Shown: positions 1-58,736 of the stretch, in pieces
How the letters are laid out: each line of letters starts with the position of its first letter
Position numbering within the stretch: position 1 is the stretch's first letter
Source of the DNA: an uncultured Oscillospiraceae bacterium
GTDB lineage: Bacteria > Bacillota > Clostridia > Christensenellales > CAG-138
Direction: 5' to 3'
Length of the DNA stretch: 58,736 nucleotides
Assembly (NCBI GenBank): GCA_964437665.1
Contig: CAYTHS010000004.1
Coordinates: 1-58,736, forward strand
The notes under the pieces: generated by a model
What the model was told of the DNA's origin: nothing
The model's database searches: none
Seen by the model: only the letters and a program-made list of their open reading frames with translations
Program-made: the position numbers and the translations under genes

Positions 1-2
1 TC

Positions 3-1352
3 GATGCGAGTGGATGTATCGTGAGGGCGGGTGGGATCGACCCGCACTGCCATATTGCGGGCGAGCCGCTCGAACTGCTGCGTGACGCAGGAAATCCGAT
101 CGTGCCAAACGTGACACGGCTTGGAAACGAATATGCGGGGATGGGCTATACGCTCGCCGTCAACGCGGCGATGCCCGCGCTCTCCGCGCGGCGCACGATC
201 ATTGAGGAAAACGCGATCCCGCTGCTGGACACGGCGAACCTCGTCTGGGCAGGGGAAAACCCGGTATTGCTCGCACTCGCCGCGCGTGGTTCCGACGGGG
301 ACCTAGACGAATATTTAGCCTGGCTGACGGCCGTCTCCGGCGCACGCGGGCTCAAGCTGATCAATCCGCGCGGGGGGGTAAGCGAGGGCGAATTACCGTA
401 CGAAAAACTGACAGACCGTCTGATCGACGCCTGCATCCGGCTGAGATTGCCGCATCCGCTGCACTTGCACCATCCGTTCCTCGGACGCTTGGGCGCATAC
501 GAGGCGGTTGCGGAGACGATTGACCGCGCAGCGGGAAGACCGCTGCACCTTGCACATCTCCAGTTTTACGGATACCGGCAGAACGAGGCGGGACGGACCG
601 TCTCCGCTGCGGAAGCGCTGGCGGACGCGCTCAACGCGCATAAAAACGTCACCTGCGACGCCGGCGCGGTCGTGCCCGGCGTGGCCGCGGCGGTCACGGC
701 GGACGCAGAGTTTGCCAAAAAGCTTGGCAAGGGCAAGCGCGGCTTCCGAAGCGAGCTTTGGGAAGCGGGCGGCGGGTTCGGCGTACTGCCGTTGCATTAC
801 GATCCGGAGAACGTCATGGGCGCCACGCAGTTTTTGACCGGACTTGAGCTCATGCTGCGCGTCGGCGACGCATCTAGGATCTTTCTGACCACCGACCATC
901 CCAATGGAGGACCGTTTACGGCGTATCCCTATTTGATCCGTCTTCTGACGGACAAGGCGTTCCGGGACGAAGAGATCGGGATGATGAATCCGAAGGCTGT
1001 GTCGCGCAGTGCAGTTCCGTCGATACAGCGGGAATACTCGCTCTATGAAATCGCGCAGGCGACGCGCTCCGGCCCCGCATCGGCGCTCGGCCTGCCGGAC
1101 CGGGGACATCTCGGCATCGGCGCGGCCGGCGGCGTCGCCGTGTACCGCGAACAGAAAAACAAAGAAAAGATGTTCCGCAAGCCCAAAAAGGTCATCCGCG
1201 GGGGGACGCATGTGCTCGCCGCACGCGAGCGCGGCTGCGATTTGCCCCGCGTGAAACGACGCGTGTCGGACTTGCTCAGCATACCGTTTGAAGAGGCGCA
1301 CCCGGGAAACACTTTTTTCGAAGAACACCGCGTCGCGCGGGAGGAGGCGTGA
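3..1352 (+). CDS. fwdA: Formylmethanofuran dehydrogenase subunit A / FhcA-like amidohydrolase (5'-truncated by window edge)
   Basis: Frame is open from position 3 (DASGCIVRAGGIDPHCHIAG). FwdA/FhcA motifs present: GLKLINP (carboxy-Lys position), HLHH, HLQFYGY, TDHPNGGPFTAYP, REYSLYEIA..TR.GPA..LGL, GHLGIGA. Confidence 0.85.
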   Translation, partial: DASGCIVRAGGIDPHCHIAGEPLELLRDAGNPIVPNVTRLGNEYAGMGYTLAVNAAMPALSARRTIIEENAIPLLDTANLVWAGENPVLLALAARGSDGDLDEYLAWLTAVSGARGLKLINPRGGVSEGELPYEKLTDRLIDACIRLRLPHPLHLHHPFLGRLGAYEAVAETIDRAAGRPLHLAHLQFYGYRQNEAGRTVSAAEALADALNAHKNVTCDAGAVVPGVAAAVTADAEFAKKLGKGKRGFRSELWEAGGGFGVLPLHYDPENVMGATQFLTGLELMLRVGDASRIFLTTDHPNGGPFTAYPYLIRLLTDKAFRDEEIGMMNPKAVSRSAVPSIQREYSLYEIAQATRSGPASALGLPDRGHLGIGAAGGVAVYREQKNKEKMFRKPKKVIRGGTHVLAARERGCDLPRVKRRVSDLLSIPFEEAHPGNTFFEEHRVAREEA

Positions 1353-1353
1353 T

Positions 1354-2094
1354 ATGGGCGTGGTACTGACGCTGAAAAAACCGCTGGATACCCTGCTCGA
1401 TCTTGAGCCGCTTTCGGCGCACGTTTCCGCCGGCATATGGGAGATTTCAGACACGCCGCTGCGGTATGGCAGGGAACGGATATCCGCCGGAGAGCTATTT
1501 TGCGTTCGGGAAACTGAGCAGACAGGGCTGACGCTGTGCGGCGACATACACCTGGCGATCAATGTCGGCGCGGGCATGCGAAACGGCAGGATAACAGCCG
1601 AATCGACCGTCGGTGCGGGTGCGGGCGCGCGTATGGCCGGCGGCGAACTTATTATTGCCGGCGACGCGGGCAAAAAAGCCTGTTTTGAAATGCAGAACGG
1701 ATTCGTGCAGATTTTCGGGGGCGCCGGAGATGGATTCGCGCACGGGGTCCGTCGCGGAACGCTGATTCTGTACGGCCGTGCTGAGGGCGAAGCCTGCGTG
1801 GATTTTCGCGGAGGGACGGCGCTGCTGCTTGGCGGTGTCGGAGATGCGGAAAAGCTTGCGGACGGGATGTCCCGCGGCACGGTGCTGCTGCCGAAAGGTA
1901 CCGCTGCGCCGGGTGGATTTTTACGCGCAGCGAACGGCGATTTCGTATTTTTGCGGCTGCTGTTTGCGGTACTCGGGCAGCGCGGGGTTTCTCTTCCGGA
2001 AGGCTGGCCCGGCGGCGTTTTCACGTGCTGGGTCGGCGATGCGGCGGGACTCGGCAAGGGCGAAATTTTCATTCCCATGGAGGAACGCGTATGA
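1354..2094 (+). CDS. fwdC: Formylmethanofuran dehydrogenase subunit C / FhcC-like GXGXG beta-helix protein
   Basis: GAGGAGG RBS, ATG at 1354. Repeating G..M..G.I...G.AG beta-helix pattern and C-terminal GDAAGLGKGEI. Directly follows fwdA. Confidence 0.8.
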   Translation: MGVVLTLKKPLDTLLDLEPLSAHVSAGIWEISDTPLRYGRERISAGELFCVRETEQTGLTLCGDIHLAINVGAGMRNGRITAESTVGAGAGARMAGGELIIAGDAGKKACFEMQNGFVQIFGGAGDGFAHGVRRGTLILYGRAEGEACVDFRGGTALLLGGVGDAEKLADGMSRGTVLLPKGTAAPGGFLRAANGDFVFLRLLFAVLGQRGVSLPEGWPGGVFTCWVGDAAGLGKGEIFIPMEERV

Positions 2095-2945
2095 AGCGGT
2101 TTGCTGTTCTGGGGACGAAACCCGGCTGGCACTGTGAGCGGACTATTGCAGCGTTCAAGCGGCGCGGGGCAGAAGCGGAATTTGTGACCGTGGAAACGCT
2201 GGTTGCTCCACTCGGCCTGCCGGAGGCGAAAGCGCCGCTGGCGGAATACGACGGGTTGCTGATCCGTGGAATCCCCGGCGGCTCGCTCGAACAGGTCATC
2301 TATCGAATGGACGCGCTGCACGTGCTCGAGCGCGGCGGCCTCAAATGCGTCAATCCACCGAAGACGATCGAAAAGACCGTCGATAAGTTTCTAACATCCG
2401 CTCTGCTTGAACAGGCCGGTTTGCCGGTCCCTCCAACGATTTGCTGCGAGGACAGGCAGGCTGCACAGGCCGCTTTTTTTATGCTGGGTGAAGACGTGGT
2501 ATACAAGCCGCTCTTTGGTTCCTGCGGCAACGGATTGCTCCGGCTGAAGAGTGTCGGCGAGGCGGAACGGGCGTTCGGCGAAATCGAAGAAGCGGGCGGC
2601 GTTTTCTATCTGCAGAAGTTCATTCCTTCCGGAAACAGCGATATCCGCGCGTTCGTGGTCGGCGGACACGTGATTGCGGCTATGAGACGTACGGGCAGCG
2701 ACTGGTTTGCAAACGTCTCAAAGGGGGGGCGCGCACAGGCGTATGTGCTCACGGCATACGAAGAAGAACTTGCGCTCGCGGCAGCGGCGGTTGTGCAGGC
2801 GGACGTGGCGGGGGTCGATCTGCTCGCGGCCGAATCGGGAGAGACGTTCGTTACCGAGGTCAACGGCTGTCCCGGCTGGCAGGGGCTTTCGAGCGTGACG
2901 GACGCGGACATTCCGGACGAAATCGTGTCGCTGTTTTTTGATTGA
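2091..2945 (+). CDS. RimK-family ATP-grasp alpha-L-glutamate ligase, MptN/Orf5-like
   Basis: ATGA overlap with the fwdC stop. Motifs GSLEQVIYRMDAL, NP..IEKTVDK, KPLFGS.G.G, YLQKFI, DIRAFVVGG, GVDLL, EVNGCPGWQG. Context with fwdAC. Confidence 0.8.
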   Translation: MKRFAVLGTKPGWHCERTIAAFKRRGAEAEFVTVETLVAPLGLPEAKAPLAEYDGLLIRGIPGGSLEQVIYRMDALHVLERGGLKCVNPPKTIEKTVDKFLTSALLEQAGLPVPPTICCEDRQAAQAAFFMLGEDVVYKPLFGSCGNGLLRLKSVGEAERAFGEIEEAGGVFYLQKFIPSGNSDIRAFVVGGHVIAAMRRTGSDWFANVSKGGRAQAYVLTAYEEELALAAAAVVQADVAGVDLLAAESGETFVTEVNGCPGWQGLSSVTDADIPDEIVSLFFD

Positions 2946-2977
2946 GGCCAAAGGAAAAGCCGGGCGAACGCCCGGCC

Positions 2978-3173
2978 GAGACCGTAAAAAAACTTATTTT
3001 TTGACGGAGCAACCACGTTTTGCCTCTCGTCCTTCAGACTCCCGGGCGGCAAAACGCACAGAGAAACCGCCCGAAACGGGCGATCGTACTACGCCAGATG
3101 AACCGGCACAGCCGGAATATGCGGGTTAAGAGTTACGATCCTTAACAATCTCAGGGACTTCTTTGACAGGCTG
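2978..3173 (+). mobile_element. MITE-like family 1, copy A (196 bp), flanked by a 20-bp duplicated hairpin
   Basis: Ends GAGACCGTAAAAAAA...TTTGACAGGCTG. Flanks agccgggcgaacgcccggcc (2958-2977) and agccgggcgatcgcccggct (3174-3193). Body is closely similar to 56343-56537. Confidence 0.75.
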
Positions 3174-3275
3174 AGCCGGGCGATCGCCCGGCTCTTTTAG
3201 ACTTTGGAGAAAATGTGGTTTCTTTGTTTCTTTCTTTTTAAGAAAGAAGAGTGGAGTATCTCTGCTTCTCTCTTT

Positions 3276-5555
3276 TCAAAGAGAGAAGTCCCCTTTGAGC
3301 GCGGCGAGTATGCGTTCCGGCGTGACCGGCAGGTCGTTGAACGGGCGTCCGACTGCGTTGGAGACCGCGTTTGCAACGGCGGCGGCGGCGGGCACGACGG
3401 AGCACTCGCCGATGCTCTTCGCGCCGAAGGGCCCGGTGGGTTCGATCTCCTCGATCAGATCGATCATCAGGCGTTTTGGCATTTCGTTCGCGCGCAGCAT
3501 GCGATAGGTCCTGAGGGTCGCGTTTTTAACGCGGCCGTTTTCGTCCAGCAGGATTCCTTCCGTGAGCGCGTAGCCCGCGCCCATCTGGATCGCGCCTTCG
3601 ATTTGCCCGCGTACCGAAAGCGGGTTGATTGCCCTGCCTACGTCGTGCACTGCGGCGTAGTCGAGCAGTTCGACCTTTCCGGAAAGCGTATCCACGCGCA
3701 CCTTGACGATGTGCGCGCCGTAGGAAATCACGGATGCGGGGGAGGCAGCCGTCTTTTCGCTGACGAGTTCGGTGAGCTTTTTGTGCCGCGCAAACTGGAC
3801 GATCTCGCCGAGCGTTGCGCTTTTGCCGTCCGGGGTAGCCGCGTGGCCGCCGGAGAATGTGAAGTCCGCATCGCTCGTTCCCAGCAATCCGGCGGCGAAA
3901 CCGGCGAGCTTTTTACGCATGTCCTCGGCTACGAGCAGCGCCGCGCGTCCGGAGACGAATGCGCCACGGCTTGAATAGTCGCCTAGCTGATAGGGCGTCA
4001 ACTCCGTGTCGGCGGAGACGACGGAAATCATCTCCATCGGCAGGCCGAGCACTTCGGAAATCACTTGTTTCTGCAGCGTGATGGAGGCGTTGCCCATCTC
4101 GTGCGAACCCGAAAAGAGCACGCAGCTGCCGTCGTCGTTCATTTTGAGCATCATGGCCGTGACGTCGGTACGTATGCCGAACATACCGTTGCCGTGCGCG
4201 CCGACGCTCACGCCCACGCCGATGCGCAGGCGCGAAGACGCGCTTTCCGCTTGCTCGCTGAGGCATTTTTCGTAACCGATCAGTTCTGCGGCGCGGTTGA
4301 GGCAGTCGACCGGCCGCGCGTTGCCATGCGGCTGGCCGAAACGGTAGTCCAAGCCGTCCGGCAGGGTGAGGTTGATGCGTTGCAGGGTCGGCATGTCCAT
4401 GCCGAGCGTCTTTGCGGCGCGGTTCATGAGCCGCTGCTGGGCAAAGAATGTCTGCGGCGAGCCAAAGCCGCGCATCGGGCCGCCGAGCGGCGTATTGGTT
4501 ACGACAGGGTACCCAGTGAAGCGCATGTTTTTGCAGCGATGCACCTTAAAGAATTTGCCGCACATCGCCCAGACGATGTTGCTTGTACCGGAAGCGTACG
4601 CACCCGCGTTGCAATATACGCGCATGTCCTCGGCGAGGATGGTGCCGTCGTCCGCAATGCCCATCTTCAGGCGGATTTTCATCGCGTGACGCGTACGGGA
4701 GGAGACGATGTCCTCGCGGCGCGTGAAAACCAGCTTGACAGGCCGGCCGCATTGTATCGAGAGCGCCGCTGCGACGGGCTCGGTGATCATGTCCACCTTT
4801 CCCCCGAACGCACCGCCGACCGCGGGCACACGCACGCGCACGCGGCTCATCGGCAGCGAAAAGATGCGGGAAAGGTTGACGCGGACGGCGAAGCTGTCCT
4901 GAGAGGAGGTGCAGACGGTCAGCTTGCCGCCAGCGTCGTAAAACGCGACGGAACCATGCGGCTCGAGCGCGCCGTGATGGATGCGCGGCACGGTATATTC
5001 GTCCTCGAAAACGTGCGGCGCGGTCTGCATCGCCTCGTCCACGTTCCCGCAGCTCTGGCGCACGACCTCCATGAGATTGCCTTTGTAAAGACCGCCGTGC
5101 GTATGTAGCACGTACGCGTCGTCGCGCATGCCGGCTTCGGGGTCGAAGTTGACGGGCAGCGGATCGTATTCCACGCGGATAGCGCGTACGGCTGCAGCGG
5201 CAAGGGCGGGCGTTTCCGCCGCGACGGCTGCCACCCGGTCGCCGATAAAGCGGACGGTGTCGTCGAACACGCGCTCGGTTTTGAAAATATCCAGCGTCTC
5301 GCCGCTGCTGTTGTAGTAGACGGCGGGCGTGTTTTGACAGGTGACGACCGCGTGCACGCCCTCCATCGCTTCGGCGGCGGAGGCGTCTATTCTTTTGATG
5401 CGTGCATGCGGGACGGGCGAAAAGAGCAACTTACCGTAAAGCAGGCCGGGGAACTTGAGGTCGTCCACGTAGCGGAGCTGCCCGGTCGCCTTGAGCGCCG
5501 CGTCGTCGATGGGGAACGGCGTGCCGACAGACCCGTTCTGCGGCGTTTCAGTCAT
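3276..5555 (-). CDS. Xanthine dehydrogenase family molybdopterin-binding subunit (copy 2)
   Basis: Motifs ATGQLRYVDD, HGALEPH, VGGAFGGK, MRGFGSPQ, GQIEGAIQMG, GAKSIGE (catalytic Glu retained). Confidence 0.92.
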   Translation of the reverse strand: MTETPQNGSVGTPFPIDDAALKATGQLRYVDDLKFPGLLYGKLLFSPVPHARIKRIDASAAEAMEGVHAVVTCQNTPAVYYNSSGETLDIFKTERVFDDTVRFIGDRVAAVAAETPALAAAAVRAIRVEYDPLPVNFDPEAGMRDDAYVLHTHGGLYKGNLMEVVRQSCGNVDEAMQTAPHVFEDEYTVPRIHHGALEPHGSVAFYDAGGKLTVCTSSQDSFAVRVNLSRIFSLPMSRVRVRVPAVGGAFGGKVDMITEPVAAALSIQCGRPVKLVFTRREDIVSSRTRHAMKIRLKMGIADDGTILAEDMRVYCNAGAYASGTSNIVWAMCGKFFKVHRCKNMRFTGYPVVTNTPLGGPMRGFGSPQTFFAQQRLMNRAAKTLGMDMPTLQRINLTLPDGLDYRFGQPHGNARPVDCLNRAAELIGYEKCLSEQAESASSRLRIGVGVSVGAHGNGMFGIRTDVTAMMLKMNDDGSCVLFSGSHEMGNASITLQKQVISEVLGLPMEMISVVSADTELTPYQLGDYSSRGAFVSGRAALLVAEDMRKKLAGFAAGLLGTSDADFTFSGGHAATPDGKSATLGEIVQFARHKKLTELVSEKTAASPASVISYGAHIVKVRVDTLSGKVELLDYAAVHDVGRAINPLSVRGQIEGAIQMGAGYALTEGILLDENGRVKNATLRTYRMLRANEMPKRLMIDLIEEIEPTGPFGAKSIGECSVVPAAAAVANAVSNAVGRPFNDLPVTPERILAALKGDFSL

Positions 5556-6039
5556 CGTTTTCCGCCTCCTCTCGTAAAAGTTCGGCGGCGTATTGAATCG
5601 CCTCGACGATCCGCGCGTAGCCGGTGCAGCGGCAGAGGTTACCGCTGATCGCCGTGCGGATTTCCTCCTCGGTGGGGTTTGGGTTTTGATTGAGCAGTGC
5701 CTTTGCTGTGAGGATCATTCCCGGCGTGCAGAAACCGCACTGGATTGCGCCGCACTCAACGAACGCGCGCTGCAGCGGATGCAGTTTGTTGCCGCGCGCG
5801 AGCCCTTCGATGGTCAGAATAGCGTGTCCGTCCGCCTTTTTGACGGGGACGATGCACGAGCGCACGGCTTCACCGTCCATCAGAACCGTACACGCGCCGC
5901 AGTCGCCGGTACCGCAGCCGCATTTTGCGCCGGTCAGGTCGAGATGATCGCGCAGTACGGAAAGCAGCGTTGCGTTGGGTTTTGCGTGTACAAGGTAGGT
6001 TCTGTTGTTGACTACCAGTCGGTAGGTTTCCGTTTCCAT
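5548..6039 (-). CDS. (2Fe-2S)-binding subunit of a xanthine dehydrogenase family enzyme
   Basis: GAKCGCGTGDCGAC, QCGFCTPG, GNLCRCTGY. Start refined to ATG at 6039. Confidence 0.92.
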   Translation of the reverse strand: METETYRLVVNNRTYLVHAKPNATLLSVLRDHLDLTGAKCGCGTGDCGACTVLMDGEAVRSCIVPVKKADGHAILTIEGLARGNKLHPLQRAFVECGAIQCGFCTPGMILTAKALLNQNPNPTEEEIRTAISGNLCRCTGYARIVEAIQYAAELLREEAENDD

Positions 6040-6058
6040 CGTTATTTGAAAAACTCCT

Positions 6059-7267
6059 TTATTTTTCTTTAGGGCAGAGCCGGTTAAGGATGCCGGCGTA
6101 TCCACTCAGCGCGGTTTGGATTTCGTCCAGCGAAATCCATTCGTCACGCGTGTGCGCCAGCGTTTCCGCGGACGGGCCGAAACCGACGGTCGGGATACCC
6201 GCTTCACCCGCGTAGTGGCTGCCGTTGGTACAGAAATTGTAGTGTGTGATCGCGGGCGAAACGCCGCCCTCGCGCAGGCCGGCGAGCACCTCCTGCACAA
6301 ACGGCGCGTCGCTTGCAAACGACCATCCGGGGAAGAAACGTTCGCCCGTAATCGTTTCGCCGGTGTAACAGCGCTGTTCGCTTTGCGCATACGAGACCTT
6401 TGCCGAAAGCTGAGGGATCTCATTTTTCGTTTCATCCAACGCGGCCAACAGGGGCGCGAGCACACTTTCCTTCGTTTCGCCGACGAGCAGCCGCCGGTCG
6501 TAGGTCGCGCGACAGTAACTCGGCACGACCGAGGCGCCGGGGTACGGCTTGGACTTGATATCGGTCAGTTCGAGGATACCGGGGCCGAGAACGCTCGAGT
6601 GCGGCGGAATGATTTCCCGGATGCGGCGCACGAGCTCTGCCATGTGGTAGACTGCGTTCACGCCCTTATGGGGGCTGGCGGAATGAGCGCTTTTGCCGAA
6701 TGTTTCCAAAACGATCTCCGCTCGTCCGCGCTGACCGATCTTGAGATTGCATTCCGAAGCTTCGCCGATTATAACGAGGTCCGGTTCGACCCGCGCGCTG
6801 ATTTCACGCGCTGCGACGCCTTCGAAACATTCCTCATGCACAACGCCCGCGACGGCGATTGCGCCCGCAAAGTGTCCGCCGGTCTTTTGCCAGTGTGCGG
6901 CGGCGGCCGCCGCCATGCATGCGAGCGCGCACTTCATATCGGAAGCGCCGCGCCCATAGAGCCGGCCGTCAGCGATCTCGGCGGCAAAGGGCGGATGCGT
7001 CCAGGCGTTCTCGTCCACGACCGGGACGGCGTCCATATGCCCGTCGAGCAGAATCGTTTTGCCGGGTATGTCGCCGTGAAAAACCGCGATGAGACTGCCG
7101 CAGCGGTCGATGAAGATTTCACCTGCGCTGCGCGAGCGGAAAAAAGCCGCAAGCACGTTTGCGACGCCCTCTTCTTCTCCGGAAACACTCGGTTCGGCGA
7201 TGAGTTCACGGCAGAGGGAAAGACAATCGTTCAACAGTTGCCCGTTCGGGGCGGATTGCTGATTCAT
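6059..7267 (-). CDS. M20 family amidohydrolase, YgeY-like
   Basis: DGHMDAVP, GRGASDMK, HEECFEG, GQRGRAEI, SAHSASP, FCTNGSHYAGEAGIPTVGFGP, AHTRDE. GGAGG RBS before ATG at 7267. Confidence 0.85.
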   Translation of the reverse strand: MNQQSAPNGQLLNDCLSLCRELIAEPSVSGEEEGVANVLAAFFRSRSAGEIFIDRCGSLIAVFHGDIPGKTILLDGHMDAVPVVDENAWTHPPFAAEIADGRLYGRGASDMKCALACMAAAAAAHWQKTGGHFAGAIAVAGVVHEECFEGVAAREISARVEPDLVIIGEASECNLKIGQRGRAEIVLETFGKSAHSASPHKGVNAVYHMAELVRRIREIIPPHSSVLGPGILELTDIKSKPYPGASVVPSYCRATYDRRLLVGETKESVLAPLLAALDETKNEIPQLSAKVSYAQSEQRCYTGETITGERFFPGWSFASDAPFVQEVLAGLREGGVSPAITHYNFCTNGSHYAGEAGIPTVGFGPSAETLAHTRDEWISLDEIQTALSGYAGILNRLCPKEK

Positions 7268-7322
7268 AGAATCCTCCAGGTTATGCAGCTGCCTGCAAAT
7301 ATAGGACGCGCAGGCGGTTGCG

Positions 7323-8219
7323 CTATTCTTGCGGGCGTTCGATTTCGTCCAGAAGGGGACTAGTGCGCGCGCCGGAGCGTTCAATTGCAAACGCGGCGCA
7401 GCGATTGGCGAATGAAAGCCGGTTCTTCGGCGCGTCGCCGCGCAGTTCCGAAAAGAGGTACGCCGCCGCAAATGCATCCCCCGCGCCGGTGGTGTCGACG
7501 ACGCGTGCGGGGGCGGGCGGAGAGAATACAAAGCCGTTTGGGATGCAGAGCGCCGCGCCGCGCGCACCCTGTGTGACCAAGAGCGATGGAACGCCTTGGG
7601 AAAACAGCGCGTCCGCGCCGGAACGGACGTCGTCGCTTCCGGTCAGTTTTGCCAGTTCCGGCGTACTCAGAAGCATTGTGTCGCAGGCTTGCACCAGCGG
7701 CGCGATTTCAGCCAGACCGTAACCGCAAAGCACCCCGCCCGGCGCAAAAAATACGCGGCCGCCATGCGCGCGTACGCGTCGTGCGGCCTCGACGCCCACC
7801 GCGGGAAACGACTCGGCGATATAGAGCGCGTCCGCTGAAAAATCGATCCCGTCAAGCTGTGAAACGTCGGTATAGACCGCGTCTCCGCCGAGCGAAAACA
7901 TAATTCGCTCGCCATTTTCATCGACGGCGATGAACGCGCCCGCCGTACGTCCCTGCGGAAGGCGGAGCAGGTGCGCGCAGGAAACCCGTTCGTCTGCAAA
8001 CGCGCGTATGATTGCGTCTCCGTCCGCGTCCCCTCCGACGGTGCCGAGGAAAACGGTTTCTGCACCGAGGCGGCTCAGTGCGACCGCAACGTTCGCCGCG
8101 GATCCGCCGGGGATGCGCCTGATTTCCAGCGGGGAAACGATGTCGTCCTGTTGTGGGAAAGTCTGGACGCGCGCGACGGTGTCCATTGCGGCGGCGCCCA
8201 TGACAAGAATGCGGTTCAC
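7323..8219 (-). CDS. PfkB/ribokinase family carbohydrate or nucleoside kinase
   Basis: GGSAANVAVALSRLG, VGGDADG, VVDTTGAGDAFAA. GTG start. Confidence 0.9.
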   Translation of the reverse strand: MNRILVMGAAAMDTVARVQTFPQQDDIVSPLEIRRIPGGSAANVAVALSRLGAETVFLGTVGGDADGDAIIRAFADERVSCAHLLRLPQGRTAGAFIAVDENGERIMFSLGGDAVYTDVSQLDGIDFSADALYIAESFPAVGVEAARRVRAHGGRVFFAPGGVLCGYGLAEIAPLVQACDTMLLSTPELAKLTGSDDVRSGADALFSQGVPSLLVTQGARGAALCIPNGFVFSPPAPARVVDTTGAGDAFAAAYLFSELRGDAPKNRLSFANRCAAFAIERSGARTSPLLDEIERPQE

Positions 8220-8220
8220 C

Positions 8221-9036
8221 TCACATCACCCCGATGCCGAGCGTGGAGGTATAGATCAGCGCAGCGATCAGCACGAGCACCGCGATGCAGGCGGCGGACG
8301 CACCGGCGCTCGTCTTAACCGGACGAACGAATTTGGACTTTTTCGTTGCGCCGAAACCGCGCGCTTCCATGGTCAGCGCGATGTCCGAGCCGATTTCCAG
8401 AGAGTTCGAAAGCAACGGCGTGACGATGCGCATCATTTTCTTAAGCTTCACGCCTAACTTGCCTTTTTCCAACTCCATGCCGCGTGTCTTCTGCGCGTTC
8501 ATGAGGTTGATGGCCTGCCCGCGGATGATCGGGATGAAGCGCCAGGCGGTAGAGAAGATGAACGTGAGCTGTTTGGCCGCGAACGGCAGCTTACTTAGGC
8601 CGCGGATAAACTCCGTTGGCGGGACGGTGAAACCGAGAATCGCGATGGCGAACACCACCATATAGATCTTCAGGCACGCCGCAAGGCCGTAGAGCAACCC
8701 GCCGAGCATGACCGCGCCTTTTTGGTTTGGCAGTACATAGAACAAAACGGTCTTTTGAATCCATTCGCTGCGGATTAGGCTTGTGTCGATCGTAAACGCC
8801 TGAATCACAAGGATCAATACGGACGCAAACAGCGCGAATTTCAGAAACCACGCGATCTGCTTCCACGGGAAGCGGCAGCTTACGCCGGCGAGGTAAAGTG
8901 CGAGCGTCAGCGCGCCGAGGAAGAGAACGTTCGTCCAGACGATCGAGGCTACGATCACAAACAGCACGACCAGCATGGACACCTTCGGATTAAGGCGGTG
9001 CGCCCACGTATCCATTTTCCGGTAATCGACCAGCAT
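8221..9036 (-). CDS. ecfT: ECF transporter transmembrane T component
   Basis: Hydrophobic. N-terminal HRLNP.V, with AQKTRG and MEARGF conserved Arg motifs. Confidence 0.9.
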   Translation of the reverse strand: MLVDYRKMDTWAHRLNPKVSMLVVLFVIVASIVWTNVLFLGALTLALYLAGVSCRFPWKQIAWFLKFALFASVLILVIQAFTIDTSLIRSEWIQKTVLFYVLPNQKGAVMLGGLLYGLAACLKIYMVVFAIAILGFTVPPTEFIRGLSKLPFAAKQLTFIFSTAWRFIPIIRGQAINLMNAQKTRGMELEKGKLGVKLKKMMRIVTPLLSNSLEIGSDIALTMEARGFGATKKSKFVRPVKTSAGASAACIAVLVLIAALIYTSTLGIGVM

Positions 9037-9039
9037 GTG

Positions 9040-10761
9040 TTACGCCTCCTTTCGGGCCGCTGTGAAGCAGTTGTAAAATTCATTCACGGAAACGACGTTG
9101 TCCGGCATATACGGCAGCGCCTGTGCAATTTTCATTACGTCCGTTGGTTCGACATAAGCGGTTTTCAGGACGTCTGTTTTTGTGAAAACGTCCCGCGGCG
9201 CGCCGTCGAGCAGGATATTTCCGTTGCACATGACGACCACACGGCTGCAGTAGCGGTTCACGATCTCCATATTGTGCGTGATGATCAAAATCGTCTTGCC
9301 GCGTTCGTTGAGTTTTTTAAGCAAGTCCATGATCCAGAGCGTCTCGCGCCAGTCCTGACCGGTAGTCGGTTCGTCCACGATGACGACCTCCGGGTCCATT
9401 GTGATGATCGCGCCCATGCTCAGACGCTGACGTTCACCCTTTGAAAGGTATTTCGGCCAGGTGTTTTTGTAGCGTTCCAGTCCGACTTCGCAAAGGACTT
9501 CGGCGACCAGCGGGTCCGCGTCCGCACGGGGACGACCGAGATTGTCCGGCCCGAAATACAGTTCGTCGAGCACGCTGTCGGTGAAGATCTGTTCGTCCGG
9601 GTTCTGAAACACGTAACCGACGTCTGCGGAAAGCTCTGCTACTGTCCTGTCCACGATTTCATTTCCGCAGACGAGAATTCTGCCGGACTGCGGTTTCAAA
9701 AGACCGATGATGCTGCGCATAAGCGTCGTTTTACCCGCGCCGTTCTGTCCGATGACCGCTGCGAAATCGCCCTTGCGAAACGTAACGGAAACATCTTCTA
9801 GCTGGTTGGTCCCGCCGAGGTAACTGAACGCGAGGTGTTCCGCTTCGATGACCGGGTCCGCCGGAGAGGCCGGCTGATCCGCCGCGGGGGTGAACGTACG
9901 GGGCGTGTCCGGCATACCGGGCAGCGCAGAAAGCGTTTTGATCAGCGCGTCGGTCGAAAGAGGCACGCTGCCGATTACGCCGTCGCGCACGAGAAGATTC
10001 CCGATTTCGACGGACTGCGGCACGTTCATGCCCAACCCGGAAAGGCGCTCCGTCTGGGCGAAGACCTCCTCCGTCGTACCGCAGAGTACGATTCTCCCGT
10101 GGTCCATGACGCACACACGGTCGGCGTATTTCGCGACATGACTCATCTCGTGTTCGACAAGGACGATGGTGACGCCGTAGACCTTGTTGATGTCCTTAAT
10201 GATGGAAAACACGTTCTGCTTTCCCCAGGGGTCGAGCATGGACGTCGGTTCGTCGAATATGATGACCTCCGGCAGCATGGCGTACACACCGCCGATGGCC
10301 ACGGACTGCTTCTGCCCGCCGGAAAGCTCCTGCGGCTTGCGCTCGCGCAACGATTCGATGTTCAGGTCCTTTAGTGCTTTTCCAATGCGGCGCATGCATT
10401 CCGCGTAATCAAAGCCGAGGTTGCTCGGACCGAAGACGATGTCCTCCTCGACCGTCATGCCGAAGAGCTGCGCGTCTGCGTCCTGGAATACGAGACCGAC
10501 GCGTGGCGCCATCTCGTAGACCGGGTGCTTGCGCGTATCCAGCCCGGCGATGTTGACGCTGCCGGTCATAACGCCTTTGGTGAAATGCGGGACGATGCCA
10601 TTGAGACACTGGCAGAGGGTGCTTTTGCCCGCACCCGTCGGCCCGGTGACGACGAGGAACTCGCCCTTGTATACGTCGAGCCGGATATCGGCAATCGCCC
10701 GGCGGCGGCTGCCTTCGTACACGAAGTTTACGTTTTCAATTTTGATAATCGGTTCCGGCAT
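9040..10761 (-). CDS. ECF transporter fused double ATPase (A-A')
   Basis: Two ABC domains: GPTGAGKST/LSGGQKQ/DEPTS and GQNGAGKTT/LSKGERQ/DEPTTG. FQDAD and FQNPD Q-loops typical of EcfA. Confidence 0.92.
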   Translation of the reverse strand: MPEPIIKIENVNFVYEGSRRRAIADIRLDVYKGEFLVVTGPTGAGKSTLCQCLNGIVPHFTKGVMTGSVNIAGLDTRKHPVYEMAPRVGLVFQDADAQLFGMTVEEDIVFGPSNLGFDYAECMRRIGKALKDLNIESLRERKPQELSGGQKQSVAIGGVYAMLPEVIIFDEPTSMLDPWGKQNVFSIIKDINKVYGVTIVLVEHEMSHVAKYADRVCVMDHGRIVLCGTTEEVFAQTERLSGLGMNVPQSVEIGNLLVRDGVIGSVPLSTDALIKTLSALPGMPDTPRTFTPAADQPASPADPVIEAEHLAFSYLGGTNQLEDVSVTFRKGDFAAVIGQNGAGKTTLMRSIIGLLKPQSGRILVCGNEIVDRTVAELSADVGYVFQNPDEQIFTDSVLDELYFGPDNLGRPRADADPLVAEVLCEVGLERYKNTWPKYLSKGERQRLSMGAIITMDPEVVIVDEPTTGQDWRETLWIMDLLKKLNERGKTILIITHNMEIVNRYCSRVVVMCNGNILLDGAPRDVFTKTDVLKTAYVEPTDVMKIAQALPYMPDNVVSVNEFYNCFTAARKEA

Positions 10762-10766
10762 AACGC

Positions 10767-11777
10767 TTACGCCTCCTTTCCAGCGGAGCCGCGCGCTTTT
10801 GCGGCGGCTTTCATACGACGTATCAGTCCCCAGATAGCAAGGAGGAGGCCCAGCAGGCCGACCCAGTAGGTCCTGACGAATGTAAGGAACTCTGCAAACG
10901 ATGCAAATGCGACGTCCGGGCCCTTCTTCGTGCGGAGCAGCTTGTAGAAGATGAAAATGACCTGAAAGAGGACCATAGAACCGCCGAAAAAGAGCATGAA
11001 CGCTCCCTTGGGCGCTTTACGGGCTTGTTTTTCGCGGTACTGCGCTTTGAGCGCCGCGCCGGGATTGTCCTTTGCGTCCTGTTCGAGCATGGCGCTTACG
11101 ATACGCAGTTCTTCTTCGTCAACGGGTTCTTCATAGCGCCTGCGGGTCTGCGCGGCGGTAATCGCCGCGTACGCAAACGCCGCGAGCATGCAGTTCGCAT
11201 AAGAACCGAGCACCTGCTGAACGATGGTCGCCGCAAGCATGCCCCAGCCCATCATCAGCGGCCAGGGCGCGACGCAAAGGGTGTTAACGAACGTGCCGAC
11301 GATGATACCGGGAATTCTGCCAAACTTCTTGGTTGCGACGCCGAAGCTTGTGACAGCCAGAGCCATTGTGATCATGTAATAGGGCGCGAGCGGCGCCCAG
11401 CCGGAAAAGCCGCTCATGAGTTCCGAGAAGAACGCGCCGAACGCAGCAACGACCGCGCCGATCTGCCAGCCGAAAATCAGCGTTCCGAAGTAACCTGCCA
11501 GCGAGTCGAAGCGGATGCTGGTTGCGCCGGGCAGCGTGATAAGCCCGCCTGCGGCCGACAGCGCGGTGAGGATGGCGATGCGCGCAATGGTTCGGCTGCT
11601 CCAGCCGTCCTCCGCTACGGACGAAGGCAGGTGCTTGTTCCACCACAGGCCGAGGATGACCAGAAGGACGATATAAACCAGCGCGAACAGATACGAAACT
11701 GCCGCGCCTTTCGCGGTCATGCCGAGAGGCTTGAGCTTTTCAAGGACGTTCGGCACGACCAGCCAGATGTCGAGCAT
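10767..11777 (-). CDS. ECF transporter S component with extra N- and C-terminal membrane segments
   Basis: Core IARIAILTALSAAGG..LP...IRFDSLAGYFGTLIFG..IGAVVAAFG is typical of S components. Adjacent to A-A' and T. RBS AAAGGAGG before ATG at 11777. 336 aa. Confidence 0.75.
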   Translation of the reverse strand: MLDIWLVVPNVLEKLKPLGMTAKGAAVSYLFALVYIVLLVILGLWWNKHLPSSVAEDGWSSRTIARIAILTALSAAGGLITLPGATSIRFDSLAGYFGTLIFGWQIGAVVAAFGAFFSELMSGFSGWAPLAPYYMITMALAVTSFGVATKKFGRIPGIIVGTFVNTLCVAPWPLMMGWGMLAATIVQQVLGSYANCMLAAFAYAAITAAQTRRRYEEPVDEEELRIVSAMLEQDAKDNPGAALKAQYREKQARKAPKGAFMLFFGGSMVLFQVIFIFYKLLRTKKGPDVAFASFAEFLTFVRTYWVGLLGLLLAIWGLIRRMKAAAKARGSAGKEA

Positions 11778-12080
11778 GGTACGGGTCCCTCCTTTATGCA
11801 AACGATGTCTTTTCTTTTTGCCGTTCCCCCTCAACGCCGAGGAGCCGGAGAACCGGAGTGCGGAAGAGTCGGGTTTATCGGGCCGGGGGCCTTTGTTTTC
11901 CGCTTTCCGGACGCCAAGCGGCAGAGAAAGCTGTTTGAATCGGCCGGCATGCCCGTGGGACGGGGAGGCCTCCCTGCGTTTTTGCGGGGAGCTGGTTCGA
12001 CGTGCTGAGAAGCTCTGCCGGACGGGGCTGGAAAAGTTGCTGTAAAACGGTCTTCCGATTCGGCGGAGATACCCGCGATA

Positions 12081-12545
12081 TCAAGGCTCGCGTTCCGCCG
12101 CGTCCAGCACGGCTTCGATCATTTGTTCGTAACCTGTGCAGCGGCATAGGTTACCTGAAATGGCCACCTTGACCTCCTCGCGCGACGGGTGCGGGTTTTT
12201 GTCCAACAGCGCCTTTGCGCTCATGAGGAAGCCCGGCGTACAGAAACCGCACTGCAGCGCATGGTGATCGAGCACGGCCTGCTGCAGCCGGTCGAGCCTT
12301 CCGTCGTGCGCGAGACCTTCGACCGTCGTGACGCTTTTGCCCATGACGCGCATGGCCGGCATGAGGCAGGAGACCACCGCGTCCCCGTCGACGATGACCG
12401 TGCATGCGCCGCATTCGCCCACGCCGCAGCCTTCCTTGGTACCGGTCAGGCCCAGCGAATCACGGATTACGTCCACGAGCCTCGCACTGTCCTCAACTTC
12501 GACGCAGACGGGTTGCCCGTTCAGTGTAAATTTCAGTTCGCTCAT
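12081..12545 (-). CDS. (2Fe-2S)-binding subunit (XdhC/CoxS-like)
   Basis: GTKEGCGVGECGAC, QCGFCTPG, GNLCRCTGY. Confidence 0.92.
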   Translation of the reverse strand: MSELKFTLNGQPVCVEVEDSARLVDVIRDSLGLTGTKEGCGVGECGACTVIVDGDAVVSCLMPAMRVMGKSVTTVEGLAHDGRLDRLQQAVLDHHALQCGFCTPGFLMSAKALLDKNPHPSREEVKVAISGNLCRCTGYEQMIEAVLDAAEREP

Positions 12546-13417
12546 GCTTCCTCCTCCGTAACGCCCGCAGCGATGCAAAGCGCGCGGCTGACAACCGCCG
12601 AAAGCGCGGGATACTTGTATTCGGTTGACCAGCGTACGCCGGTGATTTTTATCATTTCCTCCGAAACGGCCTTACCGCAGCGCTCAAAAAGCTTTTCCGA
12701 CGGAGCGCATCCGAGCAGGAGTTGTTCCGCAGAAGAAACCCGGCGCGGAGACGCGAACACGCAGCCGGGGGAGATGCGCGCGTCCGCGATTTTGCCGTTT
12801 TCGAACCGGAGCGCCACGGCGGCGTTTATTCGTGAGATGGCGAGCGCTTTCCGGCGGCCGAGCTTGACGAACACGGTGCGCCAGGCGGTCAGCGGCCTGA
12901 ATGCAAGCCGGACAAGCAATTCGTCGGGATGGATTGCGGTTTTGCCTGCGCCCGTTACGAATTCCGTAAGCGGCAGTTCGCGGGTACCGGAAACGCTTTG
13001 CAGCGTGACGCATGCGTCCAGAGCGGCGAGCGGTGAGAGCGTGTCCGCGGCGACAGCCGCGTTGCAGATGTTGCCGCCGATGGTTGCAACGTTACGTATC
13101 TGCTGCGCGCCGACGCTGAAGCAAGCCTGCGCGAGCATGTCCGCCGCCGCATGCACGAGCGGGGAGCGCGAAACGGCGTCATGCGTAGCCATGGAGCCGA
13201 TACGGACAAGTCCGTTTTCCTCTGAAATGTCGGTTAGTTCGTCGACGCGCGCCAGATCAAGCGCGAAATCCATGCCGGGGAACGCTTGCAATTCGTTGCG
13301 CAGTTCGATCATCAAATCCGTACCACCCGCGAGTGGACGGATATGTCCCGCATGTTCATGCATGGCCGCGAGCGCTTCACCGAGTGTTTTCGGAGAGAGG
13401 TATGAAAAGCGTTGCAT
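12542..13417 (-). CDS. FAD-binding subunit (XdhB/CoxM-like)
   Basis: PLAGGTDL, QIRNVATIGGNICNAAVAAD, KLGRRKALAIS. Start refined to ATG at 13417. Confidence 0.92.
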   Translation of the reverse strand: MQRFSYLSPKTLGEALAAMHEHAGHIRPLAGGTDLMIELRNELQAFPGMDFALDLARVDELTDISEENGLVRIGSMATHDAVSRSPLVHAAADMLAQACFSVGAQQIRNVATIGGNICNAAVAADTLSPLAALDACVTLQSVSGTRELPLTEFVTGAGKTAIHPDELLVRLAFRPLTAWRTVFVKLGRRKALAISRINAAVALRFENGKIADARISPGCVFASPRRVSSAEQLLLGCAPSEKLFERCGKAVSEEMIKITGVRWSTEYKYPALSAVVSRALCIAAGVTEEEA

Positions 13418-13434
13418 GTGAAAAAAAGCGCCTC

Positions 13435-15756
13435 CTACCATAGTTTTTTGCCGAGCAGCACGTTTTCGAGTCCCGCCGGATTGCAGCGCACGCGCCTTCC
13501 GGTCGCGTTGGCGACCGCATTGGCGACGGCGGCTGCCACGCACTCCATAGCGGGTTCGCCGACGCTCTTTGCGCCGTATGTGCCGCTGGGGTCGTCGCAC
13601 TCGAAGATATTAATCTTGATTTCCGGCATGTCCATAGCCGTCGGAATCAGGTATTCGTCGAGGTTTTGCGTTTTGACGAGACCGTTCTTCGTGACGACTT
13701 CCTCCATGGTGCCGTAGCCTTGCCCCATGAGCACGCCGCCGTAAATCTGCCCCTTGACCTGCGCGGGATTGATGGCCGTGCCCGCATCGTGGCTGCTGGT
13801 GACGCGCGCAACGCGCACTTCACCGGTTCCCGTGTCCACCTCGACTTCGGCGACCACACAGGCGTAGGAATATGTGGGGAACGCTTTGCCCTGCTGGGTA
13901 TCGTGGTCCTGTACGCAGGGCGGCGGCGTGAACCACTCGTAAGCGGAAAGGCACATGCCGCGCCAGAGGCCCGCACCCGCGACGTCCGCCAGGGAAATGC
14001 GGTAGCTTGGGTAGCCTGGGTCAAAAAAGAATCCGTCCCGCAAGATCAGATCGTCCGCCGATCGGTCGTGCCCGCAGCCGCCTTTTCCAGCGGTGAAATG
14101 GCCGAGGTCGACCGCGTTCTGCCTTAAAACCCGGTTGAGCTTGTCGCCCGCTTTTTTAACCGGCTGTGCGCCCATGACCGTTCCGCGCGAAGCGACGGTC
14201 ATACCGCTGTCCGGGATGCAGTGCGTGTCCGTGCCGTAAAATTGGACGCTTTCAAACGGTACGCCGAGCGCCTCCGCGGCGATTTGGCAGTAAACGGTCT
14301 TGAGCCCTTGCCCGTTTTCTGCAAGACCAGAGTGCAGCAAAACGGAGCCGTCCTCGTTGACGATGATAAACGCGCCCGCCGCGTCCGGAGATTCCGCGCC
14401 GTATCCGCAGCCGCGGTGAGATATTGCCATGCCGACGCCGCGGCGGTACCGGCCGGTCTGTTTTTGATAGCGCGCGTGCTTTGCCGCATAGTCCGTCTGT
14501 TTGGCCGTGTAGTCTATCATTTCCGGCAGAACGACATGCTCGACCGCCGAGCCGGTTGCTACGTGAGAACCGTTTCTGAGGCAGTTGACGCGGCGCATCT
14601 CCAGCGGGGTGAGGCCGGCTTCTTCGGCGAGCTCTTCGATGAACTGTTCCTGCGCATAGATCAACTCCGGGCTGGAGTAACCGCGAAACGCCCCGGAATG
14701 GATATTGTTGGTGAACACGCCGAAGGTTTCCGCTTCGACGTTCGGGATGTCGTACGCACCCGCGCAGTGCGCCGTTGCGCGCCAGTTCATGAACTGTGTC
14801 TGGTTGTTATAAGCGCCTGAATTGTCGATCTGCGAGGCTTTCCATGCGACAATGCGCCCGTCTTTTTTAAGTCCGGCTTTATAGGTGAACAGAAACGGAT
14901 GGCGTTTGCTGCTTTCGAGCAGCGATTCTTCGCGTGAAAAGACCATTTTGACCGGGCGGTGCAGCAGGCGGCAGAGGTATGCGCAGCGTGCCGCAAGCAA
15001 CCCCACACCTTCCTCTTTGCCTCCGAACGTGCCGCCGAGCGTTTCCTGAATCAGGCGCACGCGGTTGAAAGGGATTTGCAAAATATCCGCAATGTAGCGC
15101 CGCGTGAAAAATGGATTCTGCGAGGAGGAGTGAACGGTCATTTCTCCGTTAGAAGGATTTTCGACGGCGACCGCCGCCTCCGGTTCGATATAGGCGTGCT
15201 CAACATACTGAGTTTCGTAGGTGCGTTCGACAATCAGGTCGGCTTCCGCAAACCCTTGCTCCGCATCGCCCTTTTTCAGCGTGTAGCGGGATTGTGTGAA
15301 GATGTTACCCGGATATTCCTCGTGCACGAGCGGTGCGCCGGGCGCCATTGCTTCGCGCACGCCGAACACGGCGGGGAGTTCTTCGTATTCCACCCGGATA
15401 TGCTTTTTCGCCGCCTCGGCCTGTTCCTTTGTTTCGGCGGCGATTAGAGCGACCACGTCGCCGACGTAGCGGATACGGTCGGTCAGATAACGGTACGTGG
15501 CCCAACTCTTCGTTTTCGGCATTTCGGCAGCGGTGACGACTGCCAGCACGCCCGCCTGCTTACGCGCCTCAGACGCGTCGATCGAGAGAATGCGCGCACT
15601 GACCACGCCGTCGAGCCGGAGCATCGCGCCGTGCGCCATGTGTGGGTACGATACGTCCGCGGCATAGTTTGCGCGGCCCGTCACTTTGTCGGGACCGTCG
15701 ATGCGAGGCGCCGAATGATTGACGATATGGAACTGTTTTTTACCGTACAAAGGCAT
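13435..15756 (-). CDS. Xanthine dehydrogenase family molybdopterin-binding subunit (copy 1)
   Basis: KVTGRANYAAD, HAYIEPE, LGGTFGGK, AFRGYSSP, ENGQG, GAKSVGEP. Confidence 0.92.
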   Translation of the reverse strand: MPLYGKKQFHIVNHSAPRIDGPDKVTGRANYAADVSYPHMAHGAMLRLDGVVSARILSIDASEARKQAGVLAVVTAAEMPKTKSWATYRYLTDRIRYVGDVVALIAAETKEQAEAAKKHIRVEYEELPAVFGVREAMAPGAPLVHEEYPGNIFTQSRYTLKKGDAEQGFAEADLIVERTYETQYVEHAYIEPEAAVAVENPSNGEMTVHSSSQNPFFTRRYIADILQIPFNRVRLIQETLGGTFGGKEEGVGLLAARCAYLCRLLHRPVKMVFSREESLLESSKRHPFLFTYKAGLKKDGRIVAWKASQIDNSGAYNNQTQFMNWRATAHCAGAYDIPNVEAETFGVFTNNIHSGAFRGYSSPELIYAQEQFIEELAEEAGLTPLEMRRVNCLRNGSHVATGSAVEHVVLPEMIDYTAKQTDYAAKHARYQKQTGRYRRGVGMAISHRGCGYGAESPDAAGAFIIVNEDGSVLLHSGLAENGQGLKTVYCQIAAEALGVPFESVQFYGTDTHCIPDSGMTVASRGTVMGAQPVKKAGDKLNRVLRQNAVDLGHFTAGKGGCGHDRSADDLILRDGFFFDPGYPSYRISLADVAGAGLWRGMCLSAYEWFTPPPCVQDHDTQQGKAFPTYSYACVVAEVEVDTGTGEVRVARVTSSHDAGTAINPAQVKGQIYGGVLMGQGYGTMEEVVTKNGLVKTQNLDEYLIPTAMDMPEIKINIFECDDPSGTYGAKSVGEPAMECVAAAVANAVANATGRRVRCNPAGLENVLLGKKLW

Positions 15757-15814
15757 GAAATAACCACCTTTACCGAACTGGTGCTTGTGCAAAAGACCTG
15801 TATGCTATACACAG

Positions 15815-15843
15815 ATTATAAGAAACCATTTTTTTCAAATCAA
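15815..15843 (-). promoter_or_regulatory. sigma70-type promoter for the xdh-ECF-pfkB-M20-xdh operon
   Basis: TTGATT-N17-TATAAT on the minus strand, about 60 nt upstream of the Mo-subunit start. Confidence 0.65.
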
Positions 15844-15880
15844 CTGAAAAGCGCCTGAAAACGGCGGTTTAACGGCTATA

Positions 15881-15894
15881 CGCACATATGTGCG
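15881..15894. promoter_or_regulatory. Palindromic candidate operator CGCACATATGTGCG
   Basis: Perfect 14-bp palindrome between divergent promoters. The same GCACA-N2-TGTGC core recurs at 35218-35229. Confidence 0.5.
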
Positions 15895-15945
15895 AGTATG
15901 TTTTGCAATTATGTCCGGATAATGAAAATAGATTATAATTAATAC

Positions 15946-17325
15946 ATGGGGTATAACGATATGGCAAGAAACACGGTTTTCATCAAAGGCGCGCGCATGG
16001 CGGCGGAAAACGGCGGGGAACAGATCTGCAGCCTGTTGCTTGCGGACGGCAAGATTGCCGCCATAGGAACAGACGAAGCGCCGGAGGGTGCGGAAACGTT
16101 CGACGCGACGGGATTGGTCGCGCTGCCGGGCGCGGTGGATTCCCACGTGCATTTCTTTATGCAGGCGGCGAACGGGAAAAGGAATGCGGACGATTTTTAC
16201 GCCGGTTCGAAAGGCGCCGTCTGCGGCGGTACGACGAGCATTGTCGATTTTGCGAGTCCCGTTCCTGGCGGAAGCTGGACGGACGGCGTGAACACCCGCC
16301 GCGCGGAAGCGGACGGGAACGTGTTTTGCGACTACGGGCTGCATATGGAGGTCACGGGCGCGTTTGAACAGGATATTTCAAGACTCGGCGAACTGCTCGA
16401 CGCGGGCGTACGCGTATTGAAGATCTACACGACCTACGGCGCGGACCGTTATCCGCGTAAAAAACTGCACGCGCTGTTTGCCGAGGCAAAGCGTCTGGGG
16501 ATGCCGGTCCTGGCGCACTGCGAAGACGACGAAATCATCCAGAAAACGAAACGACGCATGTGCAGGGAAGGCCGGATTGCGGCGGCGCTGCACGGGGTCA
16601 GCCGTCCGGCGGCTGCGGAGATTGCCGCAGTGCAAGAACTGATTGCGCTTTCGGAACAGACGGGCGCGGAATTGATCGTCGCGCACGTTTCCGTGGGCGA
16701 AGCGGGACTGTTGATTGCCTCGGCGAGAAAGCGCGGCGTACCGGTCCATGCGGAAACCTGCCCGCACTACCTTCTGCTCGACGAAAACCGCTATGCGGGG
16801 AAAGAGCCGCAGCGCTGGATTATGACCCCGCCGCTGCGGTCGAAGCGCGACGGCGAAATTCTCTGGGGACTGCTCGAAAGCGGCGATATCGGTATGGTTT
16901 CCACCGACCACTGCCCGTTTGCGCTTGCGCAAAAGCTCGCTGAGCCGACGTGTTTCGGCGCGATTCCCGGTGTAGGCGGGTGTGAAAACATGGTGTCGCT
17001 GCTCTTTTCGGAAGGGTATCAAAAAGGCCGGCTCACGCTGTCACAGCTTTGCAGAAGGCTGTCGGGCGAAGCGGCGCGGCGGTACGGACTATCCCCGCAA
17101 AAGGGAGGACTTACCGCCGGTTCGGACGCGGACGTGGTGCTGATTGACCCCGGCGCGCCGCGGGTTCTGCGCGCGCAAAGCGAGCACGGCAACGCGGGAT
17201 ACTCTATTTGGGAGGGGTTTCCGGTCGGCTGTTCGGTGCGGTATGTATTTTTGCGCGGGGAGCTCGCCGCCAGGGACGGCGAACCAGCCGGTGTGGCGCG
17301 GGGTATGTTTTTGCACAAAAAATAA
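15946..17325 (+). CDS. hydA: Dihydropyrimidinase / D-hydantoinase family cyclic amidohydrolase
   Basis: PGAVDSHVHF, GGTTSIVDF, KIYTTY, AHCED, HVS, ETCPHYL, MTPPLRS, STDHCPF, PGVGG.E. Start is either 15946 or 15961. Confidence 0.88.
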   Translation: MGYNDMARNTVFIKGARMAAENGGEQICSLLLADGKIAAIGTDEAPEGAETFDATGLVALPGAVDSHVHFFMQAANGKRNADDFYAGSKGAVCGGTTSIVDFASPVPGGSWTDGVNTRRAEADGNVFCDYGLHMEVTGAFEQDISRLGELLDAGVRVLKIYTTYGADRYPRKKLHALFAEAKRLGMPVLAHCEDDEIIQKTKRRMCREGRIAAALHGVSRPAAAEIAAVQELIALSEQTGAELIVAHVSVGEAGLLIASARKRGVPVHAETCPHYLLLDENRYAGKEPQRWIMTPPLRSKRDGEILWGLLESGDIGMVSTDHCPFALAQKLAEPTCFGAIPGVGGCENMVSLLFSEGYQKGRLTLSQLCRRLSGEAARRYGLSPQKGGLTAGSDADVVLIDPGAPRVLRAQSEHGNAGYSIWEGFPVGCSVRYVFLRGELAARDGEPAGVARGMFLHKK

Positions 17326-17337
17326 AAAACGTTTCCG

Positions 17338-17500
17338 GTGCACAGCCCCGGATTGAGATGGGACTGTACACCTAGAACCAATAAAATCAACGCGGGCCCA
17401 ACCCCCGCACTTCTCCCACGGGATTTTCCCTTGGGAGTTCCACAATGATACACTGGGTCCGAGGCGAGGGCTGAACGGTCCGCGGCGGGAGTCTGTGAAC
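17338..17500 (+). ncRNA. ssrS: 6S RNA-like rod-shaped RNA
   Basis: Nested pairings read by eye: cacag/ctgtg closing stem, ggactgt/acggtcc, an A-rich unpaired central strand (ACACCTAGAACCAATAAAATC), gggccca/tgggtcc, and a terminal hairpin ctcccacggga-ttt-tcccttgggag. The ACACCTnGAACCAATA...GGGCCCAAC segment resembles clostridial 6S RNAs as I recall them; not verified with a covariance model. Confidence 0.55.
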
Positions 17501-17531
17501 GTTGCATCAAAAGGGTCTTCGTTTGGTTGTG

Positions 17532-18680
17532 CTATGTGCTGAAACGTTCCGGCGAATAGGACTTTGCGTCTTCGGGAATCGTCCCCGTTTTCCAGTAGGA
17601 AGCGATCATATCCCCGATGGCGGGCGAGAGCGCGACCGCGCTGTGAAACGAATTCGCGATAAAGAGGTTGCCCGGCGAAGCGAACGCGCCGAAAACCGGC
17701 CGTTTATCTGGTGTGAAGGAAACAAGACCCGCCCACATACGGATGATTTCCAAGTCGGAAAGCGACGGGAAGAGACGGAGTACGCGGCGGGCAACGGCGC
17801 GCGGCCCCTCGAACGTGTTTGATTTGTCATAGCCGTCCGGTCGTGTGGTGGCCTGCGCCATGACGATGTTGCCGGAGGATGTCTGTGAAAGGCACGCGCC
17901 AACGACCATCGGGTTTTCTTCAGGCGGCTGGTTAAAAAGCGCGCCGTCGGTAATCATGCGCCGGATATGCGGAGCCGTCGGCATGCTTACCATCGCTTCA
18001 CCGCGTTCGTAGCAAACGGGCGTGTCGCGCCCGGCCATCCGGGCCAGATCGCGTGTCCAGGCTCCGCCTGCGAGTACGAACAGATCGGCTTTCACGCCGC
18101 CATCCGGCGTTTCGAGCGCGGAAACGAGCCCGTTATCCAGATGCAGGCCGGTCACGGGCGTATGCGGGCGCAGGCTTGCGCCGAGCTGCTTTGCGCGCGC
18201 GGCCATATGGAGGTTGAGCTTGAACGGGTTGACCCGTCCTTCGCCGGGACACCAGCATGCGCCGACGACCTGTCTTTCATCGAGCGCCGGTTCGAGTTCC
18301 TTTGCGCGTTTTGCGGAGACGAGGCCGATATCGTCCAGCCCGAGCGTCTTTGCGTGGCGGCACAGCCTCTCAAGCACAGCCGCCTGCGCATGGCTCGTCA
18401 GCGGGATGAGACCGCCGGACGGGACGTATTCCACATCGCCGATTTTTGCCTGTAACGCGTCCCAGTTTTGCTGCTGCTCGAGCGCGAGCGACATGCAAAG
18501 CCTGTCCTCTCGGTAACTGAGTACGCAGAATCCGGGATTGGTGCACGAAGCGCCCGCGCAGAGATCGTCCTTTTCGAGAAGGACGACGCGTGCGCCCGCC
18601 GCCGAGAGTTTCCAAGCCGCGGCTGCGCCGATTACGCCGCCGCCGACGATTGCAACGTCGAAATGCCGGTCTTTTTGCAT
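17532..18680 (-). CDS. FAD-dependent oxidoreductase, DAO family (sarcosine oxidase beta / HcnC / proline dehydrogenase beta-like)
   Basis: IVGGGVIG Rossmann motif, GASCTN.G, EGRVNPFKL, IIRMWAGL...TPDKRPVFG, C-terminal ALSPAIG. Confidence 0.85.
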   Translation of the reverse strand: MQKDRHFDVAIVGGGVIGAAAAWKLSAAGARVVLLEKDDLCAGASCTNPGFCVLSYREDRLCMSLALEQQQNWDALQAKIGDVEYVPSGGLIPLTSHAQAAVLERLCRHAKTLGLDDIGLVSAKRAKELEPALDERQVVGACWCPGEGRVNPFKLNLHMAARAKQLGASLRPHTPVTGLHLDNGLVSALETPDGGVKADLFVLAGGAWTRDLARMAGRDTPVCYERGEAMVSMPTAPHIRRMITDGALFNQPPEENPMVVGACLSQTSSGNIVMAQATTRPDGYDKSNTFEGPRAVARRVLRLFPSLSDLEIIRMWAGLVSFTPDKRPVFGAFASPGNLFIANSFHSAVALSPAIGDMIASYWKTGTIPEDAKSYSPERFST

Positions 18681-18691
18681 GCTCACCCCCG

Positions 18692-19660
18692 TCAAAGCGT
18701 GTTGAAAAAGTAGCTTTTCAGCAGCATGTCCGCGTCGGTCTGTCCTGCAAAAAACGTTCTGCCGGTCTTTTGATTGGTTAATTCGATGCGCGCGACCTTG
18801 TGTACGTTCGTATCCATCTTGAAGATGTCGCGCCCTGCGGCGTCATAGAGTTCGGCGAACGTTTTGCCGTTGTGCTCCGTGCCGGAAAACACCATGTGCG
18901 GCAGGACGCGCTCGATTTCTTCGTCCCTGCAGTATACGACATATTTTGCGACTGAGCCGTAGAGCGTGGAGGAATTGACGCGGTCCATTGCGATTAACTC
19001 GTCTTCGATTACCGGCGGAATTGCCGCGCTGCCCGAGAAGGACTTCACCTTTTCGAGCGGAAAACCGTTGTAGCCGAGTCCCCAGAGCGAGACCTCTGCC
19101 ATCCGCGCGGCGATCTGCACACATCCCACGAGACTGCCGGTTTTCGCCGCGAGCAGGTACACGTTTTCCGGCTTGACGCCGCAGGCCTGCGCCACCTCGT
19201 CCGCGACGGACTCGTCCGGAAGCGCGGCGGTCTGCAGTGCGAGGGCGGTTTTTTCAAATTTATCGTGGTACGGCCACATCTTTGCGATTCCGTCGTGGTA
19301 TGCGATTGCGCGCGCGGGGCCGGAGCCGAAGCCGGGCAGCTTGTACGCGCCGGAAGGCTTGATCTTCCAGGCGGAAAACTGGGAGGAAAGCGCCGCCTCC
19401 TGCGGATGGTCCAGCCGGATCTCGACGCTCTCGAGTTCGCGGGCGCCGACGTGGATTTTGCCGAATGCAACTTCACCGAGCGCACCGAGCGTGACCAGCG
19501 TGAACAGCCGTGCGGCCTCCCAGCCACCGGGAGCGTGAACGCCCATGTCGATTATGTTCGTTCCGTTTTTCAGCGTGTGTCGTTCGCATCCAAGCTCCCA
19601 AAGGCGCGGCAGAATCCGCTCCTCAATGAGCCGGCAGGTGTTTTGACTCAGACTAAGCAT
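18692..19660 (-). CDS. mch: Methenyltetrahydromethanopterin cyclohydrolase homologue (Mch-1)
   Basis: IIDMGV.APGGWEAA, ALSSQFSAW, GSGPARAIA, P....VA..CGV.PENVYLL.A.TGSLVG.VQIAARMAE, G.A.IPPV, AM.R.N...LYG. 322 aa, matching Mch size. Confidence 0.85.
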   Translation of the reverse strand: MLSLSQNTCRLIEERILPRLWELGCERHTLKNGTNIIDMGVHAPGGWEAARLFTLVTLGALGEVAFGKIHVGARELESVEIRLDHPQEAALSSQFSAWKIKPSGAYKLPGFGSGPARAIAYHDGIAKMWPYHDKFEKTALALQTAALPDESVADEVAQACGVKPENVYLLAAKTGSLVGCVQIAARMAEVSLWGLGYNGFPLEKVKSFSGSAAIPPVIEDELIAMDRVNSSTLYGSVAKYVVYCRDEEIERVLPHMVFSGTEHNGKTFAELYDAAGRDIFKMDTNVHKVARIELTNQKTGRTFFAGQTDADMLLKSYFFNTL

Positions 19661-20966
19661 GTAATTCCTCCATTATTCGGGTCAATACCGCAAAAAACTC
19701 TGCGTGAACGGCCGATTCGTCGAAACCGGTCACAACGCCTTCATGCAGCACAGGCCTGCCTCCGACGTATACGTCCCGCACGTCGCCGGAACGCGTGCAG
19801 TAGACCAGCGTTGAAATTATGTCCCCTGTGCCGAAGCCGAGGTGAGCCTTTTGCAACGGCACGATCGAAAAGTCTGCCGGCAGGCCTTTTTCGAGTACGC
19901 CGGAATCGAGCGAGAGCATCCGTGCGCCGCCTGCGGTCGCCATGCGGAATACGTCCTTTGCCGTTACGGCGGTCGGGTCCTGACACGCCGCCTTTTGCAG
20001 CATCGCCCCGAAACGCATCTCTTCGAACAGGTCGAGCCGGTCGTTGGAAGCCGGTCCGTCGGTCGCAAGCGCGATGTTGACCCCGGCACGCATCAACGCG
20101 GGGACCGGACAAATGCCGCTGCCTAGTTTTGCGTTGCTCTTTGGGTTGTAGACGAGCGTTATGCCGCGCTCGGCCGCGAGCTCGATTTCCCGCGGGGTCA
20201 TATGCACGCCGTGCACCGCGGAAAAACGCGGCGAAAGCAGGCCGAGGCGGTCGAGATAACAAAGCTCCGGTTCGCCCTTCTCGGCGACGCACTGGCGCGC
20301 TTCCGCGGCGGTTTCGTCAACATGTGTCTGCACGCGCGAGCTGTAGTTTTTTGCGAGCGCGGCGATGGAGCGCATTGCGGATTCGCTGGTCAGGTTCGGC
20401 TCGGACGGGGTCAGCACGCACTTTTCCGGATATGTCCCGAGCAACCGTTCGATCTCCGCAAGATCGCGCTTCAACCCCATGGGCGTGCTCATGAAAAGGT
20501 CGGCCAGTTCGATGCCGGCATAGCCGTGAACGCCGGCCTGCGCCGCAGCACGGAATATGCCGTCCTGCGCGTAGTTGACGTCCATGTCGAGAAAAGCCGT
20601 CACGCCGCTTCTGAGCATTTCCGCGATGCCGCACGCCGCCCACAGGTACGAAAACCGTTCGCGTTCCGGCTTCGGGATTTTCCCGTAAAGCGCGGCGACC
20701 ATCGGGCCGAGCACCTCACCGCACCAGCCGCTCAGCGGCAGGTCGTCCCGCCGCCCGACCAGCAGCATTTGGTACAGGTGCGTATGTGCGTTGACAAAGC
20801 CCGGCAGCACGGCGCAGCCCGCGCAGTCGATTTGCTCCGCGCCGCTCGGTACGGGCAGACGTGCGCCGACGCTTCGGATCCGTCCTTCTGCAACGAGCAT
20901 GTCCACGTTTTGCAAAACGTCGTCCGCGTTTACAACTAGATATGAAATGTTCTGAAAAACACGCAT
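19653..20966 (-). CDS. Amidohydrolase, MTA/SAH deaminase (MtaD)/AtzA-like
   Basis: PGFVNAHTHL, HVDET (HxxE), AVHGVH, NPKSNAKLGSG, LATDGPASN. Start refined to ATG at 20966. Confidence 0.88.
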   Translation of the reverse strand: MRVFQNISYLVVNADDVLQNVDMLVAEGRIRSVGARLPVPSGAEQIDCAGCAVLPGFVNAHTHLYQMLLVGRRDDLPLSGWCGEVLGPMVAALYGKIPKPERERFSYLWAACGIAEMLRSGVTAFLDMDVNYAQDGIFRAAAQAGVHGYAGIELADLFMSTPMGLKRDLAEIERLLGTYPEKCVLTPSEPNLTSESAMRSIAALAKNYSSRVQTHVDETAAEARQCVAEKGEPELCYLDRLGLLSPRFSAVHGVHMTPREIELAAERGITLVYNPKSNAKLGSGICPVPALMRAGVNIALATDGPASNDRLDLFEEMRFGAMLQKAACQDPTAVTAKDVFRMATAGGARMLSLDSGVLEKGLPADFSIVPLQKAHLGFGTGDIISTLVYCTRSGDVRDVYVGGRPVLHEGVVTGFDESAVHAEFFAVLTRIMEELHA

Positions 20967-21016
20967 GTCAAACAAGTCCTTTGATACTTGCGTTCGCAAA
21001 ACCGCGGTCCGGGCGG

Positions 21017-21934
21017 TCAGGAGAACGTCTTTTTGTCCCGACGCATGCGGCGGCGGGAATACATGCTTGCAGCGATCAGCGCGCCGAGAAACGGCAGCAT
21101 CTGCACCACGCGCGCGGGGAAGCCGCTCGTCGCCTGCAGGATGTCGCCCAGCGCGGAGAGCGCGCCGAGCGCCCAGGCGGAAAACAGCACTGTATAGGGG
21201 TTGCTTTGGGCGAGGATGACGACCGCCATGGCCAGCCACCCGCGCCCATTGGTCATGCCGGTGAATCCGCCCACAAAGATTCCCTGGTTCAGCGAAAGCG
21301 AAGCGCCGGCTAGTCCGCAGAGCAAGCCGCAGAGCGCGTAGGAAGCATAAATCATCCCCGCCACGGGAATGCCGCGCGCGGAAGCAACCCATTCGCTGAT
21401 GCCGACCGCGCGGAGACGCCGCCCGAATGCGGTTTTAAAGATCACCGCGTAGAGCACGGCTACGAGGACGATCGCCAGATAGTCCAGCAAGGTATGGTTG
21501 CTGAGCACCTGATTGACATAGGGGATGCTTTCAATCAGCGGTGTGGCGAGCTTGACGAGGCGCGGCGCATAAGGATAGATGATCGAACCCTGCGAGCTGG
21601 TGAGCACGAAGATCAGAAACGTGGTTAGTCCGGTGCCGAGGATGTTGACAGCCATGCCGGCGATGTAGATGTCCACGCCGAGGCGGATGCTCATAAACGC
21701 CATCAGAAGCCCGACGGCGACGGTGACGCTTATACCCATCAGAAGACCGAGCAAAAGGCTGTTCCAGAGGTTGGCAAAATAGAGCGAAAAGAAAGCGGAG
21801 AAGAGCATCATGCCTTCCATGCCGAGATTGAAACGGCCGGACAGCCCGGTCATCATACCGCCGAGCGAGCAGAGTATCAGCGGCGTGCCATAGGCGATCA
21901 TCGTGTAGAGGAATCCCGAAACAAACTCGTTCAT
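21017..21934 (-). CDS. Nucleoside-type ABC transporter permease
   Basis: PLILCSLGG...SGRFNLGMEG, T.FGRRLRAVG, GRGWLAMAVVI. Confidence 0.9.
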   Translation of the reverse strand: MNEFVSGFLYTMIAYGTPLILCSLGGMMTGLSGRFNLGMEGMMLFSAFFSLYFANLWNSLLLGLLMGISVTVAVGLLMAFMSIRLGVDIYIAGMAVNILGTGLTTFLIFVLTSSQGSIIYPYAPRLVKLATPLIESIPYVNQVLSNHTLLDYLAIVLVAVLYAVIFKTAFGRRLRAVGISEWVASARGIPVAGMIYASYALCGLLCGLAGASLSLNQGIFVGGFTGMTNGRGWLAMAVVILAQSNPYTVLFSAWALGALSALGDILQATSGFPARVVQMLPFLGALIAASMYSRRRMRRDKKTFS

Positions 21935-22989
21935 GCGCCGGCCGCCTCCTTTTTACGGGTTTTTCCGCGCCGATGTGAACCGGTCAAAAATTCGATGAGC
22001 CGTTCGCTGGTCACGAGCAGCAGGATCGCGCCCTGGATGATCTGGGAAACGTCCGGCGTGATGTCCGCAAACAGCGCCGCGCACTCCGCACCCTTGGTCA
22101 GGTATGCAAAAAACAGCGATACAGGCAAGACGAGCAGCGGATGATTGCGGCTGATCATCGCAATGGAAAGGCCGCTCCATCCGATTCCGCAGAGCTGGTT
22201 GCGCACCCGAAACGACGTGCAGAGCACGTACGTCATGCCGCCTACGCCGCTTAGGCCGCCGGAAAGCAACATTGCAAAGCCCGCGACCGCCGCGGTGCTT
22301 ACGCCGCCGTAGCGCGCAAACACAGGATTCTGGCCCGTCATGCGGATTTCATAGCCGATACGCGAGCGCCGCAACGCAAAGTAGATGACGGCCGCGAGCG
22401 CGAGTGCAAGGAACAGCGTTGTATTCAGGTCGGAAGGGGAAAGGATTTTTGCAAAGCGGAACGCCTCCGGTACGGCCTGCGTCGTCACGCCCTGATCGGA
22501 ATTCATGTCGCGCAGGGGCCCTTCCACCAGCATGAAGACGAGATAGAATACCACATTGGCGAGCATCAGAGAGGACATCATCACGTCCAGGTCGAACCTG
22601 CGCTTTAGGAAGTTGCAAACTGCCGCGAGCAGCGCGCCGCCCGCGAATGCCGCAACGAACATCAGCGGAACCGCCGCCGCGGCCGGCCAGCCCTCCATCG
22701 CTACAGCCGCCATTGTACCTGCGAGCATACCAAAGTATACCATGCCTTCGAGTCCGAGGTTCCAAACCGAGGCCGTGAACGAAACGCTTGCGGCCAGACC
22801 GCAGATGATCAGCGGCACGGCGGTGTTGAGCATGTCGCCGAAAAAGTATGCGCTTGAAAACGGGCCAACGAAGAAATACCGGAGAGCGGCGGCCGGTTCG
22901 TCGCTGCAGAGCAGGATAACCACAAGCGCCATGACCAGCCCCGAAAGGATTACCAGCAGTTCAAACAGCGTACGTTTCGCCTGTTTCAT
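21931..22989 (-). CDS. Nucleoside-type ABC transporter permease
   Basis: WNLGLEGM, IGYEIRMTGQNP.FARYGG, G.GWSGLSIAMI.RNHP. Confidence 0.9.
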   Translation of the reverse strand: MKQAKRTLFELLVILSGLVMALVVILLCSDEPAAALRYFFVGPFSSAYFFGDMLNTAVPLIICGLAASVSFTASVWNLGLEGMVYFGMLAGTMAAVAMEGWPAAAAVPLMFVAAFAGGALLAAVCNFLKRRFDLDVMMSSLMLANVVFYLVFMLVEGPLRDMNSDQGVTTQAVPEAFRFAKILSPSDLNTTLFLALALAAVIYFALRRSRIGYEIRMTGQNPVFARYGGVSTAAVAGFAMLLSGGLSGVGGMTYVLCTSFRVRNQLCGIGWSGLSIAMISRNHPLLVLPVSLFFAYLTKGAECAALFADITPDVSQIIQGAILLLVTSERLIEFLTGSHRRGKTRKKEAAGA

Positions 22990-24542
22990 GCATGCGCCCC
23001 CTTTTCGTTCGTGGGCTGCATGCGCCGGATGCCAAGCATATATTCACCGATTTCCTCGCGACTGAGCGACGCGCCGTTTTGCAGGTTGGCGGTGATTTCT
23101 CCGCCGCGCATGACGAGCACGCGGTCTGAGAGTTCCAAAATTTCGTTGATATTGCTCGAAACGAGCAGGATAGCCATGCCCCGCTCGCGCAAAAAAAGCA
23201 TTTCGTCGTGAATATAGCGTGCCGAGAGCACGTCCAGCCCCATCGTGACCTCCGCGGCGAGCAGCAGCTTCGGCTTGGCCGAGAGTTCGCGCGCGAGGAT
23301 GGTCCGTTGGATGTGCCCGCCGGAGAGCCCGCCAACGACGCGCCGTCCGTCCGAAACCTTGATATTGTAGCGGCTTACAAGCTCGTCTGTGAGCGCATTG
23401 AGCGGTTTTGCGCGCAGCAGGCCGTGCCTGCAGTACGGTGCTTTGTTCCGCCGGTCAATCAGCAGATTTTCCGAAACGGAAGCGCTCGCGCAGGAGCCTA
23501 CGTGGATGCGGTCCTCGGGGATGTAACTGACGCCGGCGTTTCGCCGTGCGCTGGGCGAAAGCCGCGCGACGCTTTCGCCGCAGAGCAGGATTTCACCGCC
23601 GCTTGCTTCCCGGAGGCCGAAGAGCGCCTCGAGCAGTTCCTGCTGGCCGTTGCCGTTGACGCCCGCGACGCCGACGATTTCGCCTGCACGGATGCGGAAG
23701 CTTGCGTTTTTCACCATGTCGAGCGGACCGTTTTTTACGGTAAGGTTTTGCACACGCAGTACGCATGCGCCCGCATCAAGCGGCCCCCGCGTCTCTTCGG
23801 GCGCGAGTGCCTGCCCGACCATGAGGCGCACCGTCTCCGCGGCGTCGAGGTCTTCGGTCGGTCCGGTGAATACCGCCTCGCCGTCGCGCAGAACGGTCAC
23901 TTCGTCGGTGACGTCGAGCACCTCCTCGACCTTGTGACTGATATAGACGATGGTTTTTCCGGCGGCCTTCAGCATCCGAATGGTGTCTAATAATCCCCTG
24001 ACTTCCTGTTCGACCAGCACGGAGGTGGGTTCGTCGAAGACGAGCAACTCCGCCCTGCCGTTGAGCACGCGCATGATCTCGACCTTCTGCCTTTCACCCA
24101 TCGAGAGCGTGCCGACTTTCCGGTCGAGTTCGATGGAGAAGCCGCATTGCTCCGCAGCGGCCGCGGCGGCCTTTTTTGCGGCCTTTTCGTCCACAAAACC
24201 GAACGCTTTGACCGGTTCCATACCGAGTACGACGTTTTCGACGACTGTGTATTCGTCCAGCAGCGAAAAGTGCTGATGCACCATGCCAACGCCGTGTTTT
24301 GCCGCGGCAAGCGCATTTTTGATGCGTACGGGCTCGCCGCAGAGCAGGATTTTACCCGTGTCCATATGCTCTACGCCCGAAAGAATTTTCATGAGCGTGG
24401 ACTTGCCCGCGCCGTTTTCGCCGAGCAGACCGTGTACCGTGCCTTTCTTCACGCAGAAGTCCACGCCCTTGAGCGCGTGCACCTCGCGGCTGAACGAACG
24501 GTATGTTTTTGTGATGCCAAGCATCTGCAGATAGTCCGGCAT
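22986..24542 (-). CDS. Nucleoside/sugar ABC transporter double ATPase (NupA-like)
   Basis: GENGAGKSTLM, GMVHQHF, DEPTSVL, YIPEDR, LSGGHIQR. Confidence 0.92.
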   Translation of the reverse strand: MPDYLQMLGITKTYRSFSREVHALKGVDFCVKKGTVHGLLGENGAGKSTLMKILSGVEHMDTGKILLCGEPVRIKNALAAAKHGVGMVHQHFSLLDEYTVVENVVLGMEPVKAFGFVDEKAAKKAAAAAAEQCGFSIELDRKVGTLSMGERQKVEIMRVLNGRAELLVFDEPTSVLVEQEVRGLLDTIRMLKAAGKTIVYISHKVEEVLDVTDEVTVLRDGEAVFTGPTEDLDAAETVRLMVGQALAPEETRGPLDAGACVLRVQNLTVKNGPLDMVKNASFRIRAGEIVGVAGVNGNGQQELLEALFGLREASGGEILLCGESVARLSPSARRNAGVSYIPEDRIHVGSCASASVSENLLIDRRNKAPYCRHGLLRAKPLNALTDELVSRYNIKVSDGRRVVGGLSGGHIQRTILARELSAKPKLLLAAEVTMGLDVLSARYIHDEMLFLRERGMAILLVSSNINEILELSDRVLVMRGGEITANLQNGASLSREEIGEYMLGIRRMQPTNEKGAHA

Positions 24543-24585
24543 GAGAACAGTTCCTTTCCGCTGGCCTGCGCGGGATGAACGGCGT

Positions 24586-25695
24586 CTATTCGTCGATCGG
24601 CGCGCGCGGGTCTATCGTTCCGTCGATCAGCCCCTGATAAGCGGCCTGCATCTTTTCGAGAATGTCCCCCGGGACCTTCTCCTGCGTGACGGGGTCGTCG
24701 AACGTAAACGAAATCACGCCCTCGGCGGCGCCGACGGTACGGCCCGTGCCGTATGCAAGCGTGCCGGTCACCGCGCCGTATGCCGCGTCGTATGCCGCCT
24801 GATAGCCCTGCACGAGCGTACAGCCGACGATTGTGTCCGGTGAGAGCGATATGGCGTTGTTGTCGTTCGCCACGGCGTATTTATTCTGTGTTTCGGCTTC
24901 GGTCACGCATCCGTAGGCGGAGGCGCCGGTGGTATAGTACACGACGTCAGCGCCCTGCGCGAACAGCGCGCGCGTAACGTCCGCGCCCTTCTGCGGGTCC
25001 ACCCAGTCGCCAATAATCGAATTGAGGACTGTGATATTCTCACCGGCGGCCATCACGCCGTTGGTAAAGCCGGTTTTGACGTCCACCTCCCAGGCGTCGT
25101 ACACGTCCGTAAACACGAGGCCGACGACAAGGTCGGCATTAGCGCGTTCCATATCGCTCTGTGTGATCAGTCCGCAAAAGTATCCGCCGAGGTAACCGAG
25201 CTGGTAGAGGTCGAAAGACACGCCCCATACCGTGGACGGGATAACGCCGCCGTCGAACTGGCTTTGATACCCGATCAGGTCGGCGTCGATAAGCACAAAC
25301 TTCTGATCAGGATAGGATTTGAGTGTTTCTTTGACGCAGTAACGCATCACGTCCGTCGTGGTAAAAATCACGTCATAAACACCCGCCTCCGCGAGGCTCG
25401 TCAGATATTTACCGTAAGCCGTCCACTGGTCGCCGCCTTCGACCACCTTCGGTTCGGGTGCGCCGAGGTCCGAACAGGCCGTGCGGATGCCGTCTGCGAT
25501 CATTTGGAAAATTGCATTTTCACCTTCGATGCCGGGTAGCATCAGCGCGGTTTTGAAATCTTCGTAGGCGCTTCCGCCGGAGCTTTCGGAGGTTTCGTCC
25601 GAGGCCCCGTCCGCGGAGGGCGCGGCTTCTCCGCAGGCGGCGGCAAAGAGCAGCAGCAGACAGAGCAGAATGGCGAGGATTGCTTTGCGTTTCAT
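24586..25695 (-). CDS. BMP family ABC substrate-binding lipoprotein
   Basis: Lipobox AAACG, GYLGGYF.G, F.NGV, GADVVY...GAS..G. Start refined to ATG at 25695. Confidence 0.85.
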   Translation of the reverse strand: MKRKAILAILLCLLLLFAAACGEAAPSADGASDETSESSGGSAYEDFKTALMLPGIEGENAIFQMIADGIRTACSDLGAPEPKVVEGGDQWTAYGKYLTSLAEAGVYDVIFTTTDVMRYCVKETLKSYPDQKFVLIDADLIGYQSQFDGGVIPSTVWGVSFDLYQLGYLGGYFCGLITQSDMERANADLVVGLVFTDVYDAWEVDVKTGFTNGVMAAGENITVLNSIIGDWVDPQKGADVTRALFAQGADVVYYTTGASAYGCVTEAETQNKYAVANDNNAISLSPDTIVGCTLVQGYQAAYDAAYGAVTGTLAYGTGRTVGAAEGVISFTFDDPVTQEKVPGDILEKMQAAYQGLIDGTIDPRAPIDE

Positions 25696-25727
25696 GTCCG
25701 GATTCCTCCTTAATGATGTTTTGGGCG

Positions 25728-26675
25728 TTATACGAGCAGTTCGGGGTACAGGGAACCTGCGCGGAACGCCTTGCCGCACGCCGGATCGAAGACTTCAGCT
25801 ACGGCGAGCTTGTTGATATGCTGCAGGTTCGGGATTTTGAAAAAATCGCCGCCCGCCTGATCGAGCAGGTCGGAAAAGTACGCACCAAAGATATCCGCCG
25901 ACTCAAACGCGAGTTTTTTTGCAAGCTTCTCCGGGTCGAGACCGGAGGTTTCGTTCAATGTGAGGCGGGAAAACGCGCCATAGTGCAGAAAATCGTCAGG
26001 AAGCAGCGCTTTTCCGCTCTTTGTTTTTGCGCCGGGAGGGCAGACGGGGGCATAACCTGCGACGTACGAAACACAAGACGCGTCAATCCCGAGAGAACGT
26101 TCCATGGTAAAGATCATATTCTCGTTCATGCGGCCCGCGATCTGCGCCGCACCGAGCGTGCTGTCCTGTGCGGCTACGAGCAGGGTCAGTTTCTCCGGCG
26201 AACAGCCGGCGGCGTCCGCCAACAAAGAAACCCAGCGGTCATCCGGCGTTTCGTCCGCCTGCACGAGCGCGCACAGACTGCCGCCGGACGGGTCGCTTGG
26301 ATCGCCGATTTCTTCCGTGTGCTCCAGGTGCAGTTTGAGCGGACCGGAGATCATATGACCGGAAAACGAGTGCGCGGACTGCAGTGCGAGCGCCGCAAGA
26401 CGCGGATATGCGGTTTCGGAGCGGACAAACGGGTACGTCCGGTCACACAACGGCGCGGAGTATGCCCGCGTTTCGGCCAGCCCGCCTTGGCAAAGCGCCG
26501 CAGCCAGCGCGCCGGCGGCCGTGCTGCCGGGCGTCTCGTTTTCCACGGTTATCAGCAAAGCGCCGCAGTGCGCACGGCTGGTGACGAGTCCGTATGCGCC
26601 GGCGTTTTGCGTTAGTTCGCCGATCAGCGCTGCACAGTTCGATCCGATTTTGCCGAGGGTCGGTTTTTCGCGCAT
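25728..26675 (-). CDS. Divergent methenyl-H4MPT cyclohydrolase homologue (Mch-2)
   Basis: GS..AG...A..CQGGL, P.LAAL..Q, SGP, P....LA...GC.PE.L.LLVA...S..G.AQIAGRMNE, G.APVCP, LHYG. 315 aa. Alignable by eye to Mch-1. Confidence 0.65.
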   Translation of the reverse strand: MREKPTLGKIGSNCAALIGELTQNAGAYGLVTSRAHCGALLITVENETPGSTAAGALAAALCQGGLAETRAYSAPLCDRTYPFVRSETAYPRLAALALQSAHSFSGHMISGPLKLHLEHTEEIGDPSDPSGGSLCALVQADETPDDRWVSLLADAAGCSPEKLTLLVAAQDSTLGAAQIAGRMNENMIFTMERSLGIDASCVSYVAGYAPVCPPGAKTKSGKALLPDDFLHYGAFSRLTLNETSGLDPEKLAKKLAFESADIFGAYFSDLLDQAGGDFFKIPNLQHINKLAVAEVFDPACGKAFRAGSLYPELLV

Positions 26676-26708
26676 AGGGCCTCCTTTCCTTCCGGACGCT
26701 AGCGTGCG

Positions 26709-27917
26709 CTAGAGCGCTTTGATTTTTTCACCGAGCGCTTCCAGTTCCGCTTCGCGTTCGCGGTCGGCTTCGCTTTGCGGACAGATATCCGTGCTCAGCG
26801 CTCCGGTCGGGCAAACGTCCGCGCATGCACCGCAGGCCCGGCACAGATCGGTATCGACATGCATGTTGGGGTAGTCGAGCGAACGCGCGCCGTAACTGCA
26901 TATGGTTACGCAGCGGCGGCAGTTCGAGCAGCCGCGCGCGCCGGTGCGCGCGTTGGCGTAAGGTTCAAAGGTGAATTTAAGCCGTGAAACCACGTCTGAT
27001 TCCGGCAGGAACGGCAGTACAGCGCCGCGCGCGGATTCGATATCCGGATACCCGAGTTCAGCAAGCAGAGAGGAAAGGTCGCGGCAAAGGCGTTCGACAA
27101 CGTCGATACCGCGCAGGATGCCGATCGTGCAGATGCCGACACAGGAGCAGCCGGCCATGAAATATTCCACCGCGTCGTGCGCGCTCATGCAACCGCCGGA
27201 TCCATAGAGGTTGCTAAAATCCGTGCGGCGCTTTGCGATACCTGCGTTGACATGCAGGCTCAGCGGCCGGAGCGCTTCGCCGCTCATCCAGCCGCGCCCG
27301 TCCGCACCGGCCAGCGCTGGTCGCGCATGCTCTACGTCGATCTTCAGCACGGGACCGATGGAGTCGATTGCGCAGATGCCGTCCGCGCCGTGTTCGATGC
27401 ACCGTATCCCCGCTTCGACCGCATCCGGCCAGTTGGTGGAGAGCTTGCAGACTACGGGGATATCCACGAGGTTTTTCGCGGTCTCGAGCATCGGGAGCAT
27501 CGCTTCTTCCGAATAGGAAACCAGTTCAATCATGTCCGCGCCTGCTTTCGCCGCGTCCGGAACGATCACGCGCGCTTCCTCAGGCGTGTGCCCGACGGAT
27601 GCAATCACGACCGCGCCGGCTTTTTTAGTCAGCGGGATTTCGCGCTCGTACCATTGTTCACGCTCCAAATCCGACCATTTTTCGCAGTTGACGAGCGAAC
27701 TGTGGCCGAACGCGGCGATATGCCGCACGGGGTTGATGGCGCGGCCGATGCGGATGGTCTTGGTCACAACCGCGCCGCAGCCTGCGCGGTGTGCGCGTAT
27801 CAGCCCCTCCGCATTGTAGCCAAGCGGTCCTGAACTAAGGATGAAAGGCGTTTTCAGCGGGACGCCGCAAAGCTCGGTCGAGATATCGGCTCCGGTAAGA
27901 GTGTTCGGTTCAAACAT
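26709..27917 (-). CDS. Dihydropyrimidine dehydrogenase PreA-like FMN TIM-barrel with C-terminal 2x[4Fe-4S], atypical active site
   Basis: PFILSSGP, GAVVTKT, KLSTN, GWMSG..LRPLSL, GSGG. C-terminal CSNCRRCVTIC and CRACGACADVCP. Confidence 0.8.
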   Translation of the reverse strand: MFEPNTLTGADISTELCGVPLKTPFILSSGPLGYNAEGLIRAHRAGCGAVVTKTIRIGRAINPVRHIAAFGHSSLVNCEKWSDLEREQWYEREIPLTKKAGAVVIASVGHTPEEARVIVPDAAKAGADMIELVSYSEEAMLPMLETAKNLVDIPVVCKLSTNWPDAVEAGIRCIEHGADGICAIDSIGPVLKIDVEHARPALAGADGRGWMSGEALRPLSLHVNAGIAKRRTDFSNLYGSGGCMSAHDAVEYFMAGCSCVGICTIGILRGIDVVERLCRDLSSLLAELGYPDIESARGAVLPFLPESDVVSRLKFTFEPYANARTGARGCSNCRRCVTICSYGARSLDYPNMHVDTDLCRACGACADVCPTGALSTDICPQSEADREREAELEALGEKIKAL

Positions 27918-29244
27918 GTTGGGTTTCCTCCTGTATTCCGGCCCAGAACTCCTTTGCGCATTGAGAAAGCTCCGCCTTTGTTTCGGCGGCGTTTACGGTG
28001 AGCAGACGGTGGTCCCTCTTAAGGAAACGGCCATTCGCCATCACGTCACAGACGTTCTGCGGGTTGCGGAAGAGTACGAGCTGGTCATAAACGTTATACC
28101 GGTTGATCGGGGTGGGCGTGTCGAGATCGATGGTGATCAGGTCCGCTTTGCAGCCCGGTTCAAGCCGGCCGGTATCCGGCAGTCCGGCCGCCCGTGCGCC
28201 GAGCGAGGTCGCCATGCGAAAAACGGCTTCGGCAGGCATCACGTTCGTGTCCTGACAGTGCGCTTTGGGGATTAAAAAAGCGCCGCGCATGATTTCGAAA
28301 AAATTATTGATATAGCCGTCCGAGCCGAGCCCGACCGTCATGCCGCGCGAGAGCATATCGCTCACTGGGGCGACCCCGCCGCCGACTTCGCAGTTGGACA
28401 GCGGCATATGTACGGCGCGCACGCCGCGTTTTGCGAGGATGTCCAGTTCGGCGGACGTAACCTGTACGCACTGGGAGGCGAGTACGGTTTCGTCCAGAAA
28501 GTTAAGCTCGTCGTATACTTCGACCGGACGTTTACCGTAGTGCGCAAGCGACCAGTCCGGCTCGAAAACGCTTTCCGAGAGGTGCATATGGATCCCGCAT
28601 CCGAGTTCGCCCGCAATGCGTTTTGCTTCCTTAATATATTCCGGGTTGCAGGTAAAGAGCGTGTGGATGCTCATCATGCCGGTTACGGAGGCTCCGCAAC
28701 GGTTGTGTGCGCGCACGAATCCGGCATTTTCCATAAGTCCCAGTCTGGCGGCCTTTTCGCCCGCCCGCTGACAGGCCTCGAATGTGAGGATTGCGCGAAG
28801 GCCTGCCTGCCGTGCAACGTCCCGCCCGATTTCCAGCGCGTGCGGAATTGCGTTCGGGGCTTCGAGCACATCCAAGAAGGTCGTCACGCCGCAGTCAATC
28901 ATCTCCGCCATGCCGTATGCGCTCGTTGCGCGGACAAGATCGTGATCGATGCGGTTTTCAACACACGGCCACCAGAAATCTTCCAGAAAACTGGAAAACC
29001 CGCCCGCGGGCACGGTCGCCGTGATGCCGTGGGAAAGCACGCCGTAAAGGTGCGTGTGGCCGTTGACGAATCCCGGAGCGATCAGCTTGTCCGGCACGTC
29101 GATAACGGAATCGCCCGGTTCGGGGGCGAGCGCCGCGTTTGGGCCGACCTGCAGAATGCGATCGCCCGACACGACCACGCCCGCGTTTTCAATCAGACCG
29201 TCCGGTCCTAAAAGGTATCCGCCGCGGATGACGATGCGGGACAT
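27910..29244 (-). CDS. Amidohydrolase, SsnA-like
   Basis: PGFVNGHTHLYGVLSHG, GVTTFLD, HTLFTC, IHMHLSES, HMPLSN, LGSDG. Start refined to ATG at 29244. Confidence 0.85.
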   Translation of the reverse strand: MSRIVIRGGYLLGPDGLIENAGVVVSGDRILQVGPNAALAPEPGDSVIDVPDKLIAPGFVNGHTHLYGVLSHGITATVPAGGFSSFLEDFWWPCVENRIDHDLVRATSAYGMAEMIDCGVTTFLDVLEAPNAIPHALEIGRDVARQAGLRAILTFEACQRAGEKAARLGLMENAGFVRAHNRCGASVTGMMSIHTLFTCNPEYIKEAKRIAGELGCGIHMHLSESVFEPDWSLAHYGKRPVEVYDELNFLDETVLASQCVQVTSAELDILAKRGVRAVHMPLSNCEVGGGVAPVSDMLSRGMTVGLGSDGYINNFFEIMRGAFLIPKAHCQDTNVMPAEAVFRMATSLGARAAGLPDTGRLEPGCKADLITIDLDTPTPINRYNVYDQLVLFRNPQNVCDVMANGRFLKRDHRLLTVNAAETKAELSQCAKEFWAGIQEETQHV

Positions 29245-29330
29245 ATTTGCCACCTCCGGTTCGGGGAATTGTCCGTTTCCCGTTTTGCTTTCCGGGAAAG
29301 GAAGGGGAAAAGGAACTTGTTTATCCTTTT

Positions 29331-30722
29331 CTATCTGGATATACGAGGGAGAACATGGATCGCTTCCCCGGTGAAACGCTGGACGCACTCCATAAACGCC
29401 TCCGAGAGTGTCGGGTGTGCGCGCATGGTGTGTGCGGCCTCTTCAACGGTGAGCATCGCCTTCATGGACGTTGCCGCCTCGGCGATCAGGTCGCTTGCAT
29501 GCGGCCCGGCGATATGCACCCCGAGGATACCACTGCAATCGCTCTTGGAGAGGATTTTGATAAATCCGTCCGTTTCACCGAGCGAAAGCGCTTTACCGTT
29601 GCCTGCAAAATGGTAACGAGAGACAGTGTAATCGACGCCGCTTTCCCTAAGTTGCGCCTCGGTTTGGCCAATGGCGGCGATTTCAGGGAAGGCGAATACG
29701 CAGTTTGGCACGAGTGCGTAATCCACGCGCGTGTGCATGCCGCACATGCGTTCGACGCAGACGCGGCCCTCGTCGGAGGCAACGTGGGCAAGCATAACGC
29801 GCCCGGTCACGTCGCCGATGGCGTAGATCCCGTTTACGTTCGTGCGGTAGTTTTCGTCAACCGGGACGCCCTTGCGGCCGAAAGCGACGCCCGCGGCTTC
29901 AAGGTGCAGCCCGTCCGCGCAGGGTACGCGGCCCGCGCAGGAAAGTACATGCGTGCAGTCGATCGAAACGGGGCCGTTCGGTCCGTCGACCGAAACGCAC
30001 AGATTACCAGGTGCTCCCTCGATCCCGGTCACTTTGGTTCCGGTCAGGATCGAAACGCCCTGTGCGCGGAGCCGTTTCGCGGCGAATTTTGCGAGTTCGC
30101 CGTCGAGGGTGGAGAGGATGGAAGGCAGGAATTCCACAATCGTGACCTGCGCGCCGAACGCGCGGTAAACGCCCGCCAGTTCCGTGCCGATCACGCCGCC
30201 GCCGACGAGCACGAGGTTTTCCGGGATTTCGTTCAGCCGGAGCGCGGAAGCGCTGTCCAGGACATAGTCGCGTTCAAAACCGGGAATCGGCAGTGTTACG
30301 GATTTGCTTCCGGTCGCGACGATAAAAGCGTCCGCCGTGCAGGTCTCGTTCCCGACACATAGGGTATTTGCGTCCAGGAAGGAGGCTTCGCCCGGCATAA
30401 CGGTCACGCCGTTGGCCTTTAGCAGCGAACGTACGCCGGAAACCAGCGTTGCGACAACTTTTTCCTTGCGCGTACGGGCTGCCTCGAGATCGAGACGAAC
30501 CGCTTCGGTGTGTACGCCGTAACGAGAGGCGTTTTTCGCCTCCATGAGCACCTCGGCGGTGCGATAGAGCGTTTTGGTCGGGATGCAGCCGTGGTTGAGA
30601 CACGTGCCGCCGATGCGTTCGCGTTCGATCAAAGCGACTTTTTTCCCCAGTTGTGCGGCGCGGATAGCCGCGACGTAGCCGCCCGGTCCGCCGCCGATGA
30701 CGATCAGTTCAAAATGCAGCAT
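29331..30722 (-). CDS. lpdA: Dihydrolipoamide dehydrogenase (E3)
   Basis: GGGPGGYVAAIRAAQLG, GGTCLNHGCIPTK, AIGDV, LAHVA..EG, HPTLSE. Confidence 0.95.
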   Translation of the reverse strand: MLHFELIVIGGGPGGYVAAIRAAQLGKKVALIERERIGGTCLNHGCIPTKTLYRTAEVLMEAKNASRYGVHTEAVRLDLEAARTRKEKVVATLVSGVRSLLKANGVTVMPGEASFLDANTLCVGNETCTADAFIVATGSKSVTLPIPGFERDYVLDSASALRLNEIPENLVLVGGGVIGTELAGVYRAFGAQVTIVEFLPSILSTLDGELAKFAAKRLRAQGVSILTGTKVTGIEGAPGNLCVSVDGPNGPVSIDCTHVLSCAGRVPCADGLHLEAAGVAFGRKGVPVDENYRTNVNGIYAIGDVTGRVMLAHVASDEGRVCVERMCGMHTRVDYALVPNCVFAFPEIAAIGQTEAQLRESGVDYTVSRYHFAGNGKALSLGETDGFIKILSKSDCSGILGVHIAGPHASDLIAEAATSMKAMLTVEEAAHTMRAHPTLSEAFMECVQRFTGEAIHVLPRISR

Positions 30723-30731
30723 GACGGCGCG

Positions 30732-32021
30732 TCACCTCCAGTCGGTTTCGTTCAGGATATCGACGACTTCCTGCAGATAGCGGCAGGCGGGCGCGCCGTT
30801 GAGCACGCGGTGATCGTAGGTCAGGCAAAGATTCATCACAGGCTCGATAAACACCCCGCCGTTCTTGGCGATCGGCATGTCCCGCAGTTTGCATACGCCA
30901 AGGATCGTTGTTTCCGGCGGGTTCAGAATCGGCGTGAACGAGGTCGCGCCCGCCATGGCGAGGTTTGTGACCGTCGTGGCAGCGTCGCCGAAGTCGCTTT
31001 CGGACAGCCCGCCGCTTTTGGAGCGTGCGGCGAGGCCGGAAACGTCCCGGCAGAGCGCGCGCAGCGTTTTTTTGTCCGCATTGCGCACGACGGGAACGAG
31101 CAGCCCGCGTTCGGTATCGACCGCTACGCCGATGTGCACCCCTTCCGGCAGAAGGAAGCTTTTTTCATCATGATACTGCATCCGCACGTCCTCGCGGGAA
31201 GCGAGCGCGCGGGACACGGCAAATACGATCATCGCCGTGTATGAAAGCTTGATTCCTTCTGCTGCATAGATCGGTTTGAGCCGTCTGTACGCCGAAGCGA
31301 GCAACGCAAAGCCGCTCTCGATGCAGACGGTTGTCTGCGCGGCGGTTTCGAGACTCTTTTTCATCGCGGCGGCGGTCGCGCGCTGTACACTGTTCATCGG
31401 GACGACCTTCACGCTCGCGGGCTTGCCGTACGTTTTCACGTCCGCGACGGTCACCATGCCAAGCAGCCCGGTGCCGCGGATATGCTCGTAAGAAAGGTGT
31501 TGCTTTTCGGCGAGCATCCTTGCGCGCGGCGTGATGGAAACCGGGTGTGCGGGGGATTGTTCCTTCGGCATGTCTGCCGCGGCGCGCACGTCGTCGATTG
31601 TGATTTTCCCATCGCGGGCGGTGCCGGTCACTGTGCTTGGATCTAATCCACGTTGCTGCATGACGGTTTTTGCGCGCGGGGTGGCGGATACCGCATAACC
31701 GGCGGACGACGGTTCAATCGCCGGCTTCGGCGCGGGTGCGGATTGTACAGCCCCGTGCGAAGACGCGGGGGAGGCGGACTCGCCCGGTTCGCCGATTGAG
31801 CAGATGGGTTCCCCGCATGGCGCGGAGTCGCCGGGTTCCAAAAAATATCGAAGCATCGTGCCGTCCGCAGAGGCGACGGCGTCGTTGGTGAGCTTTTCCG
31901 CTTCGATCACGGCGATCGGATCGCCGCGTTTCACCTTGGCGCCGATGGGAACGAGCCATTCGGAGACGACGCCTTCTTCCATAGACAGCCCGAATTTGGG
32001 CATAATTTCAATCGTTGCCAT
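30732..32021 (-). CDS. Dihydrolipoamide acyltransferase (E2), AcoC-like with two peripheral-subunit-binding domains
   Basis: MPKFGLSMEEG, lipoyl motif EAEKLTND, ATPRAK and ITPRAR binding domains, GLLVPVVR, TYDHRVLNG. Confidence 0.9.
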   Translation of the reverse strand: MATIEIMPKFGLSMEEGVVSEWLVPIGAKVKRGDPIAVIEAEKLTNDAVASADGTMLRYFLEPGDSAPCGEPICSIGEPGESASPASSHGAVQSAPAPKPAIEPSSAGYAVSATPRAKTVMQQRGLDPSTVTGTARDGKITIDDVRAAADMPKEQSPAHPVSITPRARMLAEKQHLSYEHIRGTGLLGMVTVADVKTYGKPASVKVVPMNSVQRATAAAMKKSLETAAQTTVCIESGFALLASAYRRLKPIYAAEGIKLSYTAMIVFAVSRALASREDVRMQYHDEKSFLLPEGVHIGVAVDTERGLLVPVVRNADKKTLRALCRDVSGLAARSKSGGLSESDFGDAATTVTNLAMAGATSFTPILNPPETTILGVCKLRDMPIAKNGGVFIEPVMNLCLTYDHRVLNGAPACRYLQEVVDILNETDWR

Positions 32022-32108
32022 TTTTTGCCCTCCCTGGGCGCGTATTTGTACTCGCGATGAAAAAAACGGGCCGAGGATGCGTTTCATCGCTGCCAAACGA
32101 CCGCCTTT

Positions 32109-33086
32109 TTAGAACGCCGCAATCTCTTTTGCGGCGCGTACAACGTCCGCAGACCTGAGCATATAATAGTCTTCGAGCACAGGCGCGAATGATACCGGCA
32201 CATCCAGGCACGTCACGCGTGCAACCGGCGCGGCGAGGTATTCAAAGTATTTTTCACCGATCATGGCGGAAATCTCCGCCGCCCAGCCGCCGACCTTCGG
32301 GCCTTCCTGCGCGATCACGAGACGCCCCGTCTTTGCGACCGACGCGGCGATCAGTTGCTCGTCGTAGGGCTTGATCGTGCGCAGATTGATCACTTCCGCC
32401 GAAACGCCTTCCTTTTCGAGTTCAGCTGCGGCTTTAAGCGCCATGCCGACGGTGATTTGCAGCGCGGCGATAGTCACGTCCGTGCCCTCGCGCTCGATCA
32501 CCCCCTTGCCGAGCGGCAGGGTATAGGGTTCCTCCGGCACGTCGCCCTTTGCGTTAAGCAGCATTTTATGCTCCAAAAAGAGCACCGGATCATCGCTCCG
32601 GATGGCGGAAATCAAGAGTCCTTTGGCTTCATACGGCGTGGCGGGGGAAACGATCACGAGGCCGGGAGTGCTTAAAAACCAGCTTTCGACCGTCGCGGAA
32701 TGATGGTAGGCGCAGCGGATACCCGCGCCCTGCGGCGCGCGGATGACGACGGGGCAGTTCGCCTCGCCCTGAAACATGAAGTTGAGCTTGGCGGAGCTGT
32801 TGACAATCTGGTCGAACGCAACGCCCGCGAAGTCCGCAAACATGATCTCCGCGACGGGCCGCAGCCCCGCGATGGCTGCGCCGTTTGCAAGGCCGACGAT
32901 TGCCGACTCGGAGAGTGCAGTGTCGAAAATGCGGTCCGGCCAGCGGTGATAGATGTTCTGCGTCAGGCCGAAATCGCCTCCCATTTTGGCGACGTCCTCG
33001 CCGAGCACGAACACGGAATCGTCCCGTTCCATCTCTTGGATCAGGGCTTCGTTGATCGCCTTGGTATAGGTCAGTTTGCGGCTCAT
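32109..33086 (-). CDS. TPP-dependent 2-oxoacid/acetoin dehydrogenase E1 beta
   Basis: VLGEDV, DTALSESAIVG, PVAEIMF.DF, HHS..VE, DDPVLFLEHK. Confidence 0.92.
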   Translation of the reverse strand: MSRKLTYTKAINEALIQEMERDDSVFVLGEDVAKMGGDFGLTQNIYHRWPDRIFDTALSESAIVGLANGAAIAGLRPVAEIMFADFAGVAFDQIVNSSAKLNFMFQGEANCPVVIRAPQGAGIRCAYHHSATVESWFLSTPGLVIVSPATPYEAKGLLISAIRSDDPVLFLEHKMLLNAKGDVPEEPYTLPLGKGVIEREGTDVTIAALQITVGMALKAAAELEKEGVSAEVINLRTIKPYDEQLIAASVAKTGRLVIAQEGPKVGGWAAEISAMIGEKYFEYLAAPVARVTCLDVPVSFAPVLEDYYMLRSADVVRAAKEIAAF

Positions 33087-34066
33087 CGTTCCACCTCCAC
33101 CGTAAATCCTTCGTATACGTGCGAAACCGCTTCCGAAACGTCCGGTACGGGGCTTTCGATCGAGAAACGCAGCATTTCTTTTATCTGCGCGTCTACATCG
33201 CCCTCGATGGCCCCGAGTTCTTCTTCGGATACTTTTTCGCGTTCCTTAAGTACGTTTCTCGTGAGCAGCACGGGGTCGCGCTTTTTCCAGTAGGCGAGCT
33301 CTTCTTCCGGCCGGTAGGAGGCGGGGTCTCCTGCAAAGTGCCCCTGCCATCGGTAGGTAACGAACTCGATCAGCGACGGGCCGCCGCCGCTTCTGGCGAT
33401 CTGCACCGCCTGTTCCGTGGTTTCGACGACGGCTTCCACATCGTTTCCGTCCACACGCCACGAAGGCACGCCGTAGCCGTCCGCCCACTGGCGCAGTTCT
33501 TGCTGCGGGTGCGCGGTGCCGCAGGGCGTCGAGATCGCGTAGCCGTTGTTGATGAGGCAGTAGACCACCGGCAGTTTCCAGGTTGCGGCCATGTTCAGGC
33601 TCTCGTGGCAGGTGCCTTCACCAAGCGTTCCATCGCCCATGAATACGGCGGAAACGTCGTCCGTGTGGCGGTATTTGGCCGCGAACGCCGTTCCGAGCGC
33701 GGTGACGACGGTCGAACCCTGAATGCCGTTGAAGCCGTGATTCCGGCAGGACCAGTCGTGGATATGCATGGAACCGCCGCGGCCGCCGTTGACGCCCGTG
33801 GCCTTGCCGAAAATCTCGGCCATAACGTATTTGGGATCGGTTCCGCATAAAAGAATCGCCCCGTGGCCGCGGTGGTCGGGGTATTTGTAGTCTGTTTTTC
33901 TCAGCGCGCGCACCACGCCCGCCTGACAGGCTTCCTGCCCGGTGGAAAGGTGCACGAAACCGGGGATGGTGCCGTTCGCTGCATATTCCTTGATCACGTC
34001 TTCAAAATTGCGGATCAAAAACATATCGCGGTAAAGTCCCTTGAGACGCTCTTTTTCCAATGCCAT
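33083..34066 (-). CDS. TPP-dependent 2-oxoacid/acetoin dehydrogenase E1 alpha
   Basis: PGFVHLSTGQEA, HRGHG, GRGGSMH, GDG..GEG...ESLNMAA.WKLPV....NN, TYRW.GH..GD. Confidence 0.92.
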   Translation of the reverse strand: MALEKERLKGLYRDMFLIRNFEDVIKEYAANGTIPGFVHLSTGQEACQAGVVRALRKTDYKYPDHRGHGAILLCGTDPKYVMAEIFGKATGVNGGRGGSMHIHDWSCRNHGFNGIQGSTVVTALGTAFAAKYRHTDDVSAVFMGDGTLGEGTCHESLNMAATWKLPVVYCLINNGYAISTPCGTAHPQQELRQWADGYGVPSWRVDGNDVEAVVETTEQAVQIARSGGGPSLIEFVTYRWQGHFAGDPASYRPEEELAYWKKRDPVLLTRNVLKEREKVSEEELGAIEGDVDAQIKEMLRFSIESPVPDVSEAVSHVYEGFTVEVER

Positions 34067-34287
34067 AATCATTCCTCCGATTTCAGATGCTCGACGCTGT
34101 CTGCGGTTTCTATAGATTCCCCGCGCGGCGCAGAAATGCCGGAGCGGGCGTTGTATGCATAAGAGGTGTGGCTGCCGGATGGGCGAGAACCGCTGTTTTG
34201 CGGCGCGGCGCCGCAGATACGACCGATAAGATTTTTAATGGAGAGACGTATTTTTGAATGGCTGGCGCGAATGTATCGCGCCAGCCG

Positions 34288-34360
34288 CAGGCTTTCAAAA
34301 GTCCCTGGGATTGTTAAGAGGCGCTGCCCCTTAACCCGTGTATATGCCGGCCGTGCCGGT
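34288..34360 (-). mobile_element. MITE-like family 1, partial copy B
   Basis: gtccctgggattgttaag...cttaacccg..tat..ccggc.gtgccggt matches the reverse complement of the right half of copy A. It abuts the hairpin ggctggcgcga-atgta-tcgcgccagcc. Confidence 0.6.
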
Positions 34361-34366
34361 CAGCCC

Positions 34367-35125
34367 TTATGCGCCGGGCTGGATATAGAGGATGCTGTAG
34401 AGCGTATATTCGCCGATGCCCGGGACCTCCGCGTCTACGCGGTCTTCGATCCAGGAGATATAGCATTCGCCGATTTCGTCGGCGGCGACGTTATGAGTGT
34501 ATTCGTCGGTGCAGATGAAGTCATAGCTGTCTGCTTCGACCATGCCGAGCGCGTCAAACACGTCCTGAACGCTGATTTTGTCCTTATAGGAGGTCATGAA
34601 CGCATCCGAACCGAAATTGATGTACGCAACTTCCCAGACAGCCCAGTCGGGGTCCTGCGCTTCGCCGACGACGACAGGGGCGTTGTCGCCTTCCAGCGTC
34701 AGGTACTTCTGGAGGATATCGCTGAGGACTTCGTCGCCGACATAACCGTCCGAGCCGATCACCTGCACGTCCTCGTTGCCCATGACGCCGCACTTGTCGT
34801 ACACTTCCTGAATCGAGTATGCCGAACGAAGATCGCCCTCGTAACGGGGCTGGTCGCTGGGGGTCAGGCCTTCGATGGCGTTATTCCACACGATGATGCG
34901 GGAAACGCCTTCCGCTGTGTCGGCAGGCTCTTCCGCCGCTTCGGCGGGTTCTTCCGCTGCTTCAGCGGGTTCTTCCGCCGCTTCAGCAGGCTCTTCCGCC
35001 GCTTCGGCGGGTTCTTCCGCTGCTTCGGCGGCGGGCTCGGTCGTCTCGGGTGCTTCCTGCGCGGTGCACGCAAACAGCGAAAATACCATCAACAGAGCAA
35101 ACAGCAAAGCAAGAGTTTTTTTCAC
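34367..35125 (-). CDS. Acidic lipoprotein with an (EAAEEPA)5 linker and two internally repeated domains
   Basis: GTG start with AAGGAGG RBS, lipobox LFAC. First gene of the ~17.6-kb minus-strand operon. Confidence 0.8.
   Translation of the reverse strand: MKKTLALLFALLMVFSLFACTAQEAPETTEPAAEAAEEPAEAAEEPAEAAEEPAEAAEEPAEAAEEPADTAEGVSRIIVWNNAIEGLTPSDQPRYEGDLRSAYSIQEVYDKCGVMGNEDVQVIGSDGYVGDEVLSDILQKYLTLEGDNAPVVVGEAQDPDWAVWEVAYINFGSDAFMTSYKDKISVQDVFDALGMVEADSYDFICTDEYTHNVAADEIGECYISWIEDRVDAEVPGIGEYTLYSILYIQPGA
34926..35030. repeat. Five tandem 21-bp coding repeats
   Basis: Unit gg(c/t)tcttccgc(c/t)gcttc(a/g)gc(g/a) x5 with no spacers. Units 1 and 4 are identical. Confidence 0.95.
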
Positions 35126-35217
35126 GATGGGTCCCTCCTTAAAGATGTTTCGGGCGGCAATACGTCCGATAAATATATTCTAAACTACCCGCGGCGCGGA
35201 TGTATATAATAATTGCC

Positions 35218-35229
35218 GCACATTTGTGC
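35218..35229. promoter_or_regulatory. Palindromic candidate operator GCACATTTGTGC
   Basis: Lies in the second divergent promoter region and shares its core with 15881-15894. Confidence 0.5.
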
Positions 35230-35321
35230 ATGTTTATCCATTCCTGCTGAAATGGGGCTGTTTTTCACGCAGGATTACGGTAGAATCATGTATATACTGT
35301 TGGAGAGGCGGTGAGCGGGCG

Positions 35322-35651
35322 GTGCGCAGAGTGACGCGGCATCCCGTGATAGAGATTGAACCGAAGGCTGAAATAACGATTGTTGCAGACGGAAAAACGC
35401 TGTATGCGCACGAGGGCGAAACCGTCGCCGCTGCATTGAGCGCCAACGGTATACGCGTGTTCCGGCATACGGCGAAACGGCACGAGCCACGCGGGATTTT
35501 CTGCGGGATTGGCCAGTGTACGGACTGCGTGATGGAGATCGACGGCGTTCCGAACCGGCGCGCGTGCATGACGATCGTGCGAGAAGGCATGGTCGTCAAT
35601 ACGCAGCAAGGTAACGGGAAATGCGGGGTAGGATGCGATGCAGATGTATGA
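35322..35651 (+). CDS. (2Fe-2S)-binding protein, HcnA / sarcosine oxidase alpha N-terminal-like
   Basis: GETVAAAL..NG, PRGIFCGIGQCTDC.M.IDG.PN.RAC. GTG start. Confidence 0.88.
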   Translation: MRRVTRHPVIEIEPKAEITIVADGKTLYAHEGETVAAALSANGIRVFRHTAKRHEPRGIFCGIGQCTDCVMEIDGVPNRRACMTIVREGMVVNTQQGNGKCGVGCDADV

Positions 35652-36723
35652 CGTGATCGTCGTCGGCGCGGGACCGGCCGGCCTCGGCGCTGCCATCGAA
35701 GCGGGAAAACATGGTGCAAGCGTGCTGCTGCTGGATGAAAATGCGCGTCCCGGCGGACAGCTCTTCAAGCAGATCCACAAATTCTTTGGATCCAGGGAAC
35801 ACTATGCGGGCACGCGTGGGTATGCCATCGGTCAAAACCTGCTTGCCGAAGCGGACGCGCTCGGCGTGGAGTTCCGGCTTGGCATGCGCGTTTGGGGCGT
35901 ATACCCGTACGGCGGCGTGTCCGCGACGGACGGTGAAACGAGCGTGCGTTTTTTTGGAAGGAAAATCATCCTGGCAACGGGCGCGTCTGAAAACGCGTTG
36001 AGTTTTCCCGGCTGCACGCTGCCCGGCGTGATGACCGCAGGCGCGGTGCAGACTATGGTCAACGTCCAGCATGTGCTGCCTGGAGAGCGGTTTGTGATGA
36101 TCGGCTCCGGCAATGTTGGGCTGATCGTGGCGTATCAGTTGCTGCAGGCGGGTGCGGAAGTTCGCTGCATCCTCGAAGCCGCGCCCAGAATCAGCGGTTA
36201 CGGTGTGCACGCGGCGAAGGTCAGGCGCGCTGGCGTGACGGTTTATACAGGGCGTACCATCGTCCGCGCGAACGGCAAAGACGGCGTGGAAAGCATCGTT
36301 ACGGCGGAAGTAGACGCGTGTTTTTGCCCGGTTGGAGGCACGGAAAAGACGATTGAATGCGACACGGTCGCGCTGGCGGTCGGACTTTCGCCGAGGATCG
36401 AGCTAGCAGGCGTGAGCGGCTGTGAAATGGCGTATTCAGCCGCACTCGGCGGCATGCTGCCGCTGCATAGCGACGATATGGAGACGACCTGCGAAAACAT
36501 GCTGATAGCGGGCGACCTTGCCGGCATCGAGGAAGCGAGTACGGCGCTGGACGAAGGCCGCATGGCGGGCTGCCGCGCGGCGTATCTGCTCGGCTGCCTG
36601 ACAAAAGAAGAATACGAAAAGGAAAAACGCGCGCTGCTTTCCCGGCTGAACGCGCTGCGGGCGGGGCCGTTCGGGGAAAAACGGCGTACGGCCAAGGAGG
36701 CTCTATGGAACACGATGCGGTGA
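35638..36723 (+). CDS. FAD/NAD(P)-dependent oxidoreductase, HcnB / opine oxidase A / proline dehydrogenase alpha-like
   Basis: VVGAGPAGLGAA, GGQLFKQ, ILATGASE..L.FPG.TLPGVM, IAGD.AGIEEA..A..EG. Confidence 0.88.
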   Translation: MQMYDVIVVGAGPAGLGAAIEAGKHGASVLLLDENARPGGQLFKQIHKFFGSREHYAGTRGYAIGQNLLAEADALGVEFRLGMRVWGVYPYGGVSATDGETSVRFFGRKIILATGASENALSFPGCTLPGVMTAGAVQTMVNVQHVLPGERFVMIGSGNVGLIVAYQLLQAGAEVRCILEAAPRISGYGVHAAKVRRAGVTVYTGRTIVRANGKDGVESIVTAEVDACFCPVGGTEKTIECDTVALAVGLSPRIELAGVSGCEMAYSAALGGMLPLHSDDMETTCENMLIAGDLAGIEEASTALDEGRMAGCRAAYLLGCLTKEEYEKEKRALLSRLNALRAGPFGEKRRTAKEALWNTMR

Positions 36724-37028
36724 ACGCCGAGATCGTCTGCCGCTGTGAGGAAGTCACTGCGGAGGAGATCATGGAGGCGATACGAAACGGCGCGGATTCG
36801 CTGGACGCGGTGAAGAGAGCCACGCGGGCGGGGATGGGATTCTGTCAGGGGCGCACCTGTAAGCGGCTGATCGCGCGCATGCTTTCCTGCTATTATGAAA
36901 TGCCGGTCGACCGGTTTTTACCGGGGAGCCTGCGTTTGCCGGTCGCGCCGGTCAAGCTCTCGCTGCTGGCGGAAACTGAGGATGTGCAGAACGGGAAAAC
37001 GGAGGACGGCGCATGCGAAAAATCCTGA
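36705..37028 (+). CDS. BFD-like [2Fe-2S]-binding protein
   Basis: IVCRCEEVT, KRATRAGMGFCQGRTC, R.PV.PV. Confidence 0.88.
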   Translation: MEHDAVNAEIVCRCEEVTAEEIMEAIRNGADSLDAVKRATRAGMGFCQGRTCKRLIARMLSCYYEMPVDRFLPGSLRLPVAPVKLSLLAETEDVQNGKTEDGACEKS

Positions 37029-37441
37029 TCGACTGCCGGGAAAGCATCCCATGTGATCCCTGCCGCTATGCTTGCCCCGCACATGCTATCGTGATCGAGG
37101 GCGACATTACGAACCTGCCGCAGGTGTTTCCGGAGCGCTGTACGGGCTGCGGGCTTTGCGTTGCGGCGTGTCCCGGCCAGGCGTGTTTCTTGGTGGACGA
37201 GTATTACGCCGAGGGGCGTGCAAGCGTGGATTTCCCTTACGAATACCTGCCGCTGCCCGAGGTGGGTATGCGCGTAACTGCGCGGGACAACGACGGTTGC
37301 GACGTATGCGAAGCGCTCGTGGAACAGGTGATTTTGCGCAAAAGCGCACAGAATACAGCCGTCGTGCGCGTGAGCGTGCCGAAAGAATTCGCATTCCACG
37401 TGCGCGGCATGAAGCCTCTCCGCTTTCGGGAGAGGGAATAG
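37013..37441 (+). CDS. 2x[4Fe-4S] ferredoxin-domain protein
   Basis: C..SIPCDPC..ACP and CTGCGLCVAACPGQA, plus the C-terminal PYEYLPLP..G domain. Confidence 0.88.
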   Translation: MRKILIDCRESIPCDPCRYACPAHAIVIEGDITNLPQVFPERCTGCGLCVAACPGQACFLVDEYYAEGRASVDFPYEYLPLPEVGMRVTARDNDGCDVCEALVEQVILRKSAQNTAVVRVSVPKEFAFHVRGMKPLRFRERE

Positions 37442-37534
37442 TTCTTATGTTTCTCAAAAGAAAAGAAGCAAAATACTTGACTTGTTTTCCTTTCTTTTCT
37501 CAATTTTATATCGATCCGGAAACGGGTGTTTTAT

Positions 37535-37557
37535 AAAAACGCCTTGGGCGTTTTTTT
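37535..37557 (+). terminator. Intrinsic terminator of the Fe-S/flavin operon
   Basis: aaaaacgcc-ttg-ggcgttttt followed by a T-run. Confidence 0.65.
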
Positions 37558-37571
37558 ATGCTGCGGGCATG

Positions 37572-37673
37572 AAAAAAGGCGAAGCATAAGCCTCGCCAAA
37601 GCAACTCAGATTCGGCGGAGACCAGTTTCATGCTGCTGCTAGCGTGGATGGCCGACACGCCGAATCTTCTACT
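37572..37673 (-). ncRNA. Candidate standalone ~100-nt small RNA
   Basis: Minus-strand TTGACA (37700-37705) and TATA-rich -10, a perfect 10-bp stem agattcggcg/cgccgaatct, then terminator ggcgagg-cttatg-cttcgcc-TTTTTT. No ORF. Confidence 0.4.
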
Positions 37674-37709
37674 GAATATATATAACGCAAAGACTTAGCT
37701 GTCAATGCC

Positions 37710-37871
37710 TAGGGTGTGTTCCCAAAATCACAAAAGCGCATTACCGCCGCTTCAACTTGCATATTTTTGTTGAAAAGCCGCGCCGCAGCACCACTGCGCC
37801 TGTGTTTTTCGTCTCAACCTTCAAGCCGATCCAGCAAAACTGCATCTTTCAGGCTTTAAAACACACCTCAG
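37710..37871. mobile_element. MITE-like family 2, copy 1 (162 bp)
   Basis: Terminal inverted repeats TAGGGTGTGTT...AACACACCTCAG. Body is closely similar to 51257-51419. Confidence 0.75.
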
Positions 37872-38057
37872 GGGCATAATAGAGAAGATATCTCGTTTGC
37901 ATTCGATAAAAAAGCAGTGTGGATTCGGATATTACCGCGTCTTCGCCTGCTGCTGGCTCGGTCGGCAGGCACACAGAATCTACGGTCGAACATATATCAC
38001 GCGACGGTCCGGCTGTCAGTGCCCGGGGAAATAATAGGGAAGATTTCCCGTTTACAC

Positions 38058-38086
38058 TCGACAGAAAAACGATTCCTGATTAAAAT
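38058..38086 (+). promoter_or_regulatory. sigma70-type promoter for the giant-protein operon
   Basis: TCGACA-N17-TAAAAT about 100 nt upstream of ATG at 38185. Confidence 0.55.
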
Positions 38087-38184
38087 AATAAAAGAAGGAC
38101 CATTCATTTCTGATCGACGGCTTGATCGGTGCAACAATACCGGCGCCGGGCGCAACGCCTTGCGCAGACGGAGAGGTATCCCAC

Positions 38185-41100
38185 ATGGACGAACGCAACA
38201 CCGGGTTTGGCACGGCCGACGCGTTTTACGCGGAGTTTGCCAAAAGCGCCGGTATTCCGGTCAGGCAGATGCGTGCGCTGGCCGCGCGGACGGATTTCGG
38301 CAAAGGGTATAAGCGACTGTGCGGCGGCAGGATTTCCTGCAGGGAGGCGGCCGTGCTCTGCGAACCGATAGTAAAGCACATCGGCGGGATGCCGGAAGAA
38401 GGGATGCTGACTTTTGCCTACGAGTCGCTTTCCGCGGGGCTTTACCCTTATTCAGGTGCGCCGAAAACGGACAGGACAAAAAAAAGCGCGCTGCGTTTCT
38501 TTCTTGCGGTGCTTGCTAAGCTGCTAGACACGGAACGGGAAAATGCGTTCGACCCACTGCTTGACTATATACCCGTTACCATGGCCGAGATTGAAAAAAG
38601 CCCGATCGCCGAACAGTGCGCTAGGTTTTCTGAATCGATCAAGCGAAGCGGTTACCGCGAATTGCTGCGCATCGGACGTGAGATCATGCCTTTCGATCCG
38701 GCGGGGCATACGTTCGGCGTGCGTTACGTTGCGCTGCATATGGCGCGCCAGGCGGAAACATGCGGACTGCCCGTGGACGTGGCGCTTGTCGGCGCGGCGG
38801 CCCTGGCGCACGATATCGGAAAGTTCGGCTGCCGCGGCGAGGACATGCCGCGCATTCCGTATCTGCATTACTATTATACATGGAAGTGGCTCGAGGACGG
38901 CGGGATGCCGGACATTGCGCACATTGCGGCGAATCATTCCACTTGGGACCTCGAATTCGAGAACCTGCCGATTGAGTCGCTTCTGCTTATTTACTCGGAT
39001 TTCCGCGTGCGCGCCGAGCGGACGGCGGACGGCGAAAAAGCGGTGATTTGTACGCTCGCCGAGGCACGCGAACGTATCTTTAACAAGCTGGCGGACATGA
39101 CGCCACAGAAACGGCTCCGTTACGAAACAGTCTACAGCAAGCTCGACGATTTCGAACGTTTCATGCAGTCCAAAGGCGTGAACACCGATCCAAGCGACGA
39201 AACGCTGCACGCCGCGGACGTTCGAGACCCGGCGCTGCTTTCACAGGGCGAGGTCGTGCGCGCGCTTTGCAACCACGCGTTCGATAATAACGTCCACCTG
39301 ATGCATACCATTACCGTGAGCGATTCGTTTGAAGCGCTGCTCGAACAGGCGCGCGCGGAGAAAAATCTTAGCCGCATTCGTACCTATCTGTTGCTTTTTG
39401 AAGAATACAGTACCTATATGACCCGAACACGAAAGCTGCTCACTCTCCGTTTTCTATATGAATTGCTTATGCATCACGACGGCGACGTGCGTAGGCACGC
39501 GGGGCGCATCATGGGGGACATTCTCGCAAACTCCGGTCCGCGCTACCGCAAGGAACTGCCGCGCGGTGCAGGCGCGCTGGCGATCGCCCCCGCACTGCAT
39601 GCGGTGCTCAGCGAGTCCACCACGCTTTGGGACGAATACATCGAGCTTTGCCTGCATCCGGACTACAGGATTTCGCAGAAGCATGCCGCTCGCATTTCCA
39701 ACTCGCTCAAGACCATCGCTGGGAGTCTGTTCGCCAGCTGTCTGCCCGAAGAACGGCGCGGATACTGGGAAAAGCTGTTCCATCGTATCCTTTCGAGCGG
39801 AAGCGACGACCTGTTTGCGCTGATGGACACGCTTCCGCACGTGCCGGAGGCGGCGATTACGCGCGGCGAGGCGCAGCGCATGCTGCCGATCCTTTCCGCG
39901 GCGGCGTCGTCGCTCGAGGTGCGGGTACGCATCTGTGCGCTTCGGAGCCTGAGCGCCGTGGCAGACGGGGACGCGGCGCTTCTTAAGAGCGCGCTCGAGC
40001 TGGTGCGCCTCCCGCAGGATGCGGAATTTGCGTCTGTTTGGTTCGTCAACCGGCTGCGGAAAAAGGCGGGGATGCCGGCTCTGCCCGTACCGGCGCTGCC
40101 GATTGCGGAGATCTATCTTTCCAATCTTAAAAGCAGCGTTCCCTGGATGATGAAACTTGCGCAGATCGACCGGCTCTGCGATTATGTGCGTGAATTCCCC
40201 GCCGAAGCGTTCCATGCGGCCATGCACCTTTCCAACCTGCTTTCGGTGAGCGAACACCTGCCGGTCCGAGAACGGGCTGGCGAGGCGCTGGTGGAGGTGT
40301 CCGGACATCTGAGCGTAGATCAGCGCAACGAAATCATGATCGACCTGCTGCGCGAACTGGAAACCGGACAGAACGAGATATCCGGCTACATTCCGCCGTA
40401 TCTCGGCCAGTTGATCTGCGGCGTGCCGGAAAAGGAGATGGACGAAGGCATCGATTATCTCGAAGCGCTGATCCGTGCCTCCAACACGCGCGCGGCGCGC
40501 GCGGCGCTTTCGACGCTCTGCACTGTGCTCTCCGTTTACGTGAGCGAAAACAGCGCACGGATGAATGCGATGAGCGAACGGGTCTTCGGTCTGCTGCTAA
40601 CCGGCGTGGGGCACTTCGACGACGGGATACGGCTTACCGCGCTGGAGGTGATCTGCCGCAACTACTTCGCCAACGGTGCCTGTCCGCTGCAAGCGCGGCG
40701 TGCCGGTCTCGTCCGTTTCGGGAAAAAGCTTCTGACGCTGCTTGGCGAACGTCGGGACGGCATGCTGGCATTTTTCAACGAGGCGGCCATGCTCAACCAT
40801 CTTTACCGCTTCATCACGCTTTGCGAAACCGGCGGCGGGTTTGCCTATCCGCCGCTCAAGCCCGTCGCGTTTTTCCCCGGCACGTTCGATCCGTTTTCCG
40901 CCGGCCACAAGCGTATTGTGGAGGAAATCAAGGGACGCGGGTTCGAGGTGTACCTCGCGGTGGACGAATTTTCCTGGAGCAAGCGCACGCTGGCCAAGCT
41001 TATGCGGCGGCAGATCGTGAGCATGAGCGCCGCTTCTCTGCCGGACGTGTATCTTTTCCCCGACGATATCCCCGTCAATCTTGCCGTGCCGGACGATCTG

Positions 41101-42843
41101 TCGGACCTCTGCGCGCTGTTCCCCGGCAGGGAACTGTTCATCGTCGCGGGAAGCGACGTGGTCCTCAACGCGAGCGCCTACCGGCAGGGCGGCACAGACA
41201 CGGCACCGTATTACAACCACATTCTTTTTACGCGCGTGGAAGCCGCGCATACCGACGATCCGCGCCGGGCGGAGGATATCCTGAAGGGCAAGATTGTCTC
41301 TCTTACGCTCCCGGCGTACTACGAATCCGCAAGCAGCACGCAGATACGCGACTACATCGACAAGGACATCGACATCGGCATGCTGGTCGATCCGGTTGTG
41401 CAGGATTTCATCTATGCGCGGGGACTGTACCTGCGTATGCCGCAGTACAAGCGCAAACTCAGCGCGTCCGCGTCCGGCGGATTCGAGGTGCGCGAGGCGG
41501 CCGGTGTATATGATGCGACTGCAAGGGACGCTTCCGGCGATGCGCTTTCGCGTATCCGGGCAAAGAGCATCGGCGTGACCGACCTTTACGACGCGCTCGG
41601 GGGCAGGCGCACGGCGGCGGAGGCCGTACGGCGCTTCGCTTCGGGCAGAATACTCTTAATCGAGCGGACCGAGGGACGCGGGGAAGAGCTGCGCGCGCTG
41701 CTTTGCGGCCTGTTGGCGCGCTCGCTGAAAAACGAACACACCTATGCGCTCTACCGCTGTGAAAACGAAGCCGACCGCGCCGCCGCGCTGCAGACGGGGT
41801 TTTTACCCGTGCCGGGGGCAAACGATCTTCTCTGCGCGGATATGCGCGCGCCGCTGGTGCTGATCGAGGATGCGCTCCAGCGCATCAAAGAACCGTTTGC
41901 CGGTGACGAAGCTGTCCGCGAGGCTGTCGTTTCCGCGCGCCCCCCGCTGCGGCAGGCCATCGCCAGTATGTTTCCAGGCAAGCTGCTGCTCTGCTTCGAT
42001 ATGGAGGCCATCAATACCGGGCTGATCGAAAAGGTGCGCGCGCGCAACGGCGTTTCGTCCGTTTCGCCGGGGGACAGGCGGCTCGGCAAATATATGTGCG
42101 TTCCGTACGGCAAAATCCTCGCGGATACGATCGTACCCAACACGGTGACCAAAGCGCTTCATGTAGACAAGGTTTTCCGCGCGGACGAAAGCGGATTCGA
42201 CATCACCGAATCGCCGGGGTATTCTCCCCTTGCCAATCAGGTAAAAACGCTCAAGTCGTTCCGCAGGCCTGTGCTCCTGATCGACGATTTACTGCACAAC
42301 GGCTACCGGCTCGAAAAGCTGGACCCGTTGTTCCGCGAACAGGGAGTTGAGATCGAGCGCATCATCGTCGGCGTGCTTTCCAGCCGCGGGCTCGACCTTA
42401 TGCGCGAACAGAAACGCGAGGTAGACTGTGAATACTTCATCCCCAACATGCAATACTGGTTTACCGAGAGCCTGCTGCTGCCGTTCCTTGGCGGGGACAG
42501 CGTCTCCGGAGAAATCGGCGTACGTGATTTTCCGCCGAGCATCAACCTGATACTGCCGTATCAATACCCGAAATACCTGCATGGCGCGCCGCCGCCGGCC
42601 GTGCGCCAGTTCTCGCGCGTGGCGCTCAAAAACGCGCTGACCGTGCTGAGCGTGCTGGAGGAGCGATACCTCAAGCTGCAGGGCACGGGGCTGACGCTGC
42701 GCAGGCTTGGCGAGGCGCTTCTGCGTCCGCGTCTGCCGGACAAGGGCGCGCACGTGCAGTACGATCTCAACGCAATGGCGACGGCGTATATCCGCGACGA
42801 TATCCGCCAGATGCGGCGCATCTCCAACGCGGAGGATGTTTGA
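38185..42843 (+). CDS. Large multidomain protein: HD phosphohydrolase, helical repeats, NadD-like cytidyltransferase, degenerate GNAT-like region, PRTase-like domain
   Basis: HD set GHT..V, AHDIGK, H, NHS, YSD. NTase motifs FPGTFDPFSAGH, AGSD, SASSTQIR. PRTase loop VLLIDDLLHNG. 1552 aa from ATG at 38185 (GGAGAGG RBS). Confidence 0.8.
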   Translation: MDERNTGFGTADAFYAEFAKSAGIPVRQMRALAARTDFGKGYKRLCGGRISCREAAVLCEPIVKHIGGMPEEGMLTFAYESLSAGLYPYSGAPKTDRTKKSALRFFLAVLAKLLDTERENAFDPLLDYIPVTMAEIEKSPIAEQCARFSESIKRSGYRELLRIGREIMPFDPAGHTFGVRYVALHMARQAETCGLPVDVALVGAAALAHDIGKFGCRGEDMPRIPYLHYYYTWKWLEDGGMPDIAHIAANHSTWDLEFENLPIESLLLIYSDFRVRAERTADGEKAVICTLAEARERIFNKLADMTPQKRLRYETVYSKLDDFERFMQSKGVNTDPSDETLHAADVRDPALLSQGEVVRALCNHAFDNNVHLMHTITVSDSFEALLEQARAEKNLSRIRTYLLLFEEYSTYMTRTRKLLTLRFLYELLMHHDGDVRRHAGRIMGDILANSGPRYRKELPRGAGALAIAPALHAVLSESTTLWDEYIELCLHPDYRISQKHAARISNSLKTIAGSLFASCLPEERRGYWEKLFHRILSSGSDDLFALMDTLPHVPEAAITRGEAQRMLPILSAAASSLEVRVRICALRSLSAVADGDAALLKSALELVRLPQDAEFASVWFVNRLRKKAGMPALPVPALPIAEIYLSNLKSSVPWMMKLAQIDRLCDYVREFPAEAFHAAMHLSNLLSVSEHLPVRERAGEALVEVSGHLSVDQRNEIMIDLLRELETGQNEISGYIPPYLGQLICGVPEKEMDEGIDYLEALIRASNTRAARAALSTLCTVLSVYVSENSARMNAMSERVFGLLLTGVGHFDDGIRLTALEVICRNYFANGACPLQARRAGLVRFGKKLLTLLGERRDGMLAFFNEAAMLNHLYRFITLCETGGGFAYPPLKPVAFFPGTFDPFSAGHKRIVEEIKGRGFEVYLAVDEFSWSKRTLAKLMRRQIVSMSAASLPDVYLFPDDIPVNLAVPDDLSDLCALFPGRELFIVAGSDVVLNASAYRQGGTDTAPYYNHILFTRVEAAHTDDPRRAEDILKGKIVSLTLPAYYESASSTQIRDYIDKDIDIGMLVDPVVQDFIYARGLYLRMPQYKRKLSASASGGFEVREAAGVYDATARDASGDALSRIRAKSIGVTDLYDALGGRRTAAEAVRRFASGRILLIERTEGRGEELRALLCGLLARSLKNEHTYALYRCENEADRAAALQTGFLPVPGANDLLCADMRAPLVLIEDALQRIKEPFAGDEAVREAVVSARPPLRQAIASMFPGKLLLCFDMEAINTGLIEKVRARNGVSSVSPGDRRLGKYMCVPYGKILADTIVPNTVTKALHVDKVFRADESGFDITESPGYSPLANQVKTLKSFRRPVLLIDDLLHNGYRLEKLDPLFREQGVEIERIIVGVLSSRGLDLMREQKREVDCEYFIPNMQYWFTESLLLPFLGGDSVSGEIGVRDFPPSINLILPYQYPKYLHGAPPPAVRQFSRVALKNALTVLSVLEERYLKLQGTGLTLRRLGEALLRPRLPDKGAHVQYDLNAMATAYIRDDIRQMRRISNAEDV

Positions 42844-42847
42844 ACCT

Positions 42848-44089
42848 ATGAAGTATTACCGCTATTGTTCGTTCTGCCTCTGCCAGGCCGGCGGAGCACT
42901 CCCGGAAGGCGCTGAACCCGCAGACGAAGCGTTTACGCCGCTCGTCTTCCTTGTGGAACGCGACCCGAAGCAAAGCCGCGGATACTATGCGATACGCAGC
43001 CTTTCCGAACGAAGCGAGCCGGAAGGCGCGAACCTGCTGCTGCCTGCATGCCCGGCGAAAGAAAACGGCGCGCTCGCCCGATTGGTAAGTGCGAACGGCG
43101 CATGTGTGATCAACACGGCGTTTTCGCGTGGTTTCGACGTGCTGCAATATTCGGCCGTGCGTGCAAACGTGCGAAAAAAAGTCTGTCTGGTCGGCCTTGG
43201 CGACGTTGGCGGAGCGGTGCTCACCGGACTAAAACTTCTCGGTACGGATTTGTCCGAAATCGGCCTTTACGATCCGGACGGCAAGAGATGCGCCCGCTAC
43301 GAGGCGGAGTTGAATCAGATTCTGCCCGTACGCGGTGGCGAAGCGCTTCCGGAAGTGAAAATCGTGTCCGAAGCGGAATTATTCGATTGCGACGCGCTGA
43401 TCTTCACCGCGTCACGCGGTGTGCCGCCCGTCGGCAGGGAAGCGGGCGACGTGCGCATGGCTCAGTACGCCGCCAACCGCGATATGCTGCGCGCCTACGC
43501 GCACCGTGCGCGGAAAAGCGGCTTTTGCGGGCTGTTCTGCCAAGTGTCCGATCCGGTCGATCAGCTCGCACGCGCGGTGTTTTTGATGAGCAACGAAACC
43601 GATACGGGAGAGTTCGACGCGAACGGGCTTCTGCCCGAACAGGTGCGCGGATTCGGATTAGGCGTAATGCGTGCGCGCGCGGTTTATCTTGCGAAAAGAC
43701 AGGGGATACCGGCGGAAGCGTTCTGCGCGTTTGGACCGCACGGCGCGGGGCTTGTGATTGCGAACGCGCCGGAAGAGGGGTACGACGACGCGCTTTCAAG
43801 GCGGCTCACCGAAGAAACGGTGCAGGCCAACCTATCCATCCGCGCGCTGGGGTATAAGCCGTATATCGCGCCCGGACTTTCTTCGGCGGCGATCTCGATA
43901 CTGCGTGCGCTGCGCGGCGAATGGCACGACGCGGCGATTCCCGGGGGCGGGGTGTACTTCGGCTGCGAAACGCGCCTGACGAAAAACGGGTCCGAGCGCA
44001 GGCGACGCGGGCTCGACCCGGCGCTGTATGCGCGGATTAAGGAAAGCTGGCGGCGCTTAAAGGAGTTTGATGCGGCATGGACGAACTGA
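42848..44089 (+). CDS. Lactate/malate dehydrogenase-fold protein with N-terminal extension
   Basis: VGLGDVGG, IGLYD, DALIFTAS, VRMAQ..AN, VSDPVD, GPHG. Start is 42848 or 42836. Confidence 0.8.
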   Translation: MKYYRYCSFCLCQAGGALPEGAEPADEAFTPLVFLVERDPKQSRGYYAIRSLSERSEPEGANLLLPACPAKENGALARLVSANGACVINTAFSRGFDVLQYSAVRANVRKKVCLVGLGDVGGAVLTGLKLLGTDLSEIGLYDPDGKRCARYEAELNQILPVRGGEALPEVKIVSEAELFDCDALIFTASRGVPPVGREAGDVRMAQYAANRDMLRAYAHRARKSGFCGLFCQVSDPVDQLARAVFLMSNETDTGEFDANGLLPEQVRGFGLGVMRARAVYLAKRQGIPAEAFCAFGPHGAGLVIANAPEEGYDDALSRRLTEETVQANLSIRALGYKPYIAPGLSSAAISILRALRGEWHDAAIPGGGVYFGCETRLTKNGSERRRRGLDPALYARIKESWRRLKEFDAAWTN

Positions 44090-45126
44090 TCGTCATAACG
44101 GCAGGCCGAAGCGATCGCCTGGACGAGACGCTCCGCTTTGCGCTTTCCGGTATACCGCATGCAACTGCGGACGCTGGGAACGCGCTGCAAAATCTCGCCG
44201 GGAGGCGGGTGCTTTTTGCGCTCGCGGCAGACGAAGCGGGTATGAGCAAAAGCACGTTTTTACTGATCGCCGCGCTGCGGCGGAAGTCGTGTGCGATGGA
44301 AGGCTCGATTGCCGGGATCCTGCTTGACGGTGATGGCGAGCTTTATACCAAGCAGACCGCAGACCAGCTTGCGTTGGCGGCAAACCTTGCCGGCTGCATC
44401 TTTCCGGGAAGACCGCTTGTGGAGGCGACCGGTTCGCTGGCCAACTGGCGTGTGCAGGGAAAGCGCCGGGATGTGGAACCAGCGGAAGCCTATCGGCTCG
44501 CCGCGCGCGAGCTCGTCATGCGGCTGGCGGCGTTTGAAGCGCCGCGGTTTGCAAAACCGAAAATACTGATGCTCCACGCGTCGGACAAGGGGACTTCCAA
44601 TACGCTGCAGATCGGGTCGAACGTCTGCGGGCGGCTGCGAGGCCGGTTCGACGTGCGGGAGTTGTCGCTGCAGAACGGTACGATTTACGATTGCCGCGGC
44701 TGCTCGTTTACGACCTGCGCACACTACGCCGCGCAGAATTCCTGCTTCTACGGCGGAAGCATTGTCAGCGAAGTATATCCCGCGCTGATGGCGTGTGACG
44801 CGTTGCTGCTGCTCTGCCCGAATTACAATGATTCCGTGAGCGCGAATATCATGGCGTTCATCAACCGCCTCACGAGCCTTGTGGTGTTCAATCCGCCCTA
44901 CGATAAATATCTTTACGCCGTCGTTGTTTCGGGTTACAGCGGGGGCGACCTTGTGGCGCAGCAGACGCTCGGCGCGCTTTGCCTCAACAAAGCGTTCATG
45001 CTGCCGCCCCGTTTTTGCCTGTTGGAGACGGCCCATTATCCCGGTGAAGCGATGCGGTCCGCGAATATCGAAAAACGCATCGACGCCTTTGCCGAAGGCA
45101 TCGCGAATACGCTGATTGCCCGATGA
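44077..45126 (+). CDS. Tandem flavodoxin-fold / iron-sulfur flavoprotein-like NAD(P)H oxidoreductase
   Basis: C-terminal half: LHAS...SNT, DCRGCSFTTC...NSC, DALLLLCPNYN.SVSANIMAFINRL. N-terminal half is a degenerate flavodoxin-like repeat. Overlaps the LDH-like stop. Confidence 0.75.
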   Translation: MDELIVITAGRSDRLDETLRFALSGIPHATADAGNALQNLAGRRVLFALAADEAGMSKSTFLLIAALRRKSCAMEGSIAGILLDGDGELYTKQTADQLALAANLAGCIFPGRPLVEATGSLANWRVQGKRRDVEPAEAYRLAARELVMRLAAFEAPRFAKPKILMLHASDKGTSNTLQIGSNVCGRLRGRFDVRELSLQNGTIYDCRGCSFTTCAHYAAQNSCFYGGSIVSEVYPALMACDALLLLCPNYNDSVSANIMAFINRLTSLVVFNPPYDKYLYAVVVSGYSGGDLVAQQTLGALCLNKAFMLPPRFCLLETAHYPGEAMRSANIEKRIDAFAEGIANTLIAR

Positions 45127-45148
45127 GGCAAATCGCGTTTTGCGACGT

Positions 45149-45177
45149 TTGAATCCGTCGCGGACGCATGTTAAAAT
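45149..45177 (+). promoter_or_regulatory. sigma70-type promoter upstream of the methyltransferase
   Basis: TTGAAT-N17-TAAAAT. Confidence 0.45.
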
Positions 45178-45473
45178 GCAAAATATACTGGGATGCAGCC
45201 GAATGAAACGCCAAAAGGAAGTGTCGGTTTGGCCGTTGTTCTGCAAGGGACATGCAAAAAAAAACAATCGCAATAGGATTACGAAAAAAGGCCGTTTATT
45301 GGGGCTGCCTGCTGTTTCGTACGGAAACACCAGGCCGTGCGGCATACAAAGCTCACCGGATCGACCGTGGTTTACCCCGGCCGCTTTCTTTTTCCGCAGG
45401 GAAACGGGTTCTGCATGTATAGATGGAAGCAAACAAAAAAATGTTATGACGTAATACCGAAAGGGAAGAGAGA

Positions 45474-46190
45474 ATGAAATTTGTAAACACAAACATGTTT
45501 ACCGAGGCCTTTATTCGCGAGAACATCATGGGACCGAATCCTGCAAAACTGCTGGAAGAGACGATTCACCGTTACCCGGTCGAGCGCGGGTCGGTCGTGC
45601 TTGACCTTGGCTGCGGCAAGGGGGTTACGTCCGTTATGCTGGCGAAGGAATACGGTCTGCGAGTGTTCGCAACCGACCTTTGGATTCCGCCGACGGAGAA
45701 CTGGGCGCGCTTCCGTACGTTTGGTCTCGGCGCGGACGAGATCGTCCCCGTCTATGCGGAGGCGCATGCGCTGCCGTACGCCGAGGCGTTCTTCGATGCG
45801 GCCGTCTGCATCGATGCATATCAATACTTCGGTATTGACCCTGCGTACCTCGGCAAACACCTGCTCCCGCTCGTTAAGCGCGGCGGCATACTTCTTTTCG
45901 TCGTGCCGGGGATGAAACGCTGCTTTGGCGGTGATTATCCGCAGGAAATGCTGCTTTCATGGACAAAGGAAGACCTTGCAACGCTGCGCGCGCGCGAATT
46001 CTGGATTGAAAACCTTTCGCACACAGAGGAAGCGGAGGTGCTCGACGTCTGGGAACTGCAACACTTTGACGAATGCTGGAACGACTGGCTGGCGTGTGAA
46101 AACGAACATGCTATACAGGACAGGCCTTCGATGGAAGCCGGCGCCGGAAAACACATGAATCTGCTGGCCATGGCGCTGCGCCGGAAATAG
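45474..46190 (+). CDS. Class I SAM-dependent methyltransferase
   Basis: VLDLGCGKG motif I, A..LPYA..FFDA..C.DAYQYFG, LVKRGG. Confidence 0.9.
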   Translation: MKFVNTNMFTEAFIRENIMGPNPAKLLEETIHRYPVERGSVVLDLGCGKGVTSVMLAKEYGLRVFATDLWIPPTENWARFRTFGLGADEIVPVYAEAHALPYAEAFFDAAVCIDAYQYFGIDPAYLGKHLLPLVKRGGILLFVVPGMKRCFGGDYPQEMLLSWTKEDLATLRAREFWIENLSHTEEAEVLDVWELQHFDECWNDWLACENEHAIQDRPSMEAGAGKHMNLLAMALRRK

Positions 46191-46267
46191 CGTACTCGAA
46201 AAGCGTTGCAGGAGAGATTGTAAGTAATACAATAAATGGAGGAGTTTTCCATTGCTGCGAAGGCGCC

Positions 46268-46460
46268 CGATTGGTCAAAAAAATTTCCGGGATTGTTAAG
46301 GGCAGCAGCCCCTTAACCCTTTGATTCCAGCGGCGACGGTTCATCCGGCGCAGTACGATCGCCCGTTTCGAACGGTTTGCGGTGTGTTTTGCCGTTCGTG
46401 CGGCCAAAATCCGAAAGGAAAGGAACGATTATCCCATTCAAAAAACAGTTTTTACGATTT
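46268..46460 (-). mobile_element. MITE-like family 1, diverged copy C (~193 bp)
   Basis: Contains ggattgttaaggg...ccttaaccc and ggttcatccggcgcagtacgatcgcccgtttcg, the reverse complement of the copy D/E core. Confidence 0.7.
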
Positions 46461-46474
46461 CGGCGCTTCCTGTT

Positions 46475-47086
46475 TCAGCGGGAAGCGCTGCATTCATTCT
46501 GTTGGGAAGGGAGATCGCCGTGTTCGTCGTCCGGCAGCTTCAGCGCGATGATTTTGCCTGCGAGCAGGCGTGTGAAGCTTGAAGCGATTGCCGTGCCAAC
46601 CACGAGGTCGTTGACTTCTGTGCCGGTGTTGGACGTTTCGTCGTAAATCGGTCCCGCGACGCTTTTGACCTGCTTGATGAAGTAGAGCGCAAGGCGTTTG
46701 TGGCTTGCGACGAAGCGCTCGTAGTCCGCGCGGATTTTCTCTTCATCGTCCGGCGGCAGCATCTGCTCGACGGCGGCCATGCTCAGCGACTGTTTGAAGG
46801 TACAGATCATGATCAGCAGCGCGATGTGTTTTCTGCTGTATTTCTTTTTAACCGGAGGCGGAAGAAGGCGCATTTTGACGTAATTATTGACCATGGAAGG
46901 CGTGAGCAGCTTTTCCTCGCCCGGATCATAAACGAAAAAGCCGAGAAACTGTGTAATCAACCCGATCATCTGATCCATGTACAATTTAATCCGAGGAAGT
47001 TCGTCCCAGTCCGGCAGCCGGAAATCGTTCATGAAGTTTTCCCAGCGAATTAATTTTTCCGCAATTTGGTTTTTATCGTATCGCAT
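46475..47086 (-). CDS. DUF1836 domain protein (predicted HTH-type regulator)
   Basis: LP.W.ELP.I.LYMDQ, LT.SMVNNYVK..L.PPP.KKKYSR.HIA.LI.I...KQ.LS. Confidence 0.88.
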   Translation of the reverse strand: MRYDKNQIAEKLIRWENFMNDFRLPDWDELPRIKLYMDQMIGLITQFLGFFVYDPGEEKLLTPSMVNNYVKMRLLPPPVKKKYSRKHIALLIMICTFKQSLSMAAVEQMLPPDDEEKIRADYERFVASHKRLALYFIKQVKSVAGPIYDETSNTGTEVNDLVVGTAIASSFTRLLAGKIIALKLPDDEHGDLPSQQNECSASR

Positions 47087-47234
47087 GGTTTTGCCCCGAT
47101 CGACGCGTATTTTTGTCTATTATAATCGCTGAAACAAAAAAAAGCCAGCAAACGCCGTTTATAAAATCTCTTTACATAGAAAGAAAAAATGTTTAATATA
47201 GTACAACAAACCAGATAAGGAGGTGGGAAACACA

Positions 47235-48101
47235 ATGTCGTTTCAGATTTTTACCGATTCTTCAGCAAATCTGTTTGAGGATGAGGTAAACCGACTCGGA
47301 CTCAAGATCGTTTCTCTGACGCTTTCGATCAACGAGGACGAGGTGCTTTGCTACGGGCCGGGCGCGCCGTTCGACTTCGATGCGTTTTTCAAGCGCATGC
47401 GCGAGGACGGAACACTTGTACTCAAAACATCCATGATCAATACGAGTGCGTTTTTAGCTGCATTCGAGCCTGTTTTGCAGGCGGAAATGGATGTGCTCTG
47501 TCTTACGATGTCATCCGGACTCAGCGGGACCTGGTCGGGCGGGCAAAAAGCCGCCGATATCCTGCAAAAGAAGTATCCGGAGCGCGAAATACGCGTGGTG
47601 GACACGCTTTCCGCGACCATCGGCGAGGGCCTGCTTGTGCGCGAAGCGGTGGAGATGCGCAACGGCGGCAAGACCGTTTCGGAGATTGCCGCGTATATCG
47701 AGCAGCGCAAAACACAGCTCCGTCAGTTCTTCATGGTGGACGATCTCAACTTTCTCAGGCGCGGCGGCAGGCTTTCCGGCAGCGCGGCGCTGGCGGGATC
47801 GATCATGCATCTCAAGCCTATCCTGAAAGGCGATGAAGAGGGGAAAATCGTTCTTGACCGGAAACTTTTCGGCAGGAAAAAGGCGCTCGCGACGCTTGTT
47901 GAGGTTTTCTCCGAACTGCACGGCGAACGGACGGAAAACCGGCGTTTCGGTGTTTCGCACACCGGCGCGGAAGAGGAGGCACACCTGCTTGCGGCGCAGA
48001 TCATCGACCGTTATCCGGGCGCAGGGGCGGACATCGTGCCGTTTGAACCTTGTACCGCGTCCCATGTTGGCCCTGGGGCGGTGGGGTTGTTTTTCTTTTG
48101 A
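47235..48101 (+). CDS. degV: DegV/FakB family fatty-acid-binding protein
   Basis: IFTDSSANL, KTS.IN, SSGLSGT, VVDT, VDDLNFLRRGGRLS, HVGPG. Confidence 0.93.
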   Translation: MSFQIFTDSSANLFEDEVNRLGLKIVSLTLSINEDEVLCYGPGAPFDFDAFFKRMREDGTLVLKTSMINTSAFLAAFEPVLQAEMDVLCLTMSSGLSGTWSGGQKAADILQKKYPEREIRVVDTLSATIGEGLLVREAVEMRNGGKTVSEIAAYIEQRKTQLRQFFMVDDLNFLRRGGRLSGSAALAGSIMHLKPILKGDEEGKIVLDRKLFGRKKALATLVEVFSELHGERTENRRFGVSHTGAEEEAHLLAAQIIDRYPGAGADIVPFEPCTASHVGPGAVGLFFF

Positions 48102-48166
48102 CGGGAGCGTACTTCCAAAAATTCCAGACACGAAATCATTGATAAATTATTTTACTATTATTCAGA

Positions 48167-48189
48167 AAGGCGGCGCATTTGCGCCGCCT
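48167..48189. terminator. GC hairpin between the convergent degV and TspO-like genes
   Basis: aggcggcgca-ttt-gcgccgcct. Confidence 0.5.
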
Positions 48190-48220
48190 GAGACCGTCAA
48201 AGAACATGTTTTTTGACGGG
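48190..48220 (+). mobile_element. MITE-like family 1, left-end-only mini copy F
   Basis: GAGACCGTCAAAGAACATGTTTTTTGACGGG matches the left ends of copies A and E and directly abuts the hairpin at 48167-48189. Confidence 0.5.
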
Positions 48221-48268
48221 TTCATAACTCGCGCCTGCGAGCCTTTCCTCGTTTCTGACTGTGGAACT

Positions 48269-49075
48269 TTATGTCTGCGCTTTTTTTCGCAGGATTGAAA
48301 GAACAAACGCGGCGGCAAAAAGCACCATGCACGCAACCGCGGCCCAGATTACACCCGGATACGCGCCGGCATGCCCGGCGGGCGAGATATGGCTGACCAG
48401 GATGCCAGTATACGCCCAGATCAGCACCAGAGCGTACGCCGGGTCGCGAAACCGCAGCGTCGTGAGCGTGCCGAGGATCGCCGCGACGGCGAGGATGATT
48501 ATCGTCCAGACCGGCTCGGAGACGCCGAAACCGTCCCAGCCGACGTGCACGAGCAGCGCTGTGATGTTTGCGACTGTCGCGACCGTGATCCAGCCGAAAT
48601 AGAGGCTGAAGGGGATCTGCACCAGAATTCGTTCGCGCGCGGCCTTTGCCTCGCCAGCGGTCAGGTAACGCACGATGATCAGACTGACGAGCAGAAGCAG
48701 CATCATAACAACGCTCAGTACGATCGCCCCATAGTGCCAGCAAAACAACCACGCGACGTTCGCAACCGAAGAAACGGCGAAAAGAACGGCGGCTTTATTG
48801 AGCAGGGCTTCGTTCGCGGGCGCTTTACCCCGGAAAACACCGAGTTCGTAGAGCGTAAAAAGCAGCAGTGCCAGATAGATAACGCTCCAGATAGAAAACG
48901 TATAGCCGGCGGGAACGAAAAGGTTCGGGTACATGGCGGAAACGTCCTGTGGCGTTACGCCGTTGAGCGGGAGCAGCGCGGAAAGCGCATTGACGGCGAT
49001 CATCAGCACGAACGACGCGGCAACGATCAGGCTGCGGAAGAGTGTGCCTGATTTTCCTGCATGAGGTTCTGGCAT
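48269..49075 (-). CDS. TspO/MBR-related tryptophan-rich membrane protein
   Basis: VNALS..LPLNG.T..DVS..YPNLFVPAGYTFSIWSVIY, NVAWLF.WHY, FSLYFGWITVATVAN. Confidence 0.75.
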   Translation of the reverse strand: MPEPHAGKSGTLFRSLIVAASFVLMIAVNALSALLPLNGVTPQDVSAMYPNLFVPAGYTFSIWSVIYLALLLFTLYELGVFRGKAPANEALLNKAAVLFAVSSVANVAWLFCWHYGAIVLSVVMMLLLLVSLIIVRYLTAGEAKAARERILVQIPFSLYFGWITVATVANITALLVHVGWDGFGVSEPVWTIIILAVAAILGTLTTLRFRDPAYALVLIWAYTGILVSHISPAGHAGAYPGVIWAAVACMVLFAAAFVLSILRKKAQT

Positions 49076-49133
49076 GGTCTTCTCCTTTCTTGCGTTGGTC
49101 GGGTTTGGAAAACACGGCGCTTTTGCAGCGCGG

Positions 49134-50414
49134 TCACGGCGCGTCCTCGGAACGGAGGACGAAATAATAGGAGTCGAGCAGGTAGTCCGTATCATATTTT
49201 TGTGCGAGCCGAAAGAGATAGGTTTTTATCTGAACGAGTGTGGCGCCGCCCGCAAGATATCGCGACAATAGGCTGAAGAAGCGTTTTTGTTCGGCGGCGG
49301 AAGCGTCTTTTTTGAAATACCCCCACGCGTGTTCCAGCGCGTTGGCAGCGCGGCCGCGATGACCGGGCGTATGGAGCGCGCTCTCGATCATGCGGTAAAA
49401 AACGACGGGGTCCGGCCGTTTTCCGGTTCGCCACAGTGCGCGCAGGTTTGCCGCTGCGGCAGGGGAGCGTTCGAGCACTGCGTATTTGTAACGGGCCCAT
49501 TCCGCCTGCAGCGCGCCCGGCGGTGCGCCGCGTGTGCAGAGCGAACACTTAAGTGCGGAGAGATTTTTGTCCTTGACTTCTAACATTACGTCCAGCGTAT
49601 CGCAGGGCAGCGTGCGCACAAACGCAAGAAACGGGTCGATGGCGATTGAAGCGGAGTGAGCACCGCGCGCTTTATAAGGATGCTGCTGGGAATAGTGAAT
49701 CTTCTGTGCGCCGTCGTGCGGCTTCCAGGTCGCCGCGGCCTGCGCAATCCAGTACGCGTCCGTTTTCGTGGGGTCGGCGGGATGGATAGCGTTATGCAGG
49801 TTGTCGTAGACCGCGGGCAGGCCGGTATGCGCGCAGAGATCGAGCACCTCGGCGATATCATAGATCATGCCGTCGTTTTCCAGCACGAGCCGCCGTTTGA
49901 TCGCATGGTCCAAGTCGTTGAAGCGTGTGCAGAATCGCACCACAGCGCTTTTCGCGTCGCCGTATTTTCCGCCTGCGTGCAAGATTATCTTATGCTCCGG
50001 TCCGAGCCCGAGCGCATCCAGAACACGCGCATGGTAAGCGAGATCGGCAACGGAGCGGCGCGCTACGTCGGCATCCGGCGAACCCGGCACCGTGTACTGC
50101 CCGGGGTGCATGGAAACGCGCATGCCCGAGCGGACGATTTTTTCGCTGATAGAGGCAAGCCGCTCTTTGTTTTCGTGTTCCCAGGCCAGCGAACGCGCGG
50201 CGGAAGAACCGAACGGGACCAAATCCGAACTGATGCGGAAAAGACGTATATTATTTTTAATATTGTAATCGACGATGCGCTCCAGCACGGCGAGATTATG
50301 CGCTGCGAGCGCAAGCAACCGCTCCGGCAAAGCGTTTTTCAGCGTGCAGCTCCGCAAATCCGCGTCTTGCACGGCCAGTGCGATACAGGCGTAACCGATT
50401 CGCAAATCAATCAC
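49134..50414 (-). CDS. uvsE: UV DNA damage endonuclease with C-terminal DUF1722-like domain
   Basis: RIGYAC, LFRISSDLVPF, SMHPGQY, LHAGG, LVLEND, DNLHN, KIHYSQ, MLEVKDKNL. C-terminal AANALEHAWGYFKK. Confidence 0.9.
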   Translation of the reverse strand: MIDLRIGYACIALAVQDADLRSCTLKNALPERLLALAAHNLAVLERIVDYNIKNNIRLFRISSDLVPFGSSAARSLAWEHENKERLASISEKIVRSGMRVSMHPGQYTVPGSPDADVARRSVADLAYHARVLDALGLGPEHKIILHAGGKYGDAKSAVVRFCTRFNDLDHAIKRRLVLENDGMIYDIAEVLDLCAHTGLPAVYDNLHNAIHPADPTKTDAYWIAQAAATWKPHDGAQKIHYSQQHPYKARGAHSASIAIDPFLAFVRTLPCDTLDVMLEVKDKNLSALKCSLCTRGAPPGALQAEWARYKYAVLERSPAAAANLRALWRTGKRPDPVVFYRMIESALHTPGHRGRAANALEHAWGYFKKDASAAEQKRFFSLLSRYLAGGATLVQIKTYLFRLAQKYDTDYLLDSYYFVLRSEDAP

Positions 50415-50503
50415 CTCCGGAGGGCGAAAAAAAGGAAATGAGTTTTATTACCTAATTATAACTTTGCAGGTGTAATTACGCAAATAATCTATGTGATTAT
50501 CGA

Positions 50504-51217
50504 TCAGAGCCTGCGCACAGACAGCGTGCATGCCGCCGCATCGAAGGAGAGTGAAACGGGATTGAACAGACCGGAAAGCAAGGCAATCGCCGCGGCGGAA
50601 GGGGCGTGTGCCTGTTCGATCGCGAAGGTTGCGGGAAGCGAGCCGCGGTCAAGCGCGCCCTGTATCTGCCGTATCAGCGGCAGCAGAGCGGCATATGCGC
50701 CGTCGACGACGCGGTAAGCCGGGAGGTACGCGCGGCGGTAGGTTTCGCTGTGCCGCACCATGGGACTGCCCGCCGCCCGGTATCTGTCGAGATAAGAGTC
50801 CAGCGCTTCCATAGAAAAAGCGAACGCGCCGTCCGCCGCCGCGCGGACTACTTCTTCAAGTACGCGTTGAAATGTTTTCATATCGCCGCCCGCTCCCTGC
50901 GCTGAGCGGACGAACATACGGTTGAGCAGCGCGTCCGGGAGAGGCAGTAAGGACGGGGAACCGAGATTCATGCGCGCATAGCCGAGACCGATCGGCAGGA
51001 ATGCTTCCTGTGTGGCGCTGCGGCGTTTGTTCGAACACGTTTTTTTGCGCTCCTCCGTGAGGAAGGCGAGGCTGTTCGCCTCGCTCGCAATCAGATGCCC
51101 GCCGCCGAACACACTTTGATATGCGAACTTGACCGCGTCCGCAGGTTCCATTTTGGGATAACGCCCGGCGTGCAGCGTAAGGATTTTTCGGAAAGGTCCA
51201 GGATCGAACGTTAGCAT
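50504..51217 (-). CDS. Conserved hypothetical protein (HA.RYP.ME..D..K..YQ..FGGGH family)
   Basis: Coding-like ORF ending ...HSETYRRAYLPAYRVV plus a short degenerate tail. Confidence 0.6.
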   Translation of the reverse strand: MLTFDPGPFRKILTLHAGRYPKMEPADAVKFAYQSVFGGGHLIASEANSLAFLTEERKKTCSNKRRSATQEAFLPIGLGYARMNLGSPSLLPLPDALLNRMFVRSAQGAGGDMKTFQRVLEEVVRAAADGAFAFSMEALDSYLDRYRAAGSPMVRHSETYRRAYLPAYRVVDGAYAALLPLIRQIQGALDRGSLPATFAIEQAHAPSAAAIALLSGLFNPVSLSFDAAACTLSVRRL

Positions 51218-51256
51218 ATAATCGCCTTTCTTGCGCTGAGTTTGCGGGTTGCTTTT

Positions 51257-51419
51257 TAGGTTGTGTTTCTAAAGTCACAAAAGCGCATTTCCGCCGCCTC
51301 GACTTGCATGTTTTCGTTAATAAGCCTCGCCGCAGCACCACTGCGTCTGTGTTTTTCGTCTCAATCTGCAAGCCGATCCAGCAAAATTGCATCTTCTAGG
51401 CTTTAGAAACACACCCTAG
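51257..51419. mobile_element. MITE-like family 2, copy 2 (163 bp)
   Basis: TAGGTTGTGTTTCTAAA...TTTAGAAACACACCCTAG. Core cgccgcagcaccactgcg.ctgtgtttttcgtctcaa and aagccgatccagcaaaa shared with copy 1. Confidence 0.78.
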
Positions 51420-51555
51420 CATACCGCTGAAGATTTGTAAACAGCGGCGCGTTTGCAAACGTGAAAAGCTGTGGTACAATCCGCTTGAGAAAACACAGCG
51501 AATCGAGAGGCCGGGGCCGCTGCAAAGCGAACATCCGGCCGGACGGGAGACAAAC

Positions 51556-52110
51556 ATGAATAAACAAACTGAACTCCGGGAAGAAACCGTATCGTCCAAA
51601 GAGATTTTCCGCGGTAAGGTGGTACACCTTTTTCAGGATGTCGTGCGGCTGGTCAACGGCAAAACTACCGTACGTGAAGTGATTCACCATATGGGAGCGG
51701 TTGCGATCGTTGCGCTGACGGACGAAGGCGAGGCGCTCATGGTGCGTCAGTACCGCTATCCGTTCGGCATGGCGTTGCTGGAAGTGCCGGCGGGCAAACT
51801 CGACCAGGGGGAATCGCCGGAGGCGTGCGCGCGGCGCGAACTCTCCGAAGAGACGGGCGCGGCGGCAAAAACGCTGACCTATATCGGGGATTTTTATCCG
51901 TCCGTGGCGATCCTGGACGAAAACATCCGCCTGTTCGTGGCAAAAGGGCTGACCTTCGGCAGTGCACATACAGACGAAGATGAGTTTTTGAATCTGGAAC
52001 GCATCCCGCTCGAAACGCTCGTGCAGATGGTACTGCGCGGCGAAATCTGCGACGGAAAGACGCAGGCGGCGATCCTCAAGGTATGGTGCATGGAAAACGG
52101 TGCGTGCTGA
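51556..52110 (+). CDS. nudF: Nudix hydrolase, ADP-ribose pyrophosphatase-like
   Basis: VRQYRYP, LEVPAGKLD.GESPEACARRELSEETG Nudix box, DEDEFL, DGKT. Confidence 0.88.
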   Translation: MNKQTELREETVSSKEIFRGKVVHLFQDVVRLVNGKTTVREVIHHMGAVAIVALTDEGEALMVRQYRYPFGMALLEVPAGKLDQGESPEACARRELSEETGAAAKTLTYIGDFYPSVAILDENIRLFVAKGLTFGSAHTDEDEFLNLERIPLETLVQMVLRGEICDGKTQAAILKVWCMENGAC

Positions 52111-52135
52111 TTCGGTCCCAAACCGCTTTACCGTT

Positions 52136-52284
52136 TTTTACCTCTCGTCCTTTGGCCGCGCGGGCGGCAAAGTACACAGAAAAACCGCCCGAAACGGGCG
52201 ATCGTACTGCGCCGGATGAACCGGCGCAGGCGGAATCAACGGGTAAGGCTTCGGTTCTTTAATAAGGACTTTTTTGACAGGCTG
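52136..52284 (+). mobile_element. MITE-like family 1, left-truncated copy D
   Basis: cctctcgtcc...gggcggcaaa...aaaccgcccgaaacgggcgatcgtactgcgccggatgaaccggcgcag...ttttttgacaggctg. Confidence 0.72.
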
Positions 52285-52311
52285 AAGCGGGGGTTGTCCC
52301 CGCTTTTTTTG
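52285..52311. terminator. Bidirectional terminator between nudF and lgt
   Basis: aagcggggg-ttgt-ccccgctt followed by a T-run. Confidence 0.65.
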
Positions 52312-53139
52312 TTATTTTGTTTCGTCCGGCGCGGGTGGGGCGATCAAGTATTTACCTGTATACGGTTTCGCCCTGAGCACGCCTTTATGAACGAGCACCA
52401 GCAGCGCGATTCCGACCAGAACGAGCACGGCGGAAAGCGCCTGCGAAACGCGGATATTTCCGAAGAGGTACAGGCTGTCGGTGCGCAGTCCCTCGATCAA
52501 TGCGCGCCCGATTCCGTAGCCGATGAAGTAGACGGCCATCAGTGTGCCGTCCTTTACGCGTTTCCTGCCGAGCAGCAGTACCACGCATAGCAGGATCAGA
52601 TTCCACGCGCTTTCATAAAAGAATGTCGCTTGATGCCACTCGCCGAGGGACTGGATATACACGCCGACCGGGAAAAACTGGAGCCGGGGGTTCGTAATTA
52701 GTTCGCCGAACGCTTCCTGATTGACGAAGTTCCCCCAGCGGCCGACTGCCTGACCGAGAATCAGGCTTGGGATAGCGAGGTCGACGAGCGTCAGAAAAGG
52801 GAACTTATTCGCTCGGGTGAGGATCATCGCTCCGAGAAAACCGCCGATTACGCCTCCGTAAATCGCCAGGCCGCCCTGGTTGACCGCGAATATTTTCCAG
52901 AGATCCTGCGCATAGCTCTCCCACTCGAACGCGACATAATACAGCCGCGCGCCAATTACGGCCAGCGGGACAGCCAACAGCACCAGATCGAGTATCACGT
53001 CCGAACGAAAACCGCGCCGTTTTGTGCGGAGCACCGCGAGCAGTATACCGAGCAGCATCCCGCTGGCAATGATCACGCCGTACCAGGCGATGTTAAGCCC
53101 TTCGACACCAAATAGATTTGTAACGGCAAACCGGTTCAT
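52312..53139 (-). CDS. lgt: Prolipoprotein diacylglyceryl transferase
   Basis: IAWYG, GARLYYV, GGLAIYGG, GQAVGRWGNFVNQEAFG, FFYES, IEGLRTD. Confidence 0.96.
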   Translation of the reverse strand: MNRFAVTNLFGVEGLNIAWYGVIIASGMLLGILLAVLRTKRRGFRSDVILDLVLLAVPLAVIGARLYYVAFEWESYAQDLWKIFAVNQGGLAIYGGVIGGFLGAMILTRANKFPFLTLVDLAIPSLILGQAVGRWGNFVNQEAFGELITNPRLQFFPVGVYIQSLGEWHQATFFYESAWNLILLCVVLLLGRKRVKDGTLMAVYFIGYGIGRALIEGLRTDSLYLFGNIRVSQALSAVLVLVGIALLVLVHKGVLRAKPYTGKYLIAPPAPDETK

Positions 53140-53341
53140 TCGATCAGACCTCCTTGTCTGTAAGGCATATAAACAACAGAGTGTGTTATCTGGGTCTTCA
53201 TATTACGATACTGCGCCGGTTTTCCGGCGAAGCGTCCTGCCCGCGAACAAGCATATTGTAACAAGCGCTTCGGCTGTGTGCAAGCGGACGCGCCGGATGC
53301 GCTGCATGGATAAAACTTTTTCACAGCGCGAAAAAATAGGG

Positions 53342-53400
53342 TTGACAATAGGAGTTAGATACGTTAAACTCCATACAGAAATAAGTTAGACGGTTCTAAC
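53342..53400 (+). promoter_or_regulatory. feo promoter with two GTTAG-N6-CTAAC-type boxes
   Basis: TTGACA-N17-TAAACT. Box gttag-atacgt-taaac (53354-53369) overlaps the -10. Perfect box gttag-acggtt-ctaac at 53385-53400. Confidence 0.65.
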
Positions 53401-53445
53401 GGATTAGGCCGTGGGATTGTGTTCTGACGAGCAGGAGGCGCTGGA

Positions 53446-53658
53446 ATGATGCCGCTGACATTGGCACAACAGGGGGAGACGAACTATATCCAAAAGATTA
53501 CCGGAAAGGACGAGGTGCGCCAGCATCTTGCGGAACTTGGTTTCGTGGTAGGCGGGCGTGTGACGGTGGTCAGTGTCGTCGCCGGAAACATGATTCTGCA
53601 GGTCAAGGATTGCCGCGTAGCGCTAAACCGGGACATGGCGCAGCGCATCATGATATAA
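53446..53658 (+). CDS. feoA: Ferrous iron transport protein A
   Basis: HLAELGFVVG..VTV, NMILQVKDCRVAL....A.RI. Confidence 0.92.
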   Translation: MMPLTLAQQGETNYIQKITGKDEVRQHLAELGFVVGGRVTVVSVVAGNMILQVKDCRVALNRDMAQRIMI

Positions 53659-53673
53659 AAAAGGAGGCAACTT

Positions 53674-53895
53674 ATGAAAACGCTGAGGGATGTGAAGATC
53701 GGCCGCACGGCAAAGGTGCTGCGGCTGCATGGCGAGGGTGCGCTTAAGCGGCGCATTATGGATATGGGAATCACCAACGGCACGGAGATTTACGTGCGTA
53801 AAGTAGCGCCGCTGGGCGACCCGATGGAAGTAACCGTGCGCGGTTATGAGCTTTCCGTGCGCAAGAGCGATGCGGAAAACATAGAAGTTTCGTAA
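53674..53895 (+). CDS. feoA: Ferrous iron transport protein A (second copy)
   Basis: RRIMDMGIT.G.EI.VRKVAPLGDP.E...RGYELS.RK..A. Confidence 0.95.
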   Translation: MKTLRDVKIGRTAKVLRLHGEGALKRRIMDMGITNGTEIYVRKVAPLGDPMEVTVRGYELSVRKSDAENIEVS

Positions 53896-53946
53896 ACGGG
53901 GGTTTGTTTCGGATGGCGGGCGGCCGCCGATTTTTTCGGGACGTAA

Positions 53947-53962
53947 GTTAACAGCATCTAAC
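53947..53962. promoter_or_regulatory. Third GTTA(A/G)-N6-CTAAC box directly upstream of feoB
   Basis: gttaa-cagcat-ctaac. Confidence 0.5.
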
Positions 53963-53980
53963 TGGAAAGAGGAGGTTTCT

Positions 53981-56140
53981 ATGGCAATTAAGATTGCGCT
54001 TGCCGGCAACCCGAACAGCGGCAAGACGACGATGTTCAATGAACTGACGGGCAGTGCGCAGTATGTGGGCAACTGGCCCGGCGTGACCGTTGAAAAAAAA
54101 GAAGGAAAGATTAAAGGGCGTTCGGAGGCGATTCTGCAGGACCTGCCGGGTATCTATTCGCTTTCGCCGTATACGCTCGAAGAGGTGATTGCGCGCAGCT
54201 ATCTTGTCAATGAACGGCCGGACGCGATCATCGACATTGTGGACGGAAGCAACCTCGAGCGCAACCTTTACCTGACGACACAGCTTCTCGAACTTGGCAT
54301 TCCGACGCTGGTTGCACTGAACATGATCGACATTGTGCGTAAACACGGCGACGTGATCGACATCAAGAAACTCGGTGAAGCGCTTGGCTGCGAGGTGGTC
54401 GAAACCTCCGCGCTCAAAGGTTACGGTGCGAAGGAAGCGGCTGAAAAGGCCATAACTTTAGCAAAAAGAGGCGTTTCCGGCGAGCCGCCGCATGTTTTCT
54501 CCGGCAGTGTGGAGCACGCAATCGCGCACATCGAAGAATCGATAGAGGATAAAGTTCCGGCGATTCTTTTACGCTGGTATGCCGTTAAGCTGTTCGAGCG
54601 CGATGAGAAAGTGCTTGCCGAGCTCAAACTCGACGCAGGAACGCACGCGCATATCGAAGAGCATATCGCCGACTGCGAAAAGGAACTCGACGACGACGCA
54701 GAAAGCATCATCACCAATCAGCGTTACGCTTATATCAGCCGCATTATGGACCTTTGCGTCGTTAAAAAACATAAGGGTGTCAAGCTCAACGCATCCGACA
54801 AGACCGACCGAATCGTAACCAACCGATGGCTGGCGTTGCCGATTTTTGTGGTTGTGATGTTCGTTGTGTATTATATTTCCGTAACGACAATCGGCGCGGT
54901 CGTGACCGACTTTACCAATGACACGTTCTTTGGGGAGTGGATTGCGGGTAATCTTGGCGCGTGGTTCGAGGCGGTGAACGTGGCTCCCTGGCTCAGCGGG
55001 TTGATCGTGGACGGCATCGTCGGCGGCGTGGGCGCTGTCATCGGCTTCGTTCCACAGATGCTGGTGCTCTTCTTCCTTCTGGCGCTGCTTGAAGACGTCG
55101 GCTACATGGCGCGCGTCGCGTTCATCATGGACCGCATCTTCCGCAAGTTTGGTCTCTCCGGCAAGTCGTTTATCCCGATGCTCATCGGTTCGGGCTGTTC
55201 GATTCCGGGTATTATGGCCAGCCGTACGATTGAGAACCAGCGTGACCGGCGCATGACCATTATGACCACGGCGTTTATCCCCTGCGGTGCGAAAATGCCG
55301 ATTATCGCGCTGTTTGCCGGCGCGATCTTCGGCGGCGCATGGTGGGTTGCGTCGAGCGCGTATTTCATCGGGGTGGCTGCGGTTATCGTCAGCGGTATCC
55401 TCCTGAAAAAGACAAAGGCGTTTGCGGGCGATCCCGCGCCGTTCGTCATGGAATTGCCGGCCTATCACGCGCCTTCTATGAAAAACGTGTTGCGCAGCAC
55501 CTGGGAGCGCGGCTGGAGCTTCATCAAGCGTGCTGGAACGATCATCCTGGCTTCTGCGATCGTTTTGTGGTTCCTGCAGGGATTCGGTGTGATCGACGGC
55601 GTGTTCGGCATGGTTGAGGACAACAACACGAGCCTGCTGGCCGCCGTCGGCAATTTCATTTCGCCTATCTTTGCGCCGCTGGGGTTCGGGAGTTGGAAAC
55701 CTGCCGTTGCAACATTTACCGGCCTGATCGCCAAAGAGAATGTTGTAAACACCTTCGGCGTGCTCTACGGGTTTGCCGAAGTCGCCGAGGACGGCTTGGA
55801 AATCTGGAGCAACATTGCGCTGGATTTCACCGCGCTGAGCGCATACAGCTTCATGCTCTTCAACCTGCTCTGCGCACCGTGCTTCGCGGCGATGGGCGCG
55901 ATCAAGACTGAGATGAACAGCGCAAAATGGACCTGGGGCGCGATCGGTTATATGACGGTGTTCGCTTACGCGGTGTCGCTGATCGCCAACCAGCTTGGCC
56001 TTTGGATCGGTGGAAACGGATTCACGGCCGGTACGGCCGTCGGACTGATCGTCCTGGCTGTTCTGCTCTTCTTCCTGTTGCGTAAGAACCCTTATGAATC
56101 CAAAAACAAACTGGCGAAAGGAGTGGTTGAAACATGCTGA
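53981..56140 (+). CDS. feoB: Ferrous iron transporter B
   Basis: GNPNSGKTT, VGNWPGVTVEKK, DLPGIYSL, NMID, PCGAK, FVMELP.Y. Confidence 0.97.
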   Translation: MAIKIALAGNPNSGKTTMFNELTGSAQYVGNWPGVTVEKKEGKIKGRSEAILQDLPGIYSLSPYTLEEVIARSYLVNERPDAIIDIVDGSNLERNLYLTTQLLELGIPTLVALNMIDIVRKHGDVIDIKKLGEALGCEVVETSALKGYGAKEAAEKAITLAKRGVSGEPPHVFSGSVEHAIAHIEESIEDKVPAILLRWYAVKLFERDEKVLAELKLDAGTHAHIEEHIADCEKELDDDAESIITNQRYAYISRIMDLCVVKKHKGVKLNASDKTDRIVTNRWLALPIFVVVMFVVYYISVTTIGAVVTDFTNDTFFGEWIAGNLGAWFEAVNVAPWLSGLIVDGIVGGVGAVIGFVPQMLVLFFLLALLEDVGYMARVAFIMDRIFRKFGLSGKSFIPMLIGSGCSIPGIMASRTIENQRDRRMTIMTTAFIPCGAKMPIIALFAGAIFGGAWWVASSAYFIGVAAVIVSGILLKKTKAFAGDPAPFVMELPAYHAPSMKNVLRSTWERGWSFIKRAGTIILASAIVLWFLQGFGVIDGVFGMVEDNNTSLLAAVGNFISPIFAPLGFGSWKPAVATFTGLIAKENVVNTFGVLYGFAEVAEDGLEIWSNIALDFTALSAYSFMLFNLLCAPCFAAMGAIKTEMNSAKWTWGAIGYMTVFAYAVSLIANQLGLWIGGNGFTAGTAVGLIVLAVLLFFLLRKNPYESKNKLAKGVVETC

Positions 56141-56304
56141 AATGGCTGAGCGCAAACTGGGCTTCCCTTGTCGTGGGATTGGTGCTCGCCTGTATCGTCG
56201 CCGCTGTAATCGTCAAGATGGTCCGTGATAAAAAGCGCCATAAGAGTACCTGCGGCTGCTCCTGCGCAGGGTGCCCGGGATCGGATATCTGCCACAGGGG
56301 CTGA
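56134..56304 (+). CDS. FeoB-associated Cys-rich small membrane protein (56 aa; not in ORF track)
   Basis: My translation: MLKWLSANWASLVVGLVLACIVAAVIVKMVRDKKRHKSTCGCSCAGCPGSDICHRG. RBS AAAGGAG; overlaps the feoB stop. Confidence 0.85.
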   Translation: MLKWLSANWASLVVGLVLACIVAAVIVKMVRDKKRHKSTCGCSCAGCPGSDICHRG

Positions 56305-56342
56305 TGAGGCAAGTAAGGGCGTGGAGTGAAAACTCCGCGCCT

Positions 56343-56537
56343 GAGGCCGTTAAAACCCTTTTTTTTGACGGAGCAACTACGTTTTGCCTTTCGTCCTTCG
56401 GACTCCCGGGCGGCAAAGCGCACAGAGAAACCGCCCGTTCTGGGTGATCGTACTGCGCCGGATGAACCGGCGCAGCCGGAATATACGGGTTAAGGGGTGC
56501 GGCCCTTAACAATCCCAGGAACTTTTTTGACAGGCTG
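56343..56537 (+). mobile_element. MITE-like family 1, copy E (195 bp), flanked by a 26-bp duplicated hairpin
   Basis: GAGGCCGTTAAAA...TTTTTTGACAGGCTG. Flanks gggcgtggagtgaaaactccgcgcct (56317-56342) and gggcgcggggtgaaaactccgcgcct (56538-56563). Confidence 0.8.
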
Positions 56538-56625
56538 GGGCGCGGGGTGAAAACTCCGCGCCTCAGGTTATGTACAGTAGTTTTTGATCGGCAACGGTCG
56601 TGCGGGAAAACACGCCGCGGGGAAT

Positions 56626-57693
56626 CTATTCAAGCAGGGCTTTGCGCAGCAGATCGGAAAGTTCGCCGATGCGGCCTGCGTTGAAAGAATAGTTGAGTTT
56701 TACGCCTTGCTTTTCGATGCTTACCATGCCGGTGCTTGCCAGTTCGTTCATATGATGCGAGACCGTTGCGGCGGAGAGCCCCGTGAGCGCAACGATCTCC
56801 TGTCCGCAGAGCGGGGTGCTTTTGAGGGCGGTCAGGATTTCAAGCCGGCGTTTGTCGTCAAGCACATGTAACAGTGTGAGCAGAGACTCCGCCGTGTCCC
56901 GCTCCGTTTCGGCACAACTGTTGATGCGGTCGATAAGGCAGCCGTAAGCGATGAACGTATGCTCCGGTTCGCCGAAGTGCGACGCGGCGGCAATGTTGGA
57001 AAAAAGCGCAATGCCGGAGAACTGGAAAACAAAAGGAAAGACGTCAGCGTTGATGCAGTCCAGCTTCAGACCGGCTTCGGCCAGGTGTGAAAAGAGTTTT
57101 CCTCCGCTCGGGTCGTCGGAGAAGCCGCTCAGCGCGGCGTCTGCATACGGCTGGAGCAGATCGGTTTTTTCGCGGACCAGTGCTTCCGTGTGATCGAGCA
57201 GCAGATCGAGCCTTGCTTGGTATTCGTTGTAGTGCAGGCATGAGTCTGTGAACAGCCAGCGCGCTTCGTTTGATACGGGCAGTGTATGCGCGAAGGCGAG
57301 CAGGCTGGAAATATCCGCGTGGTCATAATCCGGTTCCGCATCCGGGTCTTTGGCCATAACGGCGATGCGCATATTCAGATCCTGTACCCGCTCTTTACCG
57401 AGGACGCGGGCGAGCAGCAGAAACGCCTCGTAGATGCTGCTTTGCAGCCCGTCGCATACGCCGAAGAGCGTAAGCAGTTCCTCTTCGTCGTATTCGAGAC
57501 GGGATTTGATATATGCATACGCCTCCGTCAATCCAGCGAACTCTTCGATCGGTACGCCGTATTTACGGCTGTAATATGCCGCCGCGGAACGCATGTCGCC
57601 CGCGGCTTGCGAATCGCCGCGGTATGCGAGGCGCAAGAGAAACGAACCTGCTTCCAGGCGTGGATCGAGCGGTAAAAATCGAATGGTGCTCAT
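56626..57693 (-). CDS. ArsR/SmtB family transcriptional regulator (C-terminal wHTH, long N-terminal domain)
   Basis: LDDKRRLEIL..L, EIVALTGLSAATVSHHMNEL...GMV. Confidence 0.85.
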   Translation of the reverse strand: MSTIRFLPLDPRLEAGSFLLRLAYRGDSQAAGDMRSAAAYYSRKYGVPIEEFAGLTEAYAYIKSRLEYDEEELLTLFGVCDGLQSSIYEAFLLLARVLGKERVQDLNMRIAVMAKDPDAEPDYDHADISSLLAFAHTLPVSNEARWLFTDSCLHYNEYQARLDLLLDHTEALVREKTDLLQPYADAALSGFSDDPSGGKLFSHLAEAGLKLDCINADVFPFVFQFSGIALFSNIAAASHFGEPEHTFIAYGCLIDRINSCAETERDTAESLLTLLHVLDDKRRLEILTALKSTPLCGQEIVALTGLSAATVSHHMNELASTGMVSIEKQGVKLNYSFNAGRIGELSDLLRKALLE

Positions 57694-57833
57694 ATGCGTA
57701 CCTCCTTGCCGTACAATTTGTGTTCAGCCTGTTTACAGTGCTTCATAGCAGAAAAACGTAGCCTGCATGAAAATCAGGTGCATTTGCATTTCGCTCCTTT
57801 CTCAGTCGGGCGGTCGGGAAGGGGAGAAGACGC

Positions 57834-58736
57834 TCAAAGCGCGTAGAGGTTTTTTACACGCGCGATTGAAAGGTACAAAGCGATCGCGACAACACCGGAA
57901 GCGAAGATTGCGGAACCGATCGGCAGCACGGCCGCCAGGCCTGAGCAGATGAAACTCCCGATGGGGAACGAACACACGAGGATGGCGTTGGAAAGCCCGG
58001 AAAGCCGCGCCATATAGTCGGGCGGTACGAGCTTGAGCAGCGCTGTGCCGAACACCACGTTGACGATACCCGCACCGAGGCCGATCAATAAACACGCAAA
58101 GAACACGGCTCCGAAACGAAGCGGCGCCCCGGACAGGTTTCCGCCAAGCGCGAACAGGCAGATGCCGACGCCCTGCGCAATTCCGAAAAACACAAGCTGC
58201 AGCCGTTCGCTCAGGCGATTAATCCGCGGCGCAACCGCCGAACCGAGCGCCATTCCAGCAACGAAGATGATTTGGATGATTGAAAGCGTTTCCGCGCCGC
58301 CGTGCAGTACCTCGGCGATGAACGGTACGGCAAAGGTGTTGAGCGGCACGAAGGTGAAGTTCATTAATGCGCCGAGCAGAAGCAGCGTCAGCAGAACGCT
58401 TTTTTCGCGGATTAGCCGAAACCCACCGCTAAGGCTCTCCAGCGTGGAACGGATGTTTATTCGGGAAGTATCCAGCGTTTCATGCAGGTGGATGAAGACG
58501 ATGATGAGCGCTGAGAGGAAAAACGTCCCCGCGTCGATGAGCAGCGCGCCTTCGCAGCCGATCAGCGCGACCACGCCGCCCGCAATCGCCAGGCCGGCCA
58601 ATTCGGCGATACGGCTTGCGCTCTGGTTGAGCGCCGTGCCGGTTTTGTACAGGTCTTCCTTGATTAGTTTCGGTACGATGGCGGCGCCGGCTGGGGCGCG
58701 AAAAGCTTCCATGGTGGAAATGATGAGCGTCATGAC
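57834..58736 (-). CDS. MFS transporter (macrolide efflux/DHA3-like), 5' end outside window
   Basis: Hydrophobic helices. AFRAPA..AIVPKLI, LYKTGTALNQSA, VP..YMARLSG. Frame is open at the window edge. Confidence 0.85.
   Translation of the reverse strand, partial: VMTLIISTMEAFRAPAGAAIVPKLIKEDLYKTGTALNQSASRIAELAGLAIAGGVVALIGCEGALLIDAGTFFLSALIIVFIHLHETLDTSRINIRSTLESLSGGFRLIREKSVLLTLLLLGALMNFTFVPLNTFAVPFIAEVLHGGAETLSIIQIIFVAGMALGSAVAPRINRLSERLQLVFFGIAQGVGICLFALGGNLSGAPLRFGAVFFACLLIGLGAGIVNVVFGTALLKLVPPDYMARLSGLSNAILVCSFPIGSFICSGLAAVLPIGSAIFASGVVAIALYLSIARVKNLYAL

Follow-up and report, generated by a model that had tools for sequence, protein, structure and literature searches.

Clostridia that ferment purines in the classical way route the C1 unit through formimino- and methenyl-tetrahydrofolate, a tetrahydrofolate route that yields ATP. 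In haloarchaea, Mch has been kept without methanopterin and is thought to function as a methenyl-tetrahydrofolate cyclohydrolase (PMC8305020). The haloarchaeon Haloferax volcanii, included as a control genome, contains Mch and lacks Ftr. Here, a window of 58,736 nucleotides, the whole stretch of DNA analysed, was studied from an uncultured member of the Clostridia from sludge, in which marker genes for methanopterin and methanofuran synthesis are absent. All genes named in a first-pass annotation of this DNA were present where it had placed them, as determined by profile searches with Pfam, TIGR and NF models, and the Mch, Fhc and ligase genes proved to be real and intact within a super-cluster of N-heterocycle catabolic type, as listed in Table 1. 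Furthermore, the arrangement was confirmed to be larger than first described, with Ftr/FhcD, an FhcB-like ORF, a PDH-type set and HcnAB/SoxA-like subunits to be added. A literature search returned no publications on this gene arrangement.

Table 1. Features of the cluster, with positions in the window and principal profile evidence.
Feature	Position	Strand	Evidence or remark
fhcA/fwdA-like amidohydrolase (formyl-amine hydrolase)	3..1352	+	5' end lost at contig start
fhcC/fwdC-like subunit	1288..2094	+	TIGR03122 93 bits, below cut-off 130.65
RimK-family ATP-grasp ligase, MptN-like	2025..2945	+	Pfam RimK 95.8 bits
XDH-family Mo-hydroxylase 1, large subunit	3276..5555	-	Pfam MoCoBD_1/2, Ald_Xan_dh_C
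Hydroxylase 1, [2Fe-2S] small subunit	5548..6105	-	Pfam Fer2_2, Fer2
YgeY-family M20 hydrolase (paralogue)	6059..7267	-	NF009555 427, above 321; start refined
PfkB-family (ribokinase-like) kinase	7323..8219	-	Pfam PfkB 169 bits
ECF transporter, whole	8221..11777	-	Pfam CbiQ, ABC_tran x2, ECF_trnsprt
ECF T component	8221..9036	-	
ECF fused A-A' ATPase	9040..10761	-	
ECF S component	10767..11777	-	
XDH-family hydroxylase 2, whole	12081..15756	-	Pfam MoCoBD_1/2, FAD_binding_5, CO_deh_flav_C
Hydroxylase 2, [2Fe-2S] subunit	12081..12545	-	
Hydroxylase 2, FAD subunit	12542..13417	-	
Hydroxylase 2, large subunit	13435..15756	-	
HyuA-like hydantoinase/dihydropyrimidinase (paralogue)	15946..17325	+	TIGR02033 367.8 bits, below cut-off 393.25
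DAO-family FAD amine dehydrogenase (SoxB/ThiO-like)	17532..18695	-	Pfam DAO 209 bits
Mch1, Mch-family cyclohydrolase	18692..19660	-	Pfam MCH 292 bits; TIGR03120 237.9, above 228.8
cog0402 deaminase-type amidohydrolase	19653..20966	-	Pfam Amidohydro_1 192 bits
BMP-type ABC transporter (two permeases, double ATPase, binding protein)	21017..25695	-	Pfam BPD_transp_2 x2, ABC_tran x2, Bmp
BMP-type binding protein	24586..25695	-	
Mch2, divergent Mch-family paralogue	25728..26675	-	Pfam MCH 123 bits; TIGR03120 118.5, below 228.8
PreA/UacX-like DHODH-fold reductase with 4Fe-4S domain	26709..27917	-	Pfam DHO_dh, Fer4
SsnA-like amidohydrolase (paralogue)	27910..29244	-	NF005540 263 bits, below cut-off 444
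PDH-type 2-oxoacid dehydrogenase complex (E3, E2, E1-beta, E1-alpha)	29331..34072	-	Pfam matches
Conserved ORF, 347 aa	34166..35209	+	Divergent from E1-alpha gene
HcnAB/SoxA-like partner subunits of DAO enzyme	35226..37441	+	Fer2_4, Pyr_redox_2, BFD/SO_alpha_A3, 2x[4Fe-4S]

The fhc operon lies on the strand opposite to the long catabolic gene string. With TIGR03121, the 5'-cut fhcA of the window scores 337 bits and its full-length orthologue in genome G001 reaches 405.8 (cut-off 392.75). The protein is closest to M. extorquens FhcA, its top PDB match is 6s6y_A (278 bits), and the metal-ligand motifs HxH, K, H, H and D-H are retained; the FhcC-like subunit has 6s6y_C as its top match. The RimK/MptN-like ligase obtains 201.8 bits with TIGR00768 (cut-off 143.4) and 226 bits with the MptN model NF040720, below its cut-off of 350. 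The rest of the operon is hidden in the window because the contig ends there. Contig C82 from this assembly, like closed relatives, shows a canonical Ftr/FhcD (TIGR03119, 358 bits; cut-off 292.6) and a short FhcB-like ORF, degenerate and weakly assigned, immediately upstream of fhcA, giving the full string fhcD, B-like, A, C and rimK. The linkage of PfkB, ECF and fhc genes is repeated in a distant Bacillota MAG. As had been noted, both mch genes are packed within the catabolic string rather than beside fhc. Mch1 overlaps the cog0402 amidohydrolase and DAO genes on either side, and Mch2 is placed between the UacX-like reductase and the BMP-type transporter. Mch1, which exceeds the TIGR03120 cut-off, matches PDB 1qlm with 197 bits and retains the equivalents of Arg183 and Glu186. 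Mch2 falls under that cut-off but is recognised by the Pfam MCH model; it is 26% identical to Mch1 and forms its own clade with R-x-x-E retained, a motif common to all Mch clades, the other conserved motifs being clade-specific.

The long minus-strand string ends with the DAO-family gene, matched by ThiO and SoxB models under cut-off, and a terminator-like hairpin follows at 17411-17389. The PDH-type set, absent from the first-pass annotation, belongs to the same string (TIGR01350, 517 bits against 409; NF006667, 335 against 321; TIGR03182, 326, under its cut-off of 394). Likewise absent were the HcnAB/SoxA-like subunits, with a partial match to TIGR01372 soxA (152 bits); these four proteins also flank Mch at other loci (L022, L023, L035 and L042). 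The 347-aa ORF gave no match in Pfam or NCBIfam and is partly conserved at one other locus (L003). One biogas RNA run yielded no more than a few short exact contigs, which fell on the genes for Mch1, the DAO enzyme and the FAD subunit. The top PDB match of the cog0402 amidohydrolase is the MTA/SAH deaminase 4f0r (201 bits). Hydroxylase 2 was also matched by tblastn with E. coli XdhA/B/C and its gene starts were refined, while the large subunit of hydroxylase 1 is 31% identical to E. coli XdhA and scores 561 bits with XdhA models, under cut-off. Models also stayed under cut-off for the kinase (ribokinase, 143 bits) and the PreA/UacX-like reductase (NF006183, 149 bits), the architecture of the latter being that of C. 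difficile UacX (PMC12507026).

Better orthologues of ygeW, ygeY, ygfK, ssnA, hyuA and xdhABC are located elsewhere in the same genome, and the set in the window is therefore paralogous to the reductive urate pathway. The YgeY-family hydrolase is 29% identical to E. coli YgeY, compared with 58% for the orthologue on contig C65; the corresponding values are 35% and 40% (contig C18) for HyuA, and 27% and 34% for SsnA, where the better copy adjoins ygfK on contig C43. The binding protein resembles riboflavin-binding RfuA most (4iil, 100.8 bits) and not purine-nucleoside binders (PnrA/TmpC, only 27 bits), and the ECF transporter gives a weak ECF-ribofla_trS match. The purine or nucleoside label first attached to the cluster thus holds at the family level, and is weakened by the better urate-pathway orthologues elsewhere and by the likeness to RfuA.

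The association of mch and fhc with purine-type genes is not unique to this genome. The cluster is syntenic at nine loci of other MAGs from several genera, mostly from one bacterial family; three are closed chromosomes, so that neither a chance arrangement nor a binning artefact is involved. It is missing from each of five other genomes of the genus and rare in the class (1/399), and behaves as an accessory unit held together. By raw counts that ignore kinship, Ftr is present in 13 of the 14 distinct Mch-positive genomes, G506 being the exception, and in none of seven Mch-negative relatives. Full-length Mch paralogues of several old clades number about eight in G425, at eight separate loci of which six have BMP-type ABC transporter genes, and about six in G417, versus only one or two Ftr/Fhc sets per genome. 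Over 17 Mch loci, again with kinship ignored, the neighbours include BMP-ABC genes (13), an amidohydrolase (12), FMN_red (9), E1/E2 (7) and the DAO complex (6); the amidohydrolases, homologous or related to the cog0402 type, and the E1/E2 genes, one of these in a Chloroflexi MAG, are no more than about 9 kb from Mch. In Thermoanaerobacteraceae, other Bacillota and Chloroflexi, where Mch identity has fallen to 36-49%, the core neighbours are still present, while binding proteins (RfuA-like versus AtzT/BmpD-like) and deaminases (MTA/SAH-deaminase-like versus cytosine-deaminase-like) vary among the cassettes.

MptG was found in 0 of 11 genomes and MfnB in 0 of four, positive controls being matched in both searches; the cofactors are therefore not self-made, and scavenging or repurposing is required. 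None of 14 genomes had Mtd, Mpt_N gave no matches, and no Mer was above cut-off. Therefore, only the methenyl-to-formyl-to-formate level is encoded. It had been proposed that C1 units from a methylated heterocycle are oxidised on an H4MPT-like branch, possibly with scavenged cofactor. The scavenging element of this proposal persists, alongside repurposing, while the oxidation is lost, there being no enzyme for the methylene-to-methenyl step.

The cluster is best read, at a probability of roughly 0.45, as a conserved but patchy catabolic super-cluster for an imported N-heterocycle of ribityl or ribosyl type (pterin, flavin or purine kind), with which a formate-level N-CH=N(+) carbon would enter. 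The substrate and all reactions are those that we infer. An Mch paralogue would open the cyclic amidinium by hydrolysis, leaving an N-formyl group that Ftr/FhcD would move to an amine carrier on an Fhc-type complex, and FhcA would hydrolyse the formyl-carrier to free formate, without C1 turnover on self-made H4MPT. The carrier would not come from the known MFR route; probably, the ECF transporter imports a precursor, which PfkB phosphorylates and the RimK/MptN-like ligase extends to give the carrier. For the ring that is left, the cog0402 amidohydrolase may carry out deamination, the DAO/HcnAB-like dehydrogenase N-dealkylation, the two XDH-type enzymes hydroxylation or dehydroxylation, and the UacX-like enzyme reduction. 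Ring opening would fall to the SsnA-, HyuA- and YgeY-like hydrolases, and the carbon skeleton would finish at the PDH-type complex. Within this scheme, the carbon probably belongs to the ring of the heterocycle; the lesser but plausible alternative is that a methanopterin-like cofactor is scavenged from methanogens for degradation and carries the carbon as its methenyl or formyl group. The Mch paralogue expansion favours a role of Mch in hydrolysing the rings or amidinium groups of imported compounds, in the spirit of an earlier suggestion that Mch and FhcA open and deformylate the heterocycle. Plain deformylation by FhcA is too simple because the whole Fhc-type transfer module (Ftr/FhcD, FhcB-like) has been kept, and the accompanying idea of m7G degradation to sarcosine is speculation. 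The ratio of one or two Ftr/Fhc sets to about eight Mch, the lack of Ftr in G506 and the weak FhcB-like assignment count against the ring-opening scheme. Moreover, the equivalog cut-offs set from true H4MPT/MFR enzymes are reached or exceeded by Mch1, Ftr and full-length FhcA; this fits H4MPT/MFR-like substrates more readily than it fits a small heterocycle.

Such near-canonical scores, with catalytic residues retained, support a short H4MPT/MFR-dependent C1 branch, in which cofactors scavenged from neighbouring methanogens would be used catalytically: formimino or formyl C1 from the heterocycle would be loaded on a pterin and passed through Mch2 and Mch1, Ftr and Fhc to formate. The two Mch paralogues could act as cyclodeaminase and cyclohydrolase, and the ECF (vitamin-type) transporter, kinase and MptN-like glutamate ligase, which adjoin fhc in two distant lineages, fit cofactor uptake and retention. 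Cluster carriers also inhabit sludge, wastewater and biogas reactors, settings usually rich in methanogens. Nevertheless, this branch is unlikely. A single catalytic cofactor leaves about eight Mch paralogues, most beside their own transporter genes, unexplained; a formiminotransferase-like gene was looked for and not found, nor was a methylene-level enzyme; the mch genes are set among catabolic hydrolases outside the fhc operon; and the ATP of the tetrahydrofolate route would be forfeited. Action of Mch and Ftr on tetrahydrofolate derivatives, namely formimino- or methenyl-folate from purine-type fermentation, has both the haloarchaeal homologue and the classical clostridial route as precedents, but is improbable: with no Ftr in Haloferax volcanii, the precedent leaves the Ftr/Fhc module uncovered, Ftr and Fhc require a methanofuran-type amine acceptor, and the paralogue expansion is again unaccounted for. 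The opposite strand of the fhc operon, the degenerate FhcB and the weak FhcC would suit an fhc/mch remnant from archaea or methylotrophs lying beside ordinary purine/pyrimidine catabolic operons with no functional link. This is very improbable, as the catabolic string encloses both mch genes, all catalytic motifs are intact, the association is repeated across genera and phyla, and Mch and Ftr co-occur genome-wide. The presence of two Mch, Ftr and FhcA/C within a conserved import and breakdown cluster for an N-heterocycle points to an undescribed role for these enzymes.

The assembly that holds the window comprises 2.96 Mb and is 92% complete, and the window represents the first 58.7 kb of its contig C4. 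Pfam and NCBIfam profile scans of long open reading frames (ORFs) confirmed all of the genes named in the first-pass annotation, and the features are collected in the table. The minus-strand string begins with the E1-alpha, E1-beta, E2 and E3 genes of a PDH-type complex, followed by SsnA-like, UacX/PreA-like and Mch2 genes, and continues through the BMP-type binding protein, an ATPase, two permeases and a cog0402 amidohydrolase to Mch1 and the DAO-family flavoprotein. The Mch1 gene overlaps its neighbours on both sides. Counts in the promoter and terminator scans were close to the shuffled expectation, and a terminator-like hairpin 3' of the DAO gene was their sole noteworthy item. The DAO protein and the four small redox proteins (the DAO complex) resemble HcnABC, opine oxidase or heteromeric sarcosine-oxidase-type amine dehydrogenases. 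The 347-aa ORF between the divergent E1-alpha and Fer2_4 genes is partly conserved in one relative and may be a regulator. A 1573-aa protein with HD and cytidylyltransferase-like domains has a homologue, 37% identical, a few genes downstream of an Mch cassette (an Mch locus with transporter and hydrolase genes) in G425, a genome of the same family, which may be coincidence or a further link. The GC content at the DUF1836 and DegV genes is 0.52, versus approximately 0.60 over the cluster. No riboswitch reached the Rfam gathering threshold in the window and 11 related loci, and these scans therefore provide no ligand clue. In one RNA run from a biogas fermenter, four short exact contigs were located on the FAD subunit, DAO and Mch1 genes, reflecting at most a low-level presence rather than co-induction.

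Features of the window and of related loci (positions without prefix refer to the window; C82 alone is another contig of the same assembly; G and L prefixes denote other genomes and their loci)
Feature	Location	Strand	Basis or remark
fhcA/fwdA-like amidohydrolase, 5'-truncated	3-1352	+	Pfam/NCBIfam
fhcC-like gene	1288-2094	+	Pfam/NCBIfam
RimK-family ligase	2025-2945	+	best model MptN
XDH-type Mo-hydroxylase 1 with 2Fe-2S subunit	after RimK-family ligase	-	Pfam/NCBIfam
YgeY-family M20 hydrolase, then PfkB kinase, then ECF transporter	after XDH-type enzyme 1 on map	-	Pfam/NCBIfam
XDH-type enzyme 2 with FAD and 2Fe-2S subunits	after ECF transporter on map	-	Pfam/NCBIfam
HyuA-like hydantoinase	after XDH-type enzyme 2 on map	+	Pfam/NCBIfam
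16.5-kb gene string	34072 to 17532	-	ORF map and profile scans
DAO-family flavoprotein	17532-18695	-	in gene string
Mch1	18692-19660	-	in gene string
BMP-type binding protein	24586-25695	-	in gene string
Mch2	25728-26675	-	in gene string
347-aa ORF	34166-35209	+	no Pfam/NCBIfam match
Four small redox proteins: Fer2_4, Pyr_redox_2, BFD/SO_alpha_A3, 2x4Fe-4S	35226-37441	divergent from minus-strand string
1573-aa HD/cytidylyltransferase-like protein	38122-42843	+
Homologue of 1573-aa protein	L037 13872-18001 (G425)
DUF1836 and DegV genes	46000-48000		lower GC
FhcB-like ORF, 295 aa	C82:132-1019		weak match, C-terminal part of FwdB/FhcB only
Ftr/FhcD, canonical	C82:1016-2092		TIGR03119 358 > 292.6; NF002554 369 > 297
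Divergent Ftr type	G007:C42 (L031 9530-10411); G425:C26:10603-11043; G465:C82:4499-4939		PF01913
Short Mch-like proteins	L038 9175-9873; L040 9020-9736 (G425)
ADP-ribosylglycohydrolase-family gene	L030 866-1903 (G006)

The fhc genes at the start of the window belong to a larger unit. In a genome-wide search, Ftr was found as one copy per genome in the window's own assembly and five relatives, always immediately beyond fhcA; in the former it is located on contig C82, which evidently abuts the start of the window. The best PDB matches of this Ftr/FhcD are M. barkeri Ftr (1m5s, 272.4 bits) and then 6s6y_D (268.6 bits). The adjacent FhcB-like ORF displays only a weak match (E 3.6e-6 to TIGR03129, pairwise E 0.002), while the FhcC-like protein scores 93 bits against a cut-off of 130.65, yet has 6s6y_C as its best PDB match. 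For FhcA, the truncated window copy scores 337 bits and a full-length orthologue in a relative (G001) exceeds the TIGR03121 cut-off (405.8 > 392.75); the best solved relative is M. extorquens FhcA (6s6y_A), and the HxH, K, H, H and D-H metal-ligand motifs all align. From the two C82 genes, the FhcA score and the PDB matches, the locus is read as an operon of fhcD, a B-like gene, fhcA, fhcC and rimK rather than two stray subunits. A full FwdB (403 > 328) is present in a distant Bacillota MAG, in which one string comprises PfkB, ADP-ribosylglycohydrolase, Zn-ADH and FGGY kinase genes, then an ECF transporter (RibU-like S, T, A, A'), and ends with an ATP-grasp ligase, the full-length FwdB, FwdA and Ftr. 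There, the ADP-ribosylglycohydrolase-family gene directly follows the PfkB kinase upstream of the ECF-fhc string, an arrangement reminiscent of the uncharacterised yegU/yegV pairing of E. coli. In the window's own genome, genes for a DeoC-type aldolase, a SorC/DeoR regulator, Zn-ADH, a kinase-like protein and a sugar ABC transporter diverge from Ftr. A second, divergent type of Ftr (~89 bits on PF01913 versus ~180 for the main type) was also observed; in a Chloroflexi MAG it occurs with Zn-ADH, an amidohydrolase, a GlcD/GlcF-like pair, a DeoC aldolase and an FGGY kinase, and adjoins an MttB-family methyltransferase and corrinoid protein. An ECF transporter, a kinase and an ATP-grasp ligase recur beside fhc, which suggests that a cofactor or its precursor is taken up and modified; the sugar and polyol genes nearby hint at a side chain of the ribosyl or ribityl kind.

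Regarding Mch, both ORFs match the family model, as a check proposed in the first-pass annotation had asked. Mch1 scores 292 on PF02289 (cut-off 25) and 237.9 on TIGR03120 (cut-off 228.8), with a full-length match to 1QLM of 197 bits; Mch2 scores 123 and 118.5, respectively, the latter below cut-off, and is thus a family member but not an equivalog. The R-x-x-E motif containing Arg183 and Glu186 (A. fulgidus numbering), reported as the catalytic pair in the 2012 structure paper, is aligned in Mch1, Mch2 and all 46 family members aligned. GSGPAR is kept in Mch1 and, across clades, is kept or appears as SGPxR/K, while the QKAGW, FAPA and AMGRTND motifs are altered in clade-specific variants. In a maximum-likelihood tree, the two solved archaeal Mch lie outside a 29-member anaerobe superclade with at least five subclades, and Mch2 forms a long-branched clade of its own. 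Approximately eight full-length Mch genes occur in G425, at eight separate loci, and approximately six in G417, both from the window's family; since these paralogues are spread over the subclades as orthologous pairs, the paralogy is old. Short Mch-like proteins of ~235 aa directly follow full-length paralogues at two loci of G425, one of them (L038) matching Pfam MCH with 56 bits in two stretches; they may be partner subunits or decayed duplicates.

Close relatives of Mch1 (66-85% identity) are found at nine loci in other MAGs, three of which are closed chromosomes, and tblastn with the window proteins recovered the same genes there, their order almost unchanged. A binning artefact or archaeal contamination was rejected, because the same cluster occurs in three closed bacterial chromosomes. 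The cluster is accessory: among 399 genomes sampled evenly across the class, Mch was detected in one, the window's own; 6 of 121 genomes of the family carry it, and none of five other genomes of the genus does. Ftr accompanies it in 13 of 14 distinct Mch-positive genomes, including the distant Bacillota and Chloroflexi MAGs, versus 0 of 7 Mch-negative relatives (one-sided Fisher ~7e-5, calculated by hand and ignoring kinship between genomes). The sole exception, G506 of the same family, has three Mch matches, no Ftr and a Mer-like luciferase-family gene (187 bits). A core neighbourhood is retained around more remote homologues of Mch (36-57% identity) in Thermoanaerobacteraceae, other Bacillota, Chloroflexi and one metagenome contig outside any bin; it consists of a BMP-type ABC transporter, an Amidohydro_1 protein adjoining Mch and often a DAO/Fer2_4/Pyr_redox_2/BFD/Fer4 set, with an E1/E2 complex, an FMN_red-family protein, a Polysacc_deac_1 protein and GntR/UTRA or RpiR regulators. 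Among 17 distinct Mch loci, BMP-ABC genes occur at 13, amidohydrolase at 12, FMN_red at nine, E1/E2 at seven, the DAO complex at six, Mo-hydroxylase at three and Fhc at two.

MptG is the committed enzyme of methanopterin synthesis, and MfnB makes the furan ring of methanofuran. Among 11 genomes with Mch, of which three are closed, MptG (TIGR00144) was found in none, although the controls were detected; this result bears on synthesis and not on uptake. MfnB (PF04476) was likewise not found in four of four genomes but was detected in two methanogen controls. H4MPT and MFR are therefore not made by known routes. Furthermore, F420-dependent Mtd (PF01993) was not found in 14 of 14 genomes, and no TIGR03555 match above cut-off was obtained for Mer, with luciferase-like relatives alone in two genomes. 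The N-terminal domain of MtdA/B (PF09176) gave no match, but this carries no weight since the control genomes also gave none. The MptG, MfnB, Mtd and Mer results together indicate that only the methenyl-to-formyl-to-formate segment is encoded, and the earlier suggestion that a methyl-derived C1 unit is oxidised to formate was consequently removed.

The catabolic genes recall the reductive uric acid (2,8-dioxopurine) pathway of E. coli, C. difficile and C. sporogenes, with XdhD, YgfK/UacX, SsnA, HyuA, YgeY, YgeW/UacY and YgeX (PMC12507026; bioRxiv 10.1101/2025.04.24.650524). Both systems cluster a hydroxylase of the XDH type with a DHODH-fold, Fe-S-containing reductase of the UacX type and with hydrolases resembling SsnA, HyuA and YgeY. 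A C3 unit or pyruvate is likely the shared end product, and the families come nearest to those of C. difficile, whose variant has UacX (PMC12507026). Here, however, YgeW/UacY, YqeA and YgeX are missing from the cluster, while two Mch, Fhc, the DAO complex, the PDH-type complex and the BMP-ABC and ECF transporters are additional. By tblastn, the window copies share 27-35% identity with their E. coli counterparts; the SsnA-like (263 < 444) and HyuA-like (368 < 393) proteins and the XDH models fall below cut-off, and the YgeY family model is exceeded (427 > 321). With E. coli queries, better orthologues were located on other contigs of the same genome, namely ygeW (64%) and ygeY (58%) on C65 and ygfK (43%) and ssnA (34%) on C43. 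For the remainder, xdhABC (43-51%), hyuA (40%) and guaD were found on C18 and yqeA on C96 and C1; ygeX had no tblastn match in the 92%-complete assembly. This second set looks canonical and is scattered across contigs. Identification of the window set with the canonical urate pathway was accordingly rejected; the better orthologues elsewhere and the low identity of the window copies indicate a paralogous pathway whose substrate would be another, related heterocycle.

A nucleoside-type ABC transporter had been proposed; a BMP-type ABC transporter is indeed present, but its binding protein is nearest to RfuA (4iil, 100.8 bits) and not to purine-nucleoside binders (PnrA/TmpC 2fqw 27 bits, BmpD 25 bits). 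RfuA/TP0298 belongs to RfuABCD, the riboflavin ABC transporter of spirochetes (PDB 4IIL; PMC3573665). The four-gene BMP-ABC architecture is common to both systems and RfuA is the best solved relative by far, although the similarity is moderate and the window transporter is located in a catabolic operon, RfuABCD in a vitamin-salvage locus. In the Thermoanaerobacteraceae cassette, the binding protein is closest to Lbp, AtzT and BmpD, and the amidohydrolase beside Mch is cytosine-deaminase-like, versus MTA/SAH-deaminase-like in the window. One Mch cassette carries a RibD_C protein. At locus L023, a hint of a creatininase/ArfB-type Fapy deformylase was rejected, the protein being an IolN-type inosose hydrolase.

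Compared with H4MPT-linked formaldehyde oxidation by FhcABCD (PDB 6S6Y) and Mch in Methylorubrum extorquens, the window module shares the enzyme families, the FhcA metal ligands, the adjacent RimK-type ligase and the methenyl-to-formyl-to-formate logic. It differs in that the host, from a strictly anaerobic Clostridia lineage, is without MptG, MfnB and Mtd, FhcB appears cut to a remnant, mch lies inside heterocycle-catabolic operons and relatives have up to ~8 Mch paralogues. Similarly, canonical Mch (EC 3.5.4.27; PDB 1QLM, 4GVQ) has the family, the Arg183/Glu186 pair and GSGPAR in common with Mch1, but in the window the cognate cofactor is not makeable by a known route, three motifs are altered and the context is a transporter and hydrolase cassette.

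The genes for Mch, Ftr and Fhc can firmly be concluded to be intact, to be functionally tied to cassettes for N-heterocycle uptake and breakdown, to encode steps at the formate oxidation level only and to be independent of endogenous H4MPT or MFR synthesis. In the reading favoured here, with a probability of about 0.45, the N-CH=N carbon comes in with the imported compound, Mch opens it to N-formyl and Fhc releases formate. The Mch paralogues, each paired with a transporter, would open this carbon to N-formyl, and Fhc would hand off the formyl group as formate via a putative amine carrier, while cassettes without Fhc may use simple deformylases. Candidate substrates are cationic methylpurine nucleosides, flavin, lumazine or deazaflavin compounds and methanopterin variants. 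The diversity of paralogues, binding proteins and deaminases favours ring carbons of diverse heterocycles. The near-canonical Mch1, Ftr and FhcA scores, the RfuA-like and RibU-like uptake proteins, the RibD_C protein, the MptN-like ligase and the sludge, wastewater and biogas runs that mark a methanogenic habitat favour C1-loaded methanopterin-type cofactors from methanogens. A further reading, rather unlikely as it stands, is that anaerobes neighbouring methanogens (Christensenellaceae-like Clostridia, other Bacillota and Chloroflexi) import such loaded cofactors, strip the C1 unit and dismantle the rest. Horizontally acquired Mch, Ftr and Fhc would then remove the methenyl or formyl group, and the pterin, aryl-ribitol and ribose parts would be degraded by XDH-type hydroxylases, urate-pathway paralogues, a DAO-type N-dealkylase and sugar/polyol enzymes. 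If true, several Mch cassettes would match several natural methanopterin variants, and this would be the first catabolic route for a methanogen coenzyme.

The main rival, put forward in the first-pass annotation, holds that scavenged H4MPT and MFR are used catalytically in a C1 branch. The uptake and ligase genes beside fhc are compatible with such scavenging, but the expansion of Mch paralogues is left unexplained, and we consider this explanation doubtful. A tetrahydrofolate-dependent role of Mch and Ftr is less likely again: the haloarchaeal homologue HVO_2573 has been proposed to use tetrahydrofolate, methanopterin-specific biosynthesis enzymes being absent from haloarchaea (PMC8305020), and in this respect resembles the window Mch as a homologue in an organism not using methanopterin. 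The haloarchaeal control genome is, however, without Ftr, unlike the window host, and haloarchaeal mch is a single housekeeping copy outside any catabolic cassette. Mere juxtaposition of mch/fhc with catabolic genes is highly improbable given the neighbourhood kept by distant homologues.

In full-text literature searches on this role, no paper was found that places homologues of Mch, Ftr or Fhc in heterocycle catabolism or reports them from Clostridia. Precedents exist for the enzyme families and for urate-type hydrolases, but not for the combination, the lack of dependence on cofactor synthesis or the radiation of Mch paralogues. Metagenome annotation takes Mch, Ftr and Fhc as signature genes of methanogenesis or methylotrophy, whereas here they are intact in fermentative anaerobes without cofactor-synthesis marker genes and tied to transporters and ring-cleaving hydrolases. 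This raises a testable question, the role of methanogen-type C1 enzymes in such bacteria, for which clonable targets are available in the Mch paralogues, in the binding protein that resembles RfuA and in the Fhc complex with a putative carrier. Should this role be borne out, pathway assignments for metagenomes from digesters and the gut would be corrected, and hydrolytic N-CH=N opening with formate release via an Fhc-type machine would constitute a new reaction class in anaerobic N-heterocycle breakdown.

Follow-up and report, generated by a model that had tools for sequence, protein, structure and literature searches.

The 58,736-nucleotide stretch of DNA analyzed here, hereafter the window, opens with three tightly packed genes on the plus strand, a 5′-truncated fhcA (fwdA), fhcC (fwdC) and a gene encoding a RimK-family ATP-grasp ligase. 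As the first-pass annotation described, the fhcC ATG at 1354 lies one base past the fhcA stop and the ligase gene follows, its ATG at 2091 giving a 4-nt overlap with the fhcC stop; the window ORFs also bear out the reported absence of an ftr gene between fhcA and fhcC. The fhcA frame at 3–1352 is 5′-open in the ORF list of the window; the window starts exactly where its contig (C4) does, and this assembly break cuts fhcA at residue 45. The remainder of the operon lies on a second contig, C82 (L010 coordinates below). The features on which the analysis draws are as follows.

3–1352, plus strand: fhcA/FwdA, residues 45–493 of a 493-residue metallo-amidohydrolase (putative formyl-carrier hydrolase; TIGR03121, 6S6Y_A).
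L010:135–1 on contig C82, minus strand: fhcA codons 1–45, overlapping window bases 1–5.
1354–2094, plus strand: fhcC/FwdC, a predicted β-helix scaffold subunit of 246 residues (TIGR03122, 6S6Y_C).
2091–2945, plus strand: RimK-family ATP-grasp glutamate ligase of 284 residues, putative Orf5/MyfB counterpart (TIGR00768, MptN model).
L010:132–1019 on C82, minus strand: fhcB (profile-profile comparison and fold search).
L010:1016–1909 on C82, minus strand: ftr/fhcD (TIGR03119, 358 bits; cut-off 292.6).
L010:2017–1989, minus strand: 29-nt operator-like element, copy 1, upstream of fhcD (position weight matrix [PWM] scan).
15880–15908, plus strand: 29-nt operator-like element, copy 2, 5′ of the hydantoinase gene (PWM scan).
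15946–17325, plus strand: D-hydantoinase/dihydropyrimidinase-type amidohydrolase (TIGR02033, 367.8 bits).
18692–19660, minus strand: Mch-1, a methenyl-H4MPT cyclohydrolase homologue (PF02289, 292 bits; TIGR03120, 237.9 bits, cut-off 228.8).
25728–26675, minus strand: Mch-2, a diverged Mch paralogue, likewise in the island (PF02289, 123 bits; TIGR03120, 118.5 bits, below the cut-off).

C82 abuts window base 1 with a 5-nt overlap; the join is spanned by contigs of two sludge runs (X1 and X3) and is also backed by synteny in seven relatives, and the FhcA read across it is 72% identical end to end with FhcA of the related locus L012. C82 carries the 5′ end of fhcA, a very diverged fhcB and a canonical ftr/fhcD, so that the reassembled operon is fhcD-fhcB-fhcA-fhcC-ligase, of which the window holds the 3′ three-fifths. 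Neighboring genes overlap by 4 nt, except at the one junction that has a 1-nt gap, and the operon is flanked by divergent and convergent genes, its content being confined to D, B, A, C and the ligase. The divergent neighbor is a sugar-type operon, and an LsrR/SorC-type regulator is also encoded adjacently. The annotation had proposed either that ftr lies upstream of the window or that FwdA is a stand-alone formamide hydrolase; the first proved correct, and with ftr/fhcD and fhcB directly upstream the locus is an Fhc (formyltransferase/hydrolase) operon that is complete, though rearranged and diverged, the outcome that the annotation had itself set against a stand-alone FwdA.

Against TIGR03121, FhcA scores 337 bits as the window fragment and 381.6 bits as the full 493-residue protein, which does not reach the cut-off of 392.75, compared with 780.9 bits for a canonical FhcA (L018); the match to PDB 6S6Y_A has an E-value of 7.8e-77. 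The metal ligands of Methylorubrum extorquens FhcA are His57, His59, carboxy-Lys176, His229, His258 and Asp377 (PMC6926001), and H59, H61, K162, H200, H229 and D342 of the present protein (codons at window nt 45–47, 51–53, 354–356, 468–470, 555–557 and 894–896, in the same order) align with all six in 6S6Y_A, in agreement with the earlier view that these positions are intact. FhcA retains 93 of 128 canonical conserved columns, a proportion that counts against an Fhc-type formate-releasing role, and 11 of the 23 conserved Lys/Arg columns, which are mostly basic in the canonical bacterial proteins, are still basic.

FhcC scores 93 bits against TIGR03122 (cut-off 130.65), and its best PDB match is 6S6Y_C, with an alignment that takes in residues 209–264 of the C-terminal part of that chain; a C-terminal helix-loop-helix of FhcC docks FhcD in Fhc (PMC6926001). 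In M. extorquens the polyglutamate tail of methylofuran is anchored by a basic Lys/Arg patch (PMC6926001). Assessed by column conservation alone, 5 of 17 patch columns are basic in the present FhcC, an approximate count given an alignment at 25–35% identity. The patch is thus largely gone, and a polyglutamate anchor of the M. extorquens type may not exist here. The bit scores of FhcA, FhcB and FhcC are all half the canonical values or less.

The 295-residue FhcB was identified only via profile-profile comparison and fold search, a PDB sequence search and Pfam both returning nothing. Its hhalign match to canonical FhcB (probability 97.2%, E = 4.6e-11) begins at canonical column 76, and the top Foldseek matches of its AlphaFold model (pLDDT 89) are FwdB and FhcB (E = 1e-16 to 1e-11, TM 0.71–0.84). 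No cysteine is invariant or nearly so in the family. FhcB is thus predicted to be a FwdB-fold scaffold with neither a Mo/W-pterin ligand nor an Fe-S domain. In public data the FhcB proteins of this lineage are annotated merely as “hypothetical protein”, which makes such operons look incomplete. FhcD shares approximately 50% identity with Ftr and FhcD proteins of solved structure. Of 99 canonical conserved columns it retains 86, with mostly conservative changes, and its catalytic (oxyanion) glutamate, in the motif CVYELVL, aligns with the glutamate of VLEIVI in 6S6Y_D.

The ligase passes the TIGR00768 cut-off (201.8 versus 143.4 bits) and scores 226 bits on the MptN model, on which a canonical bacterial Orf5-type ligase scores 196 bits, the MptN equivalog cut-off of 350 being reached by neither. 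It is 36–48% identical to most of the mch-adjacent ligases of canonical methylotroph loci and keeps 32 of 34 conserved columns. By these sequence criteria the operon ligase corresponds to Orf5/MyfB, which has been shown to be the polyglutamate ligase of methylofuran (Hemmann et al., 2021; PMC8141765). The organism’s own genome has no MyfA (OrfY); in the related genome G345 a MyfA-like gene lies inside the fhc operon, in the order D-myfA-like-B-A-C-ligase.

The order D-B-A-C-ligase is found in the organism’s own genome and at seven further Clostridia loci, the eight genomes forming part of a small Clostridia clade. Elsewhere among bacteria, 73 loci show (B)-A-D-C, with A-D-C kept wherever these genes are present. 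Of the 401 genomes sampled across the order, 2 have an FhcD above the cut-off, so the first-pass remark that an Fhc operon is unusual for a Firmicute holds. The reading frames are intact in all eight genomes and dN/dS is 0.05–0.20 (rough ratios, since dS is saturated), which rules out a pseudogene or relic. In a midpoint-rooted FhcD tree the Clostridial clade is monophyletic, with a stem of 1.04 substitutions per site, and lies inside the bacterial radiation, the one archaeal sequence (M. barkeri Ftr) being distant and on the far side of the root. Recent transfer from a methanogen or methylotroph is unsupported by this long-stemmed clade within the bacteria, as seen in a tree with a single archaeal sequence. 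The metagenomes that yielded the organism and its relatives are from sludge, wastewater and bioreactors. Fhc has been described from aerobic methylotrophs, and is found exclusively there according to one survey (PMC10100899); Firmicutes are listed only generically among holders of such genes (Chistoserdova, 2016; PMC5020050), and our search of the literature for links of Fhc, Ftr or Mch to Clostridia or to purine breakdown turned up no account of this system.

The fhc operon is embedded in an N-heterocycle catabolic island of purine/pterin type, encoding xanthine-dehydrogenase-like enzymes, the hydantoinase, SsnA, YgeY and other amidohydrolases. A search of C82 for a palindrome, GCACANNTGTGC, allowing at most one mismatch, gave no hit; a longer shared element of 29 nt emerged on aligning the relatives and building a PWM. 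When the matrix, made from the fhcD-upstream sites of six other genomes, was scanned over the whole 2.96-Mb genome, the organism’s own fhcD site scored 49.4 bits, the hydantoinase site 27.6 bits and the next site 17.7 bits; besides fhcD, the element recurs only upstream of the hydantoinase gene. An orthologous site lies 5′ of the hydantoinase gene at L013. These observations suggest that the hydantoinase gene is probably co-regulated with the fhc operon.

The island also contains the Mch homologues. In the canonical pathway, Mch makes the formyl-pterin substrate of FhcD. Mch-1 lies downstream of the fhc operon, at about 15–16 kb here and within about 15 kb of it in G001 and G002, and Mch and fhc share one island in four genomes; Mch-1 keeps 33 of 60 canonical conserved columns. 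G345 has at least eight Mch paralogues, a number easier to reconcile with direct action on a range of substrates than with a single cofactor-bound step. It also has a divergent paralogue of Ftr, next to which an amidohydrolase and a nucleoside-type ABC transporter are encoded.

Inspection of the genome for the genes named by the first-pass annotation gave a divided result: ftr and a fwdB homologue are present, but mtd and the hallmark genes of cofactor synthesis are absent. RFAP synthase (H4MPT), MfnB (furan), Fae and Mtd are missing from the organism’s own genome and from two complete chromosomes. TIGR00144 had no match in the own genome (G000), G001 or G002, and PF04476, PF09176 and PF08714 had none in these three genomes or in G345; all four families were found in the positive-control genome G003. 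When all ORFs of seven canonical loci were used as tblastn queries, FhcA, FhcC, FhcD, Mch and the ligase were the only ones with counterparts. With Fae, Mtd, RFAP synthase and MfnB absent, nothing known supplies the methenyl-pterin or the carrier core. An apparently selected and conserved Fhc operon, together with a putative tail ligase and Mch, in anaerobic digester Clostridia lacking the hallmark genes of the cofactors is thus unusual, as judged from gene content; Fhc depends on two elaborate cofactors, H4MPT and methylofuran.

We consider it probable that the locus encodes a formate-releasing complex of the Fhc type, acting at the end of the N-heterocycle catabolic island. In favor are the contig join and operon structure, the conservation of FhcD and of the FhcA metal ligands, the FhcB fold, the FhcC C-terminal alignment, the ligase type, retention of the operon in eight genomes, linkage to Mch and the shared 29-nt element; against it stand the missing cofactor genes, the divergence of FhcA, FhcB and FhcC, the loss of basic columns and the Mch expansion in G345. 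By homology with methylotrophs, FhcD (Ftr) would take a formyl group from an N5-formyl-pterin-type donor, the presumed product of Mch, and hand it to a carrier with a glutamate tail, at its primary amine; an FhcB/FhcC scaffold would hold this carrier, and the operon ligase would serve as its glutamate ligase. The di-metal site of FhcA would then hydrolyze the formyl-carrier to formate. Assembly of the four subunits into a complex and the formate-releasing direction of the reaction are inferred from the Fhc relationship, as are the donor used in vivo and the kind of pterin and carrier. The module is detached from the rest of the H4MPT pathway and is apparently co-regulated with the island, whose pathway it would most likely serve as the formate-releasing step.

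A different source of the cofactors, salvage of authentic methanopterin and methanofuran, or close analogues, from digester methanogens, would allow the canonical route to run unchanged, with methenyl-H4MPT converted to formyl-H4MPT, the formyl group passed on to the carrier and formate released. The operon ligase, together with the MyfA-like ligase in G345, would then lengthen the glutamate tail such that Fhc could hold the furan, an extension that would be needed given that apo-Fhc does not bind the short-tailed archaeal MFR (PMC6926001). FhcD and Mch-1 pass the equivalog cut-offs for H4MPT enzymes, tail-building ligases are kept where core-biosynthesis genes are not, the sludge, wastewater and bioreactor origin of the organism and its relatives is in keeping with a methanogen source, and an ECF vitamin-type importer is encoded 5 kb downstream. 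However, the ECF transporter does not adjoin the operon at L012, L013 or L015, there is no known uptake system for methanopterin or methanofuran, the absence of Fae and Mtd leaves no enzyme to load C1 units on H4MPT or to oxidize them to the methenyl level, and the basic anchor residues are poorly conserved. We regard salvage as unlikely.

Alternatively, H4MPT may not be involved at all. 5-Formamidopyrimidines resemble N5-formyl-pterins. Enzymes of the Mch fold could act on intermediates derived from purines or pterins, opening their amidine- or imidazole-type rings to give 5-formamidopyrimidines, from which FhcD would move the formyl group to a carrier amine, on a glutamate chain from the operon ligase, for release as formate by FhcA; in that case the complex would serve to deformylate ring-opened heterocycles. 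Such a role is consistent with the absence of genes for H4MPT/MFR synthesis and C1 loading, with the position of the operon in a heterocycle island and the operator-like element that it has in common with the hydantoinase gene, with the multiplicity of Mch and the divergent Ftr paralogue in G345, and with the limited retention of canonical columns in Mch-1 and FhcA. Against it, the degree of conservation of FhcD suggests that donor and acceptor have not changed, a plain formamidase could do the same job without a four-subunit complex, and no member of these families is known with a non-pterin substrate. We judge this proposal, too, to be rather improbable. The complex as a whole may nevertheless act on a non-canonical N-formyl substrate, which is conceivable because the genes for H4MPT and methanofuran synthesis are absent.

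That FwdA/FwdC form a stand-alone formamide hydrolase working without a formyltransferase, the second possibility of the first-pass annotation, drew its sole support from the lack of ftr between A and C in the window; the contig join, which places ftr/fhcD and fhcB directly upstream, rules this out, and since the five genes stay together in all eight genomes, with translational coupling between A and its partners D, B and C, the idea is very improbable. A CO2-reducing, methanogen-like formylmethanofuran dehydrogenase (Fwd/Fmd), suggested by the best family names of A, B and C (“formylmethanofuran dehydrogenase subunit”) and by FwdB as the top structural match of the B subunit, is the least probable of all and can be dismissed, since B, at only 295 residues, lacks the N-terminal Fe-S domain and a conserved cysteine for Mo or W, the operon contains no FwdD, FwdF or FwdG, ftr lies inside it, and FhcC has, by alignment, an Fhc-type C terminus.

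For these bacteria one of three things must hold: the cofactors of methanogens are salvaged, they are made by novel routes, or the enzymes now act on substrates other than the original ones. Any of the three would alter the reading of “H4MPT-pathway” genes found in metagenomes. If H4MPT proves not to be involved, the operon would put methanogen/methylotroph C1 enzymes to a new use, namely deformylation during the anaerobic fermentation of N-heterocycles.

The closest known system is FhcABCD of M. extorquens (PDB 6S6Y; Hemmann et al., 2019; PMC6926001), with which the present operon shares the same four subunit families: a di-metal amidohydrolase FhcA with identical ligands, an FhcB predicted to be a cofactor-less FwdB-fold scaffold, a predicted β-helical FhcC whose C-terminal region aligns with that of Fhc, and an FhcD that is an Ftr with the catalytic glutamate; a glutamate ligase of apparent Orf5/MyfB type is associated with both. 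In contrast to the B-A-D-C order of M. extorquens, the order here is D-B-A-C-ligase. FhcB is shorter (295 residues versus about 355–430), has no Pfam match and is missing the N-terminal CxxC segment; FhcA has 493 rather than 548 residues and has lost half of the conserved basic residues, and little remains of the basic patch of FhcC. The operon belongs to an anaerobic Clostridium without Fae, Mtd, RFAP synthase or MfnB, and the genomic context is N-heterocycle catabolism rather than methylotrophy. The ligase resembles MyfB (Orf5) and archaeal MptN in being a RimK-family ATP-grasp enzyme, with an MptN-model score similar to that of the canonical Orf5-type enzyme, but its gene ends the fhc operon, whereas that of MyfB lies next to mch. 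With respect to the archaeal enzymes, the A, B and C folds match those of Fwd/Fmd (PDB 5T5I and 8RJA), although B here has no Mo/W-pterin site or Fe-S domain and FwdD, F and G are absent. FhcD is about 50% identical to M. barkeri Ftr but, unlike the archaeal stand-alone Ftr proteins (structures 1M5S and 1FTR), is encoded within the operon.

At the start of the window lie three closely packed plus-strand genes, encoding FwdA/FhcA, FwdC/FhcC and a ligase; as the first-pass annotation had noted, no formyltransferase lies between A and C. The fhcC ATG is one base past the fhcA stop, and the ligase ATG overlaps the fhcC stop by four bases. Window base 1 is base 1 of its contig (C4) in an assembly of 221 contigs (92% complete), and a family search of this genome located the FhcA N-terminus that the window lacks right at the end of another contig, C82. 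The reverse complement of C82 ends ...GAAACGTTCGAT and the window starts TCGATGCG..., with an overlap of 5 nt. The two contigs are contiguous, because the frame reads through the overlap to give a 493-aa FhcA, which aligns end to end with the 491-aa FhcA of a complete-chromosome relative (72% identity, no gap at the joint), and because contigs from two sludge runs span the joint with record coordinates overlapping by exactly five bases (X1, 294 nt, covering window 1–181 and C82 1–118; X3, 668 nt, covering window 1–467 and C82 1–206). The genes are, with L010 denoting C82 coordinates:

L010:1909–1016, minus strand: ftr/fhcD (ATG 1909, end 1016), TIGR03119 358 bits (cut-off 292.6), both Ftr Pfam domains
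L010:132–1019, minus strand: fhcB, 295 aa, directly upstream of fhcA
Window 3–1352, plus strand: fhcA, 5'-open frame, TIGR03121 337 bits for the fragment
Window 1354–2094, plus strand: fhcC (ATG 1354, end 2094), TIGR03122 93 bits
Window 2091–2945, plus strand: RimK-family ATP-grasp ligase (ATG 2091, end 2945), TIGR00768 201.8 bits, above cut-off

The longest fhcD ORF (L010:1016–2092, 358 aa) begins at a GTG; homology, the ATG starts of relatives, and a GGAGG ribosome-binding site place the true start at ATG 1909 (297 aa). All junctions of the five genes are 4-nt overlaps or a 1-nt gap, with a divergent gene flanking upstream and convergent genes downstream. Given ftr and fhcB directly upstream on C82 and these tight junctions, the operon is therefore fhcD-fhcB-fhcA-fhcC-ligase. 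Of the two possibilities raised by the first-pass annotation, ftr upstream of the window is thus correct, and FwdA as a stand-alone formamide hydrolase is wrong. It had itself set ftr and fhcB immediately upstream, the arrangement found, against that second reading, as marking an ordinary rearranged operon; the locus is rearranged, but it is more interesting than ordinary. A 642-aa open frame without family support runs antisense to fhcA and fhcC (window 393–2321, minus strand); a naive longest-ORF gene call ranked it above the real genes, and it is a by-product of high G+C content.

The operon very probably encodes a complex of the Fhc type. The six metal ligands given for M. extorquens FhcA (Hemmann et al., PMC6926001) all align with identical residues (H59, H61, K162, H200, H229, and D342, full-length numbering), which confirms the first-pass annotation's impression that they are intact, and FhcD is about 50% identical to the solved M. 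barkeri Ftr and M. extorquens FhcD, with the oxyanion Glu aligned; both catalytic chemistries look intact. Conserved columns were defined for FhcD by at least 95% conservation across 64 bacterial FhcD sequences from outside the Clostridia, and correspondingly for the other proteins (90% threshold for FhcC); of these, FhcD keeps 86 of 99, with mostly conservative changes, and the ligase 32 of 34. The best specific model for the ligase is MptN (226 bits versus 196 for a canonical bacterial Orf5-type ligase), and it is 36–48% identical to most mch-adjacent ligases of canonical loci, which sit at the position of Orf5/MyfB, an enzyme with a demonstrated role in lengthening methylofuran's polyglutamate tail (PMC8141765). 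FhcA keeps 93/128 columns (381.6 bits versus 780.9 for canonical; cut-off 392.75), is still basic at 11 of 23 conserved Lys/Arg columns, and has several shorter loops. FhcC keeps 18/27 (its 93 bits comparing with a canonical 262) and is basic at 5 of 17 mostly-basic columns; its C-terminus aligns with the part of 6S6Y_C that docks FhcD. In M. extorquens Fhc, the polyglutamate tail of methylofuran is held by surfaces (PMC6926001) that are not evidently conserved here. Against a relative's locus (L012), dN/dS is 0.05–0.20 for all five genes, these being rough values with dS saturated.

The 295-aa B subunit has no Pfam match and no PDB sequence match, its sole family-model match being 25.8 bits (canonical 295.6) in the C-terminal region of the FwdB model. 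Only 32 relatives were found in a 5.8-billion-protein collection, all at least 50% identical, none with a Pfam domain, and the named ones all "hypothetical protein". The family profile matches that of canonical bacterial FhcB, built from the genes that precede fhcA in 13 methylotroph-type loci, over 278 columns from canonical column 76 onward (hhalign probability 97.2%, E-value 4.6e-11). The best structural matches of its AlphaFold model (mean pLDDT 89.4) are FwdB (8RJA_B and 5T5I_B; E about 1e-16, TM 0.79–0.84) and FhcB (6S6Y_B; E 1e-11). The profile match, model, and structural matches together identify the protein as FhcB. The N-terminal Cys-rich segment is missing and no Cys is conserved within the family, which makes the subunit a reduced scaffold of the FhcB kind without a cofactor; a dehydrogenase subunit was rejected on the same grounds.

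Two Mch homologues lie further into the window, and both recur no more than about 15 kb from the fhc operon in two complete-chromosome relatives (G001 and G002):

Window 18692–19660: Mch-1, PF02289 292 bits, TIGR03120 237.9 bits (cut-off 228.8)
Window 25728–26675: Mch-2, a divergent Mch homologue

Searches for RFAP synthase, the committed step of H4MPT synthesis, found none in the window's own genome or in either complete chromosome. The furan-ring-forming enzyme MfnB, MtdA/B, and Fae were likewise not found in these three or in G345, a genome of the same family but another genus; each of the four was found in the Planctomicrobium control genome. The genome check proposed in the first pass, for ftr, fwdB, mtd, and cofactor-synthesis genes, thus came out positive for ftr and fhcB but negative for MtdA/B, RFAP synthase, and MfnB. 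In tblastn searches of all ORFs of seven canonical 20-kb loci against the own genome, only FhcA, FhcC, FhcD, Mch, and the ligase had counterparts. What the lineage retains is therefore exactly the "methenyl to formyl to formate" segment plus a tail ligase, with nothing known that would produce or load the cofactors.

The operon lies at the edge of a catabolic island containing two xanthine-dehydrogenase-like molybdoenzymes, YgeY, SsnA, D-hydantoinase, TRZ/ATZ-type amidohydrolases, PreA-like and glycine/sarcosine-oxidase-like flavoproteins, a 2-oxoacid dehydrogenase complex, and nucleoside-type ABC and ECF importers. The ECF-type importer is encoded on the minus strand, 5 kb downstream of the ligase gene (window 8221–11834). 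Along with a CbiQ-like T component and a fused A-A' ATPase, it has a 355-aa protein without family match; the importer does not lie beside the fhc operon in the relatives' loci L012, L013, or L015. A consensus promoter, TTGACA-N17-TATCAT (L010:1965–1937), lies upstream of fhcD, preceded by a 29-nt operator-like element, ATGCAATTATGTGCATGTATTTGTTGCAA (L010:2017–1989), conserved at this position in six relatives. A weight matrix from those six other genomes only, own genome left out, was used to scan both strands of the 2.96-Mb genome; the own fhcD site ranked first (49.4 bits) and window 15880–15908, just upstream of the hydantoinase gene, second (27.6 bits), the next best scoring 17.7 bits. 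Only these two promoter regions of the genome have the element in common, and L013 has an orthologous site upstream of its hydantoinase gene (28.5 bits). This sharing gives the strongest support for a functional tie between the fhc operon and the island. A GCAC-N4-GTGC palindrome (window 35218–35229) has only the core of the element.

Each of the seven Clostridia loci has a divergent operon (L010:2141–9194, plus strand) that lies head to head with fhcD and encodes a DeoC/LacD-family class I aldolase (ADH-synthase/LsrF-like; no match in L016), an LsrR/SorC-type regulator, a Zn-alcohol dehydrogenase, a DAGK-like kinase, and a UgpB-type sugar ABC transporter; the regulator and kinase also adjoin fhcD in G345. 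Its tight conservation suggests a functional or regulatory link to fhc.

We infer the physiological role and cofactors as follows, and consider the account probable: the Mch product would feed the Fhc-type complex, formyl transfer and then hydrolysis would yield formate, and formate release would serve N-heterocycle catabolism. It seems unlikely, though the near-canonical FhcD leans towards it, that the cofactors are salvaged from methanogens and given a longer tail by the ligase of the operon. Direct action of the enzymes on ring-opened intermediates of the formamidopyrimidine type, with no H4MPT involved, is similarly doubtful, though G345 leans towards it. That genome has at least eight full-length Mch paralogues on several contigs, versus two in the window's genome, and a divergent, orphan second Ftr paralogue (L096:8604–9464; 27% identity, 131 bits). 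The Ftr paralogue is flanked on one side by a TRZ/ATZ amidohydrolase plus a Zn-ADH and on the other by a BMP-type ABC transporter, and none of FhcA, B, or C is encoded near it. G345 also carries an extra 359-aa ATP-grasp gene between fhcD and fhcB (L094:14509–15588), which has no homologue in the window's genome. It matches MfnD weakly and shares 25–35% identity with the gene that immediately precedes mch in canonical methylotroph loci (OrfY/MyfA position).

The organism comes from sludge and wastewater metagenomes. FhcD loci were ranked with one genome per species, and seven of the top 80 come from Clostridia MAGs (labelled Christensenellaceae, Oscillospiraceae, Lachnospiraceae, Clostridiaceae, or Clostridia bacterium; FhcD 68–83% identical to the own). 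Six have the order D-B-A-C-ligase, and the seventh (L017) reads D-B-A to its contig end. The remaining 73 (Proteobacteria, Planctomycetota, Rokubacteria, NC10, and others) have A-D-C wherever the genes are present, about 30 also with an mch-ligase pair within a few kilobases. FhcD scored above cut-off in 2/401 sampled genomes of the order (174 genera), the own genome and G345, which has the same operon and island. In the FhcD tree the Clostridial sequences form a monophyletic clade (100/100) whose long stem arises within the bacterial radiation. M. barkeri Ftr, the only archaeal sequence included, is distant and lies across a midpoint root, so the rooting is provisional. Literature searches returned no description of an Fhc operon with the D-B-A-C-ligase order, such a reduced B subunit, an anaerobic Clostridial Fhc host without cofactor genes, or an Fhc link to heterocycle catabolism. 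Firmicutes have been named generically among holders of H4MPT/MF-linked genes (PMC5020050), and a recent survey places Fhc exclusively in aerobic methylotrophs (PMC10100899).

Follow-up and report, generated by a model that had tools for sequence, protein, structure and literature searches.

Methenyl-tetrahydromethanopterin (H4MPT) cyclohydrolase (Mch; EC 3.5.4.27; PF02289, TIGR03120) is represented in the PDB by entries 1QLM, 4GVQ/4GVR/4GVS and 4FIO. Work by Upadhyay et al. from 2012 reportedly identified Arg183 and Glu186 as catalytic, together with an active-site segment at residues 93–95 (A. fulgidus Mch numbering). In Azospirillum, mch is found with mtd, fae and RFAP-synthase genes. GTP cyclohydrolases, IMP cyclohydrolase and FolD add water to an N-CH=N carbon to give a formamide. 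This is formally the chemistry of the protein described here (Mch-1), but their folds are unrelated to it and they are mostly metal-dependent; we know of none that works in the catabolic direction within clusters such as the one below. Haloferax HVO_2573, a haloarchaeal Mch homologue proposed to act on methenyl-tetrahydrofolate (PMC8305020), resembles Mch-1 in belonging to an organism without methanopterin and sets a precedent for a change of ligand. It is, however, a single housekeeping gene, whereas in the present case FolD is also present, the paralogues are multiplied and they lie in importer and catabolic operons. The reductive uric-acid (2,8-dioxopurine) pathway comprises XdhD, YgfK or UacX, SsnA, HyuA, YgeW/UacY, YgeY and YgeX (PMC12507026; bioRxiv 10.1101/2025.04.24.650524), with the roles of UacX and SsnA given in the former. 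Mch, Ftr and Fhc go unmentioned in both papers, and literature searches turned up no account of a bacterial Mch-like enzyme within a catabolic cluster.

The window analyzed here is the whole 58,736-nucleotide stretch of DNA from an uncultured Oscillospiraceae bacterium. Mch-1 is encoded on its minus strand (18692..19660) as a protein of 322 aa with an ATG start. A sequence-only reading had called it a near-canonical Mch. The Pfam MCH profile does match it from end to end (profile positions 1–311 of 311 on residues 3–317; 292.4 bits, E = 5e-87), and its score against the equivalog model TIGR03120 is a marginal pass (237.9 bits against a cut-off of 228.8). The best structure match by sequence is PDB 1qlm (197 bits). 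The AF2 model has a pLDDT of 95.8, and a Foldseek search with it returned Mch structures only, at TM scores of 0.90–0.92 (0.92 to PDB 1QLM). By Pfam, AF2 and Foldseek alike, Mch-1 has the full-length two-domain Mch fold; it matches known Mch over its whole length (TM 0.91–0.92, rmsd 2.2–2.6 Å), at 30–37% identity.

Both junctions of the gene were read directly from the sequence and are as first described. At the upstream junction ('...GGAGGAATTAC ATG CTT AG...'), the Mch-1 ATG (19660–19658) precedes the TAG of the neighboring amidohydrolase (19655–19653), giving an 8-nt overlap (19653–19660), and the start is preceded by the ribosome-binding site GGAGGA. Downstream, 11 nt ('cgggggtgagc') separate the Mch-1 TGA (18694–18692) from the ATG of a DAO-family gene at 18680. 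Transcript contigs with zero mismatches to Mch-1 and the DAO gene were found in RNA from a biogas fermenter (one metatranscriptome, short contigs). An apparent 'DAO-MCH fusion' (P0012) was ruled out as a natural fusion, since it proved to be a frameshifted read-through.

The catalytic residues are retained. The segment VQIAARMAE, noted earlier as a preserved Q-I-x-A-R-x-x-E motif, aligns with SVQISGRIVE of the A. fulgidus enzyme, so that R186 and E189 of Mch-1 correspond to R183 and E186. Q94, R186 and E189 align and are 100% conserved across all clades, and the GSGP loop is also kept, as in known Mch. These residues and the confidently predicted fold are consistent with the catalytic competence proposed for the protein. 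Other positions differ: the active-site segment QKA (A. fulgidus 93–95) reads QFS in Mch-1, 'LALQT' replaces 'L-E' (E140 to Q), and 'MDRVNSSTLYGS' stands where H4MPT-type Mch has 'MGRTND..LYGG', the last two being deviations that the sequence-only reading had picked out. Ten signature positions (E140, F280, S251, P250, T225, D227, C56, P170, K191 and A95) were chosen by near-invariance in 22 H4MPT-type sequences, archaeal and from proteobacterial H4MPT contexts, and not by ligand contact. All 22 read EFSPTDCPKA or are one to two positions off, and E140 and F280 occur in every one. Mch-1 reads QHFVVSTKGS and keeps none of the ten, E140Q and F280H being among the changes. Across the bacterial radiation, Q140 is found in 107 of 109 sequences and F280 in none of the 109. 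Nine of the ten replaced positions are fixed or nearly so among Mch-1 orthologues; P250 is variable (A/V/T). This complete replacement lends indirect support to the suggestion of a changed ligand pocket. On the other hand, W97, N226, F261, D271 and R113 are common to Mch-1 and true Mch, and the head-group pocket may thus have changed only a little.

Phylogeny also separates Mch-1 from the known enzymes. In a tree where proteobacterial H4MPT-cluster sequences stood in for true methylotroph isolates (e.g., Methylobacterium), Mch-1 falls within a 27-sequence clade of anaerobic bacteria (UFBoot 99/SH-aLRT 97), apart from both the archaeal group and the proteobacterial H4MPT-cluster clade (100/100 each). 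A single group of Mch-1 orthologues and canonical Mch was rejected by the AU test (ΔlnL 119, p = 0.0003); monophyly of the whole bacterial radiation of Mch-like proteins is weakly supported (31/62). Mch-1 is absent from all eight same-genus genomes and from all 398 other scored genomes of the class sample.

A relocated standard gene, that is, an ordinary methenyl-H4MPT cyclohydrolase serving self-made H4MPT and a formaldehyde/formate module, would fit the equivalog score and the FhcD/A/C genes described below. Its placement outside the canonical clades, its loss of the whole signature and its absence from the genomes just mentioned count against this, as does the gene content of the host. RFAP synthase was found in none of 28 genomes (0/7 and 0/21) and MfnB in none of eight bacterial genomes; this genome lacks both. 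tblastn with the Azospirillum H4MPT cluster failed to find MtdB, Fae, orf5, orf9 or FhcB. The genome thus has no conventional methylotrophy module. The sequence-only reading had named such a module, together with grouping among ordinary Mch, as grounds for its own refutation, and neither holds. Of the genes for H4MPT synthesis and the associated enzymes (RFAP synthase, Mtd, Fae or Mer, and Ftr), the genome carries the Ftr/Fhc component alone. We regard this explanation as largely refuted and highly improbable. RFAP synthase was likewise missing from the archaeal MAG G571, which had been meant to serve as the positive control; named control genomes took its place.

Positions 3..2945 on the plus strand are the 3′ part of an Fhc-like operon, encoding an FhcA/FwdA-like amidohydrolase (3–1352; TIGR03121, 337 bits against 393; gene cut by the contig end), an FhcC-like protein (1288–2094; TIGR03122, 93 bits against 131) and a RimK/MptN-like glutamate ligase (2025–2945; MptN, 226 bits). 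FhcD is encoded on a separate contig (C82:1019–2149; TIGR03119, 358 bits, cut-off 293). It is 51% identical to Azospirillum FhcD and far more canonical than Mch-1; an FhcB-like gene on the same contig is short and barely recognisable (26 bits). FhcD, B-like, A, C and RimK are contiguous in one locus (L021), and FhcD lies just beyond three others (L022, L024 and L071). In at least seven genomes, the Fhc-like operon abuts purine-type catabolic genes in varied order. An FhcD above the equivalog cut-off together with FhcA- and FhcC-like proteins and a RimK-type ligase recalls methylotroph FhcABCD and the proteobacterial H4MPT clusters. Unlike hosts of methylotroph FhcABCD or archaeal Ftr and Fwd, this one has neither MfnB nor H4MPT genes, and its FhcB-like protein is barely recognisable. 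The operon shares a super-cluster with Mch-1, which makes a pterin-type formyl carrier possible, and the canonical FhcD and MptN/RimK-like sequences hint that a real pterin- or furan-type formyl carrier may be in use.

These genes also speak for a scavenged cofactor. Mch-1 would then still act on a C1-loaded tetrahydropterin (methenyl- or formyl-H4MPT or -sarcinapterin, or folate), which the cell would take up from surroundings rich in methanogens. The pterin would be stripped and broken down, or else the MptN-like ligase would trap it to serve, with Fhc, as a borrowed C1 carrier. The host lacks RFAP synthase and MfnB, yet carries a canonical-looking FhcD, FhcA/C and the ligase in the cluster. 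H4MPT as the ligand is not what the loss of the ten signature residues would lead one to expect. Furthermore, Ftr is missing from 14 of 21 Mch-bearing genomes, and no methylene-H4MPT dehydrogenase was found in the Azospirillum tblastn search. We consider a scavenged cofactor unlikely, although it has some weight.

Mch-1 lies between two genes whose association with it is conserved. Upstream and translationally coupled to it is a TRZ/ATZ (cog0402) deaminase-type amidohydrolase (19653..20966, minus strand; Amidohydro_1, 192 bits). Its best NCBIfam match is 5′-deoxyadenosine deaminase (275 bits, below cut-off) and its best PDB match the MTA/SAH deaminase 4f0r (200 bits). The listed ORF (19653–21392) has a spurious N-terminal extension; the homologous part starts with the ATG at 20966 and is 437 aa long. 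Downstream is a DAO-family flavoprotein, a β-type amine dehydrogenase subunit (17532..18680, minus strand; PF01266, 209 bits), with P. horikoshii L-proline dehydrogenase β subunit as its best PDB match (1y56_B, 127 bits). A Fer2_4 2Fe-2S protein (about 35352–35648, plus strand; tblastn with a Chloroflexi Fer2_4 protein, match C4:35352–35603) and a SoxA-N-terminal-like flavoprotein of 361 aa (35638–36723, plus strand; TIGR01372 soxA, 152 bits) are probably the partners of the DAO subunit (35352..36723 as a pair). Of the orthologous loci, 14 lie on contigs that extend to both neighbors, and every one of these has the order amidohydrolase, Mch-1, DAO. Among 78 Mch loci from seven bacterial phyla, a TRZ amidohydrolase occurs in 47, a BMP ABC importer in 45 and a DAO gene in 40; SoxA-like homologues adjoin Mch in 23 loci and Fer2_4 in 16. 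The earlier proposal of coupling to the deaminase and DAO genes is thereby supported. An Fhc/Ftr gene inside the locus is confined to the Christensenellaceae-type loci and the two archaeal ones; in Chloroflexi and Acidimicrobiia, Mer-like and MeTr-like pterin-binding proteins accompany the Mch homologue.

Enzymes of the DAO/SoxA type often hand C1 units to folate. Their presence in the cluster raises the prospect that Mch-1 is a methenyl-H4F (or 5-formyl-H4F) cyclohydrolase for C1 units freed in the pathway, such as those coming from DAO-type N-demethylation or a formimino group. The MeTr-like and Mer-like neighbors in Chloroflexi would fit, as would the proposal for HVO_2573. Nevertheless, the SoxA-like subunit lacks the folate-binding C-terminal half, the cluster holds an H4MPT-type Fhc operon and not Fhs, and neither the expansion of paralogues nor the tight pairing with deaminase and importer is expected of a housekeeping C1 step. 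FolD was present in all 17 Mch-bearing genomes tested, including this one, so that no housekeeping cyclohydrolase is missing, and a housekeeping folate role was rejected. Use of endogenous folate in this pathway is, in our view, quite improbable.

The rest of the window encodes uptake and breakdown functions. Next to the amidohydrolase is a BMP-family ABC importer of two permeases, an ATPase and a binding protein (21017..25779, minus strand; Pfam Bmp, 99 bits). The binding protein is closest to the riboflavin-binding TpN38(b) of T. pallidum (PDB 4iil, 100.8 bits), which scores far above nucleoside-binding PnrA-type proteins. An ECF transporter (T/A/S; 8221–11834, minus strand; Pfam, NCBIfam) has RibU-like S components. 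There are two XDH-family Mo hydroxylases (3276–6105 and 12081–15792, minus strand; Pfam, NCBIfam), a YgeY hydrolase (6059–7567, minus strand; NF009555, 427 bits, above the cut-off of 321), a PfkB ribokinase-like kinase (7323–8219, minus strand; Pfam, NCBIfam) and a HyuA/dihydropyrimidinase-like hydantoinase (15946..17325, plus strand; TIGR02033, 368 bits, below the cut-off of 393), whose position next to the DAO gene is conserved in orthologous loci. Beyond the importer lie a UacX/PydA-like reductase (26709–27917, minus strand; DHO_dh and Fer4; PreA, 149 bits), an SsnA-like amidohydrolase (27910–29388, minus strand; SsnA, 263 bits, below the cut-off of 444) and the E3, E2, E1-β and E1-α genes of a PDH-like 2-oxoacid dehydrogenase complex (29331..34072, minus strand; Pfam; PDH E1-α, 326 bits, below cut-off), which open the long minus-strand gene run. 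PDH-like E1/E2 genes directly adjoin other Mch paralogues in 17 loci.

Homologues of XdhD, UacX, SsnA, HyuA and YgeY thus lie in the same gene runs as both mch genes of the window. Of these five, YgeY is above its family cut-off, while SsnA and HyuA are below theirs. The two mch genes, the TRZ deaminase, the three-component amine dehydrogenase, the PDH-like complex and Fhc are extra in comparison with the uric-acid cluster. For YgeX (the terminal diaminopropionate ammonia-lyase, TIGR01747), none of nine genomes, including three complete chromosomes, gave a match over cut-off; the cluster is therefore no simple copy of the known uric-acid route, and a plain 2,8-dioxopurine pathway was rejected. 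Pterins are substrates for enzymes of both the cog0402 deaminase and the XDH type. The presence of these types here, and the resemblance of the BMP and ECF importers to riboflavin or pteridine binders, would suit uptake of a scavenged cofactor, as would the Mer-like and MeTr-like proteins in Chloroflexi, an arrangement that looks like a pterin C1 route.

A second, divergent paralogue, Mch-2 (25728..26675, minus strand; PF02289, 123 bits), falls in a long-branch clade of 14 sequences and below the TIGR03120 cut-off (118.5 bits). It keeps the Q, R and E residues, and R113 is replaced by Lys. Two genomes of the same family carry about nine and about six full-length Mch copies, each copy with its own transporter or dehydrogenase set alongside. 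Up to nine divergent paralogues per genome are hard to square with a single scavenged cofactor. In its favor, the sources are all methanogenic habitats (sludge, wastewater and biogas), and the contig of one locus (L059) was even binned with Methanothrix. A more specific form of the idea holds that anaerobes living near methanogens (Christensenellaceae-type Clostridia, Anaerolineae and others) import C1 forms of methanopterin or sarcinapterin, with methanofuran as a further candidate. The C1 unit would be taken off as formate or reducing power by Mch, Ftr/Fhc, Mer-like and MptN-like enzymes that had been gained by horizontal transfer and then re-tuned, and the pterin would be kept as a borrowed cofactor or burnt through deaminase, Mo-hydroxylase and reductive ring cleavage. 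If true, this would be the first cofactor-scavenging link from bacteria to methanogens; we rate it as a long shot.

The host, a sludge bacterium, cannot make the methanogen cofactors and has an intact mch gene in an import and breakdown cluster for what would be a purine- or pterin-like compound, so Mch-1 most likely opens a different nitrogen ring, in a pathway absent from the literature searched. Judged from sequence, the chances seem evenly balanced that Mch-1 is an active Mch-fold enzyme recruited from C1 metabolism into uptake-linked degradation of N-heterocycles. In such a route, Glu189, tuned by Arg186 and acting with the Gln94 segment, would activate water as in Mch. The water would add to the electrophilic N-CH=N carbon of a cyclic amidine or amidinium, and the carbon attacked would be part of the degraded compound itself instead of a C1 unit carried by H4MPT. 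The substrate would be a purine- or pteridine-type ring, brought in by the BMP or ECF importers or made by the neighboring deaminase, Mo hydroxylases or UacX-type reductase. Ring opening would give an N-formyl amine of the 5-formamidopyrimidine type, resembling N5-formyl-H4MPT, and in this genome the Fhc-like complex encoded alongside (FhcD/A/C) would release the formyl group as formate. Chloroflexi have no Fhc; there, the step could fall to a CE4-family deacylase whose gene lies next to the cluster. The coupled cog0402 amidohydrolase would take off an exocyclic amino group; what is left of the ring would be processed by a UacX/SsnA/HyuA/YgeY-type reductive route, and the DAO/SoxA-like/Fer2_4 dehydrogenase and PDH-like complex would oxidise the amino-acid end product.

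As to the class of substrate, a purine-derived compound is a tentative assignment and a pteridine- or flavin-like one more doubtful; a compound of another class is the likeliest single outcome, though itself short of probable. Ring openings of the creatinine, ectoine, histidine, lumazine/diacetyl and IMP types were considered, and none was preferable on the evidence. The substrates that the sequence-only reading put forward (m7G and reduced purines) are likewise guesses. Cultured carriers exist (Moorella naiadis AZ13.I, Pseudoflavonifractor sp. 524-17 and Pseudoflavonifractor sp. HCP28S3_F10), which makes the question directly testable.

The presence of Mch, Ftr or Fhc is read as a sign of methanogenesis, methanotrophy or methylotrophy, and annotation pipelines name every homologue 'methenyltetrahydromethanopterin cyclohydrolase'. 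Here these names fall on genes of bacteria that can synthesize neither H4MPT nor methanofuran, in conserved import and breakdown clusters that occur in digester, gut and sediment bacteria of seven phyla. If recruitment to ring degradation is correct, a whole branch of the Mch family would have an undescribed substrate, and inferences of 'H4MPT C1 metabolism' drawn from such genes in metagenomes would be wrong. Two classes of Mch could then be told apart simply by the ten-position signature (Glu140/Phe280 against Gln140/His, Asp or Asn). The reaction would represent an undescribed anaerobic route that opens a purine- or pterin-type ring and frees formate, and would complement the uric-acid pathways of 2023–2025 that are relevant to urate disposal in the gut.

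The Mch-1 gene (18692–19660, minus strand) is an ORF encoding 322 aa. The Pfam MCH model matched it over the whole length (292 bits, E = 5e-87), and it narrowly passed the NCBIfam equivalog TIGR03120 (237.9 bits, cut-off 228.8). Full-length alignments to solved Mch structures scored 197 bits for 1QLM (M. kandleri) and 167 bits for 4GVQ (A. fulgidus). An AlphaFold2 model built from 58 sequences was confident (pLDDT 95.8, pTM 0.94), and comparison with the PDB returned Mch only (TM 0.92 to 1QLM, 0.91 to 4GVQ). In the A. fulgidus enzyme, we take the catalytic set to be segment 93–95 with Arg183 and Glu186; by alignment, the Mch-1 equivalents are Gln94-Phe95-Ser96, Arg186, and Glu189. Because the catalytic Gln, Arg, and Glu do not vary in any Mch clade examined, Mch-1 very likely keeps the chemistry of water addition to the amidinium carbon.

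With this catalytic core intact, Mch-1 belongs to a distinct clade and its family signature is wholly changed. A maximum-likelihood tree (LG+G4; methylotroph isolates, Planctomycetes, and haloarchaea lay outside the sampling) was calculated for 84 sequences: seven methanogen Mch, A. fulgidus Mch, three proteobacterial Mch from textbook H4MPT clusters (order in Azospirillum: fhcCDAB, RFAP synthase, mtdB, orf5, mch, rimK, orf9, fae), and bacterial homologues. Support was 100/100 for the archaeal group and likewise for the proteobacterial clade, and Mch-1 fell in a clade of 27 sequences from anaerobic bacteria (99/97). Forcing its orthologues together with canonical Mch cost 119 lnL units (AU p = 0.0003, for a group chosen post hoc from the tree). 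For the bacterial radiation of Mch-like proteins as a whole, in which Mch-1 is included, monophyly had weak support (31/62). Ten columns are invariant or near-invariant in 22 H4MPT-type (archaeal and proteobacterial) sequences: E140, F280, S251, P250, T225, D227, C56, P170, K191, and A95 (A. fulgidus numbering), or EFSPTDCPKA. Mch-1 reads QHFVVSTKGS and retains none of the ten. E140 and F280 are kept in 22/22 H4MPT-type sequences, whereas the bacterial radiation has Gln at position 140 in 107 of 109 sequences and Phe280 in none (His 77, Asp 16, Asn 14, gap 2). The LQT-for-LE deviation reported by the sequence-only reading is therefore real and extends well beyond Mch-1. This column comparison separates Mch-1 from ordinary Mch more sharply than the tree does.

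The carriers of Mch homologues lack a route to the classical cofactors. A search of 28 Mch-bearing genomes for RFAP synthase, which catalyses the committed step towards methanopterin, gave no hit, with archaeal controls positive. When the whole Azospirillum H4MPT cluster was searched against the source genome by tblastn, only FhcD (51% identity), FhcA, FhcC, a RimK ligase, and two Mch were recovered; MtdB, Fae, orf5, orf9, and FhcB were not found. None of eight Fhc-bearing bacterial genomes had MfnB, which methanofuran synthesis requires for its furan moiety, and 14 of 21 Mch-bearing genomes had no Ftr/FhcD. FolD was present in all 17 genomes tested, so a housekeeping folate cyclohydrolase is not missing. 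Taken together, the survey of RFAP synthase, MtdB, Fae, MfnB, Ftr, and FolD makes a canonical H4MPT role for Mch-1 very unlikely. The sequence-only reading had left room for a standard Mch relocated within a genome that carries a full conventional methylotrophy module; given the placement of Mch-1 outside ordinary Mch and the failure of these searches to recover such a module, we regard that explanation as highly improbable. In public records, Mch-1 and bacterial homologues (P0005, P0016, P0022, P0033, P0040, and others) bear the name "methenyltetrahydromethanopterin cyclohydrolase". As Mch-1 passes the equivalog cut-off by 9 bits, this name is probably being spread wrongly.

In the source lineage, an Fhc module is linked to Mch. 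FhcA-like, FhcC-like, and MptN/RimK-like genes lie at the start of the window, which begins within fhcA (1–1352). The missing 5′ end of fhcA is at the end of another contig of the source genome (C82:1–2149), with a short fhcB-like gene and fhcD (358 bits, cut-off 293). Since complete relatives have FhcD, B-like, A, C, and RimK genes contiguous and abutting the same cluster, C82 very probably joins the window start.

MCH genes number exactly two in the source genome (2.96 Mb, 221 contigs, 92% complete), and the window holds both of them: Mch-1 and the divergent Mch-2 (25728–26675, minus strand). They belong to a long run of minus-strand genes (34072 to 17532), in the order PDH-like complex (E1-alpha, E1-beta, E2, E3), SsnA-like amidohydrolase, UacX/PydA-like reductase, Mch-2, BMP-family ABC importer, TRZ/ATZ amidohydrolase, Mch-1, and DAO. 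The claimed junctions of Mch-1 were borne out: its ATG, preceded by a GGAGGA site, overlaps the amidohydrolase TAG by 8 nt, and an 11-nt spacer separates its TGA from the DAO ATG downstream. The longest amidohydrolase ORF (19653–21392) starts 142 aa too early, with a spurious Arg-rich N-terminal stretch running into the permease gene, and homology begins at the true start, ATG 20966; the window is GC-rich, and the SsnA-like ORF (27910–29388) is among others that are over-long. The closest solved relatives are MTA/SAH and 8-oxoguanine deaminases for the amidohydrolase, the beta subunit of P. horikoshii proline dehydrogenase for DAO, and riboflavin-binding T. pallidum TpN38(b) for the ABC binding protein, with PnrA-type nucleoside binders far below. 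Outside the run are a HyuA-like hydantoinase, two XDH-family Mo hydroxylases, a YgeY hydrolase, a ribokinase-like PfkB, an ECF transporter, and a Fer2_4 protein with a SoxA-N-terminal-like flavoprotein (35352–36723). These last two and the DAO subunit are predicted to be a complete three-component amine dehydrogenase. Between the E1-alpha gene and this pair sits an ORF of 347 aa (34166–35209, plus strand) that had no match in Pfam or NCBIfam; a 50% identical homologue occupies the same place in genome G007 (L015:3204–3749). Downstream of the cluster is a very long ORF of 1573 aa (38122–42843, plus strand).

Short zero-mismatch contigs from a biogas-fermenter metatranscriptome fall in the DAO gene (17469–17788, 17932–18154) and in Mch-1 (19040–19195). 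These hint that both are transcribed, or may reflect DNA carry-over.

The reductive uric-acid (2,8-dioxopurine) pathway uses XdhD, YgfK or clostridial UacX, SsnA, HyuA, YgeW/UacY, YgeY, and YgeX (PMC12507026; bioRxiv 10.1101/2025.04.24.650524). Five of its enzymes have homologues in the window, yet YgeX was found in none of nine related genomes searched, and Mch, Ftr, and Fhc are unmentioned in both papers. We therefore reject the cluster as a copy of that pathway and regard it as related.

MCH occurred in 7/151 genomes of the same bacterial family, in 0/8 of the same genus, and in 0/398 other genomes scored in a class-wide sample. A scan of species-representative genomes gave 78 Mch loci, mostly in MAGs of Clostridia (Christensenellaceae, Oscillospiraceae, others), Anaerolineae/Chloroflexi, Acidimicrobiia, Spirochaetes, Fusobacteria, and Acidobacteriota; the isolates were Moorella naiadis and two Pseudoflavonifractor strains. 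Coupling of Mch-1 to a deaminase-type amidohydrolase and importers is tight and conserved. The order amidohydrolase, Mch-1, DAO was found in 14/14 orthologue loci (66–85% identity) whose contigs span both neighbours, most with SsnA, UacX, Mch-2, and BMP ABC genes upstream. Within 10 kb of Mch, the 78 loci have a TRZ-type amidohydrolase (47), BMP ABC importer (45), DAO (40), SoxA-like protein (23), and E1/E2 pair (17). Other recurrent neighbours are CE4 deacetylase-family (21 loci), Fer2_4 (16), Mer-like F420-type LLM (13), MeTr-like pterin-binding (11), and RibU-like ECF S component (8) genes. One 5-kb contig with bacterial-type DAO, Mch, and ABC genes (L059, RPOO01000226.1) was binned as Methanothrix sp.; it is probably a mis-binned Anaerolineae contig, and the binning hints at close co-occurrence with Methanothrix.

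Paralogue expansion is extreme in two genomes, with about nine full-length Mch in G015 (JBCFAY01, a Bacillota MAG; L004–L011) and about six in G007 (L012–L015). The paralogues share 30–45% identity and each adjoins a different set (BMP ABC importer, E1/E2/E3, XDH, or DAO/ECF). In one subclade, a shorter (~215–280 aa), strongly degenerate Mch-like ORF comes immediately after the full-length gene (L008:10445–11170, L010:10405–11133, L085:10977–11624, L098:10950–11795) and could encode a hetero-oligomeric partner.

In two Chloroflexi loci (L046:12373–17262, L052:12470–17316), Mer-like and MeTr-like genes lie no more than ~5 kb from Mch in a convergent operon with DAO and Fer2_4 (SoxA-like is present in L052, absent in L046). 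In an Acidimicrobiia locus (L037:9157–11978), the Mer-like gene immediately follows Mch on the same strand; all three loci have a CE4 deacetylase-family gene close by. Such neighbours in other phyla would suit a ligand that is still a C1-loaded pterin, as would the canonical-looking FhcD, the MptN-like ligase, importers resembling riboflavin binders, and the methanogenic habitat (sludge, wastewater, and biogas metagenomes). Against it stand the loss of the H4MPT-type signature, the expansion of paralogues, and the number of carriers that have no Ftr. We rank a C1-loaded pterin as the chief alternative to the scheme below: one salvaged from methanogens or food is in our judgment unlikely, if a serious candidate, and the C1-loaded form of the cell's own folate seems improbable.

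We favor a role for Mch-1 in opening a heterocycle undergoing degradation, a scheme that, as a whole, we consider evenly poised. Mch-1 would hydrate the N-CH=N carbon of the heterocycle itself, and the opened ring would carry an N-formyl amine. Were the imidazole ring of a purine the one opened, the resulting 5-formamidopyrimidine would closely mimic N5-formyl-H4MPT, which would account for the recruitment of Ftr/Fhc beside Mch. Ftr/Fhc would remove the formyl group as formate; in Chloroflexi, the CE4 deacylase could fill the deformylating part. The remaining pyrimidine would be dismantled by the deaminase, Mo hydroxylases, and UacX/SsnA/HyuA/YgeY-type enzymes, and the DAO/SoxA-like/Fer2_4 dehydrogenase and PDH-like complex would oxidize the resulting amino acid in place of YgeX. 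What this window newly provides is a physical link from Mch to a full Fhc-like operon and to homologues of a characterized purine pathway, together with the ten-position signature.
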